Of a DNA stretch of 64,000 nt, positions 1 through 64,000 are shown in pieces. The translations under genes were made by a program, and so were the position numbers. Below the pieces are notes generated by a model. It did not search any database. It saw only the letters and a program-made list of their open reading frames with translations, and was not told the DNA's origin. Origin of the DNA: Eledone cirrhosa (taxonomy: Eukaryota); assembly GCA_964016885.1 (NCBI GenBank), contig OZ024745.1:30628001-30692000 (forward strand). Reading direction: 5' to 3'. How positions within the stretch are numbered: position 1 is the first letter of the stretch; the number at the start of each line of letters is the position of its first letter.

Positions 1-2706
1 AGGGTGACAATTCACAGATGTGGCATCTGTGTATGAAGAACAACACTTTAACCTCAACAAAGGGTGACAATTCATAGATGTGACATCTGTGTATGAAGAA
101 CAACACTTTAACCTCAACAAAGAGTGACAATTCATAGATGTGACATCTGTGTATGAAGAACAACACTTTAACCTCAACAAAGGGTGACAATTCATAGATG
201 TGACATCTGTGTATGAAGAACAACACTTTAACTTCAACAAAGGTGACAATTCATAGATGTGACATCTGTGTATGAAGAACAACACTTTAACCTTAACAAA
301 CAAAGGGTGACAATTCATAGATGTGACATCTGAGTATGAAGAACAACACTTTAACCTCAACAAAGGGTGACAATTCATAGATGTGACATCTGTGTATGAA
401 GAACAACACTTTAACCTCAACAAAGAGTGACAATTCATAGATGTGACATCTGTGTATGAAGAACAACACTTTAACCTCAACAAAGGGCGACAATTCATAG
501 ATGTGACATCTGTGTATGAAGAACAACACTTTAACCTCAACAAAGGGCGACAATTCATAGATGTGACATCTGTGTATAAAGAACAATACTTTAACCTCAA
601 CAAAGGGTGACAATTCATAGATGTGACATCTGTGTATGAAGAACAACACTTTAACCTCAACAAAGGGCGACAATTCATAGATGTGACATCTGTGTATGAA
701 GAACAACACTTTAACCTTAACAAACAAAGGGAGACAATCCATAGATGTGACATCTGTGTATGAAGAACAACACTTTAACCTCAACAAAGGGCGACAATTC
801 ATAGATGTGACATCTGTGTATGAAGAACAACACTTGAACCTCAACAAACAAAGGGTGACAATTCATAGATGTGACATCTGTGTATGAAGAACAACACTTT
901 AACCTCAACAAAGGGTGACAATTCATAGATGTGACATCTTTGTATGAAGAACAACACTTTAACCTCAACAAACAAAGGGTGACAATTCATAGATGTGACA
1001 TCTGTGTATGAAGAACAACACTTTAACCTCAACAAAGGGCGACAATTCATAGATGTGACATCTGTGTATGAAGAACAACACTTTAACCTCAACAAAGGGT
1101 GACAATTCATAGATGTGACATCTGTGTATGAAGAACAACACTTGAACCTCAACAAACAAAGGGTGACAATTCATAGATGTGACATCTGTGTATGAAGAAC
1201 AACACTTTAACCTCAACAAAGGGCGACAATTCATAGATGTGACATCTGTGTATAAAGAACAACACTTTAACCTCAACAAAGGGTGACAATTCATAGATGT
1301 GACATCTGTGTATGAAGAACAACACTTTAACCTCAACAAAGGGCGACAATTCATAGATGTGACATCTGTGTATGAAGAACAACACTTTAACCTTAACAAA
1401 CAAAGGGAGACAATCCATAGATGTGACATCTGTGTATGAAGAACAACACTTTAACCTCAACAAAGGGCGACAATTCATAGATGTGACATCTGTGTATGAA
1501 GAACAACACTTGAACCTCAACAAACAAAGGGTGACAATTCATAGATGTGACATCTGTGTATGAAGAACAACACTTTAACCTCAACAAAGGGTGACAATTC
1601 ATAGATGTGACATCTTTGTATGAAGAACAACACTTTAACCTCAACAAACAAAGGGTGACAATTCATAGATGTGACATCTGTGTATGAAGAACAACACTTT
1701 AACCTCAACAAAGGGCGACAATTCATAGATGTGACATCTGTGTATGAAGAACAACACTTTAACCTCAACAAAGGGTGACAATTCATAGATGTGACATCTG
1801 TGTATGAAGAACAACACTTTAACTCCAACAAAGGGTGACAATTCACAGATGTGACATCTGTGTATGAAGAACAACACTTTAACCTCAACAAAGGGTGACA
1901 ATTCATAGATGTGACATCTGTGTATGAAGAACAACACTTTAACCTCAACAAAGAGTGACAATTCATAGATGTGACATCTGTGTATGAAGAACAACACTTT
2001 AACCTCAACAAAGCGTGACAATTCATAGATGTGACATCTGTGTATGAAGAACAACACTTTAACTTCAACAAAGGTGACAATTCATAGATGTGACATCTGT
2101 GTATGAAGAACAACACTTTAACCTTAACAAACAAAGGGTGACAATTCATAGATGTGACATCTGAGTATGAAGAACAACACTTTAACCTCAACAAAGGGTG
2201 ACAATTCATAGATGTGACATCTGTGTATGAAGAACAACACTTTAACCTCAACAAAGAGTGACAATTCATAGATGTGACATCTGAGTATGAAGAACAACAC
2301 TTTAACCTCAACAAAGGGTGACAATCTATAGATGTGACATCTGAGTATGAAGAACAACACTTTAACCTCAACAAAGGGTGACAATTCATAGATGTGACAT
2401 CTGTGTATGAAGAACAACACTTTAACCTCAACAAAGGGCGACAATTCATAGATGTGACATCTGTGTATGAAGAACAACACTTTAACCTCAACAAAGGGCG
2501 ACAATTCATAGATGTGACATCTGTGTATGAAGAACAACACTTTAACCTCAACAAAGGGTGACAATTCATAGATGTGACATCTGTGTATGAAGAACAACAC
2601 TTTAACCTCAACAAAGGGCGACAATTCATAGATGTGACATCTGTGTATGAAGAACAACACTTTAACCTCAACAAAGGGCGACAATTCATAGATGTGATAT
2701 CTGAGT
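1..2706. repeat. 60-bp minisatellite (about 44 units, some 64-bp variants), runs off the left edge
   Basis: Unit AGGGTGACAATTCATAGATGTGACATCTGTGTATGAAGAACAACACTTTAACCTCAACAA repeated head-to-tail; +4 (ACAA) variants recur. Confidence 0.98.
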
Positions 2707-2808
2707 ATTCAAATGTAGATTCCAGGCTGGCTTGAGCTTATATATGAGAGCACAAGCCTGGAAAAGGTGCCAGCAGAGCATCATCATTGATTTGATGGAC
2801 CACTGAAG

Positions 2809-2964
<156 letters not shown>

Positions 2965-3121
2965 ATGTGTTTTTTGTTGTTTTTTTGTGTGTGTGTGTTT
3001 GTGCAAGTGTGTACATGTCTATATGTGTGTGTGAGTGTAATTGTGCTTATGTCCCATAATTTAGCAGCGTGATAACAGAGACTAATTGAATAAATACTGA
3101 GGTTATTATAATCTGTTCCAA

Positions 3122-4185
3122 TCCCCTTCAAGATTGTGCTCCAGCATGGCCACAGTAATAACGAAAGTCAGTGAAATATTGTGCCCCAGAATGGCCACAG
3201 TCAAATAATTGAAACCAATAGAATATAGTGCCACAGCATGACCACAATCTAATGACTGAAACAGTAAAATATAGTGCTCCAGCATGACCACAATCTAATG
3301 ATTGAAATCAGTAAAATAGTGCCCCCAAATGGTTGAAGTCTAATGACTGAAACCAGTAAACTATAGTGCTCCATCGTGGTCACAGTCAAATGACTGAAAT
3401 CAGTAAAATACAGTGCTCCAACATGACCACAATCTAATGACTGAAATCAGTAAAGTACAGTGTCTAATGACTTAAACCAGTAAATATAGTTCTCCAGCAC
3501 GGTCACAGTCAAATGACTTCAACCAGTAAATATAGTTCTCCAGCACGGTCACAGTCAAATGACTTAAACCAGTAAATATAGTTCTCCAGCACGGTCACAG
3601 TCAAATGACTTAAACCAGTAAATATAGTTCTCCAGCACGGTCACAGTCAAATGACTTAAACCAGTAAATATAGTTCTCCAGCACGGTCACAGTCAAATGA
3701 CTTAAACCAGTAAATATAGTTCTCCAGCACGGTCACAGTCAAATGACTTAAACCAGTAAATATAGTTCTCCAGCACGGTCACAGTCAAATGACTTAAACC
3801 AGTAAATATAGTTCTCCAGCACGGTCACAGTCAAATGACTTAAACCAGTAAATATAGTTCTCCAGCACGGTCACAGTCAAATGACTTAAACCAGTAAATA
3901 TAGTTCTCCAGCACGGTCACAGTCAAATGACTTAAACCAGTAAATATAGTTCTCCAGCACGGTCACAGTCAAATGACTTAAACCAGTAAATATAGTTCTC
4001 CAGCACGGTCACAGTCAAATGACTTAAACCAGTAAATATAGTTCTCCAGCCACGGTCACAGTCAAATGACTTAAACCAGTAAATATAGTTCTCCAGCACG
4101 GTCACAGTCAAATGACTTAAACCAGTAAATATAGTTCTCCAGCACGGTCACAGACAAATGACTTAAACCAGTAAAAGAATAAATA
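3122..4185 (+). repeat. 46-bp minisatellite, probably amplified from a SINE 3' end
   Basis: Unit AACCAGTAAATATAGTTCTCCAGCACGGTCACAGTCAAATGACTTA; diverged units 3122-3474, near-identical units 3475-4173, ends in AGTAAAAGAATAAA. Confidence 0.9.
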
Positions 4186-4208
4186 AAGATTAACAAGTTT
4201 TATTTACA

Positions 4209-4254
<46 letters not shown>

Positions 4255-7200
4255 GGATTTCATTTATTGGCCACAAGGGCTGACATATAGGGGACAATAC
4301 AAAAGGCTGAGACTGGGGTTTAACAGAAAAATCAAGTAAACAATATGAATAACAATAACAAAGTAACAATAAAGTAACAAGAAAATTACAAGAAAAAATT
4401 CCCCAATAGGGGGGATGACCACCCAGAGTTCGCTCAGGTACCCCACCAATCCTGAACGACCCGACGCTTCGTGAGCACCCGGAAGGGCAACCCTCTCCTC
4501 CTCAAATTTAACTACCTACAGCCGCATGACCAGAGTAGGCCCACTCACACGGGCCATTCTCGCCACATGCACCCATCTTTCAGCAAATGTACTGGGGGGC
4601 AGCACTTCTCTCTCCACCCTCACCTTCCATTCCAAGTGAAACTTGAAAACGTTGATGAGGGATTGGCCGAAGAGAAAAGTGTCTGTCTTCAGTCCTTTCA
4701 ACCTCGTCCACCATACAACCTCTTTCGCTACTGCCACCAGACAGAGGAAAATTGCCTGCCCTTCCTGGCCAAAAGAAGGCGGCGGGTCGATCTTCACTAT
4801 GGACTCGGCCGATAGCCGGATCCGTTCTACACGCGATAACAGCTGTTCAACATAACTCCACAAGTCAGTAATGCACAGACACTGGACGAGTGCGTGCAGA
4901 ACGGTTTCGTCGCTCTGCGCGCATTTCGGGCAGGTCCGTCTGACAGCACTTCCGTGCCTGTAGAGTTTATCTCGAACTAGCAGTGCCCCCCAGGTAGCAC
5001 TACCAAGCGAGGGATTTTTGGAAATTATCCATCGTCCCCGGTTCGAAAGTCTTCCGGTACAGACTGGTTAGTTCGACTTCGTTGACTCCCAGATCCTCTC
5101 CGAGTGCATCGCCGCACTTGCCCACCACTAATCCTCGATAGAACTCGAGAGTGGAAGTTCCACTGACCGCATTGCCCGCCTGGTAGAGGGCAGTGAGTGC
5201 CTGGCAACATTCCACATGCCAGTCACCCAGTCTCGGTCTCTTCTTGACCCAGGATTGCAGCTCAGTCAAAGAAACGAGCTGCGGAAAAGCCCGTCTGATA
5301 AACGGCGACCACACCTGTTCACCGTTTAGGCAGAATATCTGGAGATGCCGCAGCCTCAGCGCGTGCCTGCGCATCATTAGCCACGGCATGCCCAGCCCTC
5401 CACGTAGAGGGTGCTGGCAGCAGATGGACCGCCTCACCAGCGGAACCTGACCCCCCCACAAGAATTTGAAGAGGAGCCGCTCCAAGATGGCGAGGCGCGA
5501 ACGGGGGCAAGGAACGACGGTCAGACGGTAGTAGATGACGGACGCGATGTACGCGTTCGCCACCTCCGCCCGACCTTTCAGTGATAGCTTCATCCCAGCC
5601 CATTTCTGGGTGAGACTGACTACCCTACCTGTCACCTCGTACCAATTCTTATCCACCTGGAGGTCTGGCCCGAACCAAACCCCTAGAAACTTTACCGGTC
5701 CGTCCGTCCAGCGCCTAACGACGCTGTTGGACGGCATGGACTTGCCTCTCCAGTTGCCGAGTTGCAAGCCCACCGACTTTTCCGGGTTAAGTTTTGCTCC
5801 CGTCAACCTTTCATATTCCTCCAATAAGTTGCCGACCACCTCGATTTCTGAGGTGTCCGACACCATCACGGTGATGTCGTCCGCATAAGCCGATACAGCC
5901 TTTCCGCGTCCCGGTTCGAGCGTTATGCCCTGCAACAGCTCCAGCTTCCGCAGTAAAGGCTCGAGAGGGCACCCTTGACGGACCGATCGGGAGACCTGAA
6001 ACGGTTCCGAGAGGTGGCCATTAATTTTGACCATCGAGCAGGTGCCGCTGTGCATTGCAGCGATCCAGCTTCTGAAGACGGGGCCGAAGCCAGCCGCCTT
6101 GAGGACAGCCTCCAGGTACCGATGGTCGACCCTATCGAATGCTTTCGATTGATCTAAATTGATCAGAGCCCCACTGAAGCCAGGTTTACACCCTACCCTC
6201 TCTATGATGTATCGCATTAGGTGGAGGTTGTCGTGTATGGACCTGGTTGGGATTGCGCAAGTTTGCGCCTCCCCAACCAAATCCCCGACGACAAGCGCCA
6301 ACCTCTTCGCTAACACCCTGGCCAAAATCTTAAACTCTGTATTGGGCAGAGTTATGGGCCTGAAATTGTCTAATGTGTCCCTCTTGTTCTCGTCTTTCCT
6401 TATCAGCGTCACTACGCCCCGGCTCACAGAACTGGAAATACTCCCGTTTTGCTGCCAGTTACATTAGAAGGCTTCGAGGAGAATGGAGAACAAGTCTGGC
6501 ATATTTACGTAAAGCTCGTAGGGCAGACCATCCAAACCGGGTGACTTGCGCCTCATGCAGCCGACAAGGGCATCCTGAATCTCGGCTGAAGTAATTGGCC
6601 TTTCGCAGCGCCCAGCGTCAGCCGTAGAGAGTTGCGGCAAGCCATCGAGGTAGGGACTGAAGTCCGCCACCATCTCTGACCCGCCACTTCCCCCGAACAA
6701 CCGAGCAAAATGTTGGCGAAAGGCCTCACACATCCGCTTGGAATCGCTCAGCTCGTGTCCGTCTCGGTCCGTCAAAGATCGAATCGTGGTTTTATTACCA
6801 CGCTGCGCCTCTGCCACGCGGGCCCATCGAACAGCTTTGGTTCCCTCGTTTCTCAGAGCACGCGCCTTAGCTCTGACAATGCAACCTTCGTGTTTCGCAT
6901 TGAAGAAATGGTCTAATTCCATTCTGGCCGCTAGCACGTCAGTTGCAATGCCACTACCAATAGCCTCGTCTAACTTATCTACCAACTTCCCCTCCTTTCT
7001 ATTTTTCTCTAACGCTACTTCTTTGCTAAACTCTATCGACATTACTCTAATCTCTCTTTTGAGAGCCCCCCACCATCTATTGTTGACGACTCCCCCTGTC
7101 AACTTTTTCTTAACTAAATTGTTTACCTGGTCCCTGTAAGCCTTACGTGCCGGAAATGACATGTTTAACTTCCAGTAACCAGGTCCTAACCTACGCGTCT

Positions 7201-8424
7201 TATCTAGGTCGACTATACAGATCACAAACTTGTGATCTGAATAGGCGACCGTTTCAAAACGTGGACAGCTTACACTATTTGTCTATTTTCCTAATGAATA
7301 TCCTGTCTATATACGATCTAGATGACACTATGCGGTTAGCCCAGGTCCACACTGGCGTATTAGGGAAATCTAGTCGGTACCTGTCAGACAGTTGGAACTA
7401 GCTGATCAGGTTCTTGAGGATTTTGCACCCCAGCTCCTATCGGATACTCCCACAGAGTCCCAGCGTGCGTCTAAGATGCCGTTCCAGTAAAGGGCGAGAC
7501 GTGCCCAGAAAGGCTTCCAGGCGTCTAAAGAAGTCCGGCCGTCCTTCCCCAGTAGGGCATAGACGGCCACCAGTCTAAAGGCACCACCTTCGTTATTGTT
7601 CACGTCCAGGACCACCAACTTCCCGTCCGGGTACCGGAAGATCGACCTTACCTCGAGATCCAGGCCTTTCCTAAACAGCACTTCCACCCCACCTCCCATT
7701 CCCGGCCGGCTAACAGATGCAAAGATCTGATAGTCGTAGAAAATGGGGGCTAGTGCGCGCGTGTCGGAAATCCTGGTCTCGCTGACGGCAATTACATCCA
7801 TTTCTAGAGATCTGAGGTCATTGAGCAGGTGACCCTGCTTCCAGGACGATCCCAGGCCTCGAACATTTAAACATCCTACTCTTAATACGGCCATGTTGTT
7901 ATCACTGTCGCTGTTATCATTGTTGTCTTTGTTGCCACTGTTGTTCTCGGTGCAGTTGGTATTGTTGCTGTTGGTGTTGTCGCTATTTGTTTTCATGTTA
8001 GTGGTGTTGATATTGTTGTTGCATTTGTTATTTTTTTTTTGTTACCTGTATTTTCGTTGTCGCTGTTACTGTCATTTTTTTCAAAATTAGAGTTCTCATT
8101 GGTATCTTTGTTTACCTTGTTTGTGGTGGTGTTTGTGTTATCAATTTGTGTTAATTTCGCTGTAGCGCTCCTCTCAACTTCTACGTCGTTGTCGCACGAC
8201 AGCAGACATATCGCTGGGGGGCGTGGCTCAGCCATGTTTTTTTTTCCGTAAATTTTTTAACATGTAAAAAAAGTTCAAATATTTGGGCCAAAAGGCCCAA
8301 ATATTATACTTTCCCCTTCACAGAGCAAAGTCTAAAGGCTTATAACCCTTACACAACAACAAATAATTTTAACAGGCAAATAAAGCGACTTACTGGGAGC
8401 GAGCAAAATACGCCCGCTTAGACC
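4255..8424 (-). mobile_element. Tx1/L1-type LINE copy A, degenerate, most of ORF1 missing
   Basis: Frameshifted ORF2 pieces: APE (MAVLRVGCLNVRGL, ATG at 7894), [34 protein letters not shown]-terminal Cys motif; (TAA)n at 4210-4254 and 8425-8453. Confidence 0.93.
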
Positions 8425-8454
8425 AATAATAATAATAATAATAATAATAATAAT

Positions 8455-9324
8455 TACAGAATCTGGCTAAGAAATGGCAAGAAAAACTTTAACCTATCAG
8501 TGGTTGGCATCCTCTGGACTGAAATCGGAGACTGAAGGACTGATTATATCAGCACAAGATCAGTGTCTGCCAACAAAAAATTACTAAGCCAACATAATAA
8601 AAAATGGATCCAACCCATTATGCCGTGAATGTAAAAAACAACCAGAGACCATTGATCATATAATTTCAATGTGCAGTCCTATAGCTCCAACCGAATACCT
8701 AAACAGGCATGACAGAGCTGCACAATACATACATTGGAAAATGTGTAAGCATTTTGACCTGTCCCATCAAAAGAATTGGTGGGAGCATCAACCACCTCCC
8801 ATACTTGAAAAAGATCACATCTCAATCTTGTGGAACTTTAGCATCCAAACAGACTGAAAAATAGATGCAAATAGACCTGATATAATACTGAAGGACTTTA
8901 AAAAGAGGGCATGCCTGCTAATTGATATGTCCGTTTCAATAGACAAGAATGTATTTATAAAAACATTTGAAAAATTGAGCAAGTATAAGGACCTGGAGAT
9001 AGAAATTGGAAAAATGGGAAAATTGAGAACTAAAACAATACCAGTGGTTGTAGGCGCTCAAGGAATGATACCTAAGGGGTCTAGTGATTACTTATCGCAA
9101 ATCCCAGGAAACCCGCGTATAGGAGAAATACAAAAGATAGTACTAATGGGAACTGCCCATATACTAAGGAAGATTCTGTCAATATAAGTACATCATAAGT
9201 CTAAACACCTAAAGATGCATGTGCGTGTATGTATGTTCTTTCTTGAACATGGCGGACCTTGTTGTCTCACTGGTTGTGACTTGGTGATAACTCGTATGAA
9301 CATAAAGCAAGATAAATGCAACTG
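8455..9324 (+). mobile_element. R4/Dong-clade (restriction-like endonuclease) non-LTR element, 5'-truncated 3' fragment
   Basis: ETEGLIISAQDQ, CxxC...H...C finger (CRECKKQPETIDHIISMC), RHD, NRPDII...IDMS...EKLSKYKDL motifs with stops; (TAA)n on both sides. Confidence 0.88.
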
Positions 9325-9343
9325 TAATAATAATAATAATAAT

Positions 9344-10650
9344 GATTTCTTTATTGGCCACAAGGGCTGACATCAAGAAAAACATTACAGACGGTACAGG
9401 ACGGTACGATGTGGGTTTTGTGCGTATAAAGATTGTTATTATTTATATAAGAAAAGAAAGAAAAAGACATTGAAACATATATATAAACAATAAAATTGAA
9501 AATTGAAACAATGAAAAATTCCCCAATAGGGGGGAAACCTCCGAGGGTTACTCGTGGCGAAAACCACACAAAAGACCACGGCCACCCTGACCACCAGAGC
9601 AAGCGCCCTCTCTCAATTTTTCCATTTCTCAGACTACAGGTGTATATTTAGCGCGGTCCCGTTCACTCGGACCATTCTCGCTACATTCACCCACCTTTCA
9701 ACAAACTTGCTAGAAGGCAGCACTTGCCTCTCCACCCTGATTTTCCTCTTCAAGTGAAACTTGAAATAGTTAATTAGGGATTCGCCGAAGAGGAAAGTGT
9801 GTCTTTAACCCTTTCAACCTTGTCCACCACACAATCTCTTTCGCTATGGCCACCAGGCAGATGAAAACCGCCTGCCCTTCCTCCTCGAATGAAGACGGTG
9901 AGACCATCTGCACAATGGACTCAGTTGATAACCGGATCAGTCCTACATGCGACAGCAACTGTTCGACATAGCTCCACAAGTCAGCAATGCTCGGGCACTG
10001 AACGAGTGCGTGCACGACGGTTTTGTCGCTCTGCGCGCATCTCGGACAGGTTCGGCTGACGGCACTTCCATGCCTGTAGAGCTTATCTTGAACCGACAAC
10101 GCTCCCCTGTAGCACTGCCAGGCCAGGGATTTTTGGAAGTTATCCATAGGCCCTGGGCTGAAAGTTCTCCGGAAGAGAGCAAAGAGCTGATCTTCTTCGA
10201 TGCCCTGGATCTCTCCGAGAACGTCGTCGTTCTTCCCCTCCACTAGTCCTCTATAGAACGCCGAGGTGGATGTTCCACCGATACTGGTGCCCAGCTGGCA
10301 GAGGGCGGTGAGTGCCTGGAGACATTCCAGTTTCCAAGCTATCCCTCGGTCTTTTCCTGACCCAGGACTGCAGCTCTGTCAAGGAGACGAGCTGTGGGAA
10401 AACGCGTCTGCGAACGGCGACCACACCTGTTCACCGTCAAGGAAGCACCAGAGATGTCGCAGCCTCAGCGCATGTTTGCACATCATCAGCCATGGCATGC
10501 CCAGTCCTCCACGCAACGGGTGTTGACAGCAGATGGATCATCTGATCATGGGAGCGCGTCCCTTCCACAAAAAGCGGAAGAGGAGGCGCTCCATTTTGGT
10601 GAAAGTTGGGCCGGGGCAAGGGACGACGGTGAGGCGGTAGCAGATGACGG
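9344..10650 (-). mobile_element. Tx1/L1-type LINE copy B, 5'-truncated (1.3 kb)
   Basis: ORF2 C-terminus (PMDNFQKSLAWQCYRG, CPRC...HALVQC) and 3'UTR; (TAA)n on both sides. Confidence 0.93.
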
Positions 10651-10673
10651 ATAATAATAATAATAATAATAAT

Positions 10674-13600
10674 GGTTTCTTTATTAGCCACAAGGGCTAA
10701 CGTGAAGAAAAACATTACAGATGGCACAGAACGGTACAGCGCGATACAAAGCGGGTTTTGGTTGTGTAAAAAGATAAAAATGTGTAAAAATAAATAAAAA
10801 AAATTCAAACAACAAAAATTCCCCAAAAAGGGGGAAACCTCCGAGGGTCACTCGTGGTGAAAACCACACAAAAACCACGGCCACCCTGACCACCAGGGCA
10901 AGCACTCTCTCTCAGTTCTCCCACTCATCAATCTACAGGTGCATACTCAGAACGGGCCTGTTCACTCGAACCAGATTCCCCACTTTCAGCCACCGCTCAA
11001 CAAACTTACTAGAAGATAGCACTTGCCTCTCCATCCTGACTTTCCTCTTCAAGTGAAATTTGAAAAAGTTAATTAGGGATTCGCCGAAGAGGAAAGTGTC
11101 CGTCTTCAATCCTTTCAACCTTGTCCACCATACAATCTCTTTCACCATGGCCACCAGGCAGATGAAAACTGCCTGCCCTTGCTCCTCCTTAAAGGAGGAC
11201 GGTGGGACTATCTGCACAATGGACTCAGTCGATAACCGGATCAGTCCTACACGTGACAGCAAATGTTCAACATAGCTCCACAAGTCAGCAATGCTCGGAC
11301 ACTGAACGAGTGCGTGTAGGTCGTTTTCGTCGCCCTGTGTGCATCTCGGACAGGTTCGGCTGACGGCACTTCTGTACCTGTAGAGCTTATCTCGAACCGG
11401 CAACGCTCCCCGGTAGCACTGCCAGGCCAGGGATTTCTGGAAGTTGTCCATAGGCCCCCGGGCTGAAAGTTCTCTTGAAGAGAGCGAACAGCTGATCGTC
11501 TTCGACGCCCAGGGTCTCCCTGAGAACGTTGTCACTCTTCCCCTTCACAAGCCCTCTATAGAACGCCGAGGTGGATGTTCCACCAATACTAGTGCCCAGC
11601 TGGTAGAGGGCGGTGAGCGCTTGGAGACATTCTAGCTTCCAAGCGCTTTCCTTCGGTCTTTTCCTGATCCAGGACTGCAGCTCCGTCAAGGAGATGAGCT
11701 AGGGAAAAGCGCGTCTGGCAAACGGCGACCACACCTGTTCACCGTCAAGGAAGCACCAGAGATGTCGCAGCCTCAGTGCATGTTTGCGCATCATCAGCCA
11801 CAGCATGCCCAATCCTCCACGCAACGAGTGTTAGCAGCAGATGGAACGTCTGACCATGGAAGCACGTCCCTTCCACAAAAAGTGGAAGAGAAGGCGCTCC
11901 ATTTTAGTCAGAGTTGGACGGGGGCAAGGTACGACGGTCAGACGGTAGCAGATGACGAACACGATGTACGCATTCGCCACCTCCACCCGACCTTTCAGAG
12001 ACAGCCTCCTCTCAGCCCATTTCTGGAGGTCCGGATCGAACCAGACCCCGAGCAATTTAACCGGTCATTCTGTCCAGTGCTCCACAACGCTGTCGGACGG
12101 CATGGACTTTCCTCTCCACGTGCAGAGTTGCAAGCCAACCGACTTTTCCTGGTTTATCTTTGCTCCTGTCGCTGCTTCGTATTCCTTGAGAGCGGTGCCG
12201 AGCATCTGGACGTGTTTGGTGTTCGACACCACCATGTTGACGTCGTTGGCGTAGGCTGAGACGGATCGCTCGCATCCCAGTTCGCGTGGGAATACCCTCA
12301 TCGTCTCAAATTTGTGCAGTAACGGCTCGAGGGCCAATATGTACAAGAGGGACGAGAGGGGACAACCTTGGCGGACCGAGCTCAAGATGCTGAATGGCTG
12401 CGGCAAGTGACCATTCACCCTCACAATCAAGCAGATGTCGCTGTGCATCGCAGCGAGCCAGCCCCTAAAAACGGGTCCGAAGCCGGCCGCCTCGAGGACC
12501 GCAGCCAGGTACCGATGGTCGACCCTATCAAATGCTTTCGATTGATCCAAGTTGATCACCCTCTCTATGATGTATCGCATGAGATGGAGGTTGTCGTGGA
12601 TGGATCTGTCCGGAATGGCGCATGTCTGCGCCTCTCCCACCAGATCAGTTTGCTAACACCTTTGCCAAAATCTTGAACTCTGCGTTTAGTAGAGTTATGT
12701 GCCTGAAGATGTCTATAACGTCCCCTTGTTCGGGCTCACAAAACTGGGAATGCTCCTGATCTGCTGCCAGTTGCAGTAGACATCTGCCATGAGATCGCCG
12801 AACAAGTCTGGCAATAGGCATAAAGCTCGTAGGACAGACCATCCAAACCTAGCGATTTACCCCCTCATGCAGTCAGACATCACGTATTTCACCTGCTGTT
12901 ATCGGCTTTTCGCAGCACTGCGCTGTGGTCGTCGAGAGCCGCGGCAGTCCGTCGAGGTATGCACCGAAGTCCATACTCCTATCCGGCAAAGTGCTGTTGA
13001 AAAGCCGCACACATCTGCTCGGGTTCGAGCAATATGCGCCCGTTTTGATCAGGCAAAGACCGAATTGTGGACTTGTTGCCACGTCGCGCCTCTACCACCC
13101 GGGCCCATTGAACGGCTTTCGTCCCCTCGTGTCTTAGAGCACGCGCTCTAGCTCTGACAACGCAGCCTTCATGCTTTGCGTTGAAGAATTGGTCGAGTGC
13201 CAATCTCGCCGCAAGCACGTCAGTTGCGATGCCTGTCCTAAACGCCTCTTCTAGCTTTCTAACTATCCCTCCCTCTACTCTATTTTCCTCTATCACTACT
13301 CCTTTGCTAAACTTTATCGATTCTACTCTAATAGCCCTTTTCAGGGTAAACCACCACCTGTTGTTGAAGAAGCACCCGTCAACGCACGCTTAACTAATTC
13401 GCTAATCCGGTATCCGTAAGCTTTGCGCGCCGGGAACGACGCGTTCAGCTTCCAGTAACCGGGCCCTTGACTATGGAGTCTAAGTCAACTTCACAGATCA
13501 CAAATTTGTAGCCTGTGTAGTCGACTACTTTAAATTGTGCACAACCTACACTAGCCTTATCTGTTTCCCTACAGAATACCCTATCTAAATACGATCTGGA

Positions 13601-16328
13601 TGACCCGATGCGGTTTTCCCATGTCCACCTGTCAGACAGTTCAAAACGTCTGAGCAGGTTGTTGAGGCTTTTACACCCTCCTCCCCTGTCTACTAACTCC
13701 ACATAATCTCAGCGTGCATCTAAGATACCGTTCCAGTCGCCCACTAACACTAAAGAGCGGGACGTTCCAAGAAAGGTCTCTAGACGGCTACTAGCCTGAA
13801 AGCATTGCCTTCGCTGCCGGTCACGTCCAGTACCACCGACTTACCTTCTGGGTCCAAGAAGATGGCCCGAACGGCGAGATCCAAGCCTCTCCGAAAAAGC
13901 ACAGCTACTCCTCCCCGATCCCGGAGGACTGGGAGATGCGTATACATCGTAGCCGCCGAAGATCGGTGCGAAGCTCGTGCTTCGGAGATTCTGGTCTTGC
14001 TGATGGCCACCACATCTATGTTTAGTGACCTGAGATCGTTGAGCAGGTGACCTTACTTCCAAGATGACCCCAGGCCACGTACATTTATACTGCTTATTCT
14101 AAGTATGGCCATGCTGGATGAGGAAAAGGGGTAAGTGAGAAAGGATCACTTACCTTGATCGTGTGGGGAAGGGACAATAGAACCGTCCCTTCGGATGGTC
14201 ATGGGTGTCTCCAAGATGATATTTGTATAGATTCTCTTGGAGAGTGACCCTCTGAAATCCCCAACTGCGTTGGGGAATTTTTGCTTTAATTGTTTATAAT
14301 CTTCCAGTTTAATTTCAACAATTGTAACGTTTTTGGGTAATGTTCTTGGTGGGGTGTGGTAATTTAAGTCTGAAATATCGGTGTTATGTTTTATATGTTC
14401 CATTAGTCCTTTGTGTGCAATGTTTATGGCTGTGTACTTTTTGGTGGGTGGGGTTGGTTTTGTTGCTGTGCATGTGCTTTGTTGTGTTTGCGATGTTGTT
14501 GTTTGTGGTGATGCTGGTGGTGGTGGTGGTGTGGTTGTTGGTGGTGATACTTGTGGTGGTGATAGTGTTGCTGCAAGTCTCCTTGCAGCCTTTTCCCCCT
14601 CTTTCTGTGCTTTCGGGAGAAGCTGTGGTGTTTTTTTTTTTTTGTTTTTTTTGTTGACAACCGTTTTCCACTCCTCAGCCGCCTCATACTCCATGTCCGA
14701 CTGTGAGAGGTCGGGGAGGGGTATGAGTTCTACCCTCTCATTTGTCTTTGTTGTTGGTGGTGGTGTTGTGGTGGAGCCTGGTCTGCCGTTTTTGGTACAG
14801 GTGCAGCTAGTGGAACTGTTTCTGTTGTTGCAGCAGCCATCGCTGTTTTTATTGTCCGTGCCTTTGGTGTGGGTGCCACGGACGTAGTCTTCCTACTCTC
14901 TGTAGAAGCTCCCGACTTTTTCGCTGACTGCTCTGTTTCTGATGGCAGCGGTTCCGGCGTTGGAAGAAGGGAGACCTTCGCCTTTGTTATATTCTGTGGG
15001 CAGAAGGCCTTGAGGTGAGACTTCAATCCACAGCTGAAGCACTTTGGGCGCCTTCCTTCAACAGATATAGGAAGTTGGAAGCCATTCCCGAGATCTATTA
15101 CATCGTGAATAGCGCTGTTGCAGTCCTGGTCGGTTTGGATGAGCATCTCCATTCCAATACCCGACCAGTTCTCTCTCCCCAACTTCTGTACCTGCAGAAT
15201 GGTTGTTCTATCCTTGATGCCCGCAAGAACAGACACGACCAGCCAAGGCACGGGTATGTATGGTGGGACCTGGGTACCCTGAGCTTTGCAATTTTTTTCC
15301 CACAATAAAACGGGACTAACGTTATGTCATCACTTCGTAGGGTCCTCAGTGGGTGCGATTTTGCTTCCTGTGTGGTAGCAAAAAGGACGTCCACAGTAGC
15401 ATATTTCTTGTCTCGGGTGATGTGGGTTTTCCGTGCCTACACAGTTCCCAAGGCCTTCTGGATTTCGACCTCCGAGGCTCTCTCCACACGACGCAATTTT
15501 GTGGCAATCGTGTGGTACGACCCTGTGCGTCGCTCTTGTTCCTCCAGGAAGTCGGTTGGTGGTTTCAAGGACACTAAAAATTCAGTTCTCTGGTTACCAT
15601 GTGTCTTGCGACCACTATCTCCTCCTCTGTGACCAGGACTGCTTCTACGTTACGAGCCATCTTTGCAAAAGAGATGGTCCCTTTTTCAGTGGCATTATTG
15701 TTGCCGCCGCTACTGCTGCTACTCGTCTTGTTGTTGGTGATGTTGCTGTTGCTACAAATGGTGTTGTTGGTATTGTTGCTGTTATTACTGTTGCAGTTGG
15801 TTGTGTCTTTGGTGCCGCCGTTGTTGTTCTCGGTGCAATTTGTTTTGTTGCTGTTGGTGTTGTCGCTATTTGTTTTCATGTTAGTAGGGCTAATATTCTT
15901 GTTGCATTTTTTCTGTTGTCTATATTTTGGTTGTTAATGTTGTAGTTGGTGTGGTCATTTTTTTCAACATTAGTGTTCTCAGTGTTGTTGTCATTGCTGT
16001 CTTTGTTCACGTTATTTGTGGTGGTGTTTGTTGTATCAATTTCTGTGTTCACCGTAACCCTCCTCTCAACTTTTACGTCGTTGTCACACGACAGCAGACA
16101 TGTCGCTGGGGGGCGTCGCTCAGCCATGTTTTTTTTTTCCGATAATTTTTAAATGTAAAAAGTTCAAATATTTGGACCAAAAGGCCCAAATATTATACTT
16201 TCCCCTTCACAGGGCAAAGTCCAAGGGCTTATATCCCTTACACAACAATAAAAATTAAACAATAAATAATTTATGACAGGTAAATAAAGAGACTTACGAG
16301 AGCGAGCAAAAAGACGTCCGATCAGACC
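10674..16328 (-). mobile_element. Tx1/L1-type LINE copy C, near full-length, degenerate
   Basis: ORF1 pieces 14146-16127 with CCHC knuckle CFSCGLKSHLKAFC; ORF2 pieces 10933-14112 (APE, RT); 5'UTR similar to copy A; flanked by TAA repeats. Confidence 0.93.
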
Positions 16329-16337
16329 AATAATAAT

Positions 16338-16433
16338 TATTTCTACTTTAGGCACAAGGCCAGCAATTACTCAGTGCATTACTGGTACTTTATTTTATCG
16401 ACCCCGTAAGGATGAAAGGCAAAGTTAACCCCG
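16338..16433 (-). mobile_element. SINE fragment (3' part)
   Basis: TTTCTACTTTAGGCACAAGGCC...ATCGACCCCGTAAGGATGAAAGGCAAAGTTAACC, recurs at 20318-20428. Confidence 0.7.
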
Positions 16434-16799
16434 AATAATTATATAATATTGACAACAATAATAAAAAAAGAAGAGGAATCAAGAAAAAACGAATAGGAAA
16501 ATATAGAGAAAAAAGAGAAAAGGAATAAAAGAACGGGAAGGGGAGGGAATGACAAGAACTCTAGTGTCACAGAAGAGAAGGGAGGGGTGATTGGGATTTG
16601 GACCTCAGGGAAGGACTGCAGACAATGGCGAGTGGTACTCGCTGCAACAGCCACCCAACCTTTCATTAAATGTTTTATAGAAATTTAAACTCTCCAAACA
16701 ACAGAACATACACTATACCTTTGGGTATTTCAGGTTTCTTAACTTCAGTGGAAGTAACTATACTCTTTTCTTTGACATCTGGTAATGAAAGATATTGTT

Positions 16800-17230
16800 T
16801 TTGGTTCTTAAATAATATTGAAAATAATCATGAATTTGGAGAGATTTAGTAATATAACTTTGTTAGTATTAAGTTGGTGCTGGAAACAAAGATTCTTACA
16901 TTAAATTATGATGGAAGATTTTTAAGTAAATATACATATTTTTGCGATTTCTCTACCATATCTCTAATGAAAGACACTGTCTATGATTTTTTTGAAAATA
17001 ATAAAAGTTTGAAGATATTTAGTAATATAACAAGTTTACCCATTATTTATTAAGCTCGTGTTTTGAATATAAAATTATGATGGCGTGTTTGGGGGAAAAT
17101 AGAAACACTTTAACCCTTTCACTACCATATTTCTAATAAAAGACATCTTTGGTTTTCAAATAATTTTGAAATAATCAAGGGATTTAGTAATATAACTAAC
17201 TTTCTCGCTATCAAACTGATGTTACGTTAT
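16800..17230. repeat. Three diverged copies of an AT-rich unit of about 175 bp
   Basis: TTGAAA(A)TAAT...ATTTAGTAATATAAC recurs near 16845, 17017 and 17182. Confidence 0.55.
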
Positions 17231-17369
17231 CTTTCACGTCTGGTCCAAACCACCTCTGAGAGTTCCTATTAAAATCTTCCGTCATAATGTTACAAATGAA
17301 CAATATATTAGTGACTAACTACTAAATTCATCCCCTTCTTTGTGGTGACATGTAAAACCTTTCCATCTC

Positions 17370-17735
17370 ACACGATCCAACATTAACGGCCTCAGTTCTT
17401 CACCAGGCAATTCTGTATCTTCCTCAATTACTCTGTAATGTCTTGAGAGGTCTTCCTCGTTTGCATTTCCCATTAGTGGGCTCCCATATCAATTTCGTCA
17501 TCTCTTCTGAGATAACCTGCATGTTGGAGATGCCTGATATGGATGGTATGGTTAATGGGCGGGAAGTTGCCATAGAGATTTGATGTTTCTGTATCCTTCT
17601 TAGCATTCGAGTGTAACAACCATCTTAAGTTTTGGTGATATGTACTGTCACTGACATGATTCACAGGAATTCAGTAAGATTGATTCCATTGTAACTCTGA
17701 ATAATCTAACTTTTGTTTTTGTAGTTATGTTAAAA
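17370..17735 (-). mobile_element. Decayed RTE/RTE-X 3' fragment
   Basis: TKVRLFRVTMESILLNSCES and WEPTNGKCKRGRP motifs typical of RTE C-termini. Confidence 0.65.
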
Positions 17736-18684
17736 ATGGAAAGGGTAATTCTGTTGGGGCGCTTGCCATCTTCACGGTCGAGGCTAGCTAGCTCCAGTTG
17801 TGATGGGAAGCTGACAGCATCGGAGCTTCTCATTATGTCGTTGAGAGCGGCATGTCAGAGGGAACTGGCATGCACTCTGGTAGCATGATAGCAGGTGCAG
17901 GCATTTATATGGCTTACACACGCTGAGATTGAGGTACCGGGCCATTCCAATGTGAGTGAACTGGCCATTAAGAAAGGTAATGGTTGATGAAGTGGGCACC
18001 AAATTAAGCCATGCGCCACTGTTTGGCTGTGGGGTGGAACGGAGGCAGGCGAGATGATGTTTGTCCGTGTCAGACTTGATGTCGTCCCAGTTACATTGGA
18101 CATTTGTATACTGGAGGATGGAGATGCTTCCCTGATCCAGAGTCTGCTCCAGTTCTTGGGTTACATCAGATTCTGCCGACTTCTGAGGACCTCGCTGATG
18201 AGGGTACGACTGGAGGAGATTGAGGAGAGGTAGGCCGGCAGTGCCAGATCTGATGTGGACTGGAGGCTGAGACCACCGAACCTCAATTGAGGCCAGCTCA
18301 TGTATTGCAGCCGAAACATCACCCTGAATTAGTTTGAAGTTGACATTATCACGGGGACGTTTCGTGCAGTCGGAAGTCGGCGCTGGTGAGCAGCATGGAA
18401 AGGCCAAGAGGCTTGTAGGCGAAGGGTTGCAGAAGGAAGTAATATTGCTCTTGAGCCTTGAAGTCAGGGAGGGGCCTGATTCCTCTCCCACCATCAGGAT
18501 CCCGAATGTAAGAGTTGCAAAACTAAATAGTTTGGTCCAACCTTGCAGGTTGACCGAGCCAAGCGCTCGATCAATAGATGACGCTAGCGTTTCGGCTGCG
18601 AGAGTGCAGGCAGCTTTTGCGATCCAGGTGATGACTCTCAGTGACTGTCTGAGGCGGGAGATCGCCACTAGGGGCTCATTTTAA
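17735..18684 (-). mobile_element. Decayed CRE-clade non-LTR element with internal deletion
   Basis: SGAWLNLVP...ARYLNLSVCKPYKC..HLLSC and SFPSQLE..LDREDGKRP match the CRE C-terminal finger/RLE pattern; WTKLFSF and KLIQGDVSAAIHEL match the CRE pre-RT region; RT core not visible. Confidence 0.7.
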
Positions 18685-19110
18685 CTAGGGTTTTGGAGGT
18701 AGAAGCAGAGAATTATAATAAGGGAGAGTGTAGAGGTGATTAGTAGATGTATAGAGGGATAGAAATTGCAAGAAGTAGAAAGATAGTGATGGAGAATAGA
18801 TGGATAGGTGTTTGGAGGGATAGAGAGAGGAGGAATAGATAGGTGTATGGGTTCCATAAAGGGAGAGAACCAAGAGAAAAAATGTATAGACTTAAATTGG
18901 TTAGAATTTGATAGGTGGTATTTATAGTAAAAGAAACATTTATAGTAAAAGAAACATTTATAGTAAACTAGACCACCCGTGACTCATTGGGGCATGTTCA
19001 CTTAAAAATAATGTTTAGATAATTAAAATATACACAGACATGTATATAATGTAAATTGAAACTGGAATACCCATATATATGTGCGTGTATATGTGTGTAT
19101 ACACACTCAC

Positions 19111-19141
<31 letters not shown>

Positions 19142-20016
19142 GCACTACCAGCTATCTCTCTGTTCCATTTTCCTTTTCTCTCTCTCTTTCTCTCTCTGTT
19201 TCTATCTTTCTCTATATACATTTATGAAGGTACCCAGAAAAACCCCGTATCTCGGGAACCCGTGCTTCGATTTACGCGAAACTTGTTTTATTCCATTTAT
19301 ATTGCCATTTCAGGGGCAACTTCTTTTTAAAGTATTTTCCCATCATGCGCCGTTTTGACTGTATTAAATGACAGACAAAACACAATCACAGAGTTTTAGT
19401 AGTATATAGATGAAACAAAAGAAAAAAAAAGATGTTTTTGTTTCGAAAATCAGGTACCTAGATAAATAAATATGTGACCAAAATGAAAGAAAGAGGTAGG
19501 GGGGCAACGGAAGTAAAATATAAAAAAGTGGGGGGGGGGGGGACAAAGAATGAAAGAATTTAGTAAATAAATAAATAAATAAATAATGAAGGAAAGTAAA
19601 TTGTTACAGTGACTGAAAGGCAAAGTCTCTAGGTGCAGATTAAGGATAAGAATAAAATAAAATAGTATTAGGGAGCTTAAACATTGACTTCGTTTGATTT
19701 AGTTGCAATGTCAAAATTCATACTTAAATGTTTTCAAACTAAGAGTAGATAAAGTTACAATCTACTATCGAAATAAACTTTCTTTAAGACGTCTATCTGT
19801 ATCACTTAGAAATAAATCTTTCTTTAACTTTTCAACGATACATCCAGTTTCGAAATAACGTCTGTTCATTAACTTCAATGTTTTCAAAGTGACAGTAAAT
19901 AACGCTACACTCTACTATCAGATAACGTTTCTTTAAGCCATTTGTATCACTTTAAAATAAATGTTTCTTTGATTGGACAACAACGGGTCGTAATCTGTGA
20001 TAGTGTAGATCTTGAT

Positions 20017-20267
20017 CAAAGGTTCTCAAACCCCTCACGGTCACGTAAAACCCTCAGCGCCGCACCCATATTTCCAGAGAGACCTGCCTACACGCAGATT
20101 GTAAATAAAATTGTTAATTTATATATAATAAATGATATAATATCTACTATCTATCGCTTGATATTTGATATACTATTATATCATCCTTACCGCCCCCTAG
20201 GCTCTAGTGCTCCCTGGACCTTCTTAACGCCCCCGGTGGGTGGTAGCGCCCATTTTGAGAACCGCTT
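20017..20267. mobile_element. hAT (Charlie-type) MITE, 251 bp
   Basis: TIRs CAAAGGTTCTCAAA / TTTGAGAACCGCTT; 8-bp TSD ATCTTGAT (20009-20016) / ATCTAGAT (20268-20275). Confidence 0.8.
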
Positions 20268-20317
20268 ATCTAGATGATCTAAGTCTATTTTTGTTTGAGC
20301 GTAGGATCTTAATAATT

Positions 20318-20428
20318 GTTTCTACTTTTAGCACAAGGCCAGCAATTACCAGTGCATTACGGGTACTTTATTTTATCGACTCCGTAAGGATTAAAGGCAA
20401 AGTTAACCTCGGCGGGATCTGAACTGAG
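20318..20428 (-). mobile_element. SINE fragment, same family as 16338-16433
   Basis: Direct similarity; extends to a B-box-like end (CAGTTCAGATCCCGCCGAGG on minus). Confidence 0.7.
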
Positions 20429-21126
20429 ACAGAATCTAATAATAATTACATTTTACATTTAAAAAAATATTATATGTGACTAAAAAAAACATTACAAGAA
20501 ATCCCATATTTACGAACGTACACTATACAATTAACCCCCCCCCCCCCGCTAATAAGAATTTAAGCAAATGTCCCCCCCCCCCCCCATCCCTATTATTTGG
20601 GACCTGAGTGGCGTTACTAATTTTAGTAAATCCCTCAAGATTCTTCATTATCCCTCTTGATATCAACCCAGCCAAACCACCTTTCGTTCTATGAAACAAA
20701 ACCATCCACCCCAAAGGATCTCTATTTAATTAAAAATCTTCCAAAATAAGCATCCATAATGATATGCCATGTCTTTGTAAATTTATATATTCTTCATCTG
20801 TAACTCTTTAAGATTTACTCACACAAACATACACACAATGCATTTCCTATCTCAGTCATGTTGCTGCAATAAGAAGTTTGCTTTCCAACCACAAGTTCCT
20901 GAACATTTATGTAATTATATTGAAGAAATAAATTATTAAAATATCATTCATTATCTTCAATTATTTCCACAACATATAGGGTTTCTCTTATGCAAACCAT
21001 TAATCTATGAAAGCATAAATTTCCCAGTTTCTGTGAGTGTTCATATATCTGGCAAACCTGGTATATATGGCATACCATCCAGGAGTACAAAATACTGCTA
21101 TTGCAGTCATTTTTTATGACATGGGT

Positions 21127-21159
<33 letters not shown>

Positions 21160-21321
21160 ATATAGGATGGTTTTCCAAAAGGAATCGGGAAGAAGCCCCT
21201 GTTACATAAGGTACTCATTCCTGAAGATTTCATATGAATGAAACAATCTCTCTCTCTTTCTCTCTCTATCTATCTATCTATCTATCTGTGTGTGTGTGTC
21301 TATACACACACACACACAAAC

Positions 21322-21482
21322 ACGATGGTCTTCGACAGAGTTTCTGTGAAACAAATTTCCCTCAGAAGGCATTTGTGAATTCGAGGCTAGAATAGAAGAC
21401 ATTTGCCCAAGATATCCCTTAGTGGAACCGAACCTGAGACCATGTGGTTGCAAAGTGAACTCCTTAATCACACAGCCATGCT
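21322..21482 (-). mobile_element. tRNA-derived SINE with (TG)n tail
   Basis: Minus strand: A-box TGGCTGTGTGATT, B-box GGTTCGGTTCC, CTTGGGCAAATGTCTT core, then a TG repeat. Confidence 0.75.
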
Positions 21483-21691
21483 TGTACATATATCTTAAGA
21501 AAATATTATGAAACTTTCAACTTCCCAGTTGAATATAACATACATATACCAAACTTGTCTCTTAACTTCTCGTCTCTGGTATGTCTTGCTGCAGGTCCTA
21601 TTTAATAAATATTACAAAAGAAAATAAAACAGTGGAAATTTTACATACAAATAAGATAAAAAAGCAAACATCTTCTCTAGTGCTAGTGCCC

Positions 21692-21990
21692 AATAAAAAT
21701 GCACCCAGTACACTCTGTAAAGTAGTAGTGCTGGTGCTCCACTAAAATGAACCCAGTACACTCTGTAAAGTAGTAGTGCCGGTGCGCCGATAAAAATGCA
21801 CCCAGTACACTCTGTAAAGTAGTAGGGCTGGTATTCAAATAAAATGCACCCAGTACACTCTGTAAAGTAGTTGTGCTGGTGCTCCAATAAAATGCTCTTA
21901 CTCCACTCCGTAAATTGATAATGTTGGTGCCCTGATAAAACATATCCAGTGGGTGGCATTAGGTAAGCCATCCAGCCATAGAAATCTTGC
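21692..21990 (+). repeat. About 48-bp tandem repeat (4-5 units) running into a SINE-like segment
   Basis: AAAATGCACCCAGTACACTCTGTAAAGTAGT.GTGCTGGTG repeated, followed by GGCATTAGGTAAGCCATCCAGCCATAGAAA, the reverse complement of the motif at 25020 and 26359. Confidence 0.8.
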
Positions 21991-22179
21991 CAAAAATTGA
22001 ACACATAAAATAAGGTTCTCTGGATCTGGTAGACTCAAACCATGATCACCCATTTAGCCTACATTATGATAATGGTGACAACGATGATTGTCATGTTGGT
22101 GATGATGATGATGATGATGATGACAATGGTAATGATGGTGGGAATGAGGATGTATGTCCCAAGTTCCTTTGTTGTTTCA

Positions 22180-22234
<55 letters not shown>

Positions 22235-22237
<3 letters not shown>

Positions 22238-22801
22238 TCATCATCATCATCATCAGAATCATTTTACGTCCACTTTTCCCTACTTGGACGGGTTGGACGG
22301 GTCCTATTCAGCACAGCATCTCTCCACTTGTCACGCTCCTTCGTCATCTCCTCGGTGAATTTCATCGATCTGAGGTCTGCTCTCACCACCTCCGCCCATG
22401 TTTTTCGTGGTCTACCTCTACTGCGTCTTCCTTCTACTGGGATTTCTTGGCACTTCTTTACCTAGCGGTCATCCTCCATGCGCATCACATGTCCATACCA
22501 TCTCAGCCTTCTCTCCTGCACACCACAACTCATCCCTCTTATACTCAGTTTCTTTCTCAACTCGTCCATGCTTGGTCATTCACGCACATTGACATTGCAC
22601 ATCCAATAGAGCATACTTGCTTCATTTCTCTCCAGCCGTCGCATATCCTCTGCAGTTGCTGCCCATGTCTCACTACCATGCAGCATCGCGCATCTCACAC
22701 AAGCATCATATAACCATCCTTTCGTATACAGGGAGAAACCCTTCTTTGTCAACAAAGGAAGCAGCTCCCTAAACTTCTTCCAACCCCTCCTTATTCTAGA
22801 T
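22235..22801 (-). mobile_element. RTE 3' fragment with (TGA)n tail
   Basis: SRIRRGWKKFRELLPLL...YDACVRCAMLHGSETW...RLERNEASML; embedded between TA tracts. Confidence 0.85.
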
Positions 22802-23267
22802 ACATACATATATATATATATATATAAGAAAAATGGAGTGCTGCGTGGTTGCACATGGGTTACATATGAATAAAATTAGTCCTTCATCAGTGATCTTCCA
22901 ACCTTCATTGGTATTTCATCGCTTTAAAAATCATATACCTCTAGTTGGTGCAAGCAACGATGAAATAAAGTTATTGGGACAAGTAAAATGGGGTGAAGCG
23001 AGTGAGACATGTAAACAAACAAAGATGGTATTGTAACGGAAAGATAGGAAGAGACAAGTACATGATATCTATAAGCTTAAGCTTGGTGAATTCATGGACG
23101 AGAGATACAGACCATCCGACATGGGTGAGATGTGAGCGAGAAAAGGATTTCACACAGGTCAAACGGGAGGAAGGGAGAGAGGGGGAGAATCAGAGAATGA
23201 GTGAGTGGAAGTGTGAGGAAGAGGCCAGATGAGAGAGAGAGTGTATCTGGCAGAGATACATACATAT

Positions 23268-23880
23268 ATGGTGGCTGCCAACTTGTTTTCGAGTACGGCC
23301 ACTACTTTATATCCATGTAGGAGAACCCCTACCGATGCACTGAACAAGTCTGACTTTTTAGTCCAGCCACTGACTTGAAAACTCTGGTACAAACACTACA
23401 CTTGTGGCAATTATTGACACATAGTGCTGGGCCCATGGTACCATGTGATGACAAGTGCAGAGAGATCTCCAGATATAAAGCAATGCCTGTGCCGTGAAGC
23501 TTTTATAGTGAGCAAAGGCACTGCACAAAGCCAGTCCCACTCTCTTAACCAAGATGATATTTACCAAAAAGAAGAACAAGTCAACATCATTGGATACCAT
23601 CAGGGTTGCAGGTGTTATATCAGAGTTTTCCTTCTCCTAGAATTCTGCCTTGACAAAGGCTAAGGGGTCATCTCTCCCGGTAATTTTGGATGGCCATTGA
23701 CTCTTAAGAGCTCCTTTGCCCTTTGACAGGCTTTGTTTTTAGTCCTGCAGGATGTCCACAGTCACCCTCCTCACTAAGAAACCTTGGTGGGGTTGCCAGT
23801 TTAGACGCCAATGACCCGGCCATGGGACAGGTTGTACTGGGATACATGTTACCAGTAGCACCAACTGGTGACCTGACATA
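23268..23880 (-). mobile_element. Short non-autonomous RTE derivative (5'UTR-like part joined to a C2H2/3'-terminal part)
   Basis: CTAGGAGAAGGAAAACTCTGAT RTE-5'UTR-like motif; remnant C2H2-finger coding segment; terminal stem-loop related to that at 32271, 53715 and 62188. Confidence 0.7.
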
Positions 23881-23948
23881 ACATATATATATATACATAC
23901 ATACATATATATATACATATATATATACATACATATATACATACATAC

Positions 23949-23981
<33 letters not shown>

Positions 23982-24054
23982 CATACATATATATATACAT
24001 ACATATATATATACATACATATATATATACATACATATATATATATATACATAC

Positions 24055-24490
24055 ATGGTGGTGGCTGCCAACTCGTTTTTGAGTACGGCCACTACTTTAT
24101 ATCCATGTAGGAGAACCCCTACCGATGCGCTGAACGAATGTGACTTTAGTCCAGCCAGCGACTTGAAAACTCTGGTACAAACACTACACCTGTGACAATT
24201 ATTGACACATAGTGCTAGGCCCATGGTACCATGTGACGACAAGTGCAGAGAGATCTCCAGATACAAAGCAATGCCTGTGCCGTGAAGCTTTTATAGTGAG
24301 CAAAGGCACTGCACAAAGCCAGTCCCACTCTCTTAACCAAGATGATATTTACCAAAAAGAAGAACAAGTTAACATCATTGGATACCATCAGAGTTGCAGG
24401 TGTTATATCAGAGTTTTCCTTCTCCTAGAATTCTGCCTTGACAAAGGCTAAGGGGTCATCCCTCCCGGTGATTTTGGATGGCCATTGACT
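24055..24490 (-). mobile_element. Second, 5'-truncated copy of the 23268-23880 element
   Basis: About 430 bp direct repeat of 23268-23702 with scattered substitutions; encodes [19 protein letters not shown]. Confidence 0.85.
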
Positions 24491-24587
24491 TACATACATA
24501 TATACATACATATATACATACATACATATATATATATAGATACATACATATATATACATACATACATATATATACATACATACATAC

Positions 24588-24644
<57 letters not shown>

Positions 24645-24695
24645 CATACATATATATATACATATACATACATATATATACATACATACATCTAT

Positions 24696-24900
24696 CTAGG
24701 GCAGGTAAAATTCCCGAGATCCATGGACAAGTTCTCTCCAGCGGTCTTTGTCCCTCATTATCGCCGCCATGTTCTGCGTCTCCAACGGACCAGTGTCTGT
24801 CCTTAGGGCATCAACATACGTTAACCTTGGTCTTCCCCTTCCAGTGTGTCCATGTAGGGGCTCCCACAGGAGCACTGAGTGCAATGTCAACTCTGTCGGT
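24696..24900 (-). mobile_element. RTE/RTE-X extreme 3' fragment
   Basis: [22 protein letters not shown]...[11 protein letters not shown]. Confidence 0.75.
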
Positions 24901-24940
24901 ATATATACATATATACATATATATATACATACATACATAT

Positions 24941-26240
<1,300 letters not shown>

Positions 26241-26510
26241 ATCATCATCATCATCATCGTTTAACGTCTCTGTTCCACGCTTGCATGGGTTTGGACGGGG
26301 GTTTTCCCACTTGAGGCAAGAGTGGTTGTCATTGCTCGCATAGGACTGTCTGGCGTGTTTTCTACAGCTGGATGCCCTTCCTAACACCAACCACATTTAC
26401 AGTGTGGGGCTGGGAGGTTTTTACCGTGTTGCCTACACGGTCACATTACAGCGTGGACTGTGTGTTTTTTTGTCGTGACACCTACACGATCTCGTTTGTT
26501 TCGGCCTGGA
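26241..26510 (-). mobile_element. SINE-like fragment with the same RTE-type tail
   Basis: (CAT)n CGTTTAACGTC...GGGTTTGGACGG and TTTCTACAGCTGGATGCCCTTCCTAACACCAACC. Confidence 0.7.
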
Positions 26511-26662
26511 CATATATATATATATATACATACATATATATATATATACATACATATATATATACATACATACATATATATATATATACATACATACATA
26601 TATATATATACATACATACATACATATATATATATATATACATACATATATATATATATAAA

Positions 26663-27793
26663 ATGTCATCACTTTGATGATATTTTGAGAGCCTTGGGAG
26701 AGGGTTCCAACACTGATGTTATCTACCTTGATTTCAACAAGGCCTTTGACAGGGTTGATCACAACATTCTACTAAGAAAGCTGTCCAATATTGGTGTCAC
26801 TGGAAAGCTGCTGCAGTGGATCAAGTGCTTCCTGTCAAACAGAACCCAACATGTTGTAGTCGAAGGAGTCAAATCCAGCCCAGCTAAAGTCAGTAGTGGG
26901 GTCCCACATGGCACTGTGTTGGGCCCACTTCTCTTCATCATCTATATTAATGACATCACTGACATCATCAAACACAGCAACATTAGAATTTACGCTGATG
27001 ATTCCAAGCTCCAAAAGGTCATCAATGGCGTGGATGACCGGATAAGCCTTCAGTCAGACCTACCGGCTGTTACCCAATGGGCGGAAAAGAACAACATGTT
27101 ACTGAACGAAGACAAATTCGAACTGATCCACTTTGAAAAAGAGGATGCTCTGAAACTCCCGTACTCCCTTCCCTCCAGTGAAACTCTCGTGGCATCTAAC
27201 AACATCAGAGACTTGGGAGTAACCGTGGACAGCAACATAAGCTGGGCCACGCATATAAGCAGCAAAGTTGACATGGCCCGCAGAATGTGTTCCTGGATCC
27301 TCAGAACCTTCGATTCGAGAGATTCCCACAACATTATCCTTCTCTTCTCCACTTTTGCCCGACCACACCTTGAATACTGTTGTCCACTGTGGTCTCCCCA
27401 CACGAAACAAAGTATCATGAAACTTGAAGCTCCTCAAAGGGCAATCACGAAAAAGATAGATGGCATGTCAGACCTTGACTACTGGGGTCGACTAGAAAAG
27501 CTGAAACTTAACTCACTCCAATGTCACCGTGAGTGTTATATTATCTGCATGATGTGGAAAATGTTTCATCAGCACTGCCCAAATGATGTTGGCATCGCCT
27601 TCAAAATACACCCAAGGCTTGGGCCCCACGCTATCCGTCCCAAACCAAAATCTAAATCGCAACTCATAACAACAATACGGCACAATTATTTCGCCTCAAT
27701 TGGCACTGCTCTCTTCAACATCACACCAGGACACGTCAAAACAGAAACTGACCACACGAAATTCAAGAAGTCTTTGGACATTCAAGAAGTCTT
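26663..27793 (+). mobile_element. CR1-group LINE fragment (RT and C-terminal region), truncated
   Basis: [58 protein letters not shown] in one open frame; the N-terminus of track ORF 26460 is microsatellite. Confidence 0.9.
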
Positions 27794-28063
27794 TATATAT
27801 ATATAAAAGGCAGATTACTCTTTATCCACCTAACCTTAACTCTTTGACATTAGAGATAGAACAGATACTCTCTATCATTTCCTGTCAGCATGAATTGGCA
27901 AGCTATTTAGAACACTGGTTTAACCGCTTTATTTCCCTCCGAAGAAGAGATATTATCTCGAAAATTAAGGGCATTTAAATAAATCTAAGGTAAAAGACTA
28001 ATTGTCAACAATATCTTTTGCATTTGCATTCTATATCCATACCTACATTGTTTTGGCTTTATT

Positions 28064-28167
28064 ATGGTGGATTGGCAGTATCGGTAGAGGGTCGGACGCC
28101 ATGCTTTGACATATAGAGTTACGACCCTTGCCATTCTGAGTTCAAATCCCGCCAAGGTTAACTTTGT
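28064..28167 (+). mobile_element. tRNA-derived SINE head
   Basis: TGGCAGTATCGGTAG (A box) ... GAGTTCAAATCCCGCCAAGGTTAACTTTG (B box), matching the family at 20318-20428. Confidence 0.65.
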
Positions 28168-28200
28168 TAATAATTTATACATATATATATGTTAATAATT

Positions 28201-28233
<33 letters not shown>

Positions 28234-28243
28234 GTTAATAATT

Positions 28244-28342
<99 letters not shown>

Positions 28343-28357
28343 GTATATGTATATATG

Positions 28358-28419
<62 letters not shown>

Positions 28420-28454
28420 TGTTAATAATTTATATATATATGTATATATATATG

Positions 28455-28490
<36 letters not shown>

Positions 28491-28498
28491 TATGTATG

Positions 28499-28530
<32 letters not shown>

Positions 28531-28546
28531 TGTATATGTATATATG

Positions 28547-28577
<31 letters not shown>

Positions 28578-28617
28578 GTATATGTCAACTGCGGAATACT
28601 CTTAATTCCGATTTTTG

Positions 28618-28659
<42 letters not shown>

Positions 28660-28825
28660 CATATATTTAGAAACACACAGATACATGCGGACACACACAT
28701 ATATACATGAATGCATCCGCACCCAACTGTGAGTTAAGGGTGCCAACTTCACCGATGTTGCTCAATGAATGACTGGGACAGACCAATTCAGTTGAACTAG
28801 ACTGAACCAGTATCAGAGTTAAAAA

Positions 28826-29284
28826 TACATTATGAAGAGAGAAGAAACATTTAGATATAATTATAAAGATTGGTCGAGCAATCTTTGAAGTGTGGGGACA
28901 GCTGGAAAGCTTCCATTACTCATACTTCTCGCCTTCTTCACCACCTCTTCTACGGCCTCGATATAAATACCCCCTCCGCCTCCGTGGTATTTTCTTCGGG
29001 GTTATAAGAGGCTTAGCTCTGTTTCTCGACCGTTATATCGCGTGACTATCTCCCCCTCCGCCTTTTGGGATTCTTTCTCACGTCGTGTAGACGCGTTCTT
29101 GAGACTAGTAAAATGAGGTATCCTCTTGATAAGTCGGCAGACCTCGCAAGGACTCTATATCTTTATGATATATTGTTTTTGTTTATGCCACGAAACTACG
29201 TAGTCGAGGAATATAGGAGCAGTTTAGGTATGATACATTTTATTACTAATTATATCTAAATGTTTCTTCTCTCTTCATAATGTA
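28826..29284 (+). mobile_element. Penelope-like pLTR remnant bounded by an inverted repeat of about 39 bp
   Basis: ATACATTATGAAGAGAGAAGAAACATTTAGATATAATTA and its exact reverse complement at about 29247-29284; internal TATAAATA and a hammerhead motif. Confidence 0.7.
29121..29210 (+). ncRNA. Type I hammerhead ribozyme, U3-A8 core variant
   Basis: Stem I TCCTC/GAGGA; core TTGATAA; stem II GT(C)GGCA/TGCCAC; GAAA; palindromic stem III CTACGTAG; GUC cleavage triplet at 29203-29205. Confidence 0.75.
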
Positions 29285-32268
<2,984 letters not shown>

Positions 32269-32329
32269 ATGATGGCTGCCCCCTCGTTATCGAGTATGGC
32301 CATTGCACAATAAAAAAAAAAAAAAAAAA

Positions 32330-32377
<48 letters not shown>
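32269..32377 (-). mobile_element. Detached 3' terminus of the RTE at 50955-53077 (ATT tract, T run, terminal stem-loop)
   Basis: Reverse complement ATTGTGCAATGGCCATACTCGATAACGAGGGGGCAGCCATCAT, identical to the terminus at about 53707-53749. Confidence 0.9.
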
Positions 32378-32379
<2 letters not shown>

Positions 32380-32624
32380 TTTCTTTATTAACCACAAGGG
32401 TTTACATAAAGTAGACATTAAGGACAGTGCAGGACAATGCAGGACGGTACAAATGGGCATTTCTGCGTGTAAAAAACAAAAACAGAGGATGTAACAAAAA
32501 TAACAATGAAAAATTCCCCAATAGGGGGGAGACTTCGGAGGGACATTTGTGGAGAAAGCCCAGTAAAAAGCCACAATGACCCTGACCACCAAGGCAAGTG
32601 CCCTCTCCCAGTTTTCCACCTTTA

Positions 32625-35600
32625 ATTTACAGATATATGCTCAGAGTAGGCCCATTCACTCGGGCCATTCTTGCTTCTCTCACCCATCTTTCAACAAAAT
32701 GCTGGAAGAGAGCACTTCCCTCTCTACTCTGATTTTCCTTTTCAAATGAAATTTGAAAAAGTCAATCAGAGCATCACCGAAGAGGTAAGTGCTCGTCTTC
32801 AGCCCTTTCAAACGTGTCCACCATACTATCTCTTTCGCCATGGCCACCAGGCAGATAAAAACTGCTGCCCTTCCCGGCTAAAGGAGGAGGGCGGGGCAAT
32901 CCTCACGATGGACTCAGATGATAGCCGGATCCGTCCTAAACGCGACAGCAGGTGTTCGACATAAACCCACAAGTCAGCAATTTTCGGACACTGGACGAGT
33001 GCGTGCAGGACGTTTCGTCGCCCTGCGCGCATCTCGGACATGCCCGGCTGACGGCACCTCCATGCCTGTAGAGTTTATCCCGAACTGGCAAGGCTCCTCG
33101 GTAGCACTGCCAGGCCAGAGATTTCTGGAAGTTGTCCATAGGCCCTGGCCCGAAAGTTCTTCCGAAGAGATTGGCTAGTTGATTTTCGTCGACGCCTAGA
33201 GTTTCCCCAAGTACGTCGTCGCTCTTCCCCTCCACTAATCCTCTATAGAACGCCGAGGTGGAGTTTCCACCGATCACATTGCCCGATTGGTCGAGGGCTG
33301 TGAGCGCCTGAAGACATTCCAGTCTCCAGGCGCTCCCTCTCGGTCTTCGCTTGACCCAGGACTGCAGCTCCGTCAAGGAAACGAGCTGGGGAAACACGCG
33401 TCTAGCAAACGGCGACCACACCTGATCACCGTCGAGGAAGAGGTGGAGATGTCGTAGCCTGAGCGCGTGCCTGCGCATCATCAGCCACGGCATGCCCAGC
33501 CCTCCACGTAGCGGGTGTTGACAACAGATGGACCGCCTGACCATCGGAGCGCGTCCCTTCCACAAAAAGCGAAAGAGCAAAACGCTCCAGCACAGTCAGG
33601 CGAGGCTTAGGACAAGGTACGACGGTCAGGCGGTAGCAGATGACGGACGCGATGTACGCGTTAGCCACCTCCGCTCGACCTTTCAGGGATAGCTTCCTCT
33701 CGGCCCATTTCTGGGTGAGAGAAGCCACCCTGCTCGTCACCTCGTCCCAGTTTTTGTCCGTCTGGAGGTCCGGACCGAACCAGACCCCTAGCAATTTAAC
33801 CGGTCCGTCCAGCGTCCGACGGACGCTGTTGGACGGCATGGACCTGCCTCTCCAGGTGCCGAGCTGCAGGCCCACTGACTTTTCCTGGTTGATCATTGCT
33901 CCTGTCACCGCTTCGTATTCTCTTAGTGTAGTGCCGATCGCCTCGATGTGTTTGGCGTTCGACACCACTACGGTGACATCGTCCGCATATGCTGATACGG
34001 ATCTTCCGCATCCTAGTTCGCGCGGGACCCCCCTCAACGTCTCCAGTTTGTGCAGTAATGGCTCGAGAGTCAATACGTACAAGAGGGACGAGAGGGGACA
34101 TCCTTGGCGGACCGAGCGCATGATGTTGAACGTTCCGACAGGTGACCGTTCACTCCTGCACCACAGAGCAGATGTCGCTGTGCATGGCAGCGATCCAGCC
34201 TCTGAAGACGGGCCCAAAGCCAGCCGCCCTCAGGACTGCCGCTAGGTAACGATGGTCGACCCTATCGAAAGCTTTCGACTGATCTAAATTGATCAAGGAC
34301 CCACCCGTGCCAGGTTCCCTAGCTACCCTCTCTACGATGTATCGCATGAGGTGGAGGTTGTCGTGGATGGATCTGTCGGGAATGGCGCATGTCTGCGCCT
34401 CTCCCACCAGACCACCAACGACAAGCGCCAACCTCTTTGCTAGCACCTTGGCCAAAATCTTAAACTCTGTGTTTAGCAGAGTTATGGGCCGGAAATTTTC
34501 TATGTTATCCCCCTTGTTCGGATCCTTTCTCAGCAGTGCCACCGCTCCTCGGCTCACAGAACTGGGAATTCTCCCGTTCTGTTGCCAGTTGCAGTAGACG
34601 TCCGCCAAGAGGCCTCCGAACAAGTCTGGCATCTGTACGTAAAGTTCATAGGGCAGACCATCCAAACCAGGCGATTTACCCCTTGTGCAGCCAGTCATTG
34701 CCTCCCTTACTTCAGCGGCTGTTATCGGCTTTTCGCAACACTTCGCCTCAGTGGCCGAGAGCCGCGGCAGTCCGTCGAGGTAGACACTAAAGTCCATCCC
34801 TCTACCCGGCCCACCGCTGCCCCCGAACAGCTGAGCGAAGTGTCGCTGAAAAGCTTCACACATTTTCCCGGGATCGAGTAGCATGCGCCCGTCGTGGTCC
34901 ACCAAAGACCGGATCGTGGCTTTGTTGCCACGACGCGCCTCCGCCACTCGGGCCCATTGAACGGCTTTCGTCCCCTCGTGTCTGAGAGCACGCACCCTTG
35001 CTCTGACAACGCAGCCTTCGTGCTTTGCATTGAAGAATTGGTCAAGGGCCAATTTCGCCGCAAGCACGTCGGTCGCAATGCCTTTGCTAAGCGCCTCGTC
35101 TAATTTTCTAACTAGTTCTCCCTCTGCTCTATTTTTCTCTATTGCTAAAGCCTTACTAAATCTAATCGATTCTATTCTAATCGCTCTTTTCAGAGCAAAC
35201 CACCACTTGTTGTTGACGATGGCCCCCGTCAACGCCCGCTTAACTAGTTCGCTAATCCGGTCTCTGTAGGCCTTGCGCGCTGGTAAGGACGCGTTTAGCT
35301 TCCAGTAGCCGGGTCCTCGTCTATGAAGCCTATCTAAGTCAAGCACACAGATCACGAATTTGTGGTCCGTGTAGCTGACTATCTTGAATTGTGGACAGCC
35401 TATGCTAGGCCTATCTATTTCCCTACAAAATACTCTATCTAGATATGATCTGGATGACCCTATGCGGTTTGTCCAAGTCCACATTGGCACATTCGGGAAA
35501 TCCAATCGGTACCTGTCAGACAGTTCAAAACGCCTGAGCAGGTTGGTGAGGCTCTTGCACCCTCCACCCCTATCCGCTAATCCCACACAGTCCCAGCGTG

Positions 35601-36042
35601 CATCTAAGATCCCGTTCCAGTCGCCCACTAACACTAAAGAGCGGGACGTTCCAAGAAAGGTCTCCAGACGCCGGAAGAAATCAGGCCGCCCTGCTCCTGT
35701 CGGGGCATAGACGGCCACTAGCCTGAAAGCTTGCCCGTCTCCGCTGGTCACGTCCAGCACCACCAGCTTACCCTCTGGGTCCAGGAAGATGGCCCGTATG
35801 GCGAGATCCAAACCTCTCCGAAAAAGTACAGCAACTCCTCCACCGGATCCAGGACGGCTGGGAGATGCGTACACATCGTAGCCGCCGAAGATCGGTGCGA
35901 AGGCCCGTGCTTCGGAGATTCTGGTCTCGCTGATGGCCACTACATCTATGTTTAGTGACCTGAGGTCGTTGAGCAGGTGACCCTGCTTCCATGACGACCC
36001 CAAGCCACGCGCATTTATGCTGCCTATTCTGAGTGAGGTCAT
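32625..36042 (-). pseudogene. ORF2 (APE-RT) of D1, frameshifted in the 3' half
   Basis: Track ORFs 34150-36042, 33426-34217 and 32936-33580 tile the 1139-aa protein. Confidence 0.85.
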
Positions 36043-36077
36043 GTTTAAAATAGAGTGGAAAAGATGGGAAAGACCAC

Positions 36078-38171
36078 TTACCGTACTTTTGGTAGAGGAG
36101 GGATGGTTTTTACATCCCTTTTCACTTGATCGTCTGGTGAAGGGACCGTTGAATCGTCCCTTCGGCTGGTCGTCGGCTCTTCTAAGAGAATGTCTGAGTA
36201 TACTCTTCGATTGATGGTTCCTCCTAGGTCCCTGAAATCACCAACTGCGTTGGGGAATTTCGTTTTAATATTTGTGTATTGTTTCTGTGCTATTTTTAGC
36301 AGTCTTATGTTAGTTGGCGTTTTGATTGGTGCTGGTATTATGTAGTCCTGTTGTGAAATGTCTGTGTGTTCAATTATGTAAGTCATTAGTTTCTTGTTGT
36401 GTGTATTTATTGCTGTGCATTTGTTTTTCTGGGGGTGGGGTGTGGTTCTACTATTTTCTTGTCGTTGTTGCTGGGTGTGTGTGTTTTGTTGTTGTGTTTG
36501 CGATGTTGGTGCTTGTGGTGGTGGTGTTGAAGGTGTTGTTGGCGGTGGGGTTGTCGCCGGTGCTGATGGTGGTGCTGGTGTGGGTGGTGATGGTGTTGGT
36601 GGTGTTGCTGCTGTGGGTCTCTTTGCAGTTGACTTTACCCTTTTCTCATTTCTTTCCTCCCTTTTCAAAGGCGACGATGCGCTGCTTCTGCGTTTGTGCC
36701 TTCTTGCGACCTTTTGCCATCCCTCTCCCACCTCACACTCCATGTCTGATTCTGTGAGGTCGGGGAGGGGTACCAGCTCCACTCTTTCACTTGTTGTTGT
36801 TGGTGATGTTTGCACTGGAGTCTCTGTTGCAGCTGCATTTGGTATTGCTGTTGTTGTTGTTAATATTTCCACTGCTGCTGCTGTTTTTGATTTCCGTGGA
36901 GTGGGTATGGGTGCCACGGACCTATCGTTCCTGGTTGCCGCATGTCCTGTTGCTGGTAGCCGTGGAGCCGGATTCGGAAGGAGGGGGGTTTTCTCCTTTC
37001 TCAGGGTCTTCTCGTTGCAGAAGGCCCTGAGGTGAGTCTTCGATCCACAGCGAAAGCATTTCGGGCGTTTGCCCTCAACACTTATGGGCAGTTGAGTGCC
37101 GTTATCGAAGTCTATCACATCCGGGATAGCTTCGATGCACTCCTGGTTGGTTTGGATTAGCATCTCAATGGAGGAGCCGACCCAATCTTCTCTTACTTTT
37201 TTCTGTACTTGCAGTACAGTTGTTTTGTCCTCGATTCCGACGAGGACAGACGCGGCCAGCCAAGAAGGGGTCATTCCGGGGGGGACGTGTGTCAGTTTGA
37301 CCCTCACAATTTTTTGCCCGCAGTAGGAGGGCACCAACACCATTTCCTCGCTCCTTAGGGTCACTACTGATTGGGCCTTTGCCTCCTGGGGTGTAGCAAA
37401 AAGTACGTCTACGGTGGCATATTTTTTGCCTCGGGTGATGTGCGTTTTCCGCTGCCACACAGACCCCAAGGCTTTTTGTATTTGGGCCTCTGTGGCTCTT
37501 TCCACCCTACGGGATTTTGTACTTACTGTACGGTACGTGACCGTACAGTGCTCTTGGGTTTCGAAAAATTTTTCCGCTGCCTTGCAGATTGCTCGGTGTC
37601 CGTTCTTTGTCACCATCTTCTTCGCTTCCTCTAATTCCTCATTTGTTATGAGGATTGTTTCCAGGTTTTTCGCAATACCTGCAAATGAGATTGGTTGTTC
37701 TCTGCTGTTGTTGTTGTCGTCAGAGCTGCTGGTACTTTTGTTGTTGCTGCAGGTACTACGACTACTGCCTCCGCCGCTGTTGCTGTGGTTGTTGTTGGTG
37801 TTGCTGCTGCTAATGCTGTTGTTGTTTATGCTGCTGGTGATGCTGTTGCGGCTGCTACTGTTGTTTTCATTGTCACTGTTGCTGTTGTTATTACGGCTGC
37901 TACTGCTATTATTCCTGACGTCAGACGAATGAACTGGGTTTTCGTATTTCCCGCACACCTGTTTCGTCGCTGTCGTCGTCGTGGAGAAACCTTGCACGCT
38001 TTGCACGAGACTTTTCTTTTCTTTCGTCACTTGCGAAAGAGAAGGGAGGGAGAGAGACACATTTAAAGAAGGGAGGGAGAGAGACAATCTTCTCTCTGCT
38101 GTAGTGATGATTGAGGAAGAAGAAGACGGAATGAATGGGAGTGACGTATGAAATTTCTTTTTCGTAGCCAT
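36078..38171 (-). CDS. LINE ORF1 protein (697 aa; Asn/Ser-rich N-terminus, CCHC knuckle, Pro/Thr-rich linker)
   Basis: CFRCGSKTHLRAFC; lies 35 bp upstream of ORF2. Confidence 0.9.
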   Translation of the reverse strand: MATKKKFHTSLPFIPSSSSSIITTAERRLSLSLPSLNVSLSLPSLSQVTKEKKSLVQSVQGFSTTTTATKQVCGKYENPVHSSDVRNNSSSSRNNNSNSDNENNSSSRNSITSSINNNSISSSNTNNNHSNSGGGSSRSTCSNNKSTSSSDDNNNSREQPISFAGIAKNLETILITNEELEEAKKMVTKNGHRAICKAAEKFFETQEHCTVTYRTVSTKSRRVERATEAQIQKALGSVWQRKTHITRGKKYATVDVLFATPQEAKAQSVVTLRSEEMVLVPSYCGQKIVRVKLTHVPPGMTPSWLAASVLVGIEDKTTVLQVQKKVREDWVGSSIEMLIQTNQECIEAIPDVIDFDNGTQLPISVEGKRPKCFRCGSKTHLRAFCNEKTLRKEKTPLLPNPAPRLPATGHAATRNDRSVAPIPTPRKSKTAAAVEILTTTTAIPNAAATETPVQTSPTTTSERVELVPLPDLTESDMECEVGEGWQKVARRHKRRSSASSPLKREERNEKRVKSTAKRPTAATPPTPSPPTPAPPSAPATTPPPTTPSTPPPQAPTSQTQQQNTHTQQQRQENSRTTPHPQKNKCTAINTHNKKLMTYIIEHTDISQQDYIIPAPIKTPTNIRLLKIAQKQYTNIKTKFPNAVGDFRDLGGTINRRVYSDILLEEPTTSRRDDSTVPSPDDQVKRDVKTIPPLPKVR

Positions 38172-38407
38172 GTTGTTTTTTGTTTAAAATGAAATTTTGG
38201 GTACAAAACCCCAATAACTGGTTATTTAACCCCGAAGGGCCAAATAACGGACAGAAAGACCCTTCTCACGAGGAGGAGGGTGTCTTTATCAACAATTTGG
38301 TTCAAGTTTTAAACAATTTACAATTGTTTTAACGGTTAAAAATTACTATACCTTACAGAGCCGAGCCTCCGTCAACCATGGCATTCAATAATAATAATAA
38401 TAATAAA

Positions 38408-38443
<36 letters not shown>

Positions 38444-38449
38444 GAAAAG

Positions 38450-38482
<33 letters not shown>

Positions 38483-38602
38483 TATACATACATATATATA
38501 TACACATATATACACACACACATACATACATATACATACATATATACACACACACATACATACACATACACTCACACATATATACACACATACATTAATA
38601 AC

Positions 38603-38646
<44 letters not shown>

Positions 38647-38906
38647 TTTCTTTATTAACCACAAGGGTTTACATAAAGTAGACATTAAGGACAGTGCAGG
38701 ACAATGCAGGACGGTACAAATGGGCATTTCTGCGTGTAAAAAACAAAAACAGAGGATGTAACAAAAATAACAATGAAAATAACAATGAAAAAATTCCCCA
38801 ATAGGGGGGAGACTTCGGAGGGACATTTGTGGAGAAAGCCCAGTAAAAAGCCACAATGACCCTGACCACCAAGGCAAGTGCCCTCTCCCAGTTTTCCACC
38901 TTTAGT

Positions 38907-41900
38907 TTACAGATATATACTCAGAGTCGGCCCATTCACTCGGGCCATTCTTGCTTCTCTCACCCATCTTTCAACAAAATGCTGGGAAGAGAGCACTTCC
39001 TTCTCTACTCTGATTTTCCTTTTCAAATGAAATTTGAAAAAGTCAATCAGAGCATCACCGAAGAGGTAAGTGCTCGTCTTCAGCCCTTTCAAACGTGTCC
39101 ACCATACTATCTCTTTCGCCATGGCCACCAGACAGATAAAAACTGCCTGCCCTTCCCGGCTAAAGGAGGAGGGCGGGGCAATCCTCACGATAGACTCAGA
39201 TGATAGCTGGATCCGTCCTAAACGCGACAGCAGGTGTTCGACATAAACCCACAAGTCAGCAATTTTCGGACACTGGACGAGTGCGTGCAGGACGGTTTCG
39301 TCGCCCTGCGCGCATCTCGGACATGCCCGGCTGACGGCACCTCCATGCCTGTAGAGTTTATCCCGAACTGGCAAGGCTCCTCGGTAGCACTGCCAGGCCA
39401 GAGATTTCTGGAAGTTGTCCATAGGCCCTGGCCCGAAAGTTCTTCCGAAGAGATTGGCTAGTTGATTTTCGTCGACGCCTAGAGTTTCCCCAAGTACGTC
39501 GTCGCTCTTCCCCTCCACTAATCCTCTATAGAACGCCGAGGTGGAGTTTCCACCGATCACATTGCCCGATTGGTCGAGGGCTGTGAGCGCCTGAAGACAT
39601 TCCAGTCTCCAGGCGCTCCCTCTCGGTCTTCGCTTGACCCAGGACTGCAGCTCCGTCAAGGAAACGAGCTGGGGAAAAACGCGTCTAGCAAACGGCGACC
39701 ACACCTGATCACCGTCGAGGAAGAGGTGGAGATGTCGTAGCCTGAGCGCGTGCCTGCGCATCATCAGCCACGGCATGCCCAGCCCTCCACGTAGCGGGTG
39801 TTGACAACAGATGGACCGCCTGACCATCGGAGCACGTCCCTTCCACAAAAAGCGAAAGAGCAAACGCTCCAGCGCAGTCAGGCGAGGCTTAGGACAAGGT
39901 ACGACGGTTAGGCGGTAGCAGATGACAGACGCGATGTACGCGTTAGCCACCTCCGCTCGACCTTTCAGGGATAGCTTCCTCTCCGCCCATTTCTGGGTGA
40001 GAGAAGCCACCCTGCTCGTCACCTCGTCCCAGTTTTTGTCCGTCTGGAGGTCCGGACCGAACCAGACCCCTAGCAATTTAACCGGTCCGTCCGTCCAGCG
40101 CCCGACGACGCTGTTGGACGGCATGGACCTGCCTCTCCAGGTGCCGAGCTGCAGGCCCACTGACTTTTCCTGGTTGATCATTGCTCCTGTCACCGCTTCG
40201 TATTCTCTTAGTGTAGTGCCGATCGCCTCGATGTGTTTGGCGTTCGACACCACTACGGTGACATCGTCCGCATATGCTGACACGGATCTTCCGCATCCTA
40301 GTTCGCGCGGGACTCCCCTCAACGTCTCCAGTTTGTGCAGTAATGGCTCGAGAGTCAATACGTACAAGAGGGACGAGAGGGGACATCCTTGGCGGACCGA
40401 GCGCATGATGTTGAACGGTTCCGACAGGTGACCGTTCACTCTCACCACAGAGCAGATGTCGCTGTGCATGGCAGCGATCCAGCCTCTGAAGACGGGCCCA
40501 AAGCCAGCCGCCCTCAGGACTGCCGCTAGGTAACGATGGTCGACCCTATCGAAAGCTTTCGACTGATCTAAATTGATCAAGGACCCACCCGTGCCAGGTT
40601 CCCTAGCTACCCTCTCTACGATGTATCGCATGAGGTGGAGGTTGTCGTGGATGGATCTGTCGGGAATGGCGCATGTCTGCGCCTCTCCCACCAGACCACC
40701 AACGACAAGCGCCAACCTCTTTGCTAGCACCTTGGCCAAAATCTTAAACTCTGTGTTTAGCAGAGTTATGGGCCGGAAATTGTCTATGTTATCCCCCTTG
40801 TTCGGATCCTTTCTCAGCAGTGCCACCGCTCCTCGGCTCACAGAACTGGGAATTCTCCCGTTCTGTTGCCAGTTGCAGTAGACGTCCGCCAAGAGGCCTC
40901 CGAACAAGTCTGGCATCTGTACGTAAAGTTCATAGGGCAGACCATCCAAACCAGGCGATTTACCCCTTGTGCAGCCAGTCATTGCCTCCCGTACTTCAGC
41001 GGCTGTTATCGGCTTTTCGCAACACTTCGCCTCAGTGGCCGAGAGCCGCGGCAGTCCGTCGAGGTAGACACTAAAGTCCATCCCTCTACCCGGCCCCCCG
41101 CTGCCCCCGAACAGCTGAGCGAAGTGTCGCTGAAAAGCTTCACACATTTGCCCGGGATCGAGTAGCATGCGCCCGTCGTGGTCCACCAAAGACCGGATCG
41201 TGGCTTTGTTGCCACGACGCGCCTCCGCGACTCGGGCCCATTGAACGGCTTTCGTCCCCTCGTGTCTGAGAGCACGCACCCTAGCTCTGACAACGCAGCC
41301 TTCGTGCTTTGCATTGAAGAATTGGTCAAGGGCCAATTTCGCCGCAAGCACGTCGGTCGCAATGCCTTTGCTAAGCGCCTCGTCTAATTTTCTAACTAGT
41401 TCTCCCTCTGCTCTATTTTTCTCTATTGCTAAAGCCTTACTAAACCTAATCGATTCTATTCTAATCGCTCTTTTCAGAGCAAACCACCACTTGTTGTTGA
41501 CGATGGCCCCCGTCAACGCCCGCTTCACTAGTTCGCTAATCCGGTCTCTGTAGGCCTTGCGCGCTGGTAAGGACGCGTTTAGCTTCCAGTAGCCGGGTCC
41601 TCGTCTATGAAGCCTATCTAAGTCAAGCACACAGATCACGAATTTGTGGTCCGTGTAGCTGACTATCTTGAATTGTGGACAGCCTATGCTAGACCTATCT
41701 ATTTCCCTACAAAATACTCTATCTAGATATGATCTGGGTGACCCTATGCGGTTTGTCCAAGTCCACATTGGCACATTCGGGAAATCCAATCGGTACCTGT
41801 CAGACAGTTCAAAACGCCTGAGCAGGTTGGTGAGGCTCTTGCACCCTCCACCCCTATCCGCTAATCCCACACAGTCCCAGCGTGCATCTAAGATCCCGTT

Positions 41901-42326
41901 CCAGTCGCCCACTAACACTAAAGAGCGGGACGTTCCAAGAAAGGTCTCCAGACGCCGGAAGAAATCAGGCCGCCCTGCTCCTGTCGGGGCATAGACGGCC
42001 ACTAGCCTGAAAGCTTGCCCGTCTCCGCTGGTCACGTCCAGCACCACCAGCTTACCCTCTGGGTCCAGGAAGATGGCCCGTATGGCGAGATCCAAACCTC
42101 TCCGAAAAAGCACAGCAACTCCTCCACCGGATCCAGGACGGCTGGGAGATGCGTACACATCGAAGCCGCCGAAGATCGGTGCGAAGGCCCGTGCTTCGGA
42201 GATTCTGGTCTCGCTGATGGTCACTACATCTATGTTTAGTGACCTGAGGTCGTTGAGCAGGTGACCCTGCTTCCATGACGACCCCAAGCCACGCGCATTT
42301 ATGCTGCCTATTCTGAGTGAGGTCAT
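38907..42326 (-). CDS. LINE ORF2: APE endonuclease, reverse transcriptase and C-terminal Cys motif (1139 aa)
   Basis: SINARGL, SETR, GDWN, YLDRVF, TDH (APE); [39 protein letters not shown] (RT); GGLG; CPRC...HALVQC. Confidence 0.97.
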   Translation of the reverse strand: MTSLRIGSINARGLGSSWKQGHLLNDLRSLNIDVVTISETRISEARAFAPIFGGFDVYASPSRPGSGGGVAVLFRRGLDLAIRAIFLDPEGKLVVLDVTSGDGQAFRLVAVYAPTGAGRPDFFRRLETFLGTSRSLVLVGDWNGILDARWDCVGLADRGGGCKSLTNLLRRFELSDRYRLDFPNVPMWTWTNRIGSPRSYLDRVFCREIDRSSIGCPQFKIVSYTDHKFVICVLDLDRLHRRGPGYWKLNASLPARKAYRDRISELVKRALTGAIVNNKWWFALKRAIRIESIRFSKALAIEKNRAEGELVRKLDEALSKGIATDVLAAKLALDQFFNAKHEGCVVRARVRALRHEGTKAVQWARVAEARRGNKATIRSLVDHDGRMLLDPGQMCEAFQRHFAQLFGGSGGPGRGMDFSVYLDGLPRLSATEAKCCEKPITAAEVREAMTGCTRGKSPGLDGLPYELYVQMPDLFGGLLADVYCNWQQNGRIPSSVSRGAVALLRKDPNKGDNIDNFRPITLLNTEFKILAKVLAKRLALVVGGLVGEAQTCAIPDRSIHDNLHLMRYIVERVAREPGTGGSLINLDQSKAFDRVDHRYLAAVLRAAGFGPVFRGWIAAMHSDICSVVRVNGHLSEPFNIMRSVRQGCPLSSLLYVLTLEPLLHKLETLRGVPRELGCGRSVSAYADDVTVVVSNAKHIEAIGTTLREYEAVTGAMINQEKSVGLQLGTWRGRSMPSNSVVGRWTDGPVKLLGVWFGPDLQTDKNWDEVTSRVASLTQKWAERKLSLKGRAEVANAYIASVICYRLTVVPCPKPRLTALERLLFRFLWKGRAPMVRRSICCQHPLRGGLGMPWLMMRRHALRLRHLHLFLDGDQVWSPFARRVFPQLVSLTELQSWVKRRPRGSAWRLECLQALTALDQSGNVIGGNSTSAFYRGLVEGKSDDVLGETLGVDENQLANLFGRTFGPGPMDNFQKSLAWQCYRGALPVRDKLYRHGGAVSRACPRCAQGDETVLHALVQCPKIADLWVYVEHLLSRLGRIQLSSESIVRIAPPSSFSREGQAVFICLVAMAKEIVWWTRLKGLKTSTYLFGDALIDFFKFHLKRKIRVEKEVLSSQHFVERWVREARMARVNGPTLSIYL

Positions 42327-42361
42327 GTTTAAAATAGAGTGGAAAAGATGGGAAAGACCAC

Positions 42362-44455
42362 TTACCGTACTTTTGGTAGAGGAGGGATGGTTTTTACATC
42401 CCTTTTCACTTGATCGTCTGGTGAAGGGACCGTTGAATCGTCCCTTCGGCTGGTCGTCGGCTCTTCTAAGAGAATGTCTGAGTATACTCTTCGATTGATG
42501 GTTCCTCCTAGGTCCCTGAAATCACCAACTGCGTTGGGGAATTTCGTTTTAATGTTTGTGTATTGTTTCTGTGCTATTTTTAGCAGTCTTATGTTAGTTG
42601 GCGTTTTGATTGGTGCTGGTATTATGTAGTCCTGTTGTGAAATGTCTGTGTGTTCAATTATGTAAGTCATTAGTTTCTTGTTGTGTGTATTTATTGCCGT
42701 GCATTTGTTTTTCTGGGGGTGGGGTGTGGTTCTGCTATTTTCTTGTCGTTGTTGCTGGGTGTGTGTGTTTTGTTGTTGTGTTTGCGATGTTGGTGCTTGT
42801 GGTGGTGGTGTTGAAGGTGTTGTTGGCGGTGGGGTTGTCGCCGGTGGTGATGGTGGCGCTAGTGTGGGTGGTGATGGTGTTGGTGTTGTTGCTGCTGTGG
42901 GTCTCTTTGCAGTAGACTTTACCCTTTTCTCATTTCTTTCCTCCCTTTTCAAAGGCGACGATGCGCTGCTTCTGCGTTTGTGCCTTCTTGAGACCTTTTG
43001 CCATCCCTCTCCCACCTCACACTCCATGTCTGATTCTGTAAGGTCGGGGAGGGGTACCAGCTCCACTCTTTCACTTGTTGTTGTTGGTGATGTTTGCACT
43101 GGAGTCTCTGTTGCAGCTGCATTTGGTATTGCTGTTGTTGTTGTTAATATTTCCACTGCTGCTGCTGTCTTTGATTTCCGTGGAGTGGGTATGGGTGCCA
43201 CGGACCTATCGTTCCTGGTTGCCGCTTGTCCTGTTGCTGGTAGCCGTGGAACCGGATTCGGGAGGAGGGGGGTTTTCTCCTTTCTCAGGGTCTTCTCGTT
43301 GCAGAAGGCCCTGAGGTGAGTCTTCGATCCACAGCGAAAGCATTTCGGGCGTTTGCCCTCAACACTTATGGGCAGTTGAGTGCCGTTATCGAAGTCTATC
43401 ACATCCGGGATAGCTTCGATGCACTCCTGGTTGGTTTGGATTAGCATCTCAATGGAGGAGCCGACCCAATCTTCTCTTACTTTTTTCTGTACTTGCAGTA
43501 CAGTTGTTTTGTCCTCGATTCCGACGAGGACAGACGCGGCCAGCCAAGAAGGGGTCATTCCGGGGGGGACGTGGGTCAGTTTGACCCTCACAATTTTTTG
43601 CCCGCAGTAGGAGGGCACCAACACCATTTCCTCGCTCCTTAGGGTCACTACTGATTGGGCCTTTGCCTCCTGGGGTGTGGCAAAAAGTACGTCTACGGTG
43701 GCGTATTTTTTGCCTCGGGTGATGTGCGTTTTCCTCTGCCACACAGACCCCAAGGCTTTTTGTATTTGGGCCTCTGTGGCTCTTTCCACCCTACGGGATT
43801 TTGTACTTACTGTACGGTACGTGACCGTACAGTGCTCTTGGGTTTCGAAAAAATTTTTCGCTGCCTTGCAGATTGCTCGGTGTCCGTTCTTTGTCACCAT
43901 CTTCTTCGCTTCCTCTAATTCCTCATTTGTTATGAGGATTGTTTCCAGGTTTTTCGCAATACCTGCAAATGAGATTGGTTTTTCTCTGCTGTTGTTGTTG
44001 TCGTCAGAGCTGCTGGTACTTTTGTTGTTGCTGCAGGTACTACGACTACTGCCTCCGCCGCTGTTGCTGTGGTTGTTGTTGGTGTTGCTGCTGCTAATGC
44101 TGTTGTTGTTTATGCTGCTGGTGATGCTGTTGCGGCTGCTACTGTTGTTTTCATTGTCACTGTTGCTGTTGTTATTACGGCTGCTACTGCTATTATTCCT
44201 GACGTCAGACGAATGAACTGGGTTTTCGTATTTCCCGCACACCTGTTTCGTCGCTGTCGTCGTCGTGGAGAAACCTTGCACGCTTTGCACGAGACTTTTC
44301 TTTTCTTTCGTCACTTGCGAAAGAGAAGGGAGGGAGAGAGACACATTTAAAGAAGGGAGGGAGAGAGACAATCTTCTCTCTGCTGTAGTGATGATTGAGG
44401 AAGAAGAAGACGGAATGAATGGGAGTGACGTATGAAATTTCTTTTTCGTAGCCAT
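42362..44455 (-). CDS. LINE ORF1 protein (697 aa)
   Basis: As D1 ORF1; CCHC knuckle. Confidence 0.9.
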   Translation of the reverse strand: MATKKKFHTSLPFIPSSSSSIITTAERRLSLSLPSLNVSLSLPSLSQVTKEKKSLVQSVQGFSTTTTATKQVCGKYENPVHSSDVRNNSSSSRNNNSNSDNENNSSSRNSITSSINNNSISSSNTNNNHSNSGGGSSRSTCSNNKSTSSSDDNNNSREKPISFAGIAKNLETILITNEELEEAKKMVTKNGHRAICKAAKNFFETQEHCTVTYRTVSTKSRRVERATEAQIQKALGSVWQRKTHITRGKKYATVDVLFATPQEAKAQSVVTLRSEEMVLVPSYCGQKIVRVKLTHVPPGMTPSWLAASVLVGIEDKTTVLQVQKKVREDWVGSSIEMLIQTNQECIEAIPDVIDFDNGTQLPISVEGKRPKCFRCGSKTHLRAFCNEKTLRKEKTPLLPNPVPRLPATGQAATRNDRSVAPIPTPRKSKTAAAVEILTTTTAIPNAAATETPVQTSPTTTSERVELVPLPDLTESDMECEVGEGWQKVSRRHKRRSSASSPLKREERNEKRVKSTAKRPTAATTPTPSPPTLAPPSPPATTPPPTTPSTPPPQAPTSQTQQQNTHTQQQRQENSRTTPHPQKNKCTAINTHNKKLMTYIIEHTDISQQDYIIPAPIKTPTNIRLLKIAQKQYTNIKTKFPNAVGDFRDLGGTINRRVYSDILLEEPTTSRRDDSTVPSPDDQVKRDVKTIPPLPKVR

Positions 44456-44691
44456 GTTGTTTTTTGTTTAAAATGAAATTTTGGGTACAAAACCCCAATA
44501 ACTGGTTATTTAACCCCGAAGGGCCAAATAACGGACAGAAAGACCCTTCTCACGAGGAGGAGGGTGTCTTTATCAACAATTTGGTTCAAGTTTTAAACAA
44601 TTTACAATTGTTTTAACGGTTAAAAATTACTATACCTTACAGAGCCGAGCCTCCGTCAACCATGGCATTCAATAATAATAATAATAATAAA

Positions 44692-44730
<39 letters not shown>

Positions 44731-44735
44731 AAAAG

Positions 44736-44768
<33 letters not shown>

Positions 44769-44888
44769 TATACATACATATATATATACACATATATACA
44801 CACACACATACATACATATACATACATATATACACACACACATACATACACATACACTCACACATATATACACACATACATTAATAAC

Positions 44889-44938
<50 letters not shown>

Positions 44939-45199
44939 TTTCTTTATTAACCACAAGGGTTTACATAAAGTAGACATTAAGGACAGTGCAGGACAATGCA
45001 GGACGGTACAAATGGGCATTTCTGCGTGTAAAAAAAACAAAAATAGAGGATGTAACAAAAATAACAATGAAAATAACAATGAAAAATTCCCCAATAGGGG
45101 GGAGACTTCGGAGGGACATTTGTGGAGAAAGCCCAGTAAAAAGCCACAATGACCCTGACCACCAAGGCAAGTGCCCTCTCCCAGTTTTCCACCTTTAGT

Positions 45200-48100
45200 T
45201 TACAGATATATACTCAGAGTCGGCCCATTCACTCGGGCCATTCTTGCTTCTCTCACCCATCTTTCAACAAAATGCTGGGAAGAGAGCACTTCCTTCTCTA
45301 CTCTGATTTTCCTTTTCAAATGAAATTTGAAAAAGTCAATCAGAGCATCACCGAAGAGGTAAGTGCTCGTCTTCAGCCCTTTCAAACGTGTCCACCATAC
45401 TATCTCTTTCGCCATGGCCACCAGACAGATAAAAACTGCCTGCCCTTCCCGGCTAAAGGAGGAGGGCGGGGCAATCCTCACGATAGACTCAGATGATAGC
45501 TGGATCCGTCCTAAACGCGACAGCAGGTGTTCGACATAAACCCACAAGTCAGCAATTTTCGGACACTGGACGAGTGCGTGCAGGACGGTTTCGTCGCTCT
45601 GCGCGCATCTCGGACATGCCCGGCTGACGGCACCTCCATGCCTGTAGAGTTTATCCCGAACTGGCAAGGCTCCTCGGTAGCACTGCCAGGCCAGAGATTT
45701 CTGGAAGTTGTCCATAGGCCCCGGCCCGAAAGTTCTTCCGAAGAGATTGGCTAGTTGATTTTCGTCGACGCCTAGAGTTTCCCCAAGTACGTCGTCGCTC
45801 TTCCCCTCCACTAATCCTCTATAGAACGCCGAGGTGGAGTTTCCACCGATCACATTGCCCGATTGGTCGAGGGCTGTGAGCGCCTGAAGACATTCCAGTC
45901 TCCAGGCGCTCCCTCTCGGTCTTCGCTTGACCCAGGACTGCAGCTCCGTCAAGGAAACGAGCTGGGGAAAAACGCGTCTAGCAAACGGCGACCACACCTG
46001 ATCACCGTCGAGGAAGAGGTGGAGATGTCGTAGCCTGAGCGCGTGCCTGCGCATCATCAGCCACGGCATGCCCAGCCCTCCACGTAGCGGGTGTTGACAA
46101 CAGATGGACCGCCTGACCATCGGAGCACGTCCCTTCCACAAAAAGCGAAAGAGCAAACGCTCCAGCGCAGTCAGGCGAGGCTTAGGACAAGGTACGACGG
46201 TTAGGCGGTAGCAGATGACAGACGCGATGTACGCGTTAGCCACCTCCGCTCGACCTTTCAGGGATAGCTTCCTCTCCGCCCATTTCTGGGTGAGAGAAGC
46301 CACCCTGCTCGTCACCTCGTCCCAGTTTTTGTCCGTCTGGAGGTCCGGACCGAACCAGACCCCTAGTAATTTAACCGGTCCGTCCGTCCAGCGCCCGACG
46401 ACGCTGTTGGACGGCATGGACCTGCCTCTCCAGGTGCCGAGCTGCAGGCCCACTGACTTTTCCTGGTTGATCATTGCTCCTGTCACCGCTTCGTATTCTC
46501 TTAGTGTAGTGCCGATCGCCTCGATGTGTTTGGCGTTCGACACCACTACGGTGACATCGTCCGCATATGCTGACACGGATCTTCCGCATCCTAGTTCGCG
46601 CGGGACTCCCCTCAACGTCTCCAGTTTGTGCAGTAATGGCTCGAGAGTCAATACGTACAAGAGGGACGAGAGGGGACATCCTTGGCGGACCGAGCGCATG
46701 ATGTTGAACGGTTCCGACAGGTGACCGTTCACTCTCACCACAGAGCAGATGTCGCTGTGCATGGCAGCGATCCAGCCTCTGAAGACGGGCCCAAAGCCAG
46801 CCGCCCTCAGGACTGCCGCTAGGTAACGATGGTCGACCCTATCGAAAGCTTTCGACTGATCTAAATTGATCAAGGACCCACCCGTGCCAGGTTCCCTAGC
46901 TACCCTCTCTACGATGTATCGCATGAGGTGGAGGTTGTCGTGGATGGATCTGTCGGGAATGGCGCATGTCTGCGCCTCTCCCACCAGACCACCAACGACA
47001 AGCGCCAACCTCTTTGCTAGCACCTTGGCCAAAATCTTAAACTCTGTGTTTAGCAGAGTTATGGGCCGGAAATTGTCTATGTTATCCCCCTTGTTCGGAT
47101 CCTTTCTCAGCAGTGCCACCGCTCCTCGGCTCACAGAACTGGGAATTCTCCCGTTCTGTTGCCAGTTGCAGTAGACGTCCGCCAAGAGGCCTCCGAACAA
47201 GTCTGGCATCTGTACGTAAAGTTCATAGGGCAGACCATCCAAACCAGGCGATTTACCCCTTGTGCAGCCAGTCATTGCCTCCCTTACTTCAGCGGCTGTT
47301 ATCGGCTTTTCGCAACACTTCGCCTCAGTGGCCGAGAGCCGCGGCAGTCCGTCGAGGTAGACACTAAAGTCCATCCCTCTACCCGGCCCACCGCTGCCCC
47401 CGAACAGCTGAGCGAAGTGTCGCTGAAAAGCTTCACACATTTGCCCGGGATCGAGTAGCATGCGCCCGTCGTGGTCCACCAAAGACCGGATCGTGGCTTT
47501 GTTGCCACGACGCGCCTCCGCCACTCGGGCCCATTGAACGGCTTTCGTCCCCTCGTGTCTGAGAGCACGCACCCTAGCTCTGACAACGCAGCCTTCGTGC
47601 TTTGCATTGAAGAATTGGTCAAGGGCCAATTTCGCCGCAAGCACGTCGGTCGCAATGCCTTTGCTAAGCGCCTCGTCTAATTTTCTAACTAGTTCTCCCT
47701 CTGCTCTATTTTTCTCTATTGCTAAAGCCTTACTAAACCTAATCGATTCTATTCTAATCGCTCTTTTCAGAGCAAACCACCACTTGTTGTTGACGATGGC
47801 CCCCGTCAACGCCCGCTTAACTAGTTCGCTAATCCGGTCTCTGTAGGCCTTGCGCGCTGGTAAGGACGCGTTTAGCTTCCAGTAGCCGGGTCCTCGTCTA
47901 TGAAGCCTATCTAAGTCAAGCACACAGATCACGAATTTGTGGTCCGTGTAGCTGACTATCTTGAATTGTGGACAGCCTATGCTAGACCTATCTATTTCCC
48001 TACAAAATACTCTATCTAGATATGATCTGGATGACCCTATGCGGTTTGTCCAAGTCCACATTGGCACATTCGGGAAATCCAATCGGTACCTGTCAGACAG

Positions 48101-48619
48101 TTCAAAACGCCTGAGCAGGTTGGTGAGGCTCTTGCACCCTCCACCCCTATCCGCTAATCCCACACAGTCCCAGCGTGCATCTAAGATCCCGTTCCAGTCG
48201 CCCACTAACACTAAAGAGCGCGACGTTCCAAGAAAGGTCTCCAGACGCCGGAAGAAATCAGGCCGCCCTGCTCCTGTCGGGGCATAGACGGCCACTAGCC
48301 TGAAAGCTTGCCCGTCTCCGCTGGTCACGTCCAGCACCACCAGCTTACCCTCTGGGTCCAGGAAGATGGCCCGTATGGCGAGATCCAAACCTCTCCGAAA
48401 AAGCACAGCAACTCCTCCACCCGATCCAGGACGGCTGGGAGATGCGTACACATCGTAGCCGCCGAAGATCGGTGCGAAGGCCCGTGCTTCGGAGATTCTG
48501 GTCTCGCTGATGGCCACTACATCTATGTTTAGTGACCTGAGGTCGTTGAGCAGGTGACCCTGCTTCCATGACGACCCCAAGCCACGCGCATTTATGCTGC
48601 CTATTCTGAGTGAGGTCAT
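45200..48619 (-). CDS. LINE ORF2: APE-RT (1139 aa)
   Basis: Same motifs as 38907-42326, uninterrupted. Confidence 0.97.
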   Translation of the reverse strand: MTSLRIGSINARGLGSSWKQGHLLNDLRSLNIDVVAISETRISEARAFAPIFGGYDVYASPSRPGSGGGVAVLFRRGLDLAIRAIFLDPEGKLVVLDVTSGDGQAFRLVAVYAPTGAGRPDFFRRLETFLGTSRSLVLVGDWNGILDARWDCVGLADRGGGCKSLTNLLRRFELSDRYRLDFPNVPMWTWTNRIGSSRSYLDRVFCREIDRSSIGCPQFKIVSYTDHKFVICVLDLDRLHRRGPGYWKLNASLPARKAYRDRISELVKRALTGAIVNNKWWFALKRAIRIESIRFSKALAIEKNRAEGELVRKLDEALSKGIATDVLAAKLALDQFFNAKHEGCVVRARVRALRHEGTKAVQWARVAEARRGNKATIRSLVDHDGRMLLDPGQMCEAFQRHFAQLFGGSGGPGRGMDFSVYLDGLPRLSATEAKCCEKPITAAEVREAMTGCTRGKSPGLDGLPYELYVQMPDLFGGLLADVYCNWQQNGRIPSSVSRGAVALLRKDPNKGDNIDNFRPITLLNTEFKILAKVLAKRLALVVGGLVGEAQTCAIPDRSIHDNLHLMRYIVERVAREPGTGGSLINLDQSKAFDRVDHRYLAAVLRAAGFGPVFRGWIAAMHSDICSVVRVNGHLSEPFNIMRSVRQGCPLSSLLYVLTLEPLLHKLETLRGVPRELGCGRSVSAYADDVTVVVSNAKHIEAIGTTLREYEAVTGAMINQEKSVGLQLGTWRGRSMPSNSVVGRWTDGPVKLLGVWFGPDLQTDKNWDEVTSRVASLTQKWAERKLSLKGRAEVANAYIASVICYRLTVVPCPKPRLTALERLLFRFLWKGRAPMVRRSICCQHPLRGGLGMPWLMMRRHALRLRHLHLFLDGDQVWSPFARRVFPQLVSLTELQSWVKRRPRGSAWRLECLQALTALDQSGNVIGGNSTSAFYRGLVEGKSDDVLGETLGVDENQLANLFGRTFGPGPMDNFQKSLAWQCYRGALPVRDKLYRHGGAVSRACPRCAQSDETVLHALVQCPKIADLWVYVEHLLSRLGRIQLSSESIVRIAPPSSFSREGQAVFICLVAMAKEIVWWTRLKGLKTSTYLFGDALIDFFKFHLKRKIRVEKEVLSSQHFVERWVREARMARVNGPTLSIYL

Positions 48620-48654
48620 GTTTAAAATAGAGTGGAAAAGATGGGAAAGACCAC

Positions 48655-50739
48655 TTACCGTATTTTTGGTAGAGGAGGGATGGTTTTTACATCCCTTTTC
48701 ACTTGATCGTCTGGTGAAGGGACCGTTGAATCGTCCCTTCGGCTGGTCGTCGGCTCTTCTAAGAGAATGTCTGAATATACTCTTCGATTAATGGTTCCTC
48801 CTAGGTCCCTGAAATCACCAACTGCGTTGGGGAATTTCGTTTTAATGTTTGTGTATTGTTTCTGTGCTATTTTTAGCAGTCTTATGTTAGTTGGCGTTTT
48901 GATTGGTGCTGGTATTATGTAGTCCTGTTGTGAAATGTCTGTGTGTTCAATTATGTAAGTCATTAGTTTCTTGTTGTGTGTGTTTATTGCCGTGCATTTG
49001 TTTTTCTGGGGGTGGGGTGTGGTTCTGCTATTTTCTTGTCGTTGTTGCTGGGTGTGTGTGTTTTGTTGTTGTGTTTGCGATGTTGGTGCTTGTGGTGGTG
49101 GTGTTGAAGGTGTTGTTGGCGGTGGGGTTGTCGCCGGTGGTGATGGTGGTGCTGGTGTGGGTGGTGATGGTGTTGGTGGTGTTGCTGCTGTGGGTCTCTT
49201 TGCAGTAGACTTTACCCTTTTCTCATTTCTTTCCTCCCTTTTCAAAGGCGACGATGCGCTGCTTCTGCGTTTGTGCCTTCTTTGCCATCCCTCTCCCACC
49301 TCACACTCCATGTCTGATTCTGTAAGGTCGGGGAGGGGTACCAGCTCCACTCTTTCACTTGTTGTTGTTGGTGATGTTTGCACTGGAGTCTCTGTTGCAG
49401 CTGCATTTGGTATTGCTGTTGTTGTTGTTAATATTTCCACTGCTGCTGCTGTCTTTGATTTCCGTGGAGTGGGTATGGGTGCCACGGACCTATCGTTCCT
49501 GGTTGCCGCTTGTCCTGTTGCTGGTAGCCGTGGAACCGGATTCGGGAGGAGGGGGGTTTTCTCCTTTCTCAGGGTCTTCTCGTTGCAGAAGGCCCTGAGG
49601 TGAGTCTTCGATCCACAGCGAAAGCATTTCGGGCGTTTGCCCTCAACACTTATGGGCAGTTGAGTGCCGTTATCGAAGTCTATCACATCCGGGATAGCTT
49701 CGATGCACTCCTGGTTGGTTTGGATTAGCATCTCAATGGAGGAGCCGACCCAATCTTCTCTTACTTTTTTCTGTACTTGCAGTACAGTTGTTTTGTCCTC
49801 GATTCCGACGAGGACAGACGCGGCCAGCCAAGAAGGGGTCATTCCGGGGGGGACGTGGGTCAGTTTGACCCTCACAATTTTTTGCCCGCAGTAGGAGGGC
49901 ACCAACACCATTTCCTCGCTCCTTAGGGTCACTACTGATTGGGCCTTTGCCTCCTGGGGTGTGGCAAAAAGTACGTCTACGGTGGCGTATTTTTTGCCTC
50001 GGGTGATGTGCGTTTTCCTCTGCCACACAGACCCCAAGGCTTTTTGTATTTGGGCCTCTGTGGCTCTTTCCACCCTACGGGATTTTGTACTTACTGTACG
50101 GTACGTGACCGTACAGTGCTCTTGGGTTTCGAAAAAATTTTTCGCTGCCTTGCAGATTGCTCGGTGTCCGTTCTTTGTCACCATCTTCTTCGCTTCCTCT
50201 AATTCCTCATTTGTTATGAGGATTGTTTCCAGGTTTTTCGCAATACCTGCAAATGAGATTGGTTTTTCTCTGCTGTTGTTGTTGTCGTCAGAGCTGCTGG
50301 TACTTTTGTTGTTGCTGCAGGTACTACGACTACTGCCTCCGCCGCTGTTGCTGTGGTTGTTGTTGGTGTTGCTGCTGCTAATGCTGTTGTTGTTTATGCT
50401 GCTGGTGATGCTGTTGCGGCTGCTACTGTTGTTTTCATTGTCACTGTTGCTGTTGTTATTACGGCTGCTACTGCTATTATTCCTGACGTCAGACGAATGA
50501 ACTGGGTTTTCGTATTTCCCGCACACCTGTTTCGTCGCTGTCGTCGTCGTGGAGAAACCTTGCACGCTTTGCACGAGACTTTTCTTTTCTTTCGTCACTT
50601 GCGAAAGAGAAGGGAGGGAGAGAGACACATTTAAAGAAGGGAGGGAGAGAGACAATCTTCTCTCTGCTGTAGTGATGATTGAGGAAGAAGAAGACGGAAT
50701 GAATGGGAGTGACGTATGAAATTTCTTTTTCGTAGCCAT
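48655..50739 (-). CDS. LINE ORF1 protein (694 aa)
   Basis: As D1 and D2 ORF1. Confidence 0.9.
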   Translation of the reverse strand: MATKKKFHTSLPFIPSSSSSIITTAERRLSLSLPSLNVSLSLPSLSQVTKEKKSLVQSVQGFSTTTTATKQVCGKYENPVHSSDVRNNSSSSRNNNSNSDNENNSSSRNSITSSINNNSISSSNTNNNHSNSGGGSSRSTCSNNKSTSSSDDNNNSREKPISFAGIAKNLETILITNEELEEAKKMVTKNGHRAICKAAKNFFETQEHCTVTYRTVSTKSRRVERATEAQIQKALGSVWQRKTHITRGKKYATVDVLFATPQEAKAQSVVTLRSEEMVLVPSYCGQKIVRVKLTHVPPGMTPSWLAASVLVGIEDKTTVLQVQKKVREDWVGSSIEMLIQTNQECIEAIPDVIDFDNGTQLPISVEGKRPKCFRCGSKTHLRAFCNEKTLRKEKTPLLPNPVPRLPATGQAATRNDRSVAPIPTPRKSKTAAAVEILTTTTAIPNAAATETPVQTSPTTTSERVELVPLPDLTESDMECEVGEGWQRRHKRRSSASSPLKREERNEKRVKSTAKRPTAATPPTPSPPTPAPPSPPATTPPPTTPSTPPPQAPTSQTQQQNTHTQQQRQENSRTTPHPQKNKCTAINTHNKKLMTYIIEHTDISQQDYIIPAPIKTPTNIRLLKIAQKQYTNIKTKFPNAVGDFRDLGGTINRRVYSDILLEEPTTSRRDDSTVPSPDDQVKRDVKTIPPLPKIR

Positions 50740-50954
50740 GTTGTTTTTTGTTTAAAATGAAATTTTGGGTACAAAACCCCAATAACTGGTTATTTAACCC
50801 CGAAGGGCCAAATAACGGACAGAAAGACCCTTCTCACGAGGAGGAGGGTGTCTTTATCAACAATTTGGTTCAAGTTTTAAACAATTTACAATTGTTTTAA
50901 CGGTTAAAAATTACTATACCTTACAGAGCCGAGCCTCCGTCAACCATGGCATTC

Positions 50955-50975
50955 AATAATAATAATAATAATAAA

Positions 50976-51013
<38 letters not shown>

Positions 51014-51018
51014 AAAAG

Positions 51019-51051
<33 letters not shown>

Positions 51052-51171
51052 TATACATACATATATATATACACATATATACACACACACATACATACAT
51101 ATACATACATATATACACACACACATACATACACATACACTCACACATATATACACACATACATTAATAAC

Positions 51172-51223
<52 letters not shown>

Positions 51224-51302
51224 GCAATAATAATAATAACGACAACAACTATAATAATATACATATTCATATATATATACACACACACGCACGCACATAA
51301 GC

Positions 51303-51340
<38 letters not shown>

Positions 51341-53077
51341 GATAGCAACTAACAGTGCTGCGATCGAATGTGGCTTTTTAGCCCAGCCAATGATCTAAAA
51401 TGTCTTGCACAGAGTCGGCAACCAAAACATTTACTGGGAATAGTCGGCTGTGGTTGGAGTTCGTGTACTTTTGCATGTCGCTTGAGTCCTCCTGCTGATT
51501 TACATTCTCTACCACATGTTTGGCAAGCATGATGAGTAGCATCTCCAACAGCAGCCTGGTAGTCAACCACTGGTCTTACTTTATGACTGCGAAGATGACT
51601 TTCGAGTCCAGCTTTGCTTAGGCAGAGTCTCGCACAGACGCTGCATGTCAGAAACATAGGAGGACCCTCGCCGTCTGGAAGTGCAACAGCAATGCCCTTC
51701 CTCACGTCCCGCTTTACTTTCTCGTGTGCGATTCGAGATGCCTCAAAGGCAACTTTTCCCTCATATACAGTCTTTCTCCATTTATTACGATCAGCAGCAA
51801 TATTTTCCCATGTATCAGCAGAGATGTTAGCGTCTTTCAGAGAGGCTTTCAAGGAATCCTTATACCTCTTTTTTGGTTTATGTGGCGGTCGTTTTCCTTT
51901 AACCAACTCTCCATAGAAGAGTTGTTTTGGTATTCTAGAATCCTTCATCCTGGCAAGGTGACCACTCCAACGGAGTCGCTGCTTAAGCACAAGAGCCTCT
52001 ATACTGTCACACATAGAGCTTTCCAAAATCTCGACATCACTGATGTGGTCCCTCCAGCGAACGCCATGTATCCGTCTGAGACACATCTGATGGAAACGCT
52101 CCAATTGCTTAAGGTGGCGTCGATATGTGACCCAGGTCTCGCAGGCATAAAGAAGACAAGAGAGTACACATGCCCTGTACACCTTTACCTTTGTCCTCCT
52201 GCATATGTCTCGCCGACCCCAGAGTCGCCTTTCTAGCTTTCCGAAAGCATCACTTGCTTTCCTAATCCTAAGTGAGATTTCACCGTCAAGGTTGCCGTAT
52301 CGATTGACAGTGCTTCCCAGGTAGACAAACTGATCAACCACTCCAAGTCGTTTGCCATACACATAGATGTTTGGTTCAGTGTACTGCCCACCAGGTGCAG
52401 GTTGGTACATGACGACGGTTTTCTTGAGACTGACAGTCAAACCCAGGGCAGTGCAAGCGTCAGAAAATACATTCAAAATGTGCTGCATATCACTCTCTGT
52501 GTGCGCTACAAGATCGCAATCATCTGCATACAAGAGGTCTCTTATGACTGATGTAAATACTTTTGTCTTCGCAACAAAGCGCCTGATGTTAAATATGCTG
52601 CCTGAGGTTCGATATCGGATGTAAACACCATGCTCGCAATTCCTGAATGCAATACAGAAAACCATTGCAAAGTATATGGCAAACAGGGTCGGTGCTGGAA
52701 TATCCCCCTGTTTCACTCCATTTTTTACTGAGATAGGCTCCGACATGTTACCTCCGACATTAACCCAAGCCTTCATGTCGTCATGGAAAGACCTAACTAA
52801 AGCAAGGAACTTATCAGGGCAACCAAGTTTCTGGAGAACCTTCCATAATGCATCTCTGTTGACAGTATCGAAAGCCTTTGTCAGATCGACAAAAACCTGA
52901 TACAGATCCAAGCCCTGTTCAATGCACTTCTCCTGGAGCTGTCTAGCTGAGAAGATCATATCAGTAGTGCCGCGTCCAACACGAAAACCAGATTGACTTT
53001 CAGGAAGGACACAATCTGCAATGTGTGTCAGCAGACGGTCCAGAAGCACCCTACATAAAACTTTCCCCACGACAGAA
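50955..53077 (-). mobile_element. RTE-clade LINE with three C-terminal C2H2 fingers, 5'-truncated; 3'UTR interrupted by the Tx1 array
   Basis: Open frame 51349-53070: PESQSGFR, FVDLTKAFDTV, GVKQG, LLYADD, YLGS, YACETW, LRWSGH; fingers CSVC..H..H, CQTC..H..H, CRLC..H..H. Confidence 0.95.
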
Positions 53078-53284
53078 TGGAGATGCTACTCATCATGCTT
53101 GCCAAACATGTGGTAGAGAATGTAAATCAGCAGGAGGACTCAAGCGACATGCAAAAGTACACGAACTCCAACCACAGCCGACTATTCCCAGTAAATGTTT
53201 TGGTTGCCGACTCTGTGCAAGACATTTTAGATCATTGGCTGGGCTAAAAAGCCACATTCGATCGCAGCACTGTTAGTTGCTATC

Positions 53285-53322
<38 letters not shown>

Positions 53323-53401
53323 GCTTATGTGCGTGCGTGTGTGTGTATATATATATGAATATGTATATTATTATTGTTGTTGTCGTTATTATTATTATTG
53401 C

Positions 53402-53447
<46 letters not shown>

Positions 53448-53567
53448 GTTATTAATGTATGTGTGTATATATGTGTGAGTGTATGTGTATGTATGTGTGT
53501 GTGTATATATGTATGTATATGTATGTATGTGTGTGTGTATATATGTGTATATATATATGTATGTATA

Positions 53568-53600
<33 letters not shown>

Positions 53601-53631
53601 CTTTTCCCTTTTTTTTTTTTTTTTTTTTTAA

Positions 53632-53681
<50 letters not shown>

Positions 53682-53749
53682 TTTTTTTTTTTTTTTTTCT
53701 TTTTTTATTGTGCAATGGCCATACTCGATAACGAGGGGGCAGCCATCAT
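53078..53749 (+). mobile_element. Inverted partial copy of the same RTE (last two fingers and complete uninterrupted 3'UTR)
   Basis: Reverse complement of about 50955-51547 joined directly to the reverse complement of 32269-32377. Confidence 0.93.
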
Positions 53750-57235
<3,486 letters not shown>

Positions 57236-57719
57236 ACTTACATCGGCATGACCTCCAACAACTTTAAGACCCGTTGGTATGCCCATACCCACTCCTTCAG
57301 AAGACCGGATAAATCAAATCAGACAACACTCGCCTCCTACGTTTGGGACCTCAAAAGGAACTCCACCCCCTTCACGCTTAATTGGAAAATACTCCAGAAA
57401 GCGCGCTCTTACAACGGAGGACACAAGGGCTGCGACCTTTGTATTTCAGAGAGCTACGAAATTTTATTCGCTAAGGGCCCGCTACTGAACAAACTCTCTG
57501 AACACTGCCCGAACTGCATGCACAAGAACTTTGCAACATTCAAACACTTTAAGCCAGTGTTTAAGCCCGAAGGCTAAAAACGACCTCCCCCTATTGGCCC
57601 CTATACCTCCTCCCCACCCTACCACCACCCCTCCTCAACCTGAAATACGGCCACTATGGTTATGTGAGTACCTCTTTCGTATCTACATTTTCTGCCTGTA
57701 GAGGTGTCTTTATGTGCCT

Positions 57720-57795
57720 GCGTATATGCGTATATTTATTGAGTACCTATTTACTTGTATGTGTATATATTTGTTTGTATATGTGTATATGTGTA

Positions 57796-57880
<85 letters not shown>

Positions 57881-57966
57881 GTTTGTGTGTATATGTGCTT
57901 TATGTGTGTATATTTATGTATGTATATGTATGTATATGTTTGTGTATATGTATGTATATATATATA

Positions 57967-58015
<49 letters not shown>

Positions 58016-58132
58016 GTGTGTATATATGTGTATGTATGTATGTATGTATGTGTATGTATGTATGTATGTTTATGTATGTGTATGTGTGTATGTATGTATG
58101 TGTGTGTATATGTATATATATGTGTATATGTA

Positions 58133-58205
<73 letters not shown>

Positions 58206-58232
58206 GTATGTATGTCTGTATATATGTGTGTA

Positions 58233-58307
<75 letters not shown>

Positions 58308-58311
58308 GTGC

Positions 58312-58387
<76 letters not shown>

Positions 58388-58412
58388 GTATATGGTTGTG
58401 TGGGCAGGTGTG

Positions 58413-58451
<39 letters not shown>

Positions 58452-58507
58452 ATTTGTATGTATATATGTATATGTGTGTATGTGTGTGTGTGTATACGTA
58501 TGTATAT

Positions 58508-58539
<32 letters not shown>

Positions 58540-58574
58540 GTGTGTATATGTATGTATATATATATGTATGTGTA

Positions 58575-58629
<55 letters not shown>

Positions 58630-58632
58630 ATG

Positions 58633-58667
<35 letters not shown>

Positions 58668-58806
58668 GTGTGTGTGTGTATGTGTGTATATATGTGTGTA
58701 TATATATGTGTATATGTATGTGTCTGTGTATGTGTATGTGTGTATGTATGTATATATATGTGTGTATGTGTGTGTATGTGTGTATATATATATATATGTG
58801 TATATG

Positions 58807-58839
<33 letters not shown>

Positions 58840-58960
58840 GTATATATATGTATATATATATATATGTGTATATATATATATATGTGCGTGAGAGAGAGAG
58901 TGTGTATATATATTTTGTGTGTGGGTGTGTGTATGTGTGTATGCGCGTGTGTGTATATAT

Positions 58961-59014
<54 letters not shown>

Positions 59015-59133
59015 GTATGTATATATATATGTATATGTATTTGTGTGTGTATATATGCATTATATGTCTGTATATATATGTGTATATTTATGTATAGGTC
59101 TGTGTATGTATGTGTATGTTTGTATATGTATGG

Positions 59134-59193
<60 letters not shown>

Positions 59194-59340
59194 ATATATA
59201 TATATATATATATGTGTGTATATGTGTGTGTGTATAGATATTTATACATATGTATACTCGTGTTTGTATGTATGCGTGTGAGTGTATTTATTTGTGTATA
59301 TATGTGTGTGTGTGTGTGTGTATGTATGTGTGTGTGTATC

Positions 59341-59373
<33 letters not shown>

Positions 59374-59396
59374 CTGTGTGTGTGTGTGTATGTGTG

Positions 59397-59494
<98 letters not shown>

Positions 59495-59700
59495 TATATG
59501 TATATGTATTATATATGTATGTATGTATGTATGTGTGTATGTATGTGTGTGTACATGAATATATATTTATATATATTTATATATTTTTATATATGTGTGT
59601 GTGTTTTTATGTGTGTATATGTGTTTGTGTGTGTGTTTATGGTTGCGCGTAAGTGTGTGAGTGAGTATGTGTTTTTTTGTTTTTTTGTTTTTTTGTTTTT
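57720..59700. repeat. Mixed (TG)/(TA) degenerate microsatellite
   Basis: Direct inspection. Confidence 0.95.
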
Positions 59701-60169
59701 TTGTGAATGTGTCTGTTGATTTTTGGCATATAGTTGATTAGTTTAAGAGAAGTTCGAAGATAATAGTAAGATATGCACTCAGTATTTTGAATCTGTCTGC
59801 AGAATTCTCTAGACCTTTGTCACTTAGTAGAACCTTAATGACTTTAGCTTTTAAAGAATCTCCCTTCTCTTTAATTCTATCGACCATGACTGACCCCCCA
59901 CTGATTTTATAGACATCTGTTAGCTTAAGAGAAACTTATTGACAAGGAATGGTATGCCATCTGGAACCTGTTTATAGAATTCTGTCTGCCTTTGTTACTC
60001 TAAAAACATAAATAAATATAAATAAAAATAAAAATAAACTATAGCTTTGTAGAATTAGCTTTTAATGAATTCCCTTTTCTATCAACCAATGACCTGCACC
60101 CATCCCACTCCCCACCCTCTCCTACCACTTGTAGAGACCTATAAATAGCATATTTATTTTTTGATACCC

Positions 60170-60220
60170 AGATTCCTGATGATTTCTAATGAATGAAACA
60201 GTTCTAGTCCTGTAGAATCT
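60170..60220 (+). ncRNA. Type I hammerhead ribozyme, canonical core
   Basis: Stem I AGATTC/GAATCT; CTGATGA; weak stem II TTC-TAAT-GAA; GAAA; stem III CAG/CTG; GUA cleavage triplet at 60212-60214. Confidence 0.85.
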
Positions 60221-60303
60221 CATCTATATTAAAACTGTTATACTCTGCTATGTATTGAGTACCTTACTTACTGTGGTTACCTCCGATTCAACCCGGAATA
60301 ACG

Positions 60304-61532
<1,229 letters not shown>

Positions 61533-61584
61533 TACCTTGGGTGAGATTTAATAGTCTAGGGACTATTAAATCTCTCCCAAGGTA
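61533..61584. other. 24-bp-stem hairpin at the edge of a unique island in TA repeats
   Basis: TACCTTGGGTGAGATTTAATAGTC-TAGG-GACTATTAAATCTCTCCCAAGGTA, one mismatch. Confidence 0.85.
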
Positions 61585-62119
61585 ACTCTCTCTTGTGTTG
61601 TTATTTTTATTTTCATCCTTTATACTCTTCCCTTCATTCTACACATCTCACACATCTTATACACACCACGCATCTCAACGTACACCCACTTACATCTCTC
61701 TCTCCACCACCGGACCTTGTTACCCGGAGATTTACCCATTTGCATTGTCGAGGCTTCCAAACGACTTAAATATATTTACTTATTGTTCCACAATGCTTCA
61801 AGCAAACTTCAATACTCTCTTATATATATATACATATATATATACATATATATATATACATATATATATACATATATACATATATATATACATATATATA
61901 TACATATATATATACATATATATACACATATATATACACATATATATACACATATATACACATATATATATACATATATATATACACATATATATACACA
62001 TATATATACATATATATATACATATTTATATACATATATATATACATATATATATACATATATATATACATATATATATACACATATATATACACATATA
62101 TATACACATATATATATAC

Positions 62120-62150
<31 letters not shown>

Positions 62151-62185
62151 AATACACATATATATACATATATATATACATATAT

Positions 62186-62242
62186 ATGATGGCTGGCCCC
62201 TCGTTATCGAGTATGGCCATTGCACGAGAAGAAAAAAAAAAT

Positions 62243-62276
<34 letters not shown>

Positions 62277-62290
62277 AAAAAAAAAAAAGA

Positions 62291-62334
<44 letters not shown>

Positions 62335-62385
62335 CATACATATATACATACACACATACATACACACACACATATACACACACAT

Positions 62386-62421
<36 letters not shown>

Positions 62422-64000
62422 GCAATAATAATAATAACGACAACAACAATAATAATATACATATTCATATATATACACACACACACATAAGCCTATCTAC
62501 ACACACACACACACACGATAGCAACTAACAGTGCTGCGATCGAATGTGGCTTTTTAGCCCAGCCAATGATCTAAAATGTCTTGCACAGAGTCGGCAACCA
62601 AAATATTCACTGGGAATAGTCGGCTGTGGTTGGAGTTTGTGTACTTTTGCATGTCGCTTGAGCCCTCCTGCTGATTTACATTCTCTACCACATGTTTGGC
62701 AAGCATGATGAGTAGCATCTCCAACAGCAGCCTGGTAGTCAACCACTGGTCTTACTTTATGACTGCGAAGATGACTTTCGAGTCCAGCTTTGCTTAGGCA
62801 GAGTCTCGCACAGACGCTGCATGTCAGCACCATAGGAGGACCTTTGCCGTCTGGAAGTGCAACAGCAATGCCCTTCCTCACATCCCGCTTTACTTTCTCG
62901 TGTGCGATTCGAGATGCCTCAAAGGCAATTTTCCCTCATATACAGTCTTTCTCCATTTATTACGATCAGCAGCAATATTTTCCCATGTATCAGCAGAGAT
63001 GTTAGCGTCTTTCAGAGAGGCTTTCAAGGAATCCTTATACCTCTTTTTTGGTTTATGTGGCGGTCGTTTTCCTTTAACCAACTCTCCATAGAAGAGTTGT
63101 TTTGGTATTCTAGAATCCTTCATCCTGGCAAGGTGACCACTCCAACGGAGTCGTTGCTTAAGCACAAGAGCTTCTATACTGTCACACATAGAGCTTTCCA
63201 AAATCTCGACATCACTGATGTGGTCCCTCCAGTGAACGCCATGGATCCGTCTGAGACACATCTGATGGAAACGCTCCAATTGCTTAGGTGGCGTCGATAT
63301 GTGACCCACGTCTCGCAGGCATAAAGAAGACAAGAGAGTACACATGCCCTGTACAACTTTACCTTTGTCCTCCTGCATATGTCTCGCCGACCCCAGAGTC
63401 GCCTTTCTAGCTTTCCAAAAGCATCACTTGCTTTCCTAATCCTAAGTGAGATTTCACTGTCAAGGTTGCCGTATCGATTGACAATGCTTCCCAGGTAGAC
63501 AAACTGATCAACCACTCCAAGTCGTTTGCCATACACATAGATGTTTGGTTCAGTGTACTGCTTACTAGGGGCAGGTTGGTACATGACGACGGTTTTCTTG
63601 AGACTGACAGTCAAACCCAGAGCAGTGCAAGCATCAGAAAATGCATTCAAAATGTGCTGCATATTACTCTCTGTGTGCGCTACAAGATCGCAATCATCTG
63701 CATACAAGAGGTCTCTTATGATTGATGTAAATACTTTTGTCTTCGCAGCAAAGCGCCTGATGTTAAATAAGCTGCCTGAGGTTCGATATCGTATGTAAAC
63801 ACCATGCTCGCAATTCCTGAATGCAATACAGAAAACCATTGCAAAGTATATGGCAAACAGGGTCGGTGCTGGAATATCCCCCCTGTTTCACTCCATTTTT
63901 TACTGAGATAGGCTCCGACATGTTACCTCCGACATTAGCCAAGCCTTCATGTCGTCATGGAAAGACCTAACTAAAGCAAGGAACTTATCAGGGCAACCAA
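62186..64000 (-). mobile_element. Third copy of the C2H2-finger RTE, frameshifted, runs off the right edge
   Basis: High similarity to about 51349-52825 with indels; same microsatellite 3'UTR and terminal stem-loop, no Tx1 insertion. Confidence 0.95.

Follow-up and report, generated by a model that had tools for sequence, protein, structure and literature searches.

How did more than 18 kb of one LINE come to lie within the 3'UTR of another, and does the host element play a special part in it? The question is raised by a 64,000-nucleotide stretch of Eledone cirrhosa DNA, the whole of which is called the window here. A sequence-only reading had placed a Tx1 array inside a single ATT tract of an RTE 3'UTR and proposed that RTE insertions provide ATT landing pads for Tx1. 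The nesting of a Tx1 array in the RTE 3'UTR is real, at this single locus as assembled. The locus is bounded by TA tracts of 3 kb and more and contains the following features.

29283..32267, unstranded: (TA)n tract, interrupted by C on the plus strand, left flank of the RTE insertion
32269..32329, minus strand: 3' terminus of the RTE, with a T run and a weak, possible stem-loop
32330..32377, minus strand: downstream part of RTE ATT tract 2, (ATT)16, abutting the T1 3' end
32378..38386, minus strand: Tx1 copy T1, full length at 6009 bp, with an intact ORF1 and a broken ORF2
38387..38644, minus strand: spacer S1, 258 bp, with part of ATT tract 1, TG/TA microsatellite, T run and (ATT)6
38645..44670, minus strand: Tx1 copy T2, 6026 bp
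44671..44936, minus strand: spacer S2, 266 bp, second duplicate of the RTE UTR piece
44937..50954, minus strand: Tx1 copy T3, 6018 bp, with ORF1 (694 aa) and ORF2 (1139 aa) both intact
50955..51348, minus strand: RTE 3'UTR upstream of the array, with (ATT)6, T run, microsatellite, ATT tract 1 (17 units) and GT repeat
51349..53085, minus strand: 5'-truncated RTE-like ORF, 578 aa, with RT and C-terminal C2H2 fingers

The figure of 18.6 kb given earlier for Tx1 holds for the insert as a whole (18,577 bp, 32378-50954), which consists of 18,053 bp of Tx1 plus two RTE-UTR spacers. The insert carries three full-length LINEs, T1 to T3, arranged head to tail. In T2, ORF1 encodes 697 aa (42362-44455) with a CCHC knuckle, and ORF2 encodes 1139 aa (38907-42326) with endonuclease, RT and zf-RVT domains. 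ORF2 of T1 is interrupted by 8 small indels, all within its 3' 1.5 kb (sense 4228-5685). The spacers S1 and S2 are the same as the UTR piece adjoining T3, save for the lengths of the T run and the ATT repeat. Because the insert contains these two duplicated spacers, both ATT tracts of the RTE have been used, and the placement of the array inside one tract was not borne out. The 3' end of T1 lies in the downstream tract 2, and those of T2 and T3 lie in the upstream tract 1; all three 5' junctions show exactly (ATT)6. Tract 2 holds 22 units in the filled copy against 14 when empty, indicating that about 8 units were added by the first insertion. The RTE UTR within the array unit is the main clue to how the array grew, and it was missed in the earlier reading.

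The boundaries of the host RTE were confirmed. On the minus strand its ORF, which encodes an RT and C2H2 fingers, terminates at 51349; the 3'UTR continues to 50955 and resumes at 32377-32269 with (ATT)16, the T run and a terminal stretch of about 45 bp. We take the ORF at 51349..53085 to be RTE from its motifs. None of its homologues (1331 of 8000 candidates at E ≤ 1e-60, the best 50-62% identical) is named RTE. Some of the homologues contain a PF14529 endonuclease, and both RTE copies in the window are 5'-truncated or cut by the window end. The 3' terminus grades into TA/TG repeats in both independent copies; such microsatellite-like 3' ends are described for RTE clade elements in the available part of PMC6007223. 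The terminal stem-loop reported earlier can be drawn. In the two identical copies, however, it folds no better than shuffled sequences, 62 of 200 of which match it (z -0.45), and in the third copy its advantage is marginal, with 7 of 200 (z -1.84). It was rejected as evidence on this shuffle test.

Two further copies of the RTE 3' end are present in the window, both with empty ATT tracts.

53078..53927, plus strand: inverted twin of the same RTE 3' end, with ORF tail, UTR, both ATT tracts empty and terminus at 53749
62186..64000, minus strand: independent RTE copy (94% identical) in a TA tract, with 8 and 10 units in its two empty ATT tracts, running off the end of the window

The first joins the truncated 5' end of the filled copy in a head-to-head fusion, and the 9-bp microhomology at the junction is shared by the two arms. 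Read on the minus strand, these nine bases encode the start of a motif; among 120 homologues examined, 81 have the pattern, and 69 of these have GIS there. The twin also carries about 178 bp of the flanking TA tail as a mirror image, and it shows 1 substitution against the filled arm in the roughly 590 bp upstream of ATT tract 2. We read it as a product of the same RTE event, arising through fold-back of the cDNA or from a second one, and as a snapshot of the RTE UTR before Tx1 arrived. The independent copy is 94% identical over 1769 bp, and its microsatellite differs from that of the filled copy. The uninterrupted UTR noted earlier at 53078-53749 and 62186-62524 was found with two intact tracts in each; however, 53078-53749 was rejected as an independent empty site, being the twin of the same RTE insertion. 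The two-tract UTR is therefore seen in both independent insertions, and the statement that it is intrinsic to the RTE family has a basis of only these two, since only 62186-64000 is independent.

The inserted LINEs were assigned from their coding sequence. ORF2 matches Pfam PF03372, PF00078 and PF13966 and has a CCHC finger at residue 1002. A search against PDB sequences matched it to L1 ORF2p with an E value of 8e-52 (residues 5-854), compared to 1e-21 for R2 (RT only). ORF1 gave no Pfam match and contains a zinc knuckle, C-x2-C-x4-H-x4-C, at residue 372; a gag-like zinc knuckle in ORF1 is a feature of the Tx1 clade. T1-T3 thus appear to fit the L1/Tx1 group. No named element was found among 35 homologues, looking up the clusters of 5 homologues brought no useful names either, and an Atlas search with ORF2 returned unnamed RT-endonuclease clusters. 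The metagenome scan found 71 loci with distant relatives only, mostly 23-33% identical over long matches; an ATT tail downstream of ORF2 was absent from the 13 of the 71 loci checked, several contigs of which ended too early. Rfam yielded no credible match for the 5' end of T3 or for that of copy C (see below). At least half of the words of 44930-53930 were present in 9 of 24 listed sequencing runs (6 organisms, 5 studies), with no RNA run among them.

The three copies differ by 0.85% (T1 vs T2), 0.83% (T1 vs T3) and 0.33% (T2 vs T3). Among the coding substitutions 38 of 58 are synonymous, compared to about 29% under simulated neutrality (binomial p 9e-9). The proportion is 12 of 19 for T2 vs T3 (p 0.002) and 26 of 39 for T1, where two substitutions stand beside indels and may be alignment effects. 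Coding changes private to T3 are synonymous in 7 of 9 cases (p 0.003), and the 5 of 10 private to T2 give no significant excess (p 0.13). The synonymous excess rules out pure in-situ duplication with neutral drift. Together with the RTE arms, which are older and yet less diverged than T1 and T2, it indicates that the bodies of T1-T3 come from different active sources. Private sites of T1, T2 and T3 number 9, 10 and 6 in sense 1785-3680, and 18, 0 and 4 in 3681-6026; as all three differ in the former segment, two alleles cannot give the pattern. Another 13 T1 sites fall in sense 690-1784.

The 5' parts of the copies behave differently from these bodies. Sense 1-689 is invariant across T1-T3, and sense 1-1672 is invariant between T2 and T3 (T3 49283-50954 equals T2 42999-44670), the first difference between these two being a 9-bp deletion at the edge of the identical block. 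The chance of such blocks is p 0.008 (T1, 689 bp) and 0.0015 (T2/T3) under a uniform null, and p 0.14 and 0.05, respectively, at the lowest local rates. The uniform null overstates their significance because the differences are patchy, with 16 T2/T3 sites in 1785-3680 and 4 in 3681-6026 (p 0.0014). The 5' UTR and the low-complexity start of ORF1 are the least conserved part in comparison with the related copies A and C. The spacers in turn share an exact compound microsatellite of about 150 bp, and this differs in the independent RTE copy.

Based on these features, we propose that the stack was built by three successive retrotranspositions, the second and third of them completed by annealing to the resident copy, a reading that we place slightly on the probable side of even. 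The RTE would have landed in a TA tract, leaving the inverted twin of its own 3' end, and T1 would then have inserted into ATT tract 2. A second Tx1 particle might nick ATT tract 1, which lies some 220 bp upstream of T1, and copy its RNA for at least 5.3 kb. The end of the cDNA would pair with the 5' part of T1 and be copied back through the 5' end of T1, the spacer and the ATT tract. The outcome would be T2 with the first 689 bp or less of T1, a duplicated spacer and a restored tract. As the upstream ATT tract would be restored intact in each round, the process could repeat, and the same steps upstream of T2 would give T3 with the first 1.7 kb or less of T2. The contribution of the RTE would be two ATT tracts 220 bp apart, a role that any ATT tract located upstream of a resident copy could fill. 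From the nesting of the identical 5' blocks we infer the order T1, T2, T3, with T1 the oldest and T3 the youngest. Serial insertion draws on what is directly visible in the sequence: the anatomy, the common orientation of the copies relative to the ATT strand, their excess of synonymous changes and the identity of the spacers and 5' blocks. On the other side, it needs sources of T2 and T3 that are mosaics of each other; all T2 private sites cluster within a single patch of 1.9 kb, the pattern expected of a conversion tract; and three hits by one Tx1 subfamily at one locus within a short time are left unexplained.

That patch also fits a mixed history, in which one or two insertions were followed by local duplication of spacer plus Tx1, through unequal exchange or slippage between the ATT tracts, and then by patch conversion from dispersed copies. 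T2 and T3, at 99.7% identity, are distinguished mainly within this patch, the unit is flanked on both sides by ATT tracts, and R1 and hobo tandem dimers expand by unequal exchange according to the available text of PMC5932611. However, T3 carries 4 substitutions of its own in the 3' 2.3 kb, where T2 has none, and the excess of synonymous changes private to T3 (7 of 9, p 0.003) also speaks against it. T1 differs over 5.3 kb with a synonymous excess, so a conversion tract would have to reach the exact 3' end. We regard this history as possible though rather unlikely. Ordinary full-length insertions with a target-site duplication of about 260 bp, from nicks in ATT tract 1 and then in the 5' junction of the resident, would require the 5' blocks to come from conserved or mosaic sources. 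Duplicated targets between tandem non-LTR copies are common (PMC5932611, and SINEU-3 in PMC4494074, each as far as the available text goes), and the T1 block reaches a p of only 0.14 at the lowest local rate. But (ATT)6 stands at all three 5' junctions, compared to 10 and 3 units in copies A and C, the first insertion brought only about 8 ATT units (22 filled vs 14 empty), and the supposedly conserved 5' UTR and ORF1 start are the least conserved part against A and C, which makes this account very unlikely.

The assembly itself might have created false tandem copies, or polishing might have homogenised the spacers and 5' blocks. The position of the locus between TA tracts of 3 kb and more favours such a partial artefact, as do the clustered 1-4 bp indels of T1, which resemble consensus errors; the clustering of its 8 frameshifts in 1.5 kb amid mostly synonymous substitutions hints at an assembly error beside the TA tract. 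It is nevertheless hard to reconcile with three distinct sequences in one segment that show a synonymous excess. T1 also holds the outgroup base at 4 of the 8 polarisable T1-odd 3' sites, polarisation being unclear at 17 of 36 ORF2 and 3' sites. Nor is the locus a read fold-back, because the twin arm is without the array. We consider an artefact of this kind very improbable indeed. A dedicated partnership, in which the Tx1 subfamily brings along a leader of RTE UTR derived from a composite source and finds RTE copies through this homology, would explain the RTE spacer at the 5' end of all 3 subfamily copies in the window and is compatible with a subfamily 5' UTR that has no BLAST match to the 5' UTRs of A and C. 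Against it, the second RTE copy is empty, and leaders from different sources should vary as the bodies do. The spacers match the local twin arm, unlike the independent RTE copy, and therefore point to local copying. We give the partnership almost no credence.

Whether RTE is a special host can be judged from related copies elsewhere in the window.

4255..8424, minus strand: Tx1-family copy A, with an internal deletion, flanked by (ATT)14 and (ATT)10, without RTE and serving as a control inside the window
8455..9325, plus strand: 5'-truncated decayed LINE with restriction-like endonuclease motifs, ending at (TAA)n
9344..10651, minus strand: Tx1-family copy B, 5'-truncated, between (ATT)7 and (ATT)6
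10674..16329, minus strand: Tx1-family copy C, both termini present, its 5' end joining (ATT)3 at the end of a dispersed repeat
16331-16433: short dispersed repeat at the 5' end of copy C, with a second copy at 20310-20411

Copies A, B and C are 72-78% identical to T1-T3. The translation of 8455-9325 shows CCHC, RHD and PD-D-K-like motifs, and its Atlas matches are unnamed; from the meaning that we attach to these motifs, we presume the fragment to be Dong/R4-like. Within the 64-kb window, all six Tx1 3' ends and all five intact 5' ends adjoin ATT repeats on the sense strand. The ATT tracts of A-C are bordered by the tail of the Dong/R4-like fragment, another Tx1 tail and the short dispersed repeat. 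No RTE was found at this cluster (4255-16329), where tblastn of the RTE ORF gave weak RT cross-matches only. The Tx1 family is thus a general ATT targeter, to which several elements supply ATT. On this evidence RTE is not a special host, nor is it a required partner, because related copies nearby use other ATT repeats. The proposal that the RTE UTR provides landing pads stands in so far as two tracts occur in both independent copies and both tracts were used in one of the two, but 3 of the 6 Tx1-family copies lie in RTE-free ATT tracts. Kojima's criterion for a transposon-specific Tx1 is that more than 20% of genomic copies are flanked by the host family (available text of PMC4494074); in the window, one of the two clusters of Tx1-family copies lies in RTE. 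The T1-T3 subfamily, with a 5' UTR distinct from those of A and C, may still prefer RTE tracts. We regard as distinctly unlikely a ratchet in which, after a first insertion into the two-tract UTR, later Tx1 elements are primed upstream and completed by homology with the resident, with the target regenerated each time, making RTE copies hot spots that nucleate 6.3-kb Tx1 arrays genome-wide.

Tx1 elements living in other transposons or microsatellites are already known. As far as the available text of PMC4494074 describes them, Tx1-clade LINEs target both and form tandem sequential insertions with a target duplicate between. The Xenopus Tx1 in Tx1D, Kibi, Koshi, and the crocodilian Tx1-Mar and microsatellite groups resemble T1-T3 in having two ORFs, an APE-type endonuclease, RT and a C-terminal CCHC (PMC4494074, same text). 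Insertion into a microsatellite, insertion into another transposon and tandem sequential insertion are all shared with the present array. The microsatellite targets given in that text are (TC)n, (TTC)n, (TTCC)n and (TTTC)n, whereas (ATT)n is used here; the supplements of PMC4494074 name further Tx1 targets and may include ATT. The host here is a non-LTR element struck via a generic repeat rather than a host-specific sequence, and the spacer is about 260 bp rather than a short duplication. Dong/R4 elements target (TAA)n, the same microsatellite, and a Dong-like fragment lies in the left cluster, but they use a restriction-like endonuclease and belong to a clade unrelated to Tx1 (PMC7998251, in the part available). 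The repeat content of the window is reminiscent of an octopus. L1-Tx1, RTE and Dong-R4 have all been recently active in Octopus vulgaris (Table 1 of PMC13282606, from the available excerpt).

Similar steps are found in other systems. In the available text of PMC5932611, double insertion is described as a general way in which non-LTR tandems arise, and R1 arrays likewise consist of head-to-tail non-LTR copies with a duplicated target between, formed by repeated insertion at one site. The R1 spacer is, however, a 33-nt duplication, whereas here two tracts lie 220 bp apart and the duplication appears to reach the 5' part of the resident. L1 cDNA can leave its RNA, pair with nearby DNA and duplicate that DNA (10.1101/2024.08.27.596794, in the portion available). 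These templated insertions are typically shorter than 250 bp and occur as single events in tumours or cultured cells; those proposed here would be 0.3-1.9 kb, twice in succession at one inherited locus, with the target restored. Fold-back or head-to-head L1 cDNA junctions share with the RTE twin an inverted junction and microhomology at the reverse-transcribed end, but the twin is a short stable inverted copy of its own 3' end and the L1 case is a chromosome-scale fold-back (PMC11702581, from the text available). In the titles and abstract openings of the literature searched, which left out most subscription journals and Repbase or other curated repeat libraries, neither a Tx1 family targeting (ATT)n nor array growth by homology-completed insertion was found. 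Searches of the literature on retrotransposons seeding targets for others, or on large target duplications with pre-existing copies, gave nothing on point. Chimeric L1s with duplication were reportedly described by Gilbert et al. in 2005.

More can be learned from the stack itself, in which copies from different sources share their 5' ends and alternate with spacers. If serial insertion completed by homology is the true reading, this would be an inherited LINE array that grows by such insertion and not by unequal exchange, with the order of events still readable. It would offer a testable route from dispersed LINEs to tandem arrays of long units in microsatellite-rich genomes. It would also serve as a warning that tandem LINE copies, though near-identical, may not be local duplicates.

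A second group of elements with ATT/TAA targets occupies 4200-16433. Its members are linked in a chain by short ATT tracts, and the cluster terminates at a short dispersed repeat. Further features of the window outside the RTE-borne array, including the members of this cluster, are as follows.

1-2708: 60-bp satellite, 44.6 copies, 94% matches
3136-4175: 46-bp minisatellite, outer copies diverged
within 4200-16433: three Tx1-family copies, of subfamilies other than that of T1-T3, the Tx1-type LINEs stacked in the RTE 3'UTR
within 4200-16433: Dong/R4-like fragment, in opposite orientation to the neighbouring Tx1-family copies
17784-18680, minus strand: open frame of 298 codons
22236-22725, minus strand: 3' piece of an RTE-like element that is more distantly related, at 31% to the RTE ORF
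23256-23702 and 24047-24490: direct duplication of 447 bp, 95% identity, adjoining TA-rich repeats
26660-28170, plus strand: RT fragment (Pfam RVT_1, E 4e-19)
57237-57700 and 59740-60300: two short islands of unique sequence within a long TA tract

The RT fragment is flanked by TA tracts and belongs to a separate LINE family. The RTE-like fragment has (GAT)n as its end, which abuts a TA tract. A Pfam search of the 298-codon frame gave no match; the frame looks like the 3' portion of a decayed LINE.

All eight frameshifting indels of T1, a full-length Tx1-type LINE, are confined to 1.5 kb (32700-34160), a clustering that possibly reflects an assembly error or a dead template. A frame shift was also observed in the RTE ORF adjoining the inversion junction (53060-53090), where the ORF meets the inverted twin of the RTE 3' end. 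Because this shift falls inside the conserved GISLLS-GK motif, a few bases seem to be missing from the truncated RTE end.

Between the two unique islands, both of which resemble the ends of Penelope-like elements, the interruptions of the TA tract change from C- to G- on the plus strand, suggesting an inverted insertion carrying its own tail.
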